A stretch of DNA of 64,000 nucleotides from Ginglymostoma cirratum. Taxonomy: Eukaryota. Positions within the stretch are counted from its first letter, which is position 1. The number at the start of each line of letters is the position of its first letter. The notes below the pieces were generated by a model. It was not told where the DNA came from. It worked only from the letters and a program-made list of their open reading frames with translations, and searched no databases. Below, piece by piece: positions 1 to 64,000 of this stretch. Both the position numbers and the translations under genes were made by a program. The stretch lies in assembly GCA_024137785.1 (NCBI GenBank), contig JAHRHZ010000111.1, positions 34,607,830 through 34,671,829 of the forward strand, in the 5' to 3' direction.

Positions 1-287
1 CAGAAGAACATCCTACTCCAACCCACCCCGACCCCAACCCCATAACCCCACATGGGATTTTTTTTTACTATGGCTAAACCACCTGACTTGCACAACTTTG
101 GACACTGTTGGCAATTAAGCATGGCCACCCCACCTAACCTGCACATCTTTGGGGTGTGGGAGGAAACCAGCACACCCAGAGGACCTCAAGGAAGAGTGCA
201 CAAACTCCACACAGACAGTCACTTGAGACTGGATTTGAACCCGGGTTCCTAGTGCTGTAAGTCAACAGTGCTAACCGTACCACCCAC
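1..287 (-). mobile_element. HE1-type tRNA-derived SINE (elasmobranch V-SINE), diverged
   Basis: Reverse complement has a tRNA-like head (ggttagcactg...ggttcaaatcc) followed by 'gactgtctgtgtggagtttgtgcac' and 'caaagatgtgcaggttaggtg'. Same family at 8617, 17167, 28619 and 46071. Confidence 0.85.
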
Positions 288-849
288 TTCTCTAAGGCCT
301 TGGGTTGTACTGTCCCCTCCCACCCAGGCCCTCAGTCCAGTCTTCCTTTTCTCCTTGGCTCCCTTCTGCATCCAGAGACCACCATTCAGTGAGCTGGCTG
401 TGAACTCTGGGAGTTTGAATCTGGGGATTGCTTGTAGTCCCTATCCTGTTCATTGTTGTCACTAGTGCTGCTGGGAGAACCACTGCTGCTGGCCACTGAG
501 TCTGCAGCTGACAGTGTACAAGCCGCTGCTATCTAAAATATCCAGCCTCTGGCCCTACAGCAGGAGCGAGCTGGTCACCTGGAAAGAAGACAGGAGAAAT
601 GAGGCAGTTCCCAGAATGCTGGAGGAGGAAAGATTGTTAATGAAACTCAAGAAAAGGCGAAAGAAAATGGATTGACCGTATTCGGTGGCATGAGAACCTG
701 CCGAAGGGGCTGACCGAAGGAAAGTTATAGGGATGTAGACTGAGTAAATGAAAGAAAAATGATTTTAGACAACTTTAGATTGAAAATGGGAGGCTTCAAT
801 GTGCAATTGCAGAGTAAAGCACAAGACCACAAAATGTGCAGAAAAGACC

Positions 850-1865
850 AGGGAAATATATTTCCAAGTCAGGATAGTGACTTGGAAGGATACTTACAAG
901 AGGTGATGTTCCCATGTATCTGCTACCCTTGTCCTCCTGGACAAGTGAATTATTTTTATCCATTTTTGCAATGTGGGCATCGCTGGCTGGCCAGCATTTA
1001 TTGCCCATCCCTAGCTGCCCTTGAGAAGATAGTGGTGAGCTTTCATCTTGAACCACTGCAGTCCTCCTGCTGTGAGTTGACCCAAAACGCCATTACGGAG
1101 GGAATTTCAGGATTTTGAACCAGTGACAGTGAAGGAACGGTAATATATTTCCAAGGCATGATGGTGAGCGGTTTGGACGGGAACTTGAAAGTCGTATTGT
1201 TTTCATGTATCTGTTGCCATTTTCCTTCTAGATGGAAGGGTTTGGGAGGTGCTGTCTGAGGACCTTTGGTGAATTCCTACAATGCATCTTGTAAATAGTA
1301 CACACTGATCCTACTGAGCGTTGGTGGTGGAGTGAATGGATGTTTGTGGATGTGGTGACAATCAAGTGGGCTGCTTTCTCCTGGATGCTGTTAAGCTTCC
1401 TGAGCATTGTTGGAGCTGCACTTAATCAGACATGTGGGGAGAACTCCAACACACTCCTGACTTGTGCCTTGTTGGTGGTGGACAGGCTTTGGAGAGTCAG
1501 GAGGTGAGTTATTTGCCACAGTTTTCCTAGTGTCTGACCTGCTCTTATAACCACTGTGTTAATGTGGTGAGTCCAATTAAATTTCTGGTCAATCAAGCGG
1601 CTTGCTTTGTCCTGGATGGTGACAAGCTTCTTGATGGAGCTACAATCATCCTGACAAATGCAGTGTACCCTATCACACAGCTGACTTGTGCCTTTAATTC
1701 TTGGCGGGCAGGCTTTGATGAGGTAGTGAGAGAGTTGCTCACTGCAGGATTCATAGCCTCAGACCAATTTTTGTAGCTATTGTATTTAAATGACTAGCTC
1801 AGCTCAGTTTCTGTTCAATTCTAAACTCCAGGACGTTGATTGTGGGATAATCAGTGATGGTAATA
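850..1865 (-). mobile_element. 3' fragments of a CR1/L2-group LINE, with internally repeated pieces
   Basis: The tail 'gctggccagcatttattgcccatccctagctgccc' (about 985-1020) and the body match the + strand copies at 9360-10830 and 15560-16010. 855-940 repeats 1140-1230, and 1595-1700 repeats 1365-1470. Confidence 0.75.
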
Positions 1866-1866
1866 T

Positions 1867-2056
1867 CCATCTTCTATCCCCCTCCCCCTCTCTCCCTATT
1901 TATTTCAGAACCTCCTTCCCCTCCCCCATTTCTGAAGAAGGGCCTAGGCCCGAAATGTCAGCTTTCCTGCTCCTATGATGCTGCTTGGCCTGCTGTGTTC
2001 ATCCAGCCCTACACTTTGTTGTCTCAGATTCTCCAGCATCTGCAGTTCCTACTATC
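1867..2056 (+). mobile_element. Penelope-like element family A, 3' end (pLTR) with hammerhead motif and tail
   Basis: Nearly the same sequence as the 3' UTR of the GIY-YIG-bearing copy at 56890-57533. Contains CTGAAGA-A-GGGCC-TA-GGCCC-GAAAT-GTC at 1932-1959. Confidence 0.85.
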
Positions 2057-2659
2057 AAGGAATGCCAGTAAGGTTCTGTCTTGCTTACATTCACTGGATT
2101 ATTGTAGGGTATGGAAGTGCAACAGTGATATTACTGGAACGTAACTATTCCAATTTCACACCCTAAAAAGCTGATTATACCTGCTTTCCAAATACTAGTA
2201 GTTCTCAGTAAACGGTAAACTAATATTTTGTCTTACTGTATGTGATTGATTTCTCACAGATTCCTACAATTAGAACAAAGTTTAGAAGAAATTTTATGTG
2301 ATACACTTTTAAACATTATAAAGCTTCTCTTTGACAGTAATAATTCAAACACTTTATTTAAAAAATAGCTCTTTGAAATTAAGTGGATTTGATATAAATA
2401 ATACATTTAGTTTTGGTAAAAGGATTGTTTTATCTGATTGATGAAAAATGAATAATTTATTAATTAATAAGCAATGATCCAAGTTTTCAAATTCTAGTTT
2501 TAAGGTAATTTTACAGGTCCCATTAGTTGTTTCCATCTGTCAGCGAATACTTTTCACTTGGAGTCAACTGCCTGCCTTCTAACAGATTTATTTCAATTAG
2601 TCCAGTGACAGCTATATTAGGAAGTTTGAACATTATGTTGTTATGCTGTAATGGAAAAA

Positions 2660-2935
2660 GGAAAGAAAGGTTTGGATTTATGTAGCACCTCTCATGACTA
2701 CTGACATTTCAAAGTACTTTTTAGCTGATAAATACTTTTCAAGTGTGATGTCTTTTGCAATGTAGGAAATGCAGCAATTAATTTGTGTGCTGGAAATTCC
2801 CACAAACAGAAAAGGTAATCCCCAGATACTTTGTGTTTGTAATTTCGATTGAAGGTTAAGTATTAGCCAGGACATTGGAGATAACTCTGCTAATTTTTGA
2901 AAAGTTGCCATGAGGCCTTTACATACACCTAAGAG
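2660..2935 (-). mobile_element. Deu-domain SINE (SacSINE1/AmnSINE1-like), old
   Basis: Reverse complement reads 'gtaaaggcctcatggcaactttt...tgtcctggctaatactt...ctgtttgtgggaatt...tttcctacattgc...ttgaaaagtattt', which resembles the recalled Deu-domain consensus with an L2-type tail. Second copy at 23915-24157. Confidence 0.7.
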
Positions 2936-3082
2936 ATGAATTTATTGTATCATTATAATATGTTTGTAAAAATGTTTGAATGATAAAAAAAGATAATAAA
3001 AAGAGAATGCATGGATGGGTTCGATTTTTTGTCCAATTCAATAGATAACTTAGTACAGCACATAAATGCCAATAATGGTTTA

Positions 3083-3270
3083 TAGAATCATTGAGTCATC
3101 TGGTCATACAGCATGGAAGCAGACCCTTTGGTTCAACTCATCCATGCCGACGAAGTTTCCCAAACTAAACTAGTCCCACTTGCCTGCGTTTGACCCATAC
3201 CCGTCTAAAACTTTCCTATTCATGTATGTGTCCAAACATCTTTTAAATACTGTAACTGCACCTGCGTCTA
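3083..3270 (-). mobile_element. CR1/HER1 LINE 3' end
   Basis: 'tagaatcattgagtcat...catacagcatggaagcagaccctttggttcaactcatccatgccgac' is the tail also seen at 17880-18170 and 38968-39575. Confidence 0.8.
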
Positions 3271-4471
3271 GATTTCGTTGAACTTGACTGCTCATATCAT
3301 GCGTATGCTTGACCAATCTCATTGTATGCTTTAAAATATCAATTCAAAATATTGTTAAACTAAATTTAACTGATGATCATTTATAATTTGCAAAAATTGA
3401 TCCTTTAATTGCAGGTGTCCATCCCCTTCTCAGCTTATCAGCTTCTGGAGTCGTCTTCCTATTATTTATTATCTCTAGATTCCACTATTCCAATACTCTC
3501 CTGAGCAGTCTCCACGCACTTGGACTCTTTCAAAACTCTACTGCCAGAATCTTGACTTGCAAGAAGTCCCAAATACCCAGTGCTCTTTTGTTCACTGACC
3601 TGCATTGATTCCCGGTCCATGAACTTCTTATTTCTTTTCCTTTTCTGTACCCAGAAGAGCCCCTCCATTTATTTATCAACACTTCTATGTTGGCCTGGGA
3701 TATCATTATTATGTTAAAAGCACTATATATAAATATTTCATTGTTGTTTATAGAAAATAAAACGTCCTGAATTTAATGCCTTTTGAATAAATGTTTGGCA
3801 TGATTCTCTTTGCTGTGCTTTGGATCGTCTGGGAACACCATGTACATCTAGCAAGCTTTTCAATAGAGGAAGACCCGTGTTAATACTCAATTGTGTCAGT
3901 TAAACTGGACAGTATCATTGGTTTGATTGTTGGTAGAATCCCTTAGGATCCAGAATGTATCATTTCTTGTCCAAAACTAAAGTGATTGGAACACCTAGAG
4001 ATCATAACAGAGTGGTTATTTTGTAAAGTAGCTATAGGAATGTGCCACATAGCACATGAGGCATTGTTATTTTCAAAAAGCAGGTATGAACAAAAGAAAA
4101 GTGAACAATTCATACTAAATTACAGACTCAGTAATCACCTTAGTATGTGAAACAAAATAAAGAAAACACATACGATTTCTCCAAATACAGGGACTGAAAT
4201 TATAGCAGGCTGAATTTGTGTGTGCAAATGGGACAAAACAGATCCCATGGCAACCAAACAGAAGGATATAGTCCCATTCCTCATTATGTGTTGGAGCTAT
4301 TAACAGATGTGGGAAAAGCTGCCCATAGGAGGTGCATAGGAGGTGGCTGTCTTCATTTGCATTTTAGAAAGTGGGGTGAAAGCCAGGCCCAATGTCCTTA
4401 ATGGATCCCCTTAATGGATCAAATTTAAAGAATAAAGCGTCTTCACAGACAAGATTAACCACATTTATGGC

Positions 4472-4558
4472 AAGACCTGAAACATTACCTCTGTTCTGTC
4501 TCTACCAGAGATGCTGCCAGACCTGCTATGTAGTCCAACATCTTCTGCTTTTATTTTT
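4472..4558 (+). mobile_element. PLE family B fragment
   Basis: 'gacctgaaacattacctctgtt...agatgctgccagacctgct...' matches the arms at 10280-10460 and 16047-16251. Confidence 0.65.
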
Positions 4559-4794
4559 GGGAGTGTCTGGAGCTTGCTTAACTCTCAAACGATATTGCAC
4601 CTTTTGTCACCAAGCAAGGGTTTTAATCAGGCTTTGCAAGGTATAAAGGGCAGAATTCTCCAGACTGTCTGGAGCTCCCCGTACACGATCTGTTGACTTA
4701 ATAGTCATGAATGGTAGATGTGCATGAGGCTCTGTCAATCGGAAAATATGTTGACCAAAACCACAGGATCAATCCAAAGGCAACCTTCTCCATC

Positions 4795-5500
4795 ATAAGA
4801 ACACAGGAAGAAGAGGCTATTTGGCCCGCTCAACCTCTCCTGTCATGTAATTAGATCATGAATAATCTGATTGCAGCCTTGAGCCCAGTATCCTACCTTC
4901 TATACCAAAACCTCTAACCCGTCTGTTGATCCAAATTTTATCTAACAGAGCATTAAATGTATTCAATGCTACAGCCTTCACTGCTCTCTGAAGTTGTGAA
5001 TTCCAAAGATTACCAACTCACTGAGAGAAGAAATTCCTCCTTATCTGAGTCTTAAATGGTAGATCATTCATTTTGAAATTGTGTCATTAGTTCTAAGTTC
5101 CTCCATGGGTGAGAACATTTTTTTTAAGATCCTTGAAGGCAGGACTTCAAGTCCAGATGATTTTCAAACATTACTCCCATGAGTTTTCCTGAGTACTTTT
5201 GGCTATCATTTTTCATTCCTACTTCCCTTTCGCCACTTGATTTTCTATTATTCTTGTAGTGCTTTCTGTGTTGTTTACTAAGACAACTGCAAGATTCATA
5301 TTGAATATCTGTTATTCCTTCTTTCCCATTATTAAATCTCTCATCTCACACTCAAAGGGTCAAATGTTTACTTTAACCATGCTCTCCATTGTGTTGTCCT
5401 CGTAGAAGCTCACATTGCCTATTTTTATATTTCATGCTGGTTTTCTCTTATATTGTCAACTTAACCCTTTAATTTTTGCTAACCATGAAAGATCCACACA
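4795..5500 (-). mobile_element. Old CR1 LINE 3' end and internal remnants
   Basis: 'cataagaacacaggaagaagaggctatttggccc...gaattccaaagatt...gagaagaaattcctccttatc' resembles the tail of the CR1 at 33462. Confidence 0.6.
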
Positions 5501-6370
5501 ATTATTTGGTACAATCATAGAACCCTTGCCAGATAGTATTAAGTGGATAGCTAATTAGTGCAAGACTTCCTATGTTGCTTTGATTTGTTTAATGAAAATA
5601 AAAATTAGTTATGATGCAAAATAGGCTGTTATCACCAATTTGACATTATCTCATCAAGTCAGATTACCCCCATGTGTTATTTTGCAAAGGTAGGATGTTG
5701 TTAAAAGGTATTGTGTTTTTAAGTTTTAATCACCGTTGGGAATAAGGTGAATGTTGCTGAATACAAAATATAATTACTTGTATGCAACAATTGGTTCTAA
5801 ATTGAATTAGCTACATTATCAATCATGTAAAAATGTTTCCAAAAGTGTTGAAACTTCAGCATGATACAAATTATTGTTGGTCACTATGTAATGACCATAC
5901 AAATTGACCACTAAAAGTGATTGAATGATTATCAGGTAATAAAATTACCTATGAACTGTGAGGCTGCTTTTTTAATTAAAAGAGTGAACTGCAGGAGGCA
6001 CTATCACAGAAAGAAATATAGAAGCAGACTGAAAGGGAAAATGTGACTATGGTTACCAGAGATTCTGTACTGAGGAAAAGAGGTGGCCACGTATGTGAAA
6101 AAGGAGGCAGACGTCTGGAGTTAGACCAGATCAGATTGAGAAAAAAAAAATCTACCAAGGGAAGAAGAAACGATTCCCTGTGATTATCCACGGAGGGGTA
6201 AGTGGCTCACAGAGAAATCACAAAGAGCTTTAAAATGCTTGGCAGGTGTGTTTGACAGTTCAGCTGTAAAAAAACTTCTTCTGATACCTCCAGGGTTTGT
6301 AAAAGTATTGAGATTACCAAGAAAGCTGAGGTTTCAGATAAGTAGTTGGCAAAGTAATGATGCACTTTCT

Positions 6371-7241
6371 GTAAAGAATTAGGAATATTTTCATTCCATT
6401 AAAGGGTCCATTAAGGGGAGAAAGCTGCAATTAAACATTACAGGAACAAAAAGCCTGGCTAAGGGATATGAAAGTAGTTATTGAGAATAATGCAGAATGC
6501 ATAAGTGAATCAAAAATGAAGGAAGTTAAAGAATGTAAAGTGACCAAAAGCTTATTAACAACACAGAAGGATAACTGGTATGAAATAGAGGTGGAATTTA
6601 AATGTGCCCTAGAACATGACTGATAAAGGACCTGATTGCAATTGAAACACACACCTCATCTCTATGATAGCAGTTAGCTATAGGCATTTCAATCGAGCAT
6701 CTCAATGTAACCCATTGCTTGAAAGCTCCAGAAGTTTGCTTCCATGCTGCTGAGCCCTCCTCAGTAAGGTAAGAAAAGCTGGTATTTCTGAGTGGGTTTC
6801 TGAGCTCCTTTTGGGTAGTAATATGATATTCCATTGACCCCAGGTAGGTGCAGATCACCACATGGAGGACTCCAGCGTGATTGATTTTACGTAACTGTTG
6901 GGATTGTGACACAAGGAATTTCAGAGCCTTAAGATTCTAGTTACACTTTGCCTTTGAATGTTTGCAGTATTGTTTAACAAGTTCTCTCCAAGTTTAAGTG
7001 AAAAATGGCCCACATGAAACCTCTGAAATAGGTCTCAGTCAAGACCACTACATTGGTAATAGTTTACGACAGATAACCACGCATCCCTTGCCCCACTTTT
7101 GATTCACTTATGCATTCTGCATTATTCTCAATAACTACTTTCATATCCCTTAGCCAGGCTTTTTGTTCCTGTAATGTTTAATTGCAGCTTTCTCCCCTTA
7201 ATGGACCCTTTAATGGAATGAAAATATTCCTAATTCTTTAC
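6371..7241. repeat. Perfect 145-bp inverted repeat (6371-6515 / 7097-7241), 581-bp spacer
   Basis: Base-by-base comparison shows 7097-7241 is the exact reverse complement of 6371-6515. Confidence 0.97.
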
Positions 7242-7304
7242 TTACCCCATGCATCCCTTGCTCAGAACCTACTAAACTTTCCCAGTGACAGAAGATTACA
7301 GATG

Positions 7305-7415
7305 GGAAAGGCTAATTCTATTTCTCTCCCTACACATGCTGCCCATAACCTGCTCAGCATTTCCAGCATTTCTGTTTTTATTTCAAATTTCCAATATTTG
7401 CACTGTGCTGCTTTT
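7305..7415 (+). mobile_element. PLE family B fragment, diverged
   Basis: 'acctgctcagcatttccagcatttctgtttttatttcaaatttccaatatttgca' matches the family B 3' arm and tail. Confidence 0.6.
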
Positions 7416-7494
7416 CAACCAGTTTCACCTTCATTTATTGCATTGTGACAAACTTTAGAGGTAGCACAAGTCATTGATTAACAACATGGCAAAT

Positions 7495-7727
7495 AGGAGT
7501 GCAGTGACAATGTCAGAAAGCTAGAAATCCAGAACTCCACACTAAGGTTCTGGGGACATAGGTTTGAATTCCAGTCTGAAATTAAAGGCAATTCAAACTG
7601 ATTGCTATTAAAATCCATTAGGTTTACTAATGTCCTTACCTGGTCTGTTCTACCTGTGACTCCAGACCCACAACAATGTGGTTGACTCTTAACTCTGCTG
7701 TGGGAAATTAGGGCTGGACAATACATT
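7495..7727 (+). mobile_element. tRNA-derived SINE with conserved central domain (MetaSINE-like), diverged
   Basis: 'ccttacctggtctg...gtgactccagacccacaacaatgtggttgactcttaact' core shared with 26280-26895, 49768-49932 and 55535-55896. Confidence 0.75.
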
Positions 7728-8616
7728 TGACTGCAATATCTCTAGTTTACGTGATGCACAGCATGCTCAAGTTCCATTATGATTTGATTACAAACCGCAA
7801 CAGTGTATCATGGATAAGTGTTACAATAATTTCAAAAGGTTTTTAATAAATAACATTGGCAGACTGTAGGCAGCATTCCACCATCAACAGTATTCTATTG
7901 GACTCATTCAATAACAGGTGCCTCGCCAATCTGTGCGAAGGATTTGTAATTGAAATCTGGTACTGAAAATTTGCTTTGAATTTCATTAAAAAAGCAAACC
8001 AAATTGGTGTTCATTCACTGGGAATGAATGGATGAGATTATGAATAGAAAACAGATCTTAATGTGAATAAGTATGTTTATGTAAGTTCGAATACAAAATC
8101 AATAACTGCTTTTCAACAAAGATAGAAAGGTACTTTGCAGTGATTAGTGAGTATTCAATGCAAAATTCCAGTTGGAAACAGTGAAGTATCACGATGCATC
8201 TTGAGAGAATGTTATTCTAAACATTGAATAAGCCTGTGGTGATGTAACAAGGTTAGCTCTACCACAATACAAACTAAATTGAACATCCTGTCATTCAGGT
8301 AATAATACAGTATTATAAAATAAAATATTGCATTTGATGTAAACCTGAAATAAAAACTCTTGAGTATCGTCAGGACTTTTGTTTTTATCATATACATCAA
8401 AACAGAAATTAATGAAATTGAAAGATACAACATTGAATGGACAAAAATTAGCAATGAAGCTATGTAACAATTTTGATAATGTAATGTAATTCTATGTGAG
8501 AGAATGGTTTATACATCTGCATGTCATGGGTAGCTTTATAACTTGTTTAACAACCATTTGGCCTTTGTATAGTGCTTTTAGCCTAATAAAACATCTCAAA
8601 GATACTTCACAAAGAT

Positions 8617-8911
8617 CCATAGAATCCCCACAGTGTGGAAACAGGCCCTTCATTTCATCGAGTCCATACTGACCATCTGAAGAGCATCCCACTCAGACCC
8701 ACACCTGTAACCTATCCCTGTAACCCTGAATGCCCCATGGTTAACCCACCTAGCCTGCACATCTTTGGACTGTGGGAGAAAACCAGAGCACCCGGAAGAA
8801 ACCAGCGCAGACACGGGGAGAATGTGCAAACTCCACACAGACAGTCACCCGAGTCTGGAATCGAACCTGTGTCCCTGGTGCTGTGAGGTAGCAGTGCTAA
8901 CCACTGAGCCT
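8617..8911 (-). mobile_element. HE1-type SINE inserted in an L2-like remnant (about 8560-9020)
   Basis: Full head 'ggctcagtggttagcactgctacctcacagcaccagggac', V-domain and 'gggattctatg' tail on the minus strand. Confidence 0.92.
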
Positions 8912-10279
8912 TGGATCGAATACAATAGGGAGTTATCAAGCCAGCTGACCAACAAATTAGGGGATAAGTTTTTTAGGAGTGTCTTGAAGAATAAAAATGG
9001 GCTGGAGATTTAGAGGCTTTGGTAAAGTCAGAGAAAAGGAGAAAGATTGTTTATTTGCTGAAAAAGGCAGGGAATCATTTACTTTGCTCACAAAAAGGCA
9101 GAAAGCTTCAGTTTTAGTTGCAGAGGGCAGGAAACATTCACTTTAGCTTCAAAAAACACAGGGATACCCTCCAGTTAGCAATACAGAGAAGCTGCATTGC
9201 TCTACCTCACAGTTTAAAGCCTTTAAGATGAGGAGAATAAAGCAGCTTTGACGCATTGAAGAACTAAAAGCTTTTAAAACAAAAAGAATAAGGCAGCATT
9301 GAGAAAATGCAGAACTGAAATACTTTAACGGAAGAAAAAAAGAAATAATCACATTCGTAAGAAACGATGGGAGAAATGATGCTGCCAGGAAGATTTCCTC
9401 AGAGTAGTGTCTGAGGACTAGCCACCTTCACTTACATCATCAGTGAACTTCCTTTGACCATGAGGTCAGAATGAGGATGTTTTGCTGATGATTGCACAAC
9501 GCTCAGTTCTATTCGTGACTCTGCAGATACTAAACCAATCTTCATTCATATACAAATCTTTACAACATCCAAATTTGGACTGATGTGTGGCACGAATGTT
9601 AATTGCCACTTAACTGCCAGGCAAAAGCCATGTCCAAGAAGAGAGAATCTAACTATCTCCTCTTAACATGCTATGCCGTTATCATTACTGAGTCCTCCAA
9701 ATATCAACATCACAGAATCATTACTGGAAGGAGGTCTTTTGGCCCACTTTGTCTGCACTGGCTCTCCAAGAGTTCCCTTTGTGTAAATCCCTTGCCTTTT
9801 CCCCATAATCTGCACATCCTTTCTTTACAGTTAACTGTCTAATTAACTTTTGAATGTTTTAATTAAACCTACTTGATCTGTCACATTATGCAGCAGTGCA
9901 TTCCCAACTTAAACGTTCACTGCTTATTTTACAAATTACTTCATGATTCTGAACATGTCTATCAAATCTTCTCCCAGAATTCTTTTCTCCAAGATCTAGG
10001 AGGTCACCATTGACCAGAAATTGAAACAGACCAACCATATAAATATTGAGTTTATAAGAGCAGATCAGGGACAGGGTAACTCACCTTCTCTCTATCCAAA
10101 GCCAATCTACTGTCTGCAAGGTACACGTCAGGTGTGTGATGGGATATTTTCCATTTCCCTGGATGGTGCAGCTCCATCAATACTCGAGAAGCTCAATACC
10201 ATCCAAGGCAAAGGAACCTGTTTGATTGACACTCCATCCACACCTTCAACATTCAACTCCTCCCAACAACAATATGGAA

Positions 10280-10460
10280 CAAAAACAAAGTTGCTGGAAA
10301 AGCTCAGCAGGTCTGGCAGCATCTGTGAAGGAGAAAACAGAGTTAACGTTTCGGGTCCAGTGACCCTTCCTCAGAACTCAGTTGCTGCCAGACCTGCTGA
10401 CCTTTTCCAGCAACTTTGTTTTTGTTCCTGATTTACAGCATCCATAGTTCTTTCCGTTTT
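10280..10460. mobile_element. PLE family B fold-back insertion
   Basis: Inverted arms (caaaaacaaagttgctggaaaag / cttttccagcaactttgtttttg), a tail on the right arm only, and flanking direct repeat TATGGAA (10273-10279 / 10461-10467). Confidence 0.85.
10340..10379 (-). ncRNA. Minimal type I hammerhead ribozyme motif (family B)
   Basis: Minus strand reads GAGTT-CTGAGGA-A-GGGTC-ACTG-GACCC-GAAAC-GTT-AACTC: 5-bp stem I, 5-bp stem II, intact core and palindromic ACGT stem III. Activity is untested. Confidence 0.8.
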
Positions 10461-10856
10461 TATGGAATGGCAGCAGTGGCTACTAATTACAATATGCAAT
10501 GCAGCATTTGCCGAACCATCTTTGACAGCGCCTTCCAAATGTGCAGCGTCCACCAACTAGAAGGTCAAAGACAGCAGACACATGGAAACACCATTTCCTG
10601 TAAGTTTCCCTACAAGTCACACACCATTCTAGTTTGGCATTTTATTGCTGTTCCTTTGGTATCAGTGGGTCAACGTATTGGAACTCCCTTCCCAACAATA
10701 CAGTATGAGCGATTACACCCCATGGACGGTTATGATTCAAGAAAGCAACTCACTGTCACCCGAATGATAATTAGCAATAGGCAATAAATACTGTCCCAGG
10801 CAGTAACAGTTACATTATCTTAATAAATTGAAACAAAACAAGTCTCCTATTAGTCA

Positions 10857-11044
10857 GAGATAGCAGGAACTCCAGATGCTGGAGAACCTGAGATAACAGG
10901 TGTAGAGCTAGATGAACACAGCAGGCCAAGCAGGATCAGAGCAGCAGGAAGGCTAACTTTTCAGGCCTAGACCTGAAATGTCAGACTTCCTGCTCCTCTG
11001 ATGCTGCTTGGCCTGCTGTGTTCATCCAGCTCTACACCTTGTTA
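10857..11044. mobile_element. PLE family A hairpin insertion
   Basis: Inverted arms of about 75 bp folding back inside hammerhead stem II. 14-bp TSD TCTCCTATTAGTCA (10843-10856 / 11045-11058). Confidence 0.92.
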
Positions 11045-12116
11045 TCTCCTATTAGTCAATTGAGTTCACCTAATTTGTTTAAAAGGGTTACTGACTGCCA
11101 AGGTCGATGTCAATGGCTATAATTTAGAATCGCAGCTCAATTTCAGAACTCACCAATGACAGTTCTCTAACAGTTGTAAGCTACTTACCTCCTGGATTCT
11201 GCTCCTCCATCCAATTAGATCATGGTGATCTGTATCTCAAATCACTCACACGCCTTAGCTCCAAATCCCACGGTACCCCAACCTATAATCAAAATTCATT
11301 GGTCTTAGTCTTAGAAACTCAATTTTCCAAGCAGTCACATAGATAGAGAGAGGCTCCTAAACCAAGGCAATCAACATGGAAAAAATAGATACAAGTTATA
11401 AACCAGTTAACCATTCAGGAATTGGAAACAGTTGCAATGTTGGACATGCTAACTTTTGGCTCAGAACTTAACCTGTGCCTTATCTCCTTGTTGAGATGAA
11501 TTGTAAGATCCTATTACAATTATTAGAGAAGGTCAGAGAGATGGATTCGCAGGTTCTTGGCCAACAGTTCTCTTTTAACCAGTTCCACTAAAAGGCAAAT
11601 GAAATGTTCGTGTATCTCAACACAGTTCCTGGGATGTTGTGAGTGTAGAATGGCAACTCTTTCATCCTACAAAGCAAGTAAATGCACTTGAAAAAAGTCA
11701 TCCATTGAAGTCTCCACATTTTTCTCAATGCAATGTATGGGTTTATAATGCAGAAGGAGGTCAGCTTAAATAACATCAAGGACTGGGCTTATCCTCAAGG
11801 TTAGAGTGAGGAAGCAATGCAACAAGCAATTGAATATGTTTGTCAGGGAAGATTTGTAAAAAGTCACACTCATTCACACCCATTTCCATTTTTTTTTGTA
11901 TCATCCACCCGCTCTGTGCATTTCGTGTCATATTAAACCCTTCACTAATCAATCACAGCTAAAGGATGTGACTATTGTCAATCTGAAAAGGTCACCAAAT
12001 AAATGTCTACATTACCTAGCAACAGCTTCCTCTGGCTATATCCTTTCAGAACCAAACGCATTTCTCTCAAAGTGCCTTTTCAGAATTCTTCCATGAAAGA
12101 TCTGACTGCTACTCAT

Positions 12117-12130
12117 GTTACCATGGAAAC
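12117..12130. promoter_or_regulatory. Candidate RFX X-box
   Basis: GTTACCATGGAAAC fits the RFX consensus GTTNCCATGGNAAC. Motif match only. Confidence 0.35.
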
Positions 12131-13499
12131 AATAATATAATGATCTTTGTAGCTGCTGCTCTGTGTGTATATACAAAGGGTTTCTGAGCCATCTAGATCA
12201 GGAAGGTTTAATCCCTGAGTTGTGCTGGGTCAATGATAATACGGCTGTTGCAATTGGCCTTTGCGCTCTTGCAGGAGGCAAGAGAAAAGTCAGTCTCACT
12301 ACTGCCTGGCTGAGATCAACCAACTTATACCAAACCTATGACCTTGGTGGTCTCTTGGCTGTGTTTGAAAACTTGACAGTGTACTTCACTAGAAAAGTGT
12401 TCAATAATGGGTTCACACCGCATACTTATGAATGTGGATAATGGAACTCTTGTCATTGAACCATGTCTCCAAAGATCAGAGTTTTTAACAGATGTACTTT
12501 TTTAAAAAATGTAAGGCATAAGTGAATCAGTCCTGAAAGAAATAAATACATGCAAAGGAGATCACAGTTACTTTAATATTAATGTATGTTACCTTTCTTC
12601 AACAGAACACATTTTCCTCCAGATCCCTGAAGTTTCTAAGGTTAGGGACCAATTGGAGTTGATTTTCAACCTGCCCACTAGCCATAAAGCTTACAATGTG
12701 CATGAACTGTCAATTATATAAACCATTTCCCACAGTGCAATGGAAAGGAAGGGTTCTATTAAAGGCATTTGTCCTACAGTACGTGCTTTACATTAGCAAT
12801 TGAGAATTATTACAGTGCATTTTACAGAATTGTTTTCCATAGATTATAGGAAACCTTTATTTTGCAAACTATGTTAGGTCCCTCTCTGTCACTAACATCA
12901 TGAAGTTTCAGAAACTCAGAATTAAAAAAAAATTCAAAATATCTCCAGTAATCTTTTTTGTTCTAAGGGTTACACTATTCCTTTTGTTTCACCACAGAAA
13001 TAAACTAGTATTGAGAATAAAGAGTGATTCAAGTTTCCCAAATGTTGTTCCATGTATGGTAAGGTGCCGATTAATGCCCATACTTCAGACCATGTTAAGA
13101 TACTACACAGAGGCAAAACATTTTCTTGCAGAGAGCAAGTGCCAATCAATTTACATAAAACTTCCATAGGCCTGTCATAATAAGGTATTGGTTATGTCCT
13201 GTGAAAAAGCTGTCAAGCCTACTGTCCTAAGTCAGCTGAAACTTGGATCATTCTTCGATGAAATTGCAGAACATTCATAAAAATTTCAGTCATAGCTTTA
13301 AAAAATTCAAATTTCATTTAAGGTCATTATATTATAGCTTTTTCTGGCATCCTTCCATCATAGGATTGGCTAAAATGTGATGGAGCCTTTGATTACCTCA
13401 TGCTTGTCTTGTGATGTGGCAAGGAGGAGAATGTTTCCATAGCAAGATGGCCGGTGAGTTTGTTTGGTCAGAGATCTAATGCATCTTCAAATCTAACAT

Positions 13500-13712
13500 A
13501 GATAATAGGTACTGCAGATGCTGGAGAATCCGAGATAACAAGGTGTGGAGCTGGATGAACACAGCAGGCCAAACAGCATCATAGGAGCAGGAAAGCTGAC
13601 ATTTCAGGCCTAGGCCCTTCATCAGAAAGGGACTAGGCCCAAAACGTCAAGCTTTCCTGCTCCTATGATGCTGCTTGGCCTGCTGTGTTCATCCAGCTCC
13701 ACGCCTTGTTAT
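13500..13712. mobile_element. PLE family A hairpin insertion
   Basis: Inverted arms of about 85 bp with the apex at the hammerhead 5' boundary. 14-bp TSD TTCAAATCTAACAT (13486-13499 / 13713-13726). Confidence 0.92.
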
Positions 13713-15439
13713 TTCAAATCTAACATGTCAAGAAGGAAGTGGAATATCAGTGGCCCAACTTGAGAGCCTAATCTATACCTTCAAGTTGAATCCTTGAAGA
13801 ACAAGGAAGATTACAACGTAATCTATTGATACCCTGCCATGCAAAGAATAACATGTGGGCAATTTTTGATCTTTTTGGATGAGGCCTCATGCACTTACAC
13901 CTCGTTGCCAGTACTGCTGCATTCTCAGAAGGATGGTGGAGATGTGTTCCCAGTGGTGTGAATACTTGCTGTCTAGATTCAAATTAAGTAACCTCCCCTT
14001 GAACCCGAAGTATGGGAGTGGAATTAGCTGTGGCCTAATCTGGAATGGCTGGCCCATAGTAATTCTGGATGTCATTTTTTAATTATAATATTAATGCATC
14101 TCCTAGCCTTTACTAATTGAGGAACCAAGGGTATGCTGCCTCGTCACACAAAGACAGCCGTCTCTCTCCCTCTCCTTAGCAGCTTGTAATTACTCAATGA
14201 TTAGTCAGTTAGAAAGAAGATAAATGACATTCCACAGACAAAACAGATACAGAACATCTCAGTATAAAGATGTATTTGAAAACGTACTTTATTAATGAGG
14301 CTGTGACGAAAGTGAATAGGTTGAGTTCGGAAGAGATGCACTATTTAGAAAATGATTTGAAAAATTTAACCAGACAAAGTTTAAAGCCCTACCTAAATTT
14401 GAGATAGTAAAAAGGAGCTCTAACATTGTACTGAAAATCTTTTTCAGTTCATTCTCTCAGCTTAATGCTGTTGCTAGGTGATTTTATCGTGGTGTGGGAA
14501 ACAACATAGCACTTAAAATGTAGGATGGAAATTTGATTATCATCTGTATTTATATACATTCATTGTGATTTTTTTGTCTCTATCATTCAACCCAGGCACT
14601 AGAAAAATATCTCTCTGCTGAATGTTATTCAATACCATAATATAAATACATAACGTGAATGATATACAATTCTGATAATTAATACGTATATATATGGTTC
14701 TGTCAGAACCTATTATGTTTAAACACAGGTCATAAAAGAACTGGCATGGGGCTGTAATACTAAATATTTGGAAGAAATAGCCCTTGAGGAAAGATAACAA
14801 GTCATAAAGTTGAACTGCAAAATTCATAAATCTCAGGAGGCCAAATTTAGATACATTTTCACAGAAGGAGTGCCATAATCAATACTGTGATTTAAAGCAA
14901 GTTTGCCTTATGTATTCTTAAATAGCTTTTATTTCATTTTGTAATGCATTGCTCTAGTTTTAAAGGTAAAACGTTCTTCAGAAGATAAAAAGTTGGCAAG
15001 AAAGAGAAACTCAATTAATTATGAATAATCTCCTACTTACTGACATATTTTGTGGCTACTCTGATCAACAAACAGTAAGAGTTTAACTCAGTCATTTGAA
15101 AATCACAATACTTTATGAATGGATATTTAAAGTCAGTCTATTTATGCAAGAATATTGTCCTTACCTTCTGATCAGTGTCATAAAATCTAATAATCTGTTT
15201 TCAGTAGGAATGTAGTATCTCTGAAAAAAAAATCTTTGAAAACGAGAATATTTGACTGCATTAATGCTGCAAGGTTGGACCCACACAGATTTATTTTGTA
15301 ATCTTCTCCACACACAAAACTATCTTTGTCATTGGAGAACTCTGGCATTCCTTGACTGTTAATTGTAAGAAATCATCATCATCATCCTCATGTAGATTGA
15401 TTAGAGTAGTCAGATTCCTTGAATGATGATTAGGATGCA

Positions 15440-15530
15440 GATATTTTTCATCAACCCATTCAGATGTGTTATTACACACCTCTGGAGCAGGTGGGATTTG
15501 AAACTAATGTTTGATCTTTTGACATATGCA
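15440..15530 (-). mobile_element. Short tRNA-derived SINE
   Basis: Reverse complement 'tcaaatcccacctgctccagaggtgtgtaataacacatctgaatgggttgat' matches 20910-21020, 36510-36625, 50310-50425 and 60742-60850. Confidence 0.65.
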
Positions 15531-15559
15531 GCAAATCTTGGACAATATTCAGGCAAGAG

Positions 15560-16010
15560 ACTGGAAAGCGACAAGTTACAGTTGTGTGGGACTCTGATGA
15601 AATATCCTGTACTTGCTTGGGTCGGTGCAACTCCAACAATATTCAAGAAGCTCAATGCTATCTAAGACAAAGCAGCCCATTTGTTTGGCACAGCACCCAG
15701 TGTGCATCATGTTCAAGATGCACTGGAGCAACTCATCAAAGCTTCTTTGATAGCACCTTCAAAACTCATGATCTGCAGGGCTTTGAAAGACAAGGGCAGC
15801 AAATGCATGGAAACACTGCTACCTGCAAATTCCCCTCCAAGTCACATACCATCCTTACATATATTACCCTTCCTTCACTGTTGCTGGATCAATCCTGGAA
15901 CTTCCTTCCCAACAGCACTATGGGTCTTCCTACACCACTTGGACTGCAGAGGTTCAAGAAATGAGTGGGGATTAGCAAAATAATGGTGGCCTAACCAGGG
16001 ATACACACTA
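15560..16010 (+). mobile_element. CR1/L2-group LINE 3' fragment (same family as 850-1865 and 9360-10830)
   Basis: 'gcaactccaacaatattcaagaagctcaatgctatc...catggaaacactgctacctgcaaattcccctccaagtcacatacc' is shared with both copies. Confidence 0.75.
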
Positions 16011-16046
16011 ACTGTGCTGGAAATATTTGCAACTTTTCCATTCAAA

Positions 16047-16251
16047 TGGTCTGGCAGCATCTGTGAAGAAAAATCAGAGTTAACGTTTCGGGTCCAGTGA
16101 CCCTTCCTTAGAACTGTTGTGAGGAAGAGTCACTGGACCCGCAACGTTATCTCTGATTTTTCTTCACAGATGCTGCCAGATCTGCTGAACTTTTCCAGCA
16201 ACTTCCGTTTTCCTTCTTGATTTACTGCATCCACAGTTCTTTCGGTTTTTA
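16047..16251. mobile_element. PLE family B hairpin insertion
   Basis: Inverted arms of about 65 bp, each holding a mutated hammerhead. 13-bp TSD TTTTCCATTCAAA (16034-16046 / 16252-16264). Confidence 0.9.
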
Positions 16252-16623
16252 TTTTCCATTCAAAAGTCTGTCTACTTTTAATGCTGCAATGAGTATTAAT
16301 TACCATAAGACAACATATCTGGATTGGTAATTAACTTTTAAATGTGAGTAATTACATTCCTTCAGATTTTAATTAATAATGAATGTTGTTGAAAGTATAT
16401 TTCCTCTTACTTTTTATTGTTGAAAAGAATGACATGTTGTGAAAGCTTTTTGTTTTGTGCTGACCAGGACAAATGCAGGAATGACAAATTTCAAACCCTC
16501 AGAACAAATTATTTCACAGAAAAGGGAGTTGACCACTTGGTAAGTTCGGTCTAATTGACTGAGGTATTGCCAATGAAGAGAAGACATAGGGAACTATATA
16601 CTTCTGGTGATTTAAAAAGGTGC

Positions 16624-16742
16624 AAGGGTCCTGACCCGAAACGCCAACTTTCCTGCTCCTCTCATGCTGCCTGGCCTGCTGTGTTCCTCCAGCTCCACAC
16701 TGTGTTACCTCTGACTCCAGCATCTGCAGTTCTTGCTATCTC
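16624..16742 (+). mobile_element. PLE family A-related 3' fragment
   Basis: 'aagggtcctgacccgaaacgccaactttcctgctcctc...ctccagcatctgcagttcttgctatctc'. Begins inside the hammerhead. Confidence 0.8.
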
Positions 16743-17166
16743 AAGGCTTGATCAATTTTATTTTATCGAAAACATGTCCCTGTATACGAATGTATGTTGC
16801 TTCTAGCAAGTGTAAATGAGCCAGGTTACAAAATCAACTGATTATCTTAAATCAGCTGCTTGTGCAGATATTAATGCAGTCAGCTAGCTATCCTCAATCA
16901 TGAATTCATGTCCAGCAAGTAGACATTTTATTACAGGTTCTGCAAGTGCTGATTTAATACAGTTTGTACTCTGCCAATTGAAAAGCCAGAAAAACATGTT
17001 TGATTTGATCAGCCAATTGTGGCACATTGTCAGGAGGCAAACTCCAAGGACCTGATGAAATGTTGATAAGATAGTCAAAGGCCTGGTTTGGGTCAGTGAA
17101 TATTTTTTTAAAATAACATCTTGCCAGCTGCACCACTGCTCAATGCTCCAAACATTCTCATTGGTT

Positions 17167-17478
17167 ATAGAATCATAGAATCCCTGCAGTGTAAAAGCAG
17201 GCCATTCGGCCCATTGAGTCCACAATGACACTCCAGAGTACATCCTACCTAGACCTGCCCCTACCCTATCTCTGTAACCCTGCATTTCCCATGGTTAATC
17301 CACGTAACTTACATATCCCTGGACATTATGGCCAATCCACCTAATCTGCACATCTTTGGACTGTGGGAGGAAACCCACACAGACACGGGGAGAATGTGCA
17401 AACTTCACACAGACAGTTGCCCAGGAGTGGAATCAAACCCAGGTCCCTGGTGCTGTGAAACACCGCTGAGTCACCTTG
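17167..17478 (-). mobile_element. HE1-type SINE
   Basis: V-domain 'gactgtgggaggaaacccacacagacacggggagaatgtgcaaact' and 'atagaatcatagaatccc' tail. Confidence 0.9.
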
Positions 17479-17879
17479 CTGCTCAATTATTAAGGAATAT
17501 TTTTTATCGGTCAGGATTTAGAAATCAAATTCAAATATTCACCTCACCTTCATACACAGATAACACTGCTGCAAGCCTCATACCCATAACCTGACAGCAT
17601 GCAGACACTGCCAACATTTGTTATGTGACAGCCACATCCACAAACAGATTGCACATTGCCCACAGCACACTGTGAGTTCCTCTTCAGGAGAAGATGGTGC
17701 ACAACTGAAGGCAGCAGGACGGAATTGTTGGACGACAGATGTGGCTTCAGGTCCTTACTGTCAATGAAGAGATGATGACTGTTTGCATTGAAGATACCAA
17801 TGAATGGGGCTGTATTCCGTTTTGGAAATTAAATGATTAAAGATGCAGAATCTACATAATCTGCCTCTTTAACCTCACT

Positions 17880-18170
17880 TAGAGTCATAGAGTTATACAG
17901 CATGGAAACAGACCATTCAGTCCAACCAGTCCATGCCAACCACCTGCCCGCGCTCGGCCCATATCCCTCTAAACATTTCTTATTCATGTGCTTATCCAAA
18001 TGTCTTTTAAACATTATAGCCTGGCCTGCATTCACTACTTCCTCTGGCTGTGCAAAACAGGTACCCCTCATGTCCTCTTTAAGTTCTTCTCCTGTCACCT
18101 TAAAAATATGCTCCCTAGTTTTGAAGTCCTCCACCCTATGGAAAAGACCCTCGTCATTCACCTTATCTAT
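17880..18170 (-). mobile_element. CR1/HER1 LINE 3' end
   Basis: ORF 17829-18182 (LFHRVEDFKTREHIFKV...FKRHLDKHMN) resembles the CR1 ORF2 C-terminus. Tail 'agagtcatagag'. Confidence 0.85.
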
Positions 18171-18172
18171 GA

Positions 18173-18209
18173 ATTCATTCACTCATTCATTCATTCATTC
18201 ATTCATTCA
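18173..18209. repeat. (TTCA)n microsatellite
   Basis: About 9 TTCA units with one variant. Confidence 0.9.
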
Positions 18210-19105
18210 CCTTATCCCCCAAATGCTGGTGATTTGCAAACTGCAAATGTTGTAACCATTTACCTCTTGTTTCCATGTTCTATCCCAACCCTATTTTTGA
18301 GTCTTTTTCCTTTCAGTTACTGATACACTACAACCGGGCTAACCAATGCTGAAAGAGGAAGGTGTAGAAGTAGGGGAAGAGACTGATGATGAAGAAACAC
18401 ATTGCTTGCTGTCCCAATTGTGGTCACTGGTTCAGATGTTAATCCTATGCGTGATTTGCAGAATAGCTGAGAGGAAGGCCTTTCACACAATGAGCCACGG
18501 GGCTTGAGGCCTGCAGCCAGCAAAGAGGGCAAGGATCACGCAGAAGGGAAAGTCACTTGCATGTTCAAGCTTTCGAGGACAAGGGATTTTGATGCGGCGG
18601 CTTACAGAAGAGGCAAAATGGAATGATTGCTACTTTGGGAATCCTGCTGGAAAGCTTGCCGTCAATGAGAAGGATCATGGAGAATTCAATGGCAACGTGG
18701 CAGAGAGGTTTTCATTTAGCTGGGAGTCTATACTTTCCAATGTGGAAATGGAGGCCAAATGCTTTAGCGTACTTGTGAAACCATCCACCATGGATGTAAT
18801 GTTTGATAGTTGATGACTCAGTTTCAATTGCAGCCCATGTCTGTTGGCTGAAGTAACAGCTCAGATATCTAGAATGCAAAGTCAGCATAGCTGTAACTAC
18901 CTGTGTTCAAAGATCTCAGCAACTTGTTGCAGCAGTCAAGAATTCTATCCTGCAGAAGATTACTAGGATTGTTAAAGTGAAATAAAAATATTATTCATCA
19001 TTACGATTCATGTTGGAGAATCCTCTGTGAATTCTTTAGTAAGTCTCCATCTCCCCCTCCTCCACCTCACTCGTCCGACAGCTTGTCCTGCTCTGTATTT
19101 CCCTG

Positions 19106-19625
19106 ATGTGGAGGTGCTGGTGTTGGACTGGGTTGGATGAGATCAAAAATTACACGACACCAGGTTATAGCTAACCAGGTTCATTTGAAAACACTAGATT
19201 TTGAAGGGTTGCTCCTTCATCAGGTATAGTGAGAGAGACATCAAGGCACAGAATGTATAAGTAAAAGATCGAAGGATCATACAACTGACTCCACTCCATT
19301 CACACTAGCTGTATGACCCTTGGATCCCTCTGCCCTTCATCTCTCTGCCTATAAACTCTGTGCCTGTGTGCTCTCCTCTCACTGCACCTGATGAAGGGGA
19401 TGCACTCTAAAAGCCTATGATTTCAAATAAACCTGTTGGACTGTAACCTGGTGTCGTGAAGTTTATCCAATGCATTCTCATCAGGTGTGTGATCCTTTGA
19501 CCTTTTACTTATAAATTCTGTGCCTTGGTGCTTCTCTCACTGCACCTGAAGAAGGAGCAATGCACTGAAAAATAGTGTTTTCAAACCTGTTGGACTATAG
19601 CCTGGTGTCGTGTGATTTTTGACCT
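19106..19625. mobile_element. PLE family C: one inverted unit plus two tandem forward units
   Basis: Three related units (about 19140-19290 reverse, 19305-19460 and 19480-19625 forward), each with CTGA(T/A)GAAGG...AAA and 'cctgttggactatagcctggtgtcgtg'. TSD TGT(A/G)TTTCCCTG (19094-19105 / 19626-19637). PLE assignment is by architecture only. Confidence 0.75.
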
Positions 19626-20814
19626 TGTGTTTCCCTGCTCACTTTTCCTCACAGACTCTATTCTAAGTAGGAAATATAAATCTGTACTCAGGTCTGGGAT
19701 CATTTGGTTGTGCCAGATTCTTGAGGTCAGGACAAAGTCCAACAACATGTGTCACACCATTCTCCACCAGTCCTCCCCCAGATAGGAGTGACTTTATAGA
19801 ACTCTGGAATTCACCAGCACTTCTATAATCACAGCATCAGCCAATGCAAATCAATGAACAACTGGCTGTAAGCAGTTGATAATCCTTCTAAAAATAGAGC
19901 ACTTATGTAAGGTCCATTGTTGCTGGAGAGAGCTTGCACCTTCGCCGTTGTACGCTAATTTTAGAGTCCAATCTGAATTTGTCCTGATGGGTAAAATGGT
20001 CAAGGATCACAACTGAGAATAACTTGCTACTCTTTTAACTATTTATTGCACCAAGGTTAACATACAAATGTTCAGTACACTACCCTTTTTAATTTTAGTA
20101 AAATGCTATTGAGCTAACTCTCCTTATTTCAAGCAGTGCTCAATCAGTTATGGAAGTCTACATCACTGGTACAGTGGGAACTCTGCTTGGAGTTATCTTT
20201 GTGAGATGTTTCTGCCCCTAATTGTAAGTTCCTTCTCAGAAATAAGAGACACTCGATGATTGAAGTATCACTTCTTGTCCCCATCACTTTCGATAATAAC
20301 ATTTTCAATCAGTTCTATATCCTTGATTCGTGAATAACTATCTAACATGCATAGGTGATTAGACAGGGAAAAAAGGTAAGCATTTCAGCATTTTTGTGTT
20401 AGTAAGTAGATTCTGCAACAAGTTTAAGGATAACATTTCCAAGAGTCTTGGAACTAATCCTAATATATTTAAAGAACATTTATTATTTGGCAAGTCCTGG
20501 TAATGACTTGGTCACAGAGTTACAATATTCAAACCAGTCATTTAATTCTGGGCAAACGAATACTGCTGCATGGTGTGATTGGACTAGCTATTTCTTGGTT
20601 AGTGAAATCACGAAGACAATCCAATTGTGCCTATGTCTCTGTGCAAATAATTTTGCTTCAACTCATAGCTTGTTCTAAAAGTTCAGGTAAAAGTCCTACT
20701 GGCTCCTGTGATATGAAAATTGGATAATTTTGAAGATTGTCAGTGTGCACATGTCTCAACATGTTGGTTCCTATTAAGCATACTTTTACTGAAGAACTGA
20801 TTTTACGTTCCTGC

Positions 20815-21020
20815 TGGGAGGTGGTAATGTCATGGGGCATTATGCAAATGTTCCAGGCACATGGATTCAAATCCCACCGTGGCACGCAGTGAGATTTGAA
20901 AGGAGGGTCTTTAGCACAGTGGCAGTGTCCAGATCTCTGGATCAGAAGGTCCGAGTTCCAGTTCCACCTGCTCAAGAGGTGCGACATAACACACCTGAAC
21001 AGGTTGATTTTAAAAATATT
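20815..21020 (+). mobile_element. Two adjacent SINE fragments (MetaSINE-like head, then short tRNA SINE)
   Basis: 'ggattcaaatcccaccgtggca...atttgaa' followed by 'cagtggcagtgtcc...ccacctgctcaagaggtgcgacataacacacctgaacaggttgat'. Confidence 0.6.
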
Positions 21021-23595
21021 CATACCTTCTTACTGCTGAACGTATGTTAGCTGTGAGAGTTTGAGACAGCATGTGAGCTGGAGTATTTAGCTCCCAAATG
21101 GCAACACTGGTGTGAAATCAGCATTACACACTGCTTGATGCCAATACATAGCCATTCTGCAAATATCCAATTGACATTCCCTACATGTACAGTAATTTAA
21201 GTTATATCTGGCATGATTAACTCCCAAACTGTGCACATATTTCTGGTGGAAAACACTCAAAGTACAAAGAACAAGTTGTTAAGGAGTCAAACTTTGCAGC
21301 CTAATTGAATTATTTAAATATCTCAGCATGATGAGAACATGAGAAAATATTAAAACCAAGCAGGAGGAGGCATCTAGCCATTTTGAGCCTGCTATGTCTT
21401 TCAAGAACTTCAGATCAAATCAGGGACTGAAAAATGATTTTTAGCATCATAGTATAAAAACTGAATAATTAAATTTAATGTTATGCCCTGATTTTGCCTT
21501 CAGTGACGATATTATTGGGCTCAACTATAATATCTAGGACAGATTTTATAAGGAAAGGAAGAATCTGGATTTAAATTCTGAACCGCAATGTTTCTCAACA
21601 TTGCTCCAATATTCTTTCAAGAAATCACAGCAGTGAAGCGCACAATTGATTCCAAAGCCCAGATGTATTAGAGTGGGAAATAAGAACTTATAAAAATGTG
21701 CAGAAGTGGTGAGGAACAAGGGAAGCATAGCAACTCAGCTGAATCATTAGCTAACTCAACTGTCAACACATAATGACTGGGTATCTCATAATCTGTAGTT
21801 AGGCAGACAGTTTCATAGATCGTTCCAGAATTTGTCTCCTATTTCATTATTCAAATGAGATTTTCTCAATAAAACAGCATTGTAATTAATTTGTTAACAG
21901 TGGTTAATTGCAATAAATTATTTCTGGTAACATGTTAAGTTTTTTTTTATTAATAATGCCAATACTTCTTGCTATTTAGCTATAAGAGGTACAATTGCTT
22001 AAGGTAATGACCAGGAAAGTTCCATGGATACTTAATCCTGGCTTTATTCTGAACATAGCATTGTGAGAGGCTAGCTGTGAAAAAAAATCCAACAGTGAAA
22101 TTACAGGAAATGTGTTAATGTAGAGGCTAGTGAGAAACTGCTGTTAGGGAGTGAGCTTAAACTTAAAAGAAAATCAGCTTGTTTATAAAGAAGGAGCAGC
22201 TACTTGGTTTTCAGGAAGGCATCTTTGCAAAAGGGAAGAAAAAATAAATCATGTCAAATCAAAATAAATTAATAAAATAAAACATTTTAGCGAATGGGTG
22301 GAGGATGCCAGAATGTTCTCTGTCTCACAGGCAATGAACTTCAAGTCAGACGCTGAGCTCTTCCCCATTCCACTGTCCTCCTCCGTGTTTCTGTTCCCTC
22401 CCCCATGTCTGCTGGCTGAGTTCAACTCCTCAATGACCCCTCCCCCAGGATCATGGACAGAGAATTCCCCCCTTCCCCACCCGTCAACACCATGGCTCCT
22501 TTATGGGTTCTGGACTCTTTGGGACTAACAAACTGTCCACCCCCTGATACTAGGTCACCTGACATTTCCAGAGAAATGGTCTACCTTTAACACTAAGGGG
22601 CTCGGTGTGAAACATGCATGAGAAAGCCAGGTTGCCTTCCATATCTTCACCAGCACCAAGTGAGTCTGCAGTTTGGGACAATGCTGCAGGCTCTAGCCAG
22701 GTCAGGCTAAAACTGTAGGGTCATAGGTCATTCTAAGGTGGATGCAGCCTCAAGGACTAACACCCGTCTCAACTACTGACCCACGTGTGGGAAACGATGA
22801 TGGTGCATTGTGTGTGCTCTGTTTCAGGAGGAACATAGCACAGGGACTAGAGGGGACGCTGTTGCCTCTTCAGCTGAGAGACACACTTTATTGATGTCCT
22901 CCTCCATCTCTAAGAAGTGGTGTCCTTTTCCTGGACAGCAAGGGAGACCTCAATTTCACAAGCCTGCTGCACCCTGTCCTCCATCTCCTTTTGAGGCCTG
23001 TGGGATGGTGCTGTGAAAGGCTCAGGGCCTTGCAGGACCTAGATGGGTTATGCCAGCTAGGTAAAGTGAGTAGTTTACCAGGTGGGTAGGGCACCAAATG
23101 GATTGGATACCAGGGTGGTCAGGTAAGTAAGTGAGTCCTTATTGTTGGTCAGAGGCATGTTGGGTCCAGGAGTGGGGTTCGACGCAGATGGGGGGACTGA
23201 GGTAGAGTTGCGGAAGCTGGGAGACAGCAGAAGAACTTGGACAGGCTAGGAGAATGGGCAAAGTAATGGTAGATACTGGAAATTGTGAGGTTATTGGTTA
23301 ACTATTAAGCTTAACTTAGTCGGAAATTTAAAGGGGCTTTCTTGAATGATTCCAGATGCATCAACACTTTTATCTCCCAGGTAATTCCAAAGATGCCTGC
23401 TATATACGGGACATTGTGCAATTGCACTCTGCACTGTTCCACCAACTGTCCAGCTATCGGAATGCCTGGGCCAATATCATTTACTATTAAGAAACACTGC
23501 ATTGATAATATACTTAACATAGGTTTCTTTCCTTTGTACTATGCTCTATTTTATTAAAACATTTAATAAAACAAAGAACTTCAGATTCTATAAAT

Positions 23596-23710
23596 CTGAA
23601 ACAAAAACGGAAATTGCTGGAGAAACACAGCAGGTCTGGCAGAGTCTAGGAAGACAAAGCAGAGTTACTGTTTCAGTTTCAGTGACTCATCATCTTCCAG
23701 TTCTGAAGAA
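23596..23710 (-). mobile_element. PLE family B fragment
   Basis: 'ctgaaacaaaaacggaaattgctggagaaacacagcaggtctggcag...cagagttac'. Confidence 0.7.
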
Positions 23711-23711
23711 T

Positions 23712-24984
23712 TACTTGATTTCCTGCTGAAAACTGAAGACCCCAAACCTTCTTTTCCTGAACTTTAAATTATATGGTAAAGCAATTGCTGTAGAATCATG
23801 AGAAAAATTACTGTGGAGATTGGGACCTCATTGTCCGAGAAATCTGAAATTAATTCCATCGATCCTTCACTTCTGCTTTTGTTTCATTTTAATAAACATG
23901 CTTTAATATATTGCAGGAAAGATCCTGTGGCATTATTTCAAAAAAAGGAGCAGGGAAGTTGCCCTTGATCTCCTGACCACTCTATCCCTTAGCCAGAATC
24001 ACTTTCAAGCAGATTGTTCAGTCATTATCACTTCACTGTTTTCGGGACATGACTGAATGCAAATTGGATGTCACTTTCCCATGTTATTTAGCAACTACAC
24101 TCTACTATATACTCCATTGGCCAGAAGGTGTTATTTAATGCAAGTCCTTTCCTTCTTATTACATTGAGTTGATTTATTTGTTCCCAATACAATGCATTGT
24201 CTCAAAATCTTAGCTTTCTATATTCGCAGATTGCTATTACCATAACATCCTGCTCTTTAAAAACCCTGACTCTAGGCAGAGAAAATAAATTTTGTTTTGT
24301 GCAGATCGGTAAGCTATCACAAATAGAGACATCATTAACTGGCTTTAGTATCTGAGATGAAATGAAACATTGTCGTAACATCTTGCGCCATATTAATGCC
24401 TTGCATCAAAAGTACGCACCTTGCTGCTTTGTTATTTCCCTCATAAGTCATGTATTGTAATTCTATTTCATGTCACTCTGACAAGAGAGATGTCAAATTT
24501 GCTGAACTTAATCACACTCTAGAACTTCAGACATAAAATCCAAAGCTCAGGGAGCTAGAGAAAATTACGTTGTGAAAAAAGTAAAATGACATTTTGAAAT
24601 GCGCGCTCCAGGCTATTTTTATGTTCCTTTCCCAGAACATTCCACAAAAACAGACAAAAGAAACACATTCAACCTCTCTTTTACATCTGCAAATTAGAAA
24701 CTGCCAGGTTTCGAAATAAAAACAATGATTCCCTCAGCATTCCCTCTACAGTCCATCACTATGATTCTCAATGGATGGAACTGCTTGTTCCAGGTTGACT
24801 CGGATGACCCAGGAACTCTAGCATACTTGATTTTCCCTTGAAAACTGAAGACCCCAAACCTTCTTTTCCTGAACTTTGAATTACATGGTAATGCAATTGC
24901 TGTAGAATCATGAGAAAAATTGCTGTGGAGAATGGGACTCTAAAAACCTTGTTGTTAGAGAAATCTAAAATTAATTAATTCCAT
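23712..24984 (+). repeat. Direct repeat of about 150 bp (23712-23859 / 24824-24984)
   Basis: Shared 'tgaaaactgaagaccccaaaccttcttttcctgaacttt...gcaattgctgtagaatcatgagaaaaatt' with a few substitutions and indels. Confidence 0.92.
23915..24157 (+). mobile_element. Deu-domain SINE (SacSINE1/AmnSINE1-like)
   Basis: 'aaagatcctgtggcattatttcaaaaaaaggagcagggaagtt...cagattgttcagtcattatcac...caaattggatg...aatgcaagtcctttcc'. Confidence 0.7.
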
Positions 24985-26279
24985 TTACCCTATCTCTTCC
25001 TCACAGCTCTATCTACTGTTGCTTCAAATAATTAATCAATTTGCAATCTACTAACTTATTAAAGTTGTTTCCCATTCTTGGCCTCATCAGATGAAACTAC
25101 ATTTTAGCTTCTTTATGCCTGCAATGTCCTTCGTATAATGGGGTGCCCTAAATTGTAAGCAATACTCTTAGAGACACCTAACCATTGATTTTAGTCTTTA
25201 CCTTAGGCGAGAGGTTTTCAACCTGGATGCCACATTATGCTGATGCATGTTGTGAGCACTGTCCAAGTGTGCAAGTGATTTGTACAAAGGTAATAAAAAT
25301 CAATATATGCAAACATTGGATAGAATGCTGTTTAGGATAGAACAATGAAAATTCTATCCAATTTCATTAAACATGCGGAAATGAACTATCAGGCTAAATC
25401 TGCGGTATAGGTCTTTCAGTTGTAAAATGGGAACATTCTAAATACAGGTGACTGAACGGCAAAAATGGAATCTCATGGTAGTTTTTACAAGTGACTACAG
25501 AAACCAGGGAATGACGTTTGCGCTTTTGTTTTGAGACCGCTCATCAGTGGAGCAAGATTTTTGGGTGACTGTCTCGTCAATTCATTCCCAAATCAAAAGG
25601 CTGTGTTCAGACCAGCAGACCAAAGTTTACAACTAACCTGGTAAATTGCAATTTGCTTTGCATTTTGCTCTGATCCCAATCAATTTCAGTTATGAACTGG
25701 TTACATAATTTAAGAAAGTTTTCACTTGCAAAAATACTGTTACAATTTTGAAACTTCACCCGCAGAATTCAGACCCTGAACTGAGTGCATTGTGGATTTA
25801 GGGCCATGAATACTCAGAAAAGGCTGAGTTGAGCAGACTTGGAAAATGCATCAGTGGTCAAAGTCAAAGACGTATTTTTTTCTGGTGGGTTTGAAGTAGT
25901 AATCCATTTGATTCTTGTTTAGCTTGTTGTATGCATTATTTGCAAAACATTCTAGTAAGACTGTAACTGTAGAAAATGCGAGTGAATGTGATATTTATTC
26001 TTTGTTTCATTGAAGTGTGCCATGTTATTGAAAAGGCTGGGAACCACTGCTCTTGACTTCCTGGCCTCTATTAATAAAAAATGGTGTGTAAACAATCCAT
26101 ATCACTGCTCATTACACTGTGTCATCTCTCTATACTATTGCTCATCATGAGGTAGAGTTGTTGCTTCCGTCCCTTTGCTGGAAGAGTTTACAGGACCTGA
26201 TTGGTCTCTAGTGCTGGTGGAGAGTTACTTGTGATTATAATGGGAAGAGGCTTTTGACTTAGCCAAGACTTTAGCTAGC

Positions 26280-26895
26280 GGGAGGCGATGGCCTAATGAT
26301 ATTATCAGGGAGGGTTACTGCATACACCCAGGTAAACTTCTGGGGACAAAAACAGAAATTGTTGGAAAAGCTCCACAGGCCTGACAGCATCTGTGGAGAG
26401 AAATCAGAGTTAGCGTTTCAGTTCTGGGTTCTGAGGAAGGATCACCGGACCGGAAGCGTTAACTCTGAGAAAGGGTAACCGGACCCGAAACAGTAACTCT
26501 GATTTCTCTCCACAGATACTGCCAGACCAGCTGAGCATTTCCAGCAATTTCTGTTTTTGTTTCTGATTTACAGCATCCGCAGTTCTTTCTTTTTTTTAAG
26601 CTCCTGGGGACATGGGTTCAAATCCCATCACTGAAGATGGGGGCATTTGAATCCAATAAAAAACGAATTAAAATTCTAACATTGACTGTAAATCCATTGT
26701 TGATTGTTGGGGGACAAAAATACATTTGGTTCACTGATGCTCTTTAGGGAAGGAAACTGCCATCCTTACCATGTTTGCCTAAATATGACTCCAGGGTCTA
26801 TAGTAATGTGGTTGACTCTTAACTGCCCCCTAGGAATGAGGAATAAATGTTGCCTATGCAGTAATGACCTCATCCTGTGAATGAATTTTTAAAAA
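26280..26895 (+). mobile_element. MetaSINE-like SINE, full length, interrupted by a PLE insertion
   Basis: Head 'gggaggcgatggcctaatgatattatc', B-box 'gggttcaaatccc', core 'ggttcactgatgctctttagggaaggaaactgccatccttacc' and LINE-type tail. Confidence 0.85.
26349..26596. mobile_element. PLE family B fold-back insertion with two tandem hammerhead-like cores
   Basis: Inverted arms, degenerate TSD TAA(A/G)CT(T/C)CTGGGGACA (26333-26348 / 26597-26612), and cores at 26431-26465 and 26465-26500. Confidence 0.85.
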
Positions 26896-27622
26896 TGTAG
26901 TTTGTTGCATGGTAGCCACTAGGGACAATGTTAAAGAGACTATGGGTTAGATCCAATGGATTTTACTCCTTCACAGTCCTAAGTTGCCCTACCATCAACA
27001 CCGTGACAATACAATAATGAAGAGCGCTTTCAGACGCTTACACCAATATAAAACACGTCCTCAACATTTATTTCCCATTAGATGTATTTCTAAATTGATA
27101 TATGTAACCATTTTTGCACCTACCCTTCCAATTAACCTCGGGATTATGAAATCTTCTACTGGTTGTCCTTTCTAAATTAACCTGGCTGTGTCCAACTGAG
27201 GCCAGAGGAGAATGAAGAAGGGGAACCAGTTCATCCGCCTCACTCAGGAATTTAACAATGTGCGGTGTCCTGTCAGGGGCTATAATAACTTGAAGACCTT
27301 TCCCCAGGGCCTTGGTGTAATTATCGGGTCTGGAACTTAAATTGTTTTGGGGCACTTGATTTCTCCTAAAGCAGCAATACATCTAGTGCCAGCTCACTAA
27401 ACCAATGAAGCTTGAAATGAACAGCTAATTTTAAAACCCTTGAAGTGCTTTTTAAAATTTTTACAACCTGTAAAATTGTGCAATTTTAATATTCTTCCTT
27501 TGCCTTTCAGGGTTTAACTCCACTCACAGCTCCTCTGGTATCCATTCACTGTCTATTTGATTGCCATATTGAACCATTCCTACTGGTCACAGGCATTTGC
27601 ACCAAGGAAGTTATGTCAATGA

Positions 27623-28229
27623 TGTTATGGTGTATTTTTTTTTAATGAAGAAAGGTTGAGACAGAGGTGATAAAGTAAATAGCTTGTGAGGCCTCAGGTA
27701 TTTTTTAAGATTGAACAATAGAAGCAGCCTGAATGTATGGGGTCAAGCTCCCACAGAACGGGATTTTTTAATTTTCATTTTTCAGTCACAGTTGCTGGGG
27801 TCTTGAAGCTGGGTTTGGAAGCTGCAGTAAATCCCTCCCTGCTACTCTCTCTCTTAGGGTTTTCTCTTGATGTTTTTCCTCCTCGACTGGAGAACTGCAT
27901 GTGAGACAAACTATTTTACTGAACTTACCTTTGCCAAGGGTGTGTTTATGGAATGTTGTTATCTTGGATCAGTTACTGTTTAGTAGTTCTGTATTCTATT
28001 ATTCTGTTAAGTTTTCCAATAGAGTTAAGTGATTCTAATTTCTTCATTCTTCTGTTGTATTTTAACTATAGTATATGAATAAAGTATGGTTTGCTTCAAG
28101 ACTGGTAACTTGGTCAATCAAATTGCATCTGGAATTCAACATCTGGTACTTACCTTTAAAATAAGAAAAAGTTAGGGTCTAGGCAATCTTCTTCACGTAT
28201 TTTGAGGGGGTTTGGTCTGGTCTGTAACT
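27623..28229 (+). mobile_element. Probable solo LTR
   Basis: Starts TGTTATG, ends ...CTGTAAC, has AATAAA at about 28078 and LTR-like composition. No TSD or second copy confirmed. Confidence 0.4.
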
Positions 28230-28618
28230 TTGGAATGACAAATACTTTAGTTCCAGGGAGTACGATACAGTCTTCTGGTGCCATGCATCTCTCACCAAAT
28301 CAGAAATGCTCTCACCATTTATTGTAGATTTAGCCTTGTTGAATCTTACCATGATGTTCTCTTCTGCAGGATTCATAAATGTTGAGCGTTCCTTGCTGCT
28401 GACTGTCTGCACAATTATCAAGTTTAAAGCTGCATGTGAAGAAATCTCCCGAGCTCCACTGCCACGAATGCAACTAAATGGAACCTGCATTATTAGCTTT
28501 CATGCTCTATGCTCAATTAGTACTGTTGCTCGAGATCCCAGTCGTGTTGCTCACCAAGAGGCCAATTTACTGCCACCAACTCCCACAGGATATGGACTCA
28601 CAGGGCTCGCTTGGTCAG

Positions 28619-28935
28619 AGAATAGAATCCTCATAGAATCTCTACAGTGTGGAAACAGGCCCTTCAGCCCAAAAAGTCCACATGACCCAGAGAGCATCCC
28701 ACCCAGTCCCATCCCCCTGTAAACCCACCTAACCTACACATCCCTGAACACTATGGGCAATTCACCTAGCCTACACAGCTTAGGACAGTGGGAGGAAACC
28801 GGAGCACCCAGAGGAAACCCACACAGACACGGGGAGAATGTGCAAACTCCACACAGGCAGTCACCCGAGGGTGGAATCGAACACGGGTCCTGGCACTGTG
28901 AGGCAGCAGTGCCAACCACTGAGCCATCGTGCCAT
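28619..28935 (-). mobile_element. HE1-type SINE
   Basis: Complete head (ggcacgatggctcagtggttggcactgctgcctcacagtgccagg), V-domain and tail. Confidence 0.92.
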
Positions 28936-30329
28936 CCACCTGTGTAGTGTGTTAGACAAAAACCATTTGTTTGTCCATCAAGAACAGTTCCTTGTCTTAA
29001 ACAAGATGTAGTTTATTGCATGCTAGCTGTCAGGTGCAAGCTACGCTGCTCTCTTAGGCATTGTTACAGAGACTACAAGGAAAATGCTTGAGGTGTAACT
29101 CCTAAGACCAAAAGCCTGTATGGCATCATCATAGTGGGTGGTACTTAATGCAATCCTCAGCATTAACTCCTTCACTCTCTTACAATCTATAAAACAATAA
29201 ATAAAGTAACTAGAAGAGTTTTCTTGCTTTCGCTTATCTGTGCTTTCACATTCAGTTAATCATACATAATCATATTCCTTATTGCTTTCCTACACAAACC
29301 TTTCAGTAGCTTCCCTTGAGTGTATACATCAGTTCCATGATTAACTTCCCAAAATGTGTTAATCCATAATGTATTATATCTGCTCATTACACCTCGTGAT
29401 TTATGTCTTTCTGAAATATTTAACAGTACTGTTCCCTGTTTGCTAAATCACCTCCTTTTGCAGTCTCAGTAAGTGATCTCCACATTCCCAATCATATATA
29501 TTAAGAAAAAACTGTGCCCAACACTAACTCCTAAGGTGCACTAGCAATCTTTCTCCAACCAGAGCGATACTCTCTTCCCTGAATAAACTGTCTCTTCAGA
29601 TCATCTGCTGTAATGAAAACTGAAACTCTCAGGCATTATAGAAACTATTGATTGGTTACAGCACAGAAGCAGACCATTCTGCTTGAAAAGCCTGTGCTGG
29701 CTCTTTGCACAATCAGTTTGGCTACTCCCACTCTCCAAACTTTTCTCCATGAATCAGTAACTCTTTATCCTTCAAGTGCTGATCTAATTCTGAGTTCATA
29801 TCAGTTCTTTGCCCTGCTTCACTTTGTGAAATTAAATCAATCAACACTTCTTTCATTGAGCTGAGGAATGGGCACATTATCCTCCATGGACAGCATTCTG
29901 ATATGTGTCATCTTATACAATACTCTCTGCAGGGAGAGAGAATGTCAATCATTCAAAATATTAATTTTAATGCTTCTCTCTTTTTACAAACATACCCACT
30001 GTGGTCAGGTGTGAAAAAGTCAGGAAAAATAGGTTCATACTTAAAAGAGCTTTACTGACCATCTCTTAAAATTCTGTGTGATTTCCTGATGTGTGTCTAC
30101 AACAGGCACATTTCTCCATTGAGAGTGTTAGTTTATAAAATCAAACCTTAAATACTGAATAAAGACAAAGAACAAAACTGAGGTCTACACAACAGATCTG
30201 TGAATATATATACATGCACACAGGGTTGTAATGGTACAGAAAATGCCTTTCACCACACTGTGTCTGATTCTTGATCCCTTTTTAAGTGTAGGAACAATTT
30301 CTCCCTCTCTACGCTGTCCAGATCTCTTG

Positions 30330-31390
30330 AGCTTTTGGAAATCCCTCAGCTATCTTCTCTCTGAGGAAAATAGTCCCAACATGTCCAATCTATCCTCAGT
30401 CCTTCCATCACCAAGTGTGTCGATCCTGGAACCACTCACATGTAACCTCTTTCCTACTCTATCTAATGCGTTCACATCCTTCTTGAAATGTGGCACCAAG
30501 AGCTGTACACAATATTCCAGCTGAGGTCTAACCAGTGTCCTATGTAAGTGTGGATTTGATTTGATTTAATTTATTATTGTCGCATGTACCTAAGTACTGT
30601 GAAAAGTTTTGTTTTGCATGCCATACAGGCAGACCATAACACACAAAGATCATACGGTGACTGAACAGAGCGAGGGATGCAAATTTACAGCTGCAAAGAA
30701 GGCACACAAAAAGCAAGATCAACATAAGATTTGAAATTAGAGAGGTCCGTTCAGAAGTCTAATAACTGTGGGGAAGAAGCTGGTCTTGAACCTGTTGATA
30801 CATGTGCTTTAGTTTCCGTACCTTCTGTCTGATGGAAGAGATTGGGAAAGATTATAACTGGAGTAGCAGGGGTCTTAGATGATGTTGGCTGCCTTTCTGC
30901 AGCAATGCAAAGTGTAGATGGAGTCAATGGATGGAAGGTTGGCTTGCGTGATGACCTGGACTGGGTTCACACAGTTCGGCATAATCTCTCTGCTCTTGCA
31001 CCCTTTTCCCATCTTAGTGAAGTGTGGAATACTGTATTTTTTAAACAGCTCTATCTACCTACCTGTTGTGTCATGCGACTTATGCACATATACACTCTCC
31101 TCTCTCTGTTTCCACACATCCTTTAGAATAGTAGACTTTGGTTTATTCCTTCTTTCTGTGTTCTTTATACAAAAGTTTATCACCTCGCAGTTCTCTGCAG
31201 TGAGCTTTATTTGCCACTTATCCACTCAATTCACCAACTTTTCAATGAATATTTAAAGGTTTACACTGACGTCCTCACAATTCACAATTCTTCCACATTT
31301 TGTGTCACCCACTAATTTTGAAATTGACCCCTGTGCACCAATATCTAGATCATTTACATGTATCAGGAAAAGGAAAGGACCCTATACTGA
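30330..31390 (-). mobile_element. Old CR1 RT fragment interrupted by a Rex1-like insertion
   Basis: 30330-30545 (LSNAFTSFLKCGTKSCTQYS is the typical antisense reading of CR1) resumes at about 30980-31390. Confidence 0.6.
30552..30975 (-). mobile_element. Rex1/Babar LINE 3' end
   Basis: Reverse complement matches 51290-51667 ('aaccttccatcca...aacatcatc.aagaccc...cttccatcag.cagaag'). Tail 'gacaataataaattaaatcaaatcaaatc'. Confidence 0.85.
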
Positions 31391-31394
31391 CCTA

Positions 31395-31520
31395 AATGCA
31401 ATAGACTGCAGATGCTAGAAATCTAAATCAAGTCAGAAATTGCAGGAGAATTACAGCAGGCATGGCAACTGGAGAGGAGAAACAGAGTTATTGTTTGGAG
31501 TCCAGTATGGCTCTTCAGGC
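31395..31520 (-). mobile_element. PLE family B-related fragment
   Basis: 'gactgcagatgctagaaatctaaatcaagtcagaaattgcaggagaattacagcagg...aaacagagtta'. Confidence 0.65.
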
Positions 31521-32444
31521 CAAAGCTGTATCTATACCGCTACTGGCCCTTTTAATTCATGACCCAATATTTGCCTCAAATCTGCCGTGTGGCCATTGTA
31601 TTGGATGCCTTTGTAAGTTAATGCACTTCATAATCAACAGTCTTGCCCTCATCCACCCTCATTATTACCTCTTCAAAAAAATTCCAGCAAGTTGTTTGAA
31701 AACTATTTTCCCTTATCAAACCCATGCAATGTTAAATATTTTAATTATTTCCTTCAGTTTCTTCAAATTACTACATTAACCAGCTTTCCCTTCTCATTTA
31801 TTTACAATGGATGCTACTAAGTGACCAATGCACCAGCCCTTTTTGGGGCAAACCTGTTAAGCACGCTCACACTAATCAGGGAAAAGAGGTCTCACTAGCT
31901 TGGGTACATGTACAATATCAAAGGTGGTCACATCCCCATGGATATCATACAGGCAGAGAAACCTTGTGTTAAGAGGCCATTAGGGTGCCAAAGCTCTGAT
32001 TCAAGGATGCTTTCCAAAAGTGACATCAAAGCCCACAATCATGGCAGTTAGGAAACTCTGACTGATAGTCCATGCAAATGGTGATGGCAGTTCTAGGGTA
32101 AGAGTTTGCCCCAACCATACCATGTGGTTTGAAAATCTCCACAGGAGGCACCAGCTGTGCAAACAAAACGTTAACAGAGATCACTGTGCACCAGCAAGGG
32201 ATATCTACCTGTACTATACTTGTGGATTTCCAGAAATGGCTAATTCAGTCATCAAAAGGAATGCAGTAGTTGATCTCAACAATGCTCAGCGGCTGCATTT
32301 CCATCATCTCACACAGACAGAAAAACATCAATTGCTCAAAAGAGTCCATTAATGGCCTTCATGAACTGCGATTGGTTCTCACATACAAAATATTGTATGC
32401 AAAGAAGGAACCATATATTTTCTATCCTTTGTTCCCAACAGTGC

Positions 32445-32711
32445 ACAGTTAGCCAGCTCAGAATCAGTTCCTGACATGAGGAGATGTTAAACCTCCAGGT
32501 TATATCTGTCAGCCAGGGCTTTCCTGATTTGAGATAACAAGCATGGGGCTGGATGAACACAGCAGGTCAAGCAGCATCATAGGAGCAGGAAAACTTGATG
32601 CTTCGGGCCTAAACCCTTCATCAGAAATGGGTCTTTCCTGATTTGCCCAGGTTAACAACCATAATCAAGGAGCTGATAGGCAACAAGATCTAGCTGGTTC
32701 CAATCACTACA
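32445..32711 (-). mobile_element. Solo-LTR-like fragment related to 36362-36740 and 42848-43038
   Basis: 'ttatatctgtcagccaggg...tgattt...caggttaacaacc...aatcactaca'; the minus strand begins TGTAGTGATTG. Confidence 0.6.
32532..32632 (-). mobile_element. PLE family A single arm without tail
   Basis: Runs from just upstream of CTGATGA to 'cttgttatct'. 13-bp TSD CTTTCCTGATTTG (32519-32531 / 32633-32645). Confidence 0.9.
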
Positions 32712-33461
32712 CACATCACTTAGACCTATTGTAGAGTAATTAATAGAGAACGTTCACTATGATTAGTCAACATTTTCACTATCATTACATCTTGGAATTT
32801 TCCCATCTAGCAATTCTTATGTTCCAAAATCTGCGCCAAGTGTCAGAATCCTTGTTGATTTTTCATTATTTTTAATTTTATTCAGTTATCAATATTGGTC
32901 TGAAGCTGTGAACTGGGAATTGTGAGCTGAACATGACCTTTGGTCTTTGGAAAACAACTTGTGGTTCAAGGAAAAGACCATGCCAAACTAGCTTCTGTTT
33001 ATTTGTCAATTGCAAGCTTATTCTTGATTAAATTTGTTCTAATAGACACAGGAACCCCAGGAGGAGCATTGTGTTTAAGTAGATTGCAGGATGGGACCAG
33101 TACCTGAGAATTGGATCCAGAAAGTCTGGGAACAAGCATACATTCAAGTAGATGGCAGATGTTGAATGGCCTTTGAGGCCTCAGGAGAAGATGATCAGGG
33201 CAGGATGAGAATGGGGGTTTCTTTTGAACAGTGTATTCTGGGAGAAGGATTTTGACTGTTGATGAAGCCTATTCTTTCATACAGCGGGCTTTTAGAAGTG
33301 CAGAGAGTAGAAAGCTGAGTTCGAAGTGCTGCTACTTTTACGGAAAAGAACTGAGAAGGTGTCCCTGACTGGTGGTTCCAAAAATAAGCAAGCAAGAGGT
33401 GAGCAAGCAAACAAGCAACTGTGAAACATTGGACCATGAAAACCGTTTAAGTTATAACGCC

Positions 33462-35720
33462 ATAAGACCATAAGACATAGGAGCAGAAATAAGGCCATTC
33501 AGCTCATTGAGTCTACTCCATCATTCAATCATGGCTGATAAGCTTTTCAACTCCATTCTCCTGCTTTCTCCCCATAACCATTGATCCCCTTGACAATCAA
33601 GAACCTACCTATCTCTGTCTTAAATATACTCAATGATCTGGCCTCCACGCCCCTCTGTGGCAGTGAATTCCACAGATTCAACATGCTCTGGCTGAAGAAG
33701 TTTATTCTCATCTCCATTCTAAAAGGTCTTCCCTTCACTCCAACGTTGTGCATTCGGGTTCTAGTCTCTTCTACTAATGGAAACGTCTTCCCAATGTCCA
33801 CTCTGTCCAGGCCATTCAGGATTCTGTAAGTTTCAACTAGACTTCCTCCCCCTTATCCTTCTCAACCCCATTGACTATAGACCCATAGTCCTCAAACATT
33901 CCTCATATGTTAAGCCTTTCATTCCTGGGATAAGTTTCTTGAACCTCCTCTGGACCTGTTCCAGGACCTGTACATCCTTCCTGAGGTATGAGGCACAAAA
34001 TTTCTCATAATACTCTAAACATGGTCTGATCATGTCTGATCATGGTCTGATAAAGCCTCAGAAATACATCCCTGCTTTTATATTCTATTTCTCTTCGATA
34101 AATGCCTTCCTAACTACCGACTCAAAGTACAAGTCTACCTTAAGAGAAACATGGATTTGGTCTCCCAATTTGCACTTCAGATTTCTGAATTTCCTCCCTT
34201 TTTTAGAAAGTAGTCCCTGTTCTTCCTACCAAAGTTCATGACCTTGCACCTTCCCACATTGTATTCCATTTGCAACTTCTTTGCCCACTCTCCTAACCTG
34301 TCTAAAAGTTTCTGCAGCCTCCCAGCCTCTACAACACTACCTGTCCCTCTACCTTTCTTTGTATCATCTGCAAATTTAGCCAGAATGCCCTTAGTTCCTT
34401 CATTTAGATCATTAATGTATAAAGTGAAAAGTTGTGGTCCCAACACACCTTTATGGAACACCACTTGTTACCGGCTGCCATCCTGAGAAAGACGCTTTTA
34501 AGCCCACCCTCTGCTTTCTGCCAGGCAGCCAATCTTCTATCCATGCTGGCACATTGCCTCTAACGTCATGGGCCCTTATCTTACTCAGCAGCTTCCTGTG
34601 AGGCACCTTGTCAAAGGCCTTCCTGAAGCCCAGGTAGATAACATCCATTTGCTCTCCTTGTTCTAACATTCTCATTACTTCCTCAAAGAATTCTAATAGA
34701 TTTGTCAGGCATAACCTCCCCTTGACGAAACCATGCTGACTTTGCCCTATTTCACTATGCACTTCCAGGTATCCAGAAATCTCATCCTTCACAATGAACT
34801 CCAAAATCTTACCAACAACTGAGGTCAGGCTAATCAGTCAATAATTTCCTGTCTTTTGCCGTACCCACTTCTTAGACAGCAGCGTCACCTTAGTGATTTT
34901 CCAGTCCTCTGGGACCCTCCCTGACTCCAGTGATTCCTGAAAGATCGTCACTAACGCCTCCACTATCACTTCAGCTATCTCCTTTAGAACTCTGGGGTGT
35001 AGCCTGTCTGGTCCTGCTTATTTATCCACCTTCAGACAGTTCAGTTTTTCCAGCACCTTCGCTTTGGTGATGGCTACCATACTCACCTCTGCCCCCCACT
35101 CCCACCGGCTTTCTTGAATTTTTGGGATGTTATTCATGTCTTCCAAAGTGAATTCTGACACAAAGTACTTCTTCAGTTTCTCAACCATTTGTTTGTTCCC
35201 CATTACTACTTCTCCAACATCGTTTTCCAGTGGTCCAATGTCTCTGTTTTGTTCTTTATGTATCTATAGAAACTCTTGCAGTCTTTTTTATATTACTGGC
35301 TAACTTACCTTCATATTTAATCTTCTCCTTCCTTATTTATTTTGTTCGTTGTCTTCTGTTCATTTTTGTAGGCTTCGCAATCTTCCGGTTTCCCACTGCC
35401 CTTCTCCACATTAAATGCTTTCCCTTTTGTTTTCATGCTATCCCTGTCTTCCCTTGTCAGCCATGGTTGCCTCATCCTCCCTTTAGCATGTTTCTTTTTC
35501 CTAGGGTTGAAATTTTGCTGTGTCTCCCAAATCACTCCCATAAACTACAGCCATTGCTGTTCTACTGTCTTTCCCGCTGTCCCAGTCAATTCTGGTCAGC
35601 TCTTCCCTCATGCCTCTGTAGTCGCCTTTATTTAACTGTAATACTATTACATCCGATTCCACCTTTTCCCTCTCAAACTGCAGAGTAAATTCTTTCGTAT
35701 TATGGCCACAGCCTCCTAAA
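33462..35720 (-). mobile_element. CR1 LINE, 5'-truncated, disrupted ORF2 reverse transcriptase
   Basis: ORF fragments SQHGFVKGRLCLTNLLEFF, DVIYLGFRKAFDKVPH, GVLGPQLFTLYINDL, AKFADDTK and NFFSQSMLNLWNSLP. Tail repeat (cataagac)n. Confidence 0.95.
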
Positions 35721-36361
35721 GTTATCTGGCCAGTTTTGCCATTTTCTTTAATTTATCCCTTAACTGTGTTTGGTTGTCTGTCAGTGTTTTTTTGTGAATG
35801 GGGGCTGAAAACAAACGCTTCAGGTTTAAAGAATAAATGCTAATTAGATTACATTGTTGTTTAATTTTTTTTTCTGCTAAAGCTATTGTATATTTAATAG
35901 ACTAAGTCTTTTATTTAAGATACAAACCTGGTGTGTGGAATTTATTGTTCGCAAGGTTTGGGATTGGTTTTTCAAAAGTCTGGTTAGGAACCATGGGAGT
36001 AATTATTAAGAGTCATCAAAGGTTTTAAGTTTACTGTCCTGCGAATACAGAGACAGAAAGGCTGATTTTGTTCAGCTGTCTGTCTCCATGTCATAACAAG
36101 AGTCTGCTTGCAACAGAGACAGAATGTACTCGCGGCCTAATTTCTAGGGGCAGCGCTCCAAAAGCCTGACAATGGCACTGAAACCAATAGATGGAAAATG
36201 GTCACTACTATCTTTTGGATTTGGCGCTTGACTGATAATCTGTTATTCCTGCAAATCAATGATCCCTGCAGCTTTCCTGAAAGACTCCAAAAGGAGTTGG
36301 CATTGCAGAGGGCAGTGATCTACTGAGGTTGAAATTGTGGGAAGAGAAAACAGGTGGGTAC

Positions 36362-36740
36362 TGAAATAACTCCACAGAGGCTGGTATCCTGTCGCCAAGT
36401 CACCCTTTATTTATACATGGGGATTGCTTGGCACTGATCTTGCTCCCTCAGAGCCAGCTGTCAGAGTGAACAGGATGTCTGACACTCTTCATCTTTTTCC
36501 TCATTGTTGACAGTTTTTTAATCTACCTGTTCAGAACTGCACTTACACACCCCGGGAGCAGTTGGGACTTGAACCCAGGCCAGTTTAGATGTAGGGATAT
36601 TACCACTGCAACACAAGAGGGCCAGATACTCCTGTTTATATCTGTCAGCAAGGCTCCAAGATTGGAACAGATTAACAGCCCCAATCAGGGAACTCATATT
36701 CTATAATATCCACCTGAATGGCCTTGTTACAAATACTACA
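36362..36740 (-). mobile_element. Solo LTR-like element with a nested short SINE (36510-36625)
   Basis: Minus strand runs TGTAGTATTTGTAAC...CCAAT...GATATAAAC...AATAAAGGGTGACTTGG...GAGTTATTTCA (TG...CA termini). Homologous to 42848-43038. Confidence 0.7.
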
Positions 36741-36951
36741 TGTACCTTTACATAACTAATGTTTTACCAGATTTGGGATATTGTCATTCGGACATTATGA
36801 GTGCATTTTAATTTTTTGAGCAGTTGTGATTGGGGACCCCTACATGCAGTAGACATTTCGCTTTACAGCATGTATATAGGTGCTCAGACCAAAATCAGTC
36901 TGATTGCTAGGCTTGGCTTCCAACCAGGTCAACAGGCTGCATAGGAATCTA

Positions 36952-38020
36952 GTGTGTCTTCTGGCCATTCAACACAGCCGTTAATGTTTGACACTTTATG
37001 ACAGAGCAGCTTTCAGAAGATGCAATTTACAAGGATAGCCATTGGATTGAGTTGATCCAATGTCTCAATGCAGTTAGTGGAAGATTAACCTTGAGATGAA
37101 CACTCTCTGAGTTTGGAGGATTTTGGGGCAGGAGTCCAATTCCAGCGGCATCAGTGGTCCAGGTGCAAGGATGAGATGGAGATGGAGACTATGGTGGCTT
37201 CAGTCTGGGAAGAGGGCAGGAGGCATTTCCAGGGTCAGTACAATTTGTTCCTAGTTGATGTGTTTCAGAGATTCAAGGCCTGTGGGACAACAGGATGAGC
37301 TGGAGAAGGTCAGAGGTTTCAAGAGGAGGTTGGAAGGTCCCAGTCGGGAGACCAGAAGCCTCAGAGGCATCGGTTCGGTGGGTGGGAGGGTAGAGAATAG
37401 CGATCAAAGGTTCTGGGAATGGGAATTGGGTGCTTGAAGGGAGACCTGGGCGTGATTTGAAGAATTGCAGAAGTTTGTTGAGGCAGAAATGTTGGATTAA
37501 TGAGTGGGAATTTTACTTCCTATGTCATCCTAACCTTCCTTTCGCTACTGTAATTTCCATTGCCCAGGAAATCCAGGTATTCCAAGTTCATTTAATATGG
37601 TTGGATAAAAATAATGCTTTATCATGATAATTCAATTGTAACTTTCCTCCTGCAAATGGATTACCATAAAACAACGTCATAAGTGGGTTTGGGCTCAGCA
37701 TTTAGATATTTAATACTTCAACCTACCACCTGACTCAATTCATTGGAAGGTCAATCTTTTCCTTTAACTGAGACAGGAGAAGGAATATGTCCTTCTGCAT
37801 AGTCATTTCTCACATTTGTCATCCTCAAAGAAAGGTAAAGGTCTAAATTGGCAGTAGTTTGTCTTTTATTCATATTCTGTCTTTGTTTGTTTCTTTGGCG
37901 CAATTTGAATGGTTCCCTTGGTCCGTCATGCTATGATTTTTCCGGTGTGATCCCTAGCCATTCAGTGCAGCAGTTAATGTTTGACACTTGAAAATAGCTT
38001 TTTGAAGATGCAATTAACAA
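36952..38020 (+). repeat. Diverged direct repeat of about 75-80 bp (36952-37032 / 37945-38020)
   Basis: Both copies read 'gccattca..cag..gttaatgtttgacactt...agcttt..gaagatgcaatt.acaa'. Confidence 0.8.
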
Positions 38021-38519
38021 TAACAGTACCTCATGTTGCTCAAGCAATTGCATTCGAAAGAGAATTGACCTTTTTTTTGTGTGTGGGCTGTAATTTCGAT
38101 AAATTTACCATGCAATGCAAAATGAAATATTATGTGGAATTCTTACCTCAAGTGGATTTACCATTCATTTATATTTTTTGCGGGAGATTAATTGTGGGCC
38201 GTAATGACGGTCTCAAAAATCCCTCGGACTCAAAGTAGGTCTGACTGATAACAGTTCTTAAGCTGCTAGAAGAATGTTTAACAGTTGCTTAAATCAATGT
38301 AAGCAGCAGGGAGAGGTGCCAGTCTTCAGCTCACTGTCCACCAGATACCATTACATGCAAAGATGTTAGGTCACCAGAAAATTAGCTAAAGTTGGAATAG
38401 CTTAAGTAGCTTATTTCTAGTTACCGAGATGACATTTTGCAAGCCTTCTATTTACAAACGAGCTGTGTTTTAACATTTTAAGTTTGTCCCTTTTGGTTTT
38501 GGTGTCTGGGGTCAGTAGG

Positions 38520-38720
38520 AGTTTAGTTTAGCTCAGTTGGCTGGATAGCTGGTTTGCAATGCAAAATAATGCCAAACATTGGTTCAATTCCTGTCTTGGC
38601 TGAGGTTAGCACAAAGGATTCTCCTTTTCAACCTGACATCTTAGGGATGGTGACCTCGGGTTAAACTACCCTAGTCACTTCTCTCTAATGAGAAAATAGG
38701 GCTATGGTCTTTAGCTGACC
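38520..38720 (+). mobile_element. tRNA-derived SINE remnant of another family
   Basis: A-box-like 'tagctcagttgg' and B-box-like 'ggttcaattcc' followed by a non-tRNA body. Confidence 0.55.
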
Positions 38721-38967
38721 TTTTCATTTGGGTACGTACATTCGTTGCTCTGGTTAGGCTTTATACCACTACTCTACTTGCACTCCCTTAATTTAGTTTA
38801 CTACTCGAATTGGTCAACTTACTTTTTGTTCGTTCCACTCTTGTGGAAAGTCAGCAGAGGCACAGCAAAAGGAAAGAAAAAATCAAATCCATTTGCCAAA
38901 AAGATCTTTTATAGTCTGCTAACACCAGTGACATATCATTCCTATTATGACTGGTATGCTGTTATAA

Positions 38968-39575
38968 TTGGTATACTTGCCTTTATTGGTCAGAACATTG
39001 AGTATTGGAGTTGAGGTGTCATGTTATGGCTGTACAGGGCATTGGTTAGGCCATTTTTGGAGTACTATGTTCAATTCTGGTCTCCCTCCTATAACCTGTA
39101 AACGGTCCAGAAAAGACTAACAAGGATGTTGCCTGGGTTGGAGGGAGAGGCTGAATAGGCTGGGGCTATATTCCCTGGAGGGTTGGAGGCTGAAAGGCGA
39201 CCTTTTAGAAGTTTATAAAATCATGAGGTGCTCGGATTGGGTGGATAGCCAACGTCTTTCGCCCGAGTAGGGGAGTCCAAAACTAGAGGGCATAGGTTTA
39301 AGGTGAGAGGGGAAAGATTTAAAAGGAACCTAAAGGGAAACTTATTCATACAGAGGGTGGTGTGTGTATGGAATGAGCTGCCAGAGGAAGTGGTGGAGGC
39401 TGGTACAATCGCAACATTTAAAAGGCATCTGGATGGGTACATGAATAGAAAGGTTTGGAGCGATATGGACCAAATGCTGGCAAATGGGTCTAGGTTAATT
39501 TAGAATATCAGGTCAGCATGCATGGGTTGGACCGAAGCATCTGTTTCCGTGCTATACAACTGAATGACTGTATGA
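38968..39575 (+). mobile_element. CR1/HER1 LINE 3' end
   Basis: ORF RGERFKRNLKGNLFIQRVVCVWNELPEEVVEAGTIATFKRHLDGYMN, then 'ggaccgaagcatctgtttccgtgctatac' tail. Confidence 0.92.
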
Positions 39576-39825
39576 ACTCTTTGATTTCATATTTAAGAGA
39601 CTCAATGGACTGAGGTGTTCGTCCAACACATTTGAGTGGTTACAAAGTTAGTTTCAGTTGCATTGAGTTACATGGTAAGGATAAGGAAAGACATAATCTG
39701 ATCACAAGCAGTGAATAGGATGTGAGTTGATACGAAAAAAGAAATAAAAAGACACATTTAGTTCAGTGAAGTCAGCTGGTACACAGCATAAAGCTAATTT
39801 GGTGTTTGCACGGAATAAAATTCAC

Positions 39826-42800
39826 AGAATCATAGAATCATACATTACAGAAAAGGCCTTTCATTCCATTGCGTTTCTGCCACCAAAAATATCCTACTAC
39901 TTACACTAGTCTCACTTTCTCACACTCAGCCCATAACTTTGAATGTTATGACACTTCAATTGCTCATCTAAGTACTTTTTAAAGATTGCATGGTTTCCCA
40001 CCTCAACTACCCTCCCAGACAGTGCATTCCAGTGCACACAATGGGTGAAAATGCTTTTCCTTAAATCCTCTCTAAAACTCTTGCCTTTCACTTTAAAATT
40101 ATGCTCCCCTGTTATTGACCTTTTGAGTAAGGGAAGCAGCTGCTTTCAACCACCCTGTCCATGACCCTCATAACCTTTTGCACCTCTATCAGGTTCCACT
40201 TTCAACCTTCTCTGCTCCAAAGAAAACAACCTGAGCTTCTCCAGTCTCTTTTCATGGCTAAAATGTTCTATCCCATGCAACAAGCTGGTGAATCTCCTCT
40301 GCACTCCCCTCAGTGCAATTACATCCTTGATATAGTGCGTTGACAAGAACTGCACACAGTACTGTGTGTGGCCTAACCAAAGGTACAGCTCCAACATGAC
40401 CGCCGTGTTCTTATAATCTCTGCCAGGACTGATAAAGCAAGTGTTCCATATGCCTTCCTAACTACCCAAATAACCTGCTCTGTTACCTTCAGAGATCTGT
40501 GGACAAGCAGCCCAAGATCCCTGTGTTTGTCTGAGCTTCCTAGTGTCCTACTATTTATTAAGTATTCCCCTGTCTTGTCCCTTCTGCCAAAGTGCATCAC
40601 TTCACAACTATCAGGCTAAATTGCCATTGATCTGTCCATCTGACCAATCCGTTTATATCCTCCTGAAATCTAACATCTTCATCTTCATTTCCAACCACCC
40701 AACCAATCTTTGTATCATTCATAAACTCCTTAACATCCTCCCCAACATTCTCATATACATCATTGATGAATAGGAGAAACAATAAGGATCCAGCACTGAT
40801 CCCTGTCGTATGTCACTGCATACAGGGTTCCAGTCACACAAACACCCTTTTACCACAAACCTCTATGTCATGTCACTGAACCACCTTTGGACGCAACTTT
40901 CCAAGTTACTCTGGTTATCACGAGCTTTTGCCTTTGTCAGTTTCTCATGTGGGGCCTTGTCAAAGACCTTGCTGAAATCCATAAAAACTACATCAACAAC
41001 CCTACCTTCATGCAAACACTTAGTCACCTTCCTGAAAAAATCCATCAGATTTATTAGGTATGACCTCCCTCTGACAAAGCCATGCTGACTATCCCTGATC
41101 CAACTTTGTTTCTTTAGATGGAGACTAATTTTCTCCTTTATGATTTCTCCAATAGTTTCCCTACCACTGACGTTAGACTAACTGTTCAATAGTCCTGCAG
41201 TCTATCTCTACCAGGCTTCTTGAAAAGCCCAACCACATCAGCTGTCCTCCAGTTCTCTGTACCTCCCCTGTGGCCAGACAACATTTAAAAATTTGGTCAG
41301 GGACCCTGTAATTTACTCTCTCACCTTCCATAGCACCCTGAGATACAACTCATCCAGACCTGGGGATATGTCTATTTTTAAATCCGCCAAAGCTGCCAAT
41401 CTTTCCTTGCTTCTAATGTCAATCTGCCCAAGAACATCACAGTTCACCTTCTCGAATTCTAAACTTGCATCATCCTTCTCCCAAGTATAGACAAATGTGA
41501 AGTATTCATTTAACGCTCGGCCGATGTCTTCTCACATCAAGCACGGATTGCGCCATTGGTCGCTGATATACCTTATTCGTTCCCTGGTTGTTCTCTTCCA
41601 CTTAACATACTTGTAGAGTCTCTTGGGATTCTCTCTAATTTTGTCTGTGAGTGATATTTCGTGCCCCATCTTTGCTATAATTACTTTCTTGTGTTGCCCA
41701 CTGCATTCCTGTCGGGCTTTTGCCGTTTTGCTACCTTTGTGTCTGTTATTTTCATCCCTTTTCCTTTCCATCCAATTCTCAATATTCCTGGACTTTTGGG
41801 ACCACTGACCTTGTTGCTTCTTCATTTCATCCTGCAGGGGACATGTTGGACCTGTGTTTTCCATAGTACCTTTTTGAAGAACTCTCACTGTTCTGTTGTA
41901 GATTCAGGTTGCTGTTCGCAGTCTATTTTGGCCAGATCGTGCCTTATTTTAATAAAATCTGCCCAACCCAGTGCAAAACTCTTCTCCACAGACTACCTTT
42001 CTCATTTTCCATAACAAACTTAAATATAATGCGTTGTGATTGCTATCAATAAAGATCTCCCATGTCACCTCGAAAACTTGTCTGGCTTCATTTCCCAGAA
42101 TTAGTTCCAACACCGCACTGTACCTTGTAGGCCCATCTACACGTGAGAGAGAAAGCTCCCTATTATACACTTCAATAAATGTGCCCCCTCTAAACCCGTT
42201 ATACTATGATTATCCCAATTGATATTTGGGAGTTGAAATCTGCTTATAAAATTACCCTATCATTATTAGTATTCACCTTAGAGAATTGACTATGTATCTG
42301 CTCCTTACCTGCCCGCTGCTTGGGAGCCTATAGCATACACCTCTCAGTGTGACTGCCATCTTTTTATTCCTAAGTTCTACGCAAAAAGCCTCATTTGATG
42401 ACTCTTTCAAGATATCATCCCTCCTACTACAGTTACTGATTCCCTAACTAATAATGCAACACCACCTCCACTTTTGCACCTGCCCCTGTCCTACCTGAAG
42501 ATCCAATTTCCCAGAACGTTAAGTCTTGTCACTCCCTCAACCACGCCTCTGTGATGGTAGCAACATTGTAGCTCCATGTGTCAATCCATACCCTTAGCTT
42601 ATCTTGTCCTATCTCCTGGCATTAAAGTAGCAGCCATCCAGCCTCACTCCCATGAGACTTGATATGGCTGCACTCACTCTTCCTTGGTTCTTTTTAAAAT
42701 TATATTGTGTTGTTCTTGAATTAACGCACTGTGTCCCCTGTCCCTGCTGCACTAGTTTAAACTCCTCCCAACAACACTAGCAAACCCACAGGATATTAGT

Positions 42801-43435
42801 CCCATTCACGTTCAGGTGCAGACTGTCCCACTTATAGAGGTCCCATTATAGTAATTGTAATGTGGGCTGTTAACCTGGTCCAATCAGGAAGATCTGGCTG
42901 ACAGATAAGTACAGGAGTATCAGGCATCCCGTTCACTCTGAGAGCTGGCTCTGAGGGAGCTGGATCAGTGTCAAAGACTCTCCATGTGTAAATAAAGGGT
43001 GACTTGGTGATGGGGTTCTGGCCTCTGTGAAGTTACTTCTCCCACCTTTGCCAGGAACAGTCCCAGGGATTCAGGAATTGAAAGTCCTTCCCCCATGCAC
43101 CAACTCTGGAGCCACACATTCATCTGGCCTAATCTCCTATTTCAGTACTCACTGACATGTGATATTTGAGTAATCCTGAGATTGTAACCTTGGAAGTTTT
43201 GCTTCTTAATCTACCACTTAGTTCTCTGAACTCTTGATGCGAGACCTAATTCTCATTCTTTTTATGTCATAGGTACCAATGTGTACCATGACCTCTGTCT
43301 GATCACCCTACCCCTTCAAGATGCCCTGCAGCTGCTCAATGACATCCCTGGCCCTGGCACTAGGATGGCAACACATCATCCTGACCTCAGTGGCTGTAGA
43401 AACTGCTGTATGTTCCCCTAAATAACGAATCTCCT
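39826..43435 (-). mobile_element. Near full-length decayed CR1 LINE (ORF1 esterase plus ORF2 EN/RT)
   Basis: RT motifs VDVVFMDFSKVFDK, LFINDV and YCVQFLS, EN C-terminus AVLELILGNE...DSNHN, ORF1 motifs GDSLFRG and VMVHIGTYD (43262-43434, hand translated), and tail 'cacagaatcatagaatcata'. Confidence 0.9.
42848..43038 (+). mobile_element. Solo LTR-like insertion within CR1 ORF1
   Basis: 'gtaattgtaat...ccaatcagg...gctgacagataa...taaataaagggtgacttggtga...gttacttc', homologous to 36362-36740. 'tccca' lies on both sides. Confidence 0.7.
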
Positions 43436-44174
43436 TTCATCATCTTCCTTCCCACACCCCCACCCCCCCAATTCCTGTACAGTCATGTCTCTTGTAGTGC
43501 CAGAAGCCTGGCTCTGACCATAGTCTTTTGAGGTACCGGAGATCAGGGCTCTCGTCCATTGCAGGTTGGAAAACCAATTTGTGAATGGGACCACAGTTTT
43601 AATGCTCACCGCTCCATACACCTCCCCTCCAGGCTCAGCCACAGTCCCAGCTGCCCGGTAAGCAGGCCCAAAATCCCTGGCTGTAAATTTTTATACTCAC
43701 TGCTTCATGCCCCTCCCCAACAGTCTCTGACACTGTCCAGTATATTCAGAACCGGGTATATAAAGCGAATGTATCAGGAAACATTCTAGGGGCAAAGTAT
43801 GGGTGGAGGAGCCAGTGGACATTATCAGCAATGGAGGTCTGGACGTCTGCTAAAGGTGCACAGAGATTTCAGCTGTGCGCACCAACAAATCTGGTGAACC
43901 AGTTGAGAGCCAAAGATCTGCAGGACCAGGAACTGAATCCCCAAGAAAAGAATTGCCTGCAGACCATTCACTAATAACCAGCTCTTTATCATTCGTAACA
44001 TTATTGTTGATCATTGTATTGACAGCCTAACTAAACTGTAACTCACGGGTGGCAGCAAATTGCTGCCTCTCCATCTAATTCTGCTTTCTATTACCTGCCC
44101 CACACAAACTGCTGTGGCATTGGTATGGTCTTTATCAGAAAGACATATGTTGGTCTCCCTGCCTAATGCGTGAG

Positions 44175-44560
44175 AACATATGAGTATGAGTAATAGGATT
44201 GTGAACAGATTGTGTGCCTCTTAAATCTGCTCCAACAATTACTAAAATTATGGCTGATAATATACTGAATTCCATAGTTTTACCCGACCTTCATTTCCCT
44301 TGGTTCTTTTGGTATCAAAACATCTATTAATCACTGCCCATGTATATGTTCAATGACTAAGCATCCACAGCTGCCTGGAGAGGAGAATTCCAAAGGTTCA
44401 CTGATCTTCACGTGAAGAAATTTCTCCTCATCTCAGTCCTAAATGTTGACCGTGTATTCTGAATCAGTAACCCTCAGTTTGAGGCGAACACTAAAGCAGG
44501 TACTCCAGATAATGGCAAATATCTTACCAGCAACAATTTTTCCAAACCTCTTTAAGAATT
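44175..44560 (-). mobile_element. Old CR1 3' end
   Basis: 'gagaattccaaaggttcactgatc...gtgaagaaatttctcctcatctcagtcctaaatg'. Confidence 0.6.
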
Positions 44561-46070
44561 TTTTATGAATGCTCCTGTGGGTCCCTCTCTTTCTTCACAC
44601 TTTCACAGTACTCTAAGTACTCAACCTATCTCTTAACATGTTTGTTGTTTGCTGCCTTTACAAAGCTTCATCCAAGTTTCTCTTCAAGATATACTTATCA
44701 GTTGCCTTTATGGTAAGTAAGCTCCTCATTCTCAGTAAAGCCAGTCCCTATGTTGGCTTCCTTTCTCTTGCTACTCTGAACTTGAATTCACCACTTACCT
44801 CAAACCTTCACTTGTATAAATGATCCTACTCATATTCACGACCAACAACTCTGCCTTACCATCTCCTGTGACCTCTTTATTGTTGCAGTATCGATCACTG
44901 TCAAGGCCACTGCCAAGGAATTCCCTGCATCCATCATGACTCACATCCTCCTTCCCGTTCTGTAGCTGCCTGATTAATCCTGGGTAATGTCTGCGGTAGC
45001 AGCTATTTTATTCCAAAACAAACGAAATGAGCTCAAAGTCTCCAAAGTTTTACTCATTGAGATCACCTAAGTCTTCAGAGGAATCAATCTTTTTTCTATA
45101 TGTGGCTAAAAAAGAGCAAAACGACTCATTTTCCCAATAAGCACACAACGTTTCTGTGAGGCTTTTTTAAAATATTTCATAACAACCTTTAGTCACAACT
45201 TGAACCAACTTAATTCGATTCATTCCATGCTCCATTGAATCTCTGTGAGGTCACAATTGCACTTCGGTTCATGGGTACATTTGTAGCTGTAATAAGAAAC
45301 TATTGCAACTGGGAGGGATTCATGTTCTCTCATAATGATTCTGCTGCTGCTGCTGTAATTAAAGCATCTCCCATGCAATCTCAAAACAGCTTGTGAGAAG
45401 CAGAGTGGGGAAGTTCCACATCTAGCGCAGTGGCAGCTGGAAATACTACTACGTTCTATTTTCAGCCCTTGTATATCACCTGCCTGTTTTAGGCTCCCTC
45501 AGAGATGCCTTTGCAAGAAAACAGTTCTGCTGATTATGGTGGCTAAATTGACAGCCCCCGAAAAGGAGCATTTGGATTGCGAGTCGGTGTTAATGAGCAA
45601 GAGGGTGGTGCTTGCCATCCATTTATTTGCATTCTGACTGGAATGTGAGAACTCATGCTCCAATGTTCTCTGAATCTGCACTGGATGCACGAGGCCATCT
45701 ATCCACAGAGGTTCAGAGGACATTCAAGAGAAATGGTGTGAAGGTGATGGGAGTAGAAAGCCCTCGAGGTCAATGCCAGCCGTCAAGCCCTGAAGGCATG
45801 GATAGAGTTCTGCAAGATGTTCAACAAATCTCTCACAAGTTTACAAGGTCATGGAACTTGTGTTCAAAAGCCTTTCTATTCACAAGCACCAGCCACCCAT
45901 CTCACACACAGCCTGATTTACCACTTACCCATGAATGTGCTAAAAAAAGAAAAAACTCGTTTATGTATAACTTTTAATCTCATCCAACGGGCTAAAGCAC
46001 TTCACAGGAAAGGGTTCGAAAACCATGTATGACATTGACGCACATAGGGAAATATTAGGTCAGATAACCT

Positions 46071-46378
46071 GGGTGGCATGGTGGCTCAGTGGTTAGCACT
46101 GTTGCCTCACAGTGCCAAGGTTGGATTCCACCCTCAGGCGACTGACTGTGTGGAGTTTGCATATTCTCCCTGTGTCTGCGTGGGTTTCCTCTGGGTGCTC
46201 CGGTTTCCTCCCACAGTGCAAAGATGCGCAGGCTAGGTGGATTGGTCATGCTAAATTGCCTGTAGTGTTCAGGGATGCATAGATTAGGTGGGTTATAGGG
46301 GTCTGGGTGGGGTGCTCTGGGGGTCGGTGTGGACCTGTTGGACCGAAGGACCTGTTTCCACATTGTAGGGATTCTATG
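46071..46378 (+). mobile_element. HE1-type SINE inside an L2-like remnant (about 46030-46710)
   Basis: 'ggtggcatggtggctcagtggttagcactgttgcctcacagtgcc...tgtggagtttgcatattctccc...gtagggattctatg'. Confidence 0.93.
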
Positions 46379-46871
46379 AACCAAAAGTAGGGTCAAATGA
46401 ATAGGTTTAAAGAGCCTCTTAAAAGAGGAAAGTGAGACAAAGAGGTGGAGAGGGCTAGTGATGGCCTTCCAAAGATGGCACTTGAAAAACATAGCCACCC
46501 AATGTTGGAATGATTATAATTGGGAACGCACAAGATGCCAAAATTAGAGGAGCACGGATATTGCAGAGTGTCATGTGAAAGGGAATTACAAAGATAGGGA
46601 CTGGAAAGGTTGATTGAAATTTTAAAGTCAGTGCACCGCTTGAGCATGTAGGTCAGCATGCACACAGGGATAATAGGGGAAAGAGTTTTGCTGCAAGTTA
46701 AGACAGAAGCAACTAAGTTTGAAGTCTCAGAGATAGAAGGTACTGCAGATGCTGGAGAATCCGAGATAACAAGGTGTGGGGCTGGATGAACACAGCAGGC
46801 CAAGCAGCATCATAGGAGCAGAAAAGCTTGACGTTTCGGGCCTAGACCCTTCATCTGATGAAGGGTCTAGG

Positions 46872-47271
46872 NNNNNNNNNNNNNNNNNNNNNNNNNNNNN
46901 NNNNNNNNNNNNNNNNNNNNNNNNNNNNNNNNNNNNNNNNNNNNNNNNNNNNNNNNNNNNNNNNNNNNNNNNNNNNNNNNNNNNNNNNNNNNNNNNNNNN
47001 NNNNNNNNNNNNNNNNNNNNNNNNNNNNNNNNNNNNNNNNNNNNNNNNNNNNNNNNNNNNNNNNNNNNNNNNNNNNNNNNNNNNNNNNNNNNNNNNNNNN
47101 NNNNNNNNNNNNNNNNNNNNNNNNNNNNNNNNNNNNNNNNNNNNNNNNNNNNNNNNNNNNNNNNNNNNNNNNNNNNNNNNNNNNNNNNNNNNNNNNNNNN
47201 NNNNNNNNNNNNNNNNNNNNNNNNNNNNNNNNNNNNNNNNNNNNNNNNNNNNNNNNNNNNNNNNNNNNNNN
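46872..47271. other. Assembly gap (400 N)
   Basis: Run of N. Confidence 1.
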
Positions 47272-47305
47272 TTTCTGATGAAGGGTCTAGGCCCGAAACG
47301 TCAAG
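47272..47305 (+). ncRNA. Minimal type I hammerhead ribozyme motif (family A)
   Basis: TTT-CTGATGA-A-GGG-TCTAGG-CCC-GAAAC-GTC-AAG: intact core, GUC triplet, ACGT palindromic stem III and very short stem I. Confidence 0.75.
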
Positions 47306-49767
47306 CTTTCCTGCTCCTATGATGCTGCTTGGCCTGCTGTGTTCATCCAGCCCCACACCTTGTTATCTAAGTTTGAAGTCTCCCTGCTGCTGGTAAACCT
47401 GCCTTATGGGGATAATCAAATTCTGCCCCAAGGAATTCAGTGCATTCTAGTTCAGAGTTTATGGTCACATATTTATTTACAGAATATTCTTCAAAGATAA
47501 ACAGAATTTTATTTCGACATTCATTACCTTCTGGCATTAATACTCAGTTTTATTTTCCTCACTCAAGCACTTCAATAAAAGTGATCTGATTTTGCAGATT
47601 AATTATGCTGCCTCCATCCCCAGTGACACATTCTTCCTAGAAGTGACTCATATGCTCTCATAACAATATCAGAAGAGTGATCTTTTTAATGCTGGAAAGC
47701 TGTCACCATGCAGAAATCTGCCTCTGACATTTACAGTGTTCTCTCCCCTGAACCAAAGCTGGAAGTAATAGTGCAGAAAACTAAGGTAGATATCTTAATC
47801 AGCAGAGCTTAAAATATCTTACAGCCAGGTTCTGCCCAGAAGAAACAGTAAACAACCTGCAGAAATATTTCAACTGCAGGAATCAAACGCATATTTTTTC
47901 CGCTGGCATTTAATTTATTCCAAGCAAACAGCAGGGTGATTCTGTGGGCAATTTTGTAAGCTGTGCTCACGGTGCAGATCATTGCAAAGTGAGATCAAGG
48001 GCCACAGAACTAGCCCACTATGTTGCATTGTCGCTGTATCAATGACATGTGTTTCCGTTCTGTGGGACTCCAGGCTGAAAATGACCCTCATAAGATCATC
48101 ATCACCATACGCAGAAAACTGTGTTCTACATTTTGCAAATAATGAAACCGTAATGTGAAGAGCTACGTACAAAATAATTTAAAATGCCAGGTGATGCTGG
48201 GTTTGTGAGTGCACGCATTATGCACCAGTTGTCATATAGAGTGGAGTGAATGCGGTGAAGTCAAAGGGGCAATAGGGCCTGAATTACAAGCCATTATTTT
48301 TAGGGACAGAAAATAGCACATCACAGGCTTAATAATTCCCGTCCGCCATTTGCAGCGATCAGCAGAATCAATTTGACATCTCTGCAGTTTTTAGAAGTTT
48401 TGAGCTGACTGAAGCTTTACCTCCAGCCTTTTAGGTCGATTCCCATTAAACTGCAAACTACCCAACTTCATTTTCTGGCCCCATGCAATCGTTTTCTCTC
48501 CTCAGGAATAATGCCTTTCCCTTTCAGAGTCTCTGGTATTATACTCCTCCTGAAAATGACACCTTGACTCCCTCTCCTAGCTACTCTTTCCTCTGCACAA
48601 ATACATCGTCAGCTCCAAAATCTCCACACCTCTTTATCATAACACAACAGTTGAGTATTTCCAATATTAGTTTCTACTCCATGCAAGGCAGATGGGGCTA
48701 CAGTGAACATAACAAATAACTCTTCTGTAACTATCGTCAATTGTAATATCCCTCTTTGCCCTTCTCTGTCATTTTTCTGCAGTTGACCCAGGGCTAAATC
48801 TTACAATTTTCTTTGGCAAGTTTTTGGAGGAATCCCCACCACAAGACCTGTCGAGGTTTCTCAATGTTTATTACCAAGCATGCCTAGTTAGCTAGCTGTA
48901 CTGGCCCTAAAGCATTCCTCATGTCCAATTCTATCCCCAAATTACCACACTCCATTCCCAGAATAACTTGGCACTCAGCAGATGTCCGCTGAAAGACTGT
49001 CATTGCTTGTGCTCCCACATCCTCTGAAAGGTCATTGGGCACCTATACAAGTGTTGGCATCTGGTTTTGCCCCTGACCAGCATCCAGGAAGCTATACTGC
49101 CCACATCACATGACTGACACTCTTTCATACATATTGACCCCACCTTTTCAGCTATTTGACCACCGCACCACACACATTAGCTGTCTGTAGCTACATCCCA
49201 TCTAACTACCCTCTCTGATTCACCTCTACTCTGTCCCCAGTGTGCAGTGGACACCTGCACTTCGTCATTGTCCAGTAGAGGAACATCTTCTGTAGGCAAA
49301 CAATCAGGCAATTCCAAGAATGAGCTGTTATTTATAGCCAGCAGAAAGGAACACAATAAAATCTATAGAGGCTTCAGTTCACTCCCACAATTGCAATCAC
49401 ATGCTGACGCTATGCCCAACAACTACTTTACAGTCTATGATGATTTGCTGCACTGACCCCTCATCAATTGGAACCTGGTGTTAGTCACCTGCTGTCCAGC
49501 TTGTAAAGCCCGACACAGCTAACTCTAACATGCAGGAGGAGATCTCCCATCTCCCCAGTGTCCATATTCTCCCATTCAGAAGTGTGCTCCCATTCACCCA
49601 GTTCCTCAGGATCTATCTTATCGTCTCATTGCCTGCTCTAGAGAACAATATGCAAGGATGATGCAGCACACTCTGTGCAGGCTGTACTGGAGGGCCCCAG
49701 ACCAGTAGAAACAGAGGAACTGAGTCTTCAACACCCTATTTATTGACTTATCTATTCTCCCCTTTAA

Positions 49768-49932
49768 TCATTCCCAGGATGAGGGAGTCACTGGCTAGGC
49801 AGCATTTATTGTCCATCCCTAATTGCCCAGAGGGCAGTTAAAAGTCAACCACATTGCTGTGTCTGGACTCACATGCAGACCAGACCAGGTAAGGATGACA
49901 TTTTCTTTCCCTAAAGGACATTAGTGAACCAT
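49768..49932 (-). mobile_element. MetaSINE-like SINE, 3' half
   Basis: Matches 55545-55712. Confidence 0.85.
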
Positions 49933-50309
49933 TGACTCCTCCACCACAACACTAATCGAAGCATGGGCCACCCTGTATCTGATTTCAGCATTGTGCAATG
50001 GTGTCATGAGCCATAGTCTCAGTGGGTAGCCCTTGACTCCCAGTAACCAGCTTCATAAGGCTTCTGGATCCTTAAATGCACCAGGTACAAGACAGTGCCC
50101 TCAGAAGTAGGAGTTATAGCAGCTGCCAGGGTGGTGGGCACACACCTCCAGAACATTGTGACAGTGATCACAGATCACTTGCACTTTCTTCTTCCTTTTG
50201 GTGGATTCCACTGTCAGCGTGATGTAGCACTGGCTTCTCCTTCTAAACGTACACTATTACTTCTGGAATTCCTTAAGGGTAAATCTTCGGTCACCTCCTG
50301 TTCATTTAT

Positions 50310-50425
50310 AGATATTTTAAAAGAACTTTTTGAGACATGATATGGCGCAGGTCTGTCGCAGGTGGGACTTAAACCCCGAACTTCTGAACCTGATGTAGAG
50401 TCACTACCACTACACTGACAACAGC
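50310..50425 (-). mobile_element. Short tRNA-derived SINE
   Basis: 'caggtgggacttaaacccc...actaccactacac', same family as 20910-21020. Confidence 0.5.
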
Positions 50426-50604
50426 CCTCATCCTTTTCATCGATATGTGATCCTCAGCAACATGCCGAGTATTTGTTGTCCATCTTAAATTATCCTCAAG
50501 AAGGTTGTATTGAGTTGCCTTGTGGTGGTAGCAAGTTACATGGGTAAAAACATGCCGGGTAAAGAAATGAACTGATTGATAAGTGAATTTTTTTGATAAA
50601 AGAG

Positions 50605-51667
50605 TCACACAGTAAAAAACTGATCTCAAAACTCCACGACCTTGGTCTCAGCTCTGCCCTCTGCAACTGGATCCTCAGCTTTCTGACCCATAGGCCACAA
50701 TCAGTGATGATAGGTAACTGCTCCTCCTCCACAATAACATTCAACGCTGGAGCACAACAAGGATGTGTCCTCAGCCCCTTACTGCACTCCTTCTACAGCT
50801 ACGACTGTGTTGCCAAATTCTGAACAAATGCCATCTACAAGTTCGGCGGTGACACCACTGTACTGGACAGATATATAACAATAACGAGGTAAAATAGATA
50901 AGGGAGATAGAAGGTTTGGTGACATGGTGCAATGAAAACAATCTGTCTCTCAATGTCAGCAAAACTAAAGAGCTGATCATCGACTTCAGAAAGAAAGGAG
51001 GAGAACGCGCCCCCATCTACATCAATGGAACTAAGGTTGAGAGAGTGAAAGCATCAAGTTCCTTGGAGTGACGATAACCAATGACCTGTCCTGGACTTCC
51101 CATGTAGATACAACAATTGAGAAGGTACAACAGTGCCTCTTCTTCGTTAGGGCGGGTCAGGAAATTTGCTATGCCCATAACGTCCCTCACCAACTTTGAC
51201 AGCTGCACCATTGATATCATACTGTCCGGGTGCATAACGGCCTGGTATGGCAACTGCTCTGCCCAGGACAGTACGAAACTACAGAAGGTGGTGTACACAG
51301 CCCAGACCATCACAGAAACCAACCTTCCATCCATGGACTCTATTTACATGGCTCGCTGCCGCAGAAAGGCGGCCAACATCATCAAAGACCCATCGCACCC
51401 TGGTAATAATCTCATACAACCTCTTCCATCAGGCAGAAGATACAGGAGCTTGAACACACACATGAGCAGATTCAGGAACAGCTTCTTTCCAGCCGTTGTC
51501 AGACTGTTGAATGGACTCTAGCCTCAAATAATGTAACCTGCAAAGTAACCTGTATGCCTATAAGTCTTTTTGATCTGTACATCCTTTGCTTGCTGTGATC
51601 TGCCTGTTCCACTCATAAACAAAGCTTTTCACTGTATTTCGGTACAAATGACAATCAATCAATCAAT
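50605..51667 (+). mobile_element. Rex1/Babar LINE, 5'-truncated RT C-terminus and 3' UTR
   Basis: [29 protein letters not shown]...[16 protein letters not shown] (degenerate KFADDTT), TIDIILSGCITAWYGNC...LPSGRRYRSL...RFRNSFFPAVVRLLN, and a (caat)n tail. Confidence 0.92.
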
Positions 51668-52237
51668 TATTGTCAGGCACTCATCGAAAACAGATATATG
51701 GGATTGAGTGATCAGCTCATCCCAAGCCCACAGTTCATTAAGTTTCATGAAGGGTTTCTGTCTATCTATCATCCCAAATATGCTTCATTAACGACCTATC
51801 TCTTTCCCATTGAAGCCCCTCTCAAGTGATGCTAATTGGATTATACCAATTACCACTCCCAGTATATACCAGAGTCGACTGGCAGCCCTGGTGCCACAAC
51901 ATACTTAAAATGTCATGTGCAACCTGACAAGTGCTATTGGTCTGGAGTTGCCAACATGTTGACCCATATGTTGTCGATGAGGGGACATTGGTGCCCTACC
52001 TTACAGGCAGGTATTTGGAGGTTGTAGAGAATGGGGTAGAGCCATGGAGGGACATCCTGTCGTCCCCCCAGAATTATCAGAGAGGCCACACCATCAAAGT
52101 CTGTCACCCTGGGCCAAGGGTGGCATCCAGGTCAGCATGGCCTCAGCCATCTCAACTCGGGTAAAGCCACAATCTTCTCTCTGCTACATCATTGTCACTC
52201 TATCTCTGCTACTGCACTCACATCGTATCAAGGCCCA

Positions 52238-53413
52238 TGGTCTTTTTGGGTAGAATCTTATAGTGTCCTGAATTGCTTTGGCCAAGAGTCCAATGAGGCC
52301 TCCACTTACATTTCCTCACTAACCCAATCCCTCACAGACAACTCTACGGTCTCTGTACTACCCGCTCACTCTCTTGCTGGACCTCACCACCTTTCCTCTG
52401 TCAATACCAGCACTAACAAATATATCACCCACTTTTCATCTCATTTAATGCCTTTGTCTTTCATTCAAAGAGTAAACAGCCCACGTTACAGCAGAAAGAG
52501 CCAAGATGGGTGGTGTTCAGCTCAATATTTGGCTTCTCATCCACTATAAGAGGAGGATTCTGCCCCTGACTGGCATGAGTACTCAAGTCTAAGGATTTTT
52601 TCCCATCTTTTTGCAGTCTAAGGTCAGTATCATAGCCTGTCCTCGACTTACTGTGTTGGGAACCATGGATGCCTCCTTGTCTCGTCTGAGGACTACTGTC
52701 TTTGTGTCTGCACAAAAAAAAAAGACATGTTAAGACAGAAGGAATGTGACCCTGGTGGTTCTGGCTTGTGAAGAGGGTAAGGGATGGGGGAGTGGTGGGC
52801 AAGGTGTGAACAGGCAACACAAGGCAGTGATGCTGTGAACATCCAGGTAGGCTGAAAGTGAATCAGCACTAACAGAGCAAGTGATCAGCTGTGAGATGGA
52901 GCCTGGTGCGATCGAGTGCTGGGTACCTCATAGCCTAGTTTCAACGCAAGTTGCTGGTACAGCCGCCAATGCATAGTTAAAGCATAGAAACATCCTGTAG
53001 GTGAATCGGAGAGGTGCCACATGTATCCTGAAAGGCTGGCATGTGTTGGATGCCTTTGGCTGTAAACAAGGGAATATGGGGGTGAGTGGACCATGCCTTC
53101 GGATGCTGGTACCCAATCTCCAGAGGAGCAAGCAATGAGCTGGACTCACCAGGTATCCACTTTGGGAAATGTCTAGTTTCATTGTGCAGATTGCAAGGAT
53201 AGGAAGCTGCATATTAATGAGGTAGTCAATGATGCTGACAGCAAGCAAATGTGTCCCTTAAAAGACATCTAGCTACCTCATGAGAACTTCATCTCCACAC
53301 TGAGAATGCTGGTTGGAAAGTATATCTGGATGCTCCCAATCCTTGTAATAGGCCTCATTGGACTGTTGGCCAAAGCAATTCAGGACACTATAAGATTCTA
53401 CCCAAAAAGACCA
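52238..53413. repeat. 64-bp inverted repeat with one mismatch (52238-52301 / 53350-53413)
   Basis: 'tggtctttttgggtagaatcttatagtgtcctgaattgctttggccaagagtccaatgaggcct' and its reverse complement about 1.05 kb downstream. Confidence 0.95.
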
Positions 53414-53829
53414 AATTTCAAAGAGAAGCAACAATTTATACACCTTGAGAGAAGGCTGCTGAGTGATTTCCATGTGAACTATGATTGGGCACGGCATTAC
53501 CAAAATGAATGCATAAAGGAACTGTTTTACTCTAAATTTTTCATTAAATTAAATAAAGGCAAATTGACTCTGATTGATTGAGCTGTTGCCCATGGAGAAT
53601 CCACCAAGGAACAGTGGTCCCTCATGATTTTGTTTCATTGAAAAGATGACAGGTCAGGGCATGTTCTTTTTACTTGCACAGAACAGGGCCCTGCATATGA
53701 ATGTGTATAGTTTCAAGTCTGTGTAACTGAGCCACATTACGAACTGATAATTAATGTATGTTCAATGAATTTAATTCTTACATAAAATGGGACTGTGTTA
53801 GTCAACAATACGTTCCTGTTACAAAAAAA

Positions 53830-54000
53830 ACAAAAAAACTGCTGATGCATGAAATCAGAAACAAAAACAGAAATTGCTAGAAAAACTCAGCAGCTCTGGC
53901 ATCTTGCGTGGAGATAAAGCAGAGTTAACATTCGGGTCCGCTTCTGAAGACTGCTTACTCTCGACTGCTTGCTGAGTTATCCAGCAATTTCTGATTCTGT
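53830..54000. mobile_element. PLE family B partial fold-back copy
   Basis: 'gaaatcagaaacaaaaacagaaattgctagaaaaactcagcag...cagagttaacattcgggtcc' followed by a short inverted arm 'tgctgagttatccagcaatttctg'. Confidence 0.7.
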
Positions 54001-55087
54001 TCATAAGTTCCTGTTTCTTGCCACCAATATCAAATGGACTGAAGATTTAACCAAATGTACTTCATTTTCAAGAGTGTGTCAAGTTGACAGTTATCAATGC
54101 TTGCCGATGTCCTTTAAAACTGGACATTATAATGTCATACTTTTGCAACGAAACTCATGGATTTATGGTAAACGAACTCTACCCTGAAAGCAAAATGGGA
54201 AGAGGAACAATTTTGAAATTAAATGGAGTTGTGAGATCAGGTGAAATCTTTTCTATGCAAAGCTGGAAGTTAGCCAACCTCTCTAGATAAGAGTTTAAAA
54301 TGCAACTGAATTTTAGGATGTTTCATTGAGAAGGCTTTAAAAGTGGAAACACCTTTTCATGTTGGTCAATGGTTGGCACGGTCTTCATAATTATAGAAGC
54401 TTGTTTAGAGCAAGCTTGCCGTCGTCTTGGCTCTGGAGTGGAATTCCACAGGATGGGTGTGAGAAGATACACATTCTATCACAAAGAGATGCAAGTGGAT
54501 GAAACTCAAACACTACTGTGTGTCAATGCCCACAACATCAGAGACCATTTGTGTTGGCAATTGAAAACAGTCAAATAGTAACATGACAGAAATTAGGTTT
54601 GATAAGGGCTATTTACTAAGACACATTTTTGAGAGCAGTCTCAGAGACAGAGAGGGAGAAACATTCATTCAGAGCAGCAAAGAAAGGACCCTGCCTAAAA
54701 TCTATCAGAGAATTAAGGCTAGCCTTTAACTACCGACTTGAAGAACAGAACTTAAGTTTGCACTTCAGGGGTTTGATTTCATTTCAGTGATAGGCCACTG
54801 AAAGTCTCTCATTGGAAGTCTCTAACCTGTATTTCTTTGGTGAACTGAAAGGAAATCATAGGCCTGCAAAAATTAAGACTGCATCTCTGAAGAATCTATG
54901 GTGATAGTCAATTATTTTTGTCTTTTAAACCTAAGTACATGTCTTTTCTTAAATGTGTATGTATTCATACACATGAGGGGTTGCTTATCCGAATATCTTT
55001 GAGTGGTGAGTAACAAATATTTCTCCTTCTCTTTAAACGTATGAGAATATTTTTTCTTTTGTCATCTTGAGCAATCAAAGGGTTGGG

Positions 55088-55325
55088 AACATAAGAACAG
55101 GAGTAGGCCTCTGAGCCTGTTGAGAGTGCTCTGCTTTTCAATTAGATGAATGTGCACAATGATTGAGATTCCTTAGACTTCTGTGATAGTGATTCCAAAG
55201 ATGTAACACCTTCTGAGTGAAGAAATTTTTCCTCTCCGCAGTCATAAATAGCCTAACATGAGTCTATCTCTTTAGTTCTAGAAACACCATCCAGAGGATA
55301 CATTCTGTCTATGTTCATCCTTCCC
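55088..55325 (-). mobile_element. Old CR1 3' end
   Basis: 'aacataagaacaggagtaggcc...gattccaaagat...gagtgaagaaattttt'. Confidence 0.55.
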
Positions 55326-55534
55326 TTGTCTTTGGAATCAGTTTCCCAATTTCAAATCACCTACTTCAAACTGGATTGAAAGACATTTTCTCCTTTTTAA
55401 GACATGTTCTCTTATAACTGGTCTGGAGGTGGAAGGACAAGGGGTCACCATCCTGCTACCTCTCCCCTGTCTGCAACAGCAAGAACTCCTTGGCACATAT
55501 TGCTTTGCTTCTGGTAATTCAATCCATAATCAGT

Positions 55535-55896
55535 TTTTTAAAAATTCTTTAACGGGATGAAGGCATCGCTGGCTAGGCAGCATTTATTGCCCATCCCTAA
55601 TTGCCCAGAGGGCATTTCAAAATCAACCACATTGCTGTGGGTCTCAAGTCACATGTAGGTCAGACCAGGTAAGGATGGCAGTTTCGTTCCCTAAAGGACA
55701 TTAGTGAACCAGATGGGTTTTTCCGACAATCGGCAATGGATTCATGGTCATCACTAGATTCTTAATTCTAGATTTTTTTTTATTGAATTCAAATTCCACC
55801 ATTTGCCATAGCGAGATTCAAACCCTGGTCCCCAGAACATTGTCTGGGTCTCTGGATTAACAGTCCAGCGATAATACCACTAGGCCATCGCCTCCG
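55535..55896 (-). mobile_element. MetaSINE-like SINE, full length and well preserved
   Basis: Minus strand has the head ggaggcgatggcctagtggtattatcgctggactgttaatcc, core ggttcactaatgtcctttagggaacg...ccttacctggtctg, and tail ggcaattagggatgggcaataaatgctgcctagccagcga. Confidence 0.9.
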
Positions 55897-56988
55897 CCTT
55901 ATGGCGTTTAACAGAGTGACCTCAGTCTGGATTTTTATGGAGTCAGGGTGACTCCTAATATTTAAAAATGGTGAATGGTACCGGATTCTGGGATGCCCAA
56001 CTCTATTTCCAGTGTCTCTACTTTTCACAACTGCAGGAAAAATTTGCAGATGGTGAACCCGTGCCCTACATTCCTGGCATGGCCTGTGTGGGTAGACATG
56101 TCCTAGACCACACAACTTTTGTGGAGTCGCCCAGGTTTTTTTGTGATTTAGAGCCTCATGAACTAACCTGATGAAGAACGCTTTCGAAAAGGTATCTTCA
56201 AAGGTTTTTACACATGTCCCTACGCCAACTCATGCTCATGGTCCTCTTCAATAGCTCCTTGTACCCTCTATGCCAACTAATGATCCTTCGTTTTTCTCCA
56301 ATTGTCTTCATACCCTCCATAAACGCTCATAGAACCCTCCATAAAAACTTGTATTTCTTTTAAAACAGTGTTAGTTTACCAATAACTCCACTCACGCAAG
56401 TAGTTTGCAACCTGTACTATTCAGCAAGTATGCACTCTGTCCAGAAATAATAGCCCTTATATTAAAAATGGTGTGTGTTGAAGAGCTTAGAACAGTTATT
56501 TGTAGCATTCTTAAAAGAAACTGCTGTTACCGTATAAAAGTGTTAATCAAAATACTATTAACTTATCATTAGCAAAAAGCATTTGACAACTCTATCTTCT
56601 GTAACTAAACATTCATGTTGTCACACACAGTGGAGAGAAAACCCATACTCCATTTCACGGGAAGCTCTGAATCGACTGCTAGTGCACAGACATTATCAAA
56701 CTGGAAAGTACAAAGGATATCCTTGGACATCCTGATCTTTGCTCAGAGCCATCGAGATTGAATAACTTTCCATCCATGTAATAGCTAATATCTGATGTGA
56801 AATGAAGCAGGATATAGCAGAGACGGAGGCCATTCAGTCCCTGCTGCTGCACTAGTTCTTTGAAAAAGCTAAATAATTAGTTCCATTCCTCAGAGATAAA
56901 AGGTACTGCAGATGCTGGAGAATCCGAGATAACAAGCATGGGGCTGGATGAACACAGCAAGTCAAGCAGCATCATAGGAGCAGGAAAA

Positions 56989-57023
56989 CTTGACGTTTCG
57001 GGCCTAAACCCTTCATCAGAAAT
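56989..57023 (-). ncRNA. Minimal hammerhead ribozyme motif in the PLE 3' repeat
   Basis: Minus strand reads ATTT-CTGATGA-A-GGG-TTTAGG-CCC-GAAAC-GTC-AAG. Confidence 0.75.
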
Positions 57024-57274
57024 GGGGGAGGGGAAGAGGGTTCTGAAATAAATAGGGAGAGAGGGGGAGGCGGATAGAGGATGGATAGAGGAGAGGATAG
57101 GTGGAGAGGAGGCAGACAAGTCAAAGAGGCGGGGATGGAGCCAGTAAAGGTGAGTGTAGGTAGTGGGGTAGGGAGGAGATAGGTCAGTCCAGGGAGGACG
57201 GACAGGTCAAGGGGGCGGGATGATGTTAGTAGATAGGAGATGGGGGTGTGGCTTGAGGTGAGAGGAAAAACAGG

Positions 57275-57533
57275 TTAGGGAGGTGGAGATGAGCTGGGCT
57301 GGTTTTGGGATGCGGTTGGGGGAGGGGAGATTTTGAAGCTTGTGAAATCCACATTGATGCCATTGGGCTGCAGGGTTCCCAGGCTGAATATGATTTGCTG
57401 TTCCTGCAGCCTTCGGGTGGCATCACTGTGGCATTGCAGGAGGCCAAGGATGGACATGTCATCTGAGGAATGGGAGGGGGAGTTGAAATGGTTCGCGACT
57501 GGGAGGTGCAGTTGTTTGTTGCGAACTGAGCGC
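57275..57533 (-). pseudogene. PLE GIY-YIG endonuclease C-terminal fragment
   Basis: LRSVRNKQLHLPVANHFNSPSHSSDDMSILGL...RRLQEQQIIFSLGTLQPNGIN shows the VA.HF, conserved E and L.T..P.G.N pattern of PLE GIY-YIG domains. Confidence 0.88.
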
Positions 57534-60500
57534 AGTTCTTTTCCCAAGGTAAATATGAAATGTAATTTCATCATCAGTGGCAAGGATGAAGCTTTTCAAT
57601 GTCAACTGCAATATTAGTTATAACCATGTGATGTAACTGGATCGTTCATTTGATGTTAATTCATTTGATCCTGCTGCAATTGATTATAGCAATGATTAAG
57701 AATTTTTACTTCTATTTTCAGTGTCAGTAGACCATTGTGCAAAAAAATAGTGAGATTCTCTGAAGTGCGCTGAAGTACAGTAGGCAGGGACAACAAAGAC
57801 AATACCTTGTTTCAAAGGTTAAGATATACAAAGATACTAAGTGCTTTTATATTGCTACCATTTAATTTAGATCCGTCAGCCTCAGTTCACATGATCTGGT
57901 TACTGCTTTATTACTCTTACCCCAGTAGCAGATTCATTGGCCTAAAAGTAGTCATCAAATCCAAATTAAGCAAAAGAGACTGAAAGTAACTAGAGCAATG
58001 CTCCGTAAATGTTTTCCCAATGTGACCTCTTCTGTGTAACCCCACATTGCAAGTTGTGGTGGAGGGGGATTGGAGAGGGTCAGGGAGCTGTTATGCAGGA
58101 GAAAGTTTTGCATTAAAAAGAACAAAGATCTACCTTTTTATCAGCTGTGCATGCAGCAGCAAAAAGGCCTTTGGGGAGAGATTATTAAGCCACGACAACA
58201 GACAGGAGCAAAAACCCAAATATTGAAAGGGATTTCACAACTGTCTGAACAGAATTCCTCGGTCATCAGTTCTACCTCAGAGTCTGTGTCCCCAAAAATC
58301 TCATCATGCAAACTCAGTGGGTGTTACACCCATAGATTAGGTACCCTTAAACCAGGAAACATTACCCTTCAATGCTGGTGACTGCAAGAGGCCAACTTAT
58401 TCATTTGTGCAAGTGATATGAATTTACTTAAGATTTGGATTAGTCTAACGTCTATTTGTTGCCTGTTGCAATTTGAGGGATGGGTAGTTGTGTAAGAACT
58501 TAACTTCAGGATGTATGTGATTGATGCAACTGGTTTTTTTTCCTCCTCTATTGTGATCGATGGAGAATCTCTGAGCATGTCACTGATACTGGTTGCTTTG
58601 AAAAATATCTATGATCACAACGATAGTGCAAATAACACTGAAAACGAGAAAGGGAACGAGAAGGAGAAAAGAGAGACAGAAGGACAAAGAAAGGGACAAG
58701 GGGAGCTGGATATTGTTCCAGTGAATGAGTATTTACTGACTACCTGGTTATAGTCAAGTTTACCTGAATATGGGATTGTGCCGACATATTGTTGCCTTTC
58801 AAGTGCTGCACATCTCTTTACTGTTTTAAACTGGAGTCCAGTAGATTTCTCTGAGCCAGTATTTTTAATTGTTTGCAAACAGTATGAATTTGATAAACAA
58901 CTACAATGTAAATATCCAGAGTGACTCTACAGTAAAATATTCTTCAGATTGAAACAGTCATCGGGGAAACTTATAACACCTCAGGTATTAGAGCTTCCAA
59001 GTAAGAAATCAATCAATGTCTGATCATTGTTAGCCATTATCAGCTGAGAATTGCATTAGACAATCATAGTAGCTGAGACTTTTGTGACTGTCTAATAAGT
59101 TTTCCATTTAAAATACATAATTTCACTTTGTGGTAATGTAATATTAAGTAATAGGTCTTACATGTTCTATTACATGCTGCAAGCAATCTGGCCTTTTACA
59201 GTTCCTTTTAACTATCAATCTGACTACCTTTTCTACCACACATTAAAGCTATTCATATGTTAATACAAATAAAATGTTTTGAATCTGGGAATAATATCTT
59301 TAAGCGTCTGGTTTGCATGATAACTGTCCAACACATCCTGAAAAATCTTGTTAAAGACAGGTAGAATTTTATTACATTTTTTGGGGGATGTGTTAGTGTT
59401 CTCAGATCCTAGACCTTTCCACCAGTACAGTTCACCTTCCCTGATCTCTTTGCAGCTGGGGGCAGAGTTACTGGCTAATTGCTTGAAAATGAGGGATACC
59501 TACTTAAGACATATCTGATGCCACCTCTCAGAAGTCTGAAGACTTGGAGCCAGGAGTGGCATTAAGCAAGCGTTCAATCTGCTAGAGATTTGTTTGATAT
59601 GTGTTAGAATCCTCTTTAGTGTACACTAGTTGGGCTCTGCAGAAAGGTCACGGTATGGTGGGCAATGAACAACATATGCAGCTGAGAAGTTTGGACGTAC
59701 AAAGGGAAACTGGTAGTAGGTACAGCATCTTTTGGTTGATTCTGAGATAAAGAACGAGGAAAGTACGGAAAGCAAACAGAGGGAAGGTGATGAAGACAGT
59801 GTGCAACAACATGGCACATTGGTGTCCCGCACGCTGTGGTTATAATGCAAGTATCCTGGCTCTAACACAAAGTAATCCTGCAAACAAACTGCAAATCCTG
59901 CAAGGCTCCCTTTCACATCCCCTTCTCCCTGTATTTATCTCCGAATGTTATGCCTTCCCATTCATCATTACACAACTATAAAGCTGATGTCCCAACCAGC
60001 CAACAATTAAGAACTGGCAAGATGGCAAAGTGAGGTAGAAGTGTTGTGCTTCAACTGAAGATTGGAGATGTAAAAGTATAATAATATTTAACACATCCGA
60101 TTTGTGCAGCTACAAATCTTTACTCTTCCTTTTGCTGACACCAGTATGTGAAGTAACCCTCAGACTGAAGTAGAAACAATGGCAAGCTACTCAAATCCCT
60201 GCTGTGATGGGTGAGCTGCTGTTGGCTGCTATTGTCTAAGGGCTCCACTGAGCCCTGCTCCACCTGCACTTTCAGGTGGAGTGGGGAAAGCTTTGACTGG
60301 AATCCCGAATTCCATGGCCCTTTTTGTTGTCAATTCTCTAATGGCCCAGTTATACTTAACTGCTACCAATGTGCTGGAAAGTACTCAGGTACAGATTGAC
60401 TGGGCATTGAAACACTAAGGCTAGGAGAATTATTATTCGATTGAAGACGACATGTAGAGTCCACAATTTTGTTCAGGCTCTGCACGCACTCATTTCATTG

Positions 60501-60741
60501 AGATGTTTCACGCTTTTACAAAGGTGGCTGATCTATCTATGGAGATACATAGCATCACACTGGCCTGTCACTGGAACTCATTCACATTTAAGGCAGAATT
60601 CTGCAATCATTCTTCAGTTGTAGACCAAGTTTTTGGAATTCCCTTCAGTGTATCTCAGGTTCCCTGCAATTGCATCTCTTTATTGTCAGCCATGCTGAAG
60701 AATTCAAAGGTACCATGCACTTGAATCAATGGGCAAAACAT

Positions 60742-60850
60742 GGGCATCCTTGTGGTGCAGTGGCTGTACCCCTACCTCTGAGCTAGGAGGCCCTTGTGCA
60801 AGCCTGACCTACTTATGAGGTGCTGAATAACATGTTGATTAAAAATACTT
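60742..60850 (+). mobile_element. Short tRNA-derived SINE
   Basis: 'gtggtgcagtggctgtacccctacctctgagctaggaggcc...aataacatgttgattaaaaata'. Confidence 0.55.
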
Positions 60851-61064
60851 GAGCAAAATACAACAATAAAAATTTAGCGGGTCAGTCCTGACCATTTTTT
60901 CTCATGTTTTCACTTTAAGTAAAGCTTACATTATTACGTATAAGGATCTGCGAGCTGAACAGATGTAAGGAATTCTTCTGGCCTTTTTTGTTTATGCCCC
61001 TATCAAATGGAAGTGTTATACAGCAGGCAAAGGATGAAAATAATGTTGGATACGTCCACCAGAA

Positions 61065-62660
61065 TTTAGCATGCATCTTAGAATCCTAAAAGAAGTAGCT
61101 ACTGAGATAATGGATGCACTGGTTTTAATTTTCCAAAAATCTTGGATTCTGGAGAAGTCATGGAGGATTGGAAAATCACCAAAGTGACACCCCTATTCAA
61201 AAAAGGAGGGAGATAGGCAAAAAGCAGGCAACTGTCGGCTGACTAGTCCATCTATTGTTGGAATAGTTTTGGAATCAGTTATTAAAAAATGAATAGCAGA
61301 TCATTTGGAAACCATAATATAATGAAGCAGAGTCAGCATGGTTTCATGAAAGGGAAATCACGTCACACCATCTCATTAGAGTTTTTCAATGAAGTCTCAA
61401 CTAGTGTGGAGAAAGGGGTATCAGTAGATGTGTCTTAGTTGGACTTCCAGAATGCATTTGACAAGGTTAACCTATCAATATCTCTCTGCAAGCTGTTTGT
61501 ATCCTCATCACAACCAGCCTTTCCAATTATTTTTGGTGTCACAAAAGTTTAAGTCATAAGGTAAGAAAGCACGGTGCTAGATGTAGCATATCTGGACTAA
61601 GATTGTGTACCTAGGCACCTTTGTCCCTCAGATAGCATAGAAGTGGCAACTTGTAAACTTTTCACAGTACTCATGTGAGTACATGTGACACTAAACTTCA
61701 TTCAGTTCAGTTCAATATTGGCATTGATAGAGATTTGGCTCTTGGGCAGGAAACAATGAGCAGGGATAAAGGGATAACAAGGTGTAGAGCTGGATGAATG
61801 CAGCAGGCCAAGCAGCATCAGAGGAGCAGGAAGGCTGATGCTTCGGGCCTAGACCCTTCAGGTTCCCTTTCAATGTGCAACCAGTGGGATTCCACAGGGC
61901 TCAGTGTAGAGACAGCAACAGTTCACAATATATATTAGTGACTTGGAGGAAGGAAGCGAATATGCTACAACCAAATTTGTAGATGACACAAAAAAAGGTG
62001 GGAAGGCAGGTTGCAATTGTGATACAGTTTACAGAGGAATATTGATAGGTTAAGTAGGTGGTTGGCAATGGATTATAAAGTGTGAAAATACAAAATTGTT
62101 CATTTTGGAAGGGAAGACAGAAGAACAAAATATTATTTAAATGAAGAAAAACTGCAGAAAGCTGCAACACAATAGGACATGACAGTTCAGAGAATGTTCA
62201 CATGGATGATCTCTGGTGTGGAGATATTTTCTTATGAGCAAAGATTAAGCAGCTTAGGACTCTACTCACTGGAATTTAGAAGAATGAGAAAACGTATGGG
62301 GTTCTTAAGGGTTTGACAGCACTAACTCTGAGAACATGTTTCCCCCAATGGGAGAGTCTAGGACCAGAGGGCATAGTCTCAGAATTAAGGGGTGCCAATT
62401 TAAGTCTGAGATGAGGAGAAATTTATCTCAGAGTGCTGTGAGTCATTGGGACTTTTTGCCTCAGAGAGCAGTGGACCAGAATCCCTGTGCATATTTAAGG
62501 CTGAGATTGATAGATTATTGATTAGTCAGGGTATCAAGGGTTACAGGGAAAGGACAGGAGAGCACTTGTTAGGAGCGTTGAATCAACCATGATTGTATTG
62601 AATGGCAAAGCAGGCTCGAAGGGCCTATTCCTGTTCCTATATCTTACGGCCTTATCATCT
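61065..62660 (+). mobile_element. Decayed CR1 RT region and 3' end with nested inserts
   Basis: 'gaggattgga' (EDW), 'agtcagcatggtttcatgaaagggaaatca' (SQHGFMKGKS), 'gcatttgacaaggt' (AFDKV), 'tttgtagatgacaca' (FVDDT) and MFPPMGESRTRGHSLRIKG. Confidence 0.88.
61772..61860 (-). mobile_element. PLE family A single arm without tail, nested in CR1
   Basis: 'gataacaaggtgtagagctggatgaatgcagcaggccaagcagcatcagaggagcagg...cttcgggcctagacccttca'. Confidence 0.88.
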
Positions 62661-64000
62661 TACGGTCCCTGATTTACAAAGTCATCTGAAGCACTTTTTA
62701 AGTCTGTGTTGCATTCAGTAATAAACTTTGGAGCTGTAATGTGCATCACTGAAATTGTGAGCTGGTGATGGTTGAGCTACTGTGAGAGGTATCATGTACA
62801 ATGGTCTCAGCTGGTGGCCTTGTTCACCTTGAGCCAAACTTGCATTCTTTTGTCTAGTTCAGATAAAAGTGACTTTGCGGATTGCCCAGGGGCTGCTGTT
62901 GGACTCCTGGGCATTGCCGTGCATCTTCCAAACTGATGGTCGTGTGGTAAAAGCTAATGCTGTTATGAACATGATGGACAGAAGGATGTGTTGTCACATG
63001 GTTGGATCAATTAAGCCTGGAGGGTAGCATGCCAATTGGTAAAAATGTGGATCCCTCTCCTGCTACTGCTGCAGGTGGTCCATGGAAAATATAGTGAACT
63101 GGTTTGTTCCTGCAGACACCAGCAATCATTCTCTTTGTGCACTTGTGTGTACACTCTGACTAATGTTACTGCCACTCTCTCTGAAAACCTGGGAAAGAAA
63201 ATTCTTGAAGCAAAGACAAAGTTGCAGGCAAAAACAACTTTGCATGCTCACAGTCGAGGTCAGGATGCAACATGCAGCACAAAGTCATCATAGCCCATTG
63301 TGTGAATCAATGTCGAAAAGGTTAAAATTTCTCAGCAAATTGAGTTAGCCCCCTTCTCTCACTCTGGTAGAACAATTTAAAAAAATGAAATGTTGAAAAG
63401 GGCAGAGTTGCCAGAGTACTGATACATTTGGAGGGTTACGGGACTGCAGGAGGTACAGAGATATGGGACTTTGCGTGTGATTTTCAAAGGGTGTGCTGAG
63501 AAGTCAGGCTTTCACTGGAATTAAGGAATGCATCAGACTAGTAATGCATTAAACACAACTTTACATTAATTGCATAAATATCAGATTTGTGTTAAATTTT
63601 ACTTACAATTATGGTATTTCCTAAAAGCAGAATAAATCTGTCAAAAAAGTCGGAAAATTATGAGAGACTGGGCGATGTGGCCTATGACGAGATTTGAGGT
63701 AGGATCAGATGAGAAATCCTGCAAGGCCTATCTCGATGTGGGAGCATCTTGCTCTGCCTTTTATGATTTTCCCAAGAAGTACGATGAGGCAGCAGCCCCA
63801 AATAAGGGAGATTATAACTTGTTAAACACCTTGTTGATGGCACAACTATTTATATGAACCTCTGATGTGATGTGTCTTGTCATTAAAAATCTTCCTCTGG
63901 TGCTGCCTATTCCTTCAGATCGCTTTAACCTGGGCTGCAATCTGGGACCAGGCGGAAAATGGTGGCATGGCCTGGTGACCACTTCTGGTCCTAGGAGAAG

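Follow-up and report, generated by a model that had tools for sequence, protein, structure and literature searches.

The 64-kb window analysed here, the whole stretch of DNA taken from the genome of the shark Ginglymostoma cirratum, contains eight inverted insertions, each flanked by a target-site duplication (TSD), and nine single-arm copies, six of them tailed and three untailed (Table 1). These 17 insertions, which are similar in size, make up 5.6% of the sequenced part of the window and belong to three families, A, B and C. A preliminary description had listed seven two-arm hairpins. All seven are real, with TSDs of 7, 14, 14, 13, 12 (one mismatch), 16 (two mismatches) and 16 bp where they had been placed, but the hairpin at 53821 and the nine single arms had been missed, and not every insertion is a plain two-arm structure. 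Specifically, the interior at 46729 is hidden by a 400-N assembly gap (46872-47271) that is preceded by the start of a third pLTR, and the insertions at 19106 and 26349 have three segments. The former combines one inverted tailed arm with two tandem direct pLTR-like arms (~19307-19464 and ~19481-19625), of which the middle arm represents a different subfamily, and the latter has, at its centre, a short stretch of the hammerhead region duplicated in tandem (26431-26467).

Table 1. Inverted insertions, single-arm copies and sequence motifs in the window
Feature	Position	Strand	Layout	TSD
Family B hairpin	10280-10460		untailed left arm, tailed right arm	7 bp, 10273-10279 / 10461-10467
Family A hairpin	10857-11044		tailed left arm, untailed right arm	14 bp, 10843-10856 / 11045-11058
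Family A hairpin	13500-13712		tailed left arm	14 bp, 13486-13499 / 13713-13726
Family B hairpin	16047-16251		tailed right arm	13 bp, 16034-16046 / 16252-16264
Family C insertion	19106-19625 (with TSDs 19094-19637)			12 bp, 1 mismatch
Family B hairpin	26349-26596 (with TSDs 26333-26612)		tailed right arm	16 bp, 2 mismatches
Family A inverted pair	46729-47366 (with TSDs 46713-47382)		tailed left arm	16 bp
Family B hairpin (eighth)	53821-54002		tailed left arm	13 bp, 1 mismatch, 53808-53820 / 54003-54015
Family A single tailed arm	1866..2057	+	~68 nt of upstream body	not found
Family B single untailed arm	4472..4559	+	old	
Family B single arm	7301..7410	+	degenerate tail; old	
Family A single tailed arm	16624..16743	+		none convincing
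Family B single tailed arm	23568..23694	-		
Family B-related single tailed arm	31403..31520	-	diverged	
Family A single untailed arm	32532-32632 (with TSDs 32519-32645)	-		13 bp
Family A 5'-truncated PLE copy	56892..57535	-	ORF end, 3' UTR, pLTR, tail	
Family A single untailed arm	61773..61860	-	adjoins LINE RT remnant	not found
GIY-YIG endonuclease, C-terminal half (P0002)	57323..57535	-	upstream of the 56892 arm	
TATA-like TATTTAT	57048-57054	-	starts 31 nt before the initiator-like A	
Initiator-like A	57023	-	4 nt before the hammerhead core	
Minimal hammerhead-like core (motif call: CUGAUGA, stem II, GAAAC, GUC)	56992..57019	-		

Compared with 400 random site pairs, of which none reached a score of 13, five reached 8 and nine reached 7, four of the seven listed TSDs are beyond doubt; those at 10280 (score 7), 19106 (8) and 26349 (8) are weaker, with p ~0.01-0.02 each. 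The TSD at 26349 gains support from a paralog of the interrupted host repeat, which is itself uninterrupted and has the target site once, and the single untailed arm at 32532 has two paralogous empty sites within the window. These empty sites come from two paralogous repeats in the window and not from relatives; a paralog spans the junction for two of eight insertions, leaving six without one. TSDs accompany all eight inverted insertions but only one of the nine single arms, and their AT content is 65%, compared with 59% for the window.

In family A the arm ends are fixed, the untailed arms ending at CTTGTTAT(CTC) in 5/5 cases and the tailed arms at TATC(TCT) in 6/6. The one-sided tail, earlier put at ~32-35 nt in all three families, measures 32-39 nt at eight of nine junctions, a range that depends on the assignment of overlap bases; the ninth, at 16047, extends for 68 nt and confirms the further truncation noted for its short left arm, which ends ~30 nt before the usual internal end. 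Exactly one tail is present in 8/8 inverted insertions, and none of the eight is symmetric, old diverged copies included. The centre junction, furthermore, is different in every one of them and often contains short palindromes; at 10857 it lies within hammerhead stem II. The preliminary description also held that TSDs often overlap the element ends. An excess exists, but it is modest: at the nine untailed ends, to which scoring was confined, the overlaps are 4, 0, 2, 1, 4, 3, 0, 0 and 0 nt against a chance value of 0.68 per junction (P = 0.016-0.019; eight junctions had given P = 0.006-0.011, which the ninth, with zero overlap, weakened to the value used here). Four of the nine ends have no overlap. 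Single arms of both types exist, so tailed and internal ends each work alone, and the untailed 32532 arm shares 97% identity with the tailed copy at 56892.

Attachment to Penelope-like elements

The hairpins are almost certainly the ends of Penelope-like retrotransposons (PLEs). The copy at 56892 runs continuously from GIY-YIG coding sequence to a family A arm and tail; with an ORF end, 3' UTR, pLTR and tail in one piece, it links family A with an autonomous element. Its protein fragment, P0002, had no Pfam match on its own but is identical in 68 of 71 residues (96%) to the GIY-YIG end of a relative, P0003, which comprises RT, a cysteine linker and GIY-YIG, has Pfam matches to RVT_1 and GIY-YIG, and yielded no solved relative in a search by sequence. 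The alignment of P0004 spans 57547 to 56987 and thereby reaches into the family A arm. The RT (YIDD; RVT_1 below the curated cut-off) is found in the relatives P0003 and P0004 only, the window copy being truncated within the endonuclease, and the CX2-5CxxC linker between RT and endonuclease is present in P0003 and not in the window. This linker is a criterion for the Neptune clade, and Nematis also has one (PMC8557442).

Families A and B appear to be Neptune-type PLEs, and family C is probably another PLE lineage. Family B is tied to PLEs through DNA homology to A, the profiles of the two detecting each other, and family C only through its hammerhead-like motif, tail and tandem/inverted layout; tblastn with 186 proteins gave no match to family B or C copies. 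Pfam searches of 32 of the 265 window ORFs returned three LINE-type RT fragments and nothing else, and no further copies were matched in metagenome contigs, viral contigs or prokaryote genomes. The traits of EN+ PLEs present here are a C-terminal GIY-YIG linked to the pLTR (family A), an optional tail, direct and inverted pLTRs, variable TSDs and 5' truncation.

At the level of motifs, the pLTR arms contain a putative minimal hammerhead. A strict core pattern matches 8 of 13 tested arms, two of them degenerate arms of family C, and is missing from five; Rfam gave no match at gathering score and no hammerhead, and relaxed Rfam scans of three elements gave hairpin-shape or chance matches only, again without a hammerhead. 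Position 57023 is the predicted transcription start of the 56892 copy. Of 11 family A segments, 10 start within -7 to +13 of the hammerhead core and none at the cut site predicted near +28, and the upstream TATA-like box is present in two longer family A copies and not in the family A stubs. Family C arms reach upstream beyond their TATA/initiator-like motifs, so that the idea of arms running to the transcript start fails for this family. A candidate helix between pLTR and tail (GATGCTG with CAGCATC) is conserved in families A and B, where 88% of its cells are paired, but it is not claimed here, since its covariation does not exceed that of shuffles (43/500).

Candidate routes to a one-tailed hairpin

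The data are compatible with a model, which as a whole we hold with a little more than even confidence, in which the hairpins are dead-end PLE insertions made by double priming. The GIY-YIG endonuclease would nick the two target strands 7-16 bp apart, a stagger suggested by the TSDs, and both target 3' ends would serve as primers for reverse transcription from internal positions of the element RNA, one immediately ahead of the tail and the other immediately behind it. Both sites have been shown in vitro elsewhere; that they are used one each is what we infer here. Both cDNAs would copy one pLTR stretch of an uncut RNA, stop at its 5' end or slightly short of it, close to the hammerhead, and be joined head to head, often presumably via short self-complementary sequence. 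The product would be a TSD-flanked fold-back with fixed outer ends, a single tail and a variable centre, made anew at each insertion. Double priming is favoured because one tail, a TSD and a different centre are found in 8/8 cases each and single arms of both types occur (under free end choice, one tail in 8/8 has a probability of at most 0.5^8 = 0.004), and because family A segments start near the hammerhead core rather than at the predicted cut site. In vitro, a PLE cuts and extends both strands from two internal start sites on an uncut RNA template, with a predicted dimer (PMC11167929). The earlier proposal of two-ended priming is upheld in part, in that PLE products with two fixed 3' termini are seen, but it is not new (PMC11167929, PMC3846280).

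Several points weigh against double priming. The sample is small, eight hairpins from one window; the two strands are alike in start site in vitro and priming is non-homologous (PMC11167929), whereas the window has a strict one-each pattern and a mild overlap excess; the 16047 left arm terminates at neither start site; palindromic centres are also predicted by a published self-priming model (PMC3846280); no ORF link was found for families B and C; the hammerheads are motif calls that Rfam does not detect; and family C arms overrun the TATA/initiator-like motifs. A single template is doubtful, furthermore, at 13500, where left and right arms differ at a subfamily-segregating indel, and at 19106 with its middle arm from another subfamily. 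Target priming of both ends fits the data but is not proven. A less probable alternative, which we consider rather doubtful, is fold-back self-priming, in which a single target-primed cDNA that starts at the tailed site would double back in the vicinity of the hammerhead and serve as its own template, or antisense RNA would self-prime, and the internal-site end would be set by endonuclease cutting or end joining. Fold-back has been proposed to explain PLE junctions of the head-to-head type (PMC3846280) and also the tail (PMC8557442), produces one tail by construction, and agrees with the often palindromic centres and with the close match of arms at 46729 (99% identical, one position differing) and at 10857 (seven non-majority states common to both). 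Self-copying cannot, however, give the different-subfamily arms of 19106 and possibly 13500; RT starts mapped to both sites in vitro (PMC11167929), and the untailed 32532 arm with its clean TSD shows that the internal site can be the primary end without inversion. Discordant arms would instead suit two RNAs primed independently at either site, with symmetric hairpins deleted or failing to assemble: both strands use both sites in vitro (PMC11167929), and the youngest insertion already lies on an assembly gap. Yet one-tail hairpins, themselves near-perfect palindromes of 70-95 bp, survive, and symmetric ones are missing even among old diverged copies, which makes independent priming improbable.

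It is very unlikely that the hairpins form a non-autonomous, self-propagating PLE family that resembles retrozymes or SINEs and is copied as a unit. Such a family would fit the high density and similar sizes of the insertions, and vertebrates do have PLE-derived non-autonomous retrozymes (bioRxiv 10.64898/2026.07.22.740005), but no internal junction is shared among the eight hairpins, the family A stubs are without the TATA-like box of the two longer copies, and the definition of a retrozyme requires tandem arrays in head-to-tail order rather than head-to-head pairs. DNA-transposon MITEs, also short, non-coding inverted repeats with TSDs, are refuted by the variable TSD length (7-16 bp) and the PLE linkage, and we give them practically no credence: the inverted repeats are not flush at both ends, one arm overhanging by 32-39 nt, the arms run on into the PLE endonuclease gene, and single arms occur. 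Of the earlier phrase "MITE-like hairpins by retrotransposition", the separation from DNA-transposon MITEs holds, but the likeness is one of shape only, given that the centres differ in all eight insertions.

Double priming may also be extended, tentatively and with more doubt than confidence, to every PLE insertion as a coupled twin priming. A protein dimer bound to a single RNA, which might be a tandem one, would give each target strand one start site, and pairing of 2-4 nt between target and RNA would assist this in vivo. Events at the 5' pLTR would let both cDNAs run off the capped end and fill the genome with promoterless fold-back stubs, the inner ends of which map the transcription start. 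If this is true, the second-strand step of PLE transposition could be read out from such stubs across the whole genome.

Relation to known retroelements

PLE anatomy with inverted pLTRs, a 30-40 nt tail at one end and a TSD has been published before, and in this respect the elements are ordinary; the combination has been described in rotifers (Arkhipova et al. 2013, PMC3846280). EN+ PLEs (PMC3846280; Craig et al. 2021, PMC8557442) share with the present insertions the head-to-head inverted pLTRs, the one-end tail of 30-40 nt, 5' truncation, partial tandems and palindromes at the inverted junction. Their TSDs, in contrast, are ~8-10 bp, against up to 16 bp here, and the present insertions are mostly two pLTR arms without an ORF and very dense. 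The inference of two start sites has been largely known since in vitro work in 2024 on the Poseidon element PAc of Anolis carolinensis (Frangieh et al. 2024, PMC11167929), in which two internal RT start sites, as proposed here, bracket the tail. PAc cuts and extends both strands, does not need hammerhead cleavage and has AT-rich targets, as are the TSDs here; its main text reports priming without homology and does not address one site per strand per event. PAc belongs to the Poseidon clade, whereas the protein to which family A is linked is of Neptune type.

The hammerheads of metazoan PLEs, as presented in the available text of Cervera and de la Pena (2014, PMC4209133), resemble those here in CUGANGA, an extra base, stem II, GAAA and a short palindromic helix III; that text describes opposite-strand motif pairs 100-700 bp apart and does not name sharks. 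Non-LTR retrozymes (bioRxiv 10.64898/2026.07.22.740005) are likewise non-coding, hammerhead-bearing and derived from PLE pLTRs, but they form head-to-tail tandem repeats, whereas the window has head-to-head arms not copied as a unit. Head-to-tail units that each carry a type I hammerhead were not found, two-unit partial tandems occurring at 19106 and 26349 only.

The formation of inverted one-tailed PLE insertions is described in the cited PLE papers as unresolved. To this the window adds, at small n, one tail in 8/8 insertions, centres that all differ, family A starts mostly near the predicted transcription start, and a modest overlap excess (p ~0.02). Stubs that fill 5.6% of the window carry a risk of MITE mis-annotation or assembly breaks. 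In thousands of shark copies, counts of tails, arm concordance, inner ends and junction overlap could split double priming from fold-back.

L1 twin priming offers a further parallel. There, both target 3' ends prime cDNA, which results in an inversion within one TSD, as would be the case in the shark insertions. The two L1 cDNAs derive from neighbouring portions of the RNA, with no fixed site for the second start, whereas in the double priming proposed here both cDNAs would copy one stretch from two fixed sites.

Arm census and affiliation of the elements

The window consists of vertebrate DNA rich in repeats, with a GC content near 41%. Profile searches recovered 11 arms of family A, 12 of family B together with one short duplicate, and 3 of family C, with a single match (E 0.4) in the reversed-sequence control. 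These arms group into eight inverted insertions and nine single arms and make up 5.6% of the sequenced bases, all counts covering the 64 kb window only. Families A and B are homologous to each other. The seven hairpins of the preliminary description are all present and an eighth joins them, but three (46729, 19106 and 26349) are more complex than the simple hairpins it had described.

The copy at 56892 connects family A to a Penelope-like element (PLE). Its best relative, the protein P0003 encoded outside the window, carries a reverse transcriptase (RT), a CX2-5CxxC linker and GIY-YIG. The alignment of another relative, P0004, starts at 57547 and reaches 56987, inside the family A arm. A window peptide shares 96% identity with a Rhincodon typus protein and 89% with a Stegostoma tigrinum protein, which points to a host genome of carpet-shark type. 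According to PMC8557442, the linker separates Neptune and Nematis from Penelope/Poseidon. For families B and C, protein searches found no ORF linkage. A minimal hammerhead core is predicted by motif match in 8 of the 13 arms tested; the Rfam scan detected no hammerhead in the elements. That scan also returned a weak match to RMST in a family A arm, which is probably due to chance, though an ancient PLE remnant within this lncRNA is a possibility deserving a look.

Features located in the window
Feature	Position	Strand	Description
56892 copy	56892-57535	minus	family A tail and arm, then 3' UTR, then C-terminal half of GIY-YIG endonuclease
Eighth hairpin	53821-54002		13-bp TSD with one mismatch
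Insertion	46729		not a simple hairpin; 400 N inside
Insertion	19106		not a simple hairpin; three arms
Insertion	26349		not a simple hairpin; short tandem at centre
Assembly gap	46872-47271		the window's only gap, within the youngest fold-back
Middle arm of family C insertion	19307-19464		subfamily differs from both flanking arms
Inverted copy	7077-7261		148 bp, 99% identity to source 6371-6525, about 570 bp upstream; bordered by 15-bp direct repeat, one mismatch (7077 and 7247)
Inverted duplicate	52238-52301 and 53350-53413		64 nt, 98% complementary, 1048 nt spacing; TSD sought, found at neither copy
Inverted repeat	61467-62053		30 nt (about 75 nt at 75% identity), flanking LINE RT remnant and family A arm 61773
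RMST conserved region 8 match	56905-57008	family A antisense arm	14.6 bits, E 1.9, gathering score 80
LINE RT fragments	34180-34837, 40866-41177, about 50600-51140		ordinary, decayed

Target sites and arm ends

The seven direct repeats reported earlier were reproduced in position, length and mismatches. Among 400 random site pairs, 9 scored at least 7, 5 at least 8 and none at least 13; the target site duplications (TSDs) of 10857, 13500, 16047 and 46729 are therefore certain, while those of 10280, 19106 and 26349 are weaker (p about 0.01-0.02 each in the random-pair comparison). Of eight insertions tested, two, namely 26349 and the lone arm at 32532, have rejoined flanks that match an uninterrupted paralog across the junction. 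A TSD accompanies all eight inverted insertions versus one of nine single arms, whose borders are approximate and several of which are old. At untailed ends, overlap between TSD and element sums to 14 nt over nine junctions, against 0.68 expected per junction (P 0.016-0.019), and is zero at four of the nine. MITEs are ruled out by the variable TSD lengths together with the linkage of arms to PLE coding sequence, in line with the retrotransposition proposed in the preliminary description.

Outer ends are constant among the insertions and inner ends variable. All five untailed family A arms terminate at CTTGTTAT(CTC) and all six tailed ones at TATC(TCT). Nine junctions were measured across the families, and in eight of them the extension is 32-39 nt long, which bears out the one-arm extension and fixed endpoints noted previously. 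In family B, four of five untailed arms terminate at the equivalent position; the fifth, 16047, already described as further truncated, ends about 30 nt earlier. Exactly one arm is tailed in every one of the eight inverted insertions, and the single arms comprise six tailed and three untailed.

The table lists further observations. Since the assembly gap lies within the youngest fold-back, the assembly may contain too few young hairpins. As the arm at 19307-19464 deviates from its two neighbours in the family C insertion, one TSD encloses sequence from two templates, or else from a tandem source that was chimeric. The inverted copy at 7077 is an insertion templated from nearby DNA, with a TSD like that of a retrotransposon; it may represent host RNA or DNA mobilised in trans.

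A candidate route to one-tailed hairpins

Because both arms face outward, both outer ends represent RNA 3' sides. For an Anolis PLE, Frangieh et al. (PMC11167929) demonstrated cutting and extension of both target strands, RT initiation at two internal sites flanking the tail, and the use of uncut RNA as template, and they predicted a dimer. Applied to the window hairpins, these findings suggest as the most likely mechanism that staggered nicks in the target would generate the TSD, that the two target 3' ends would prime on opposite sides of the tail, one ahead of it and one beyond it, and that the same terminal repeat (pLTR) would be copied into both cDNAs, followed by their head-to-head joining. 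At 32532, an untailed arm standing alone has a clean TSD and is 97% identical to the tailed copy at 56892, and therefore either site can be the primary end in one subfamily.

Fold-back self-priming has been proposed as the source of head-to-head PLE junctions (PMC3846280). It would also give one tail, and the near-identical arms at 46729 and the shared variants at 10857 fit it, but it does not account for the discordance between arms seen at 19106 and perhaps at 13500. If two RNAs were primed independently, symmetric hairpins would be expected, and none of the eight is symmetric; a self-copying family should show common centres, yet the centres of all eight inverted insertions differ.

Regarding the inner ends, 10 of 11 family A segments start within -7 to +13 relative to the hammerhead core, and a TATA-like box lies upstream in the two longer copies, beginning in the 56892 copy 31 nt ahead of an initiator-like A at -4. 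RT may usually run off the transcript 5' end, leaving promoterless stubs. This step is tentative, because the inner-end test for family B is one-sided (its reference reaches only -4), family C arms reach further upstream, and in D. virilis the promoter lies internally and has no TATA box (PMC2377424).

Relation to described elements

The preliminary description was careful and correct, and the anatomy that it recorded is already known for PLEs. Whale shark repeats include Penelope (PMC8455134), and PMC6155905 and PMC5753468 offer background. The literature covered contains no description of these shark hairpins or tail-per-insertion counts; most subscription journals and repeat databases fall outside it and may file these families. 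The strict one-tail pairing and the inner-end clustering merit counting across the whole genome. The minimal hammerhead core predicted in the window arms is of the kind known from metazoan PLEs (PMC4209133). Retrozymes form head-to-tail arrays (bioRxiv 10.64898/2026.07.22.740005), unlike the head-to-head pairs of the window.
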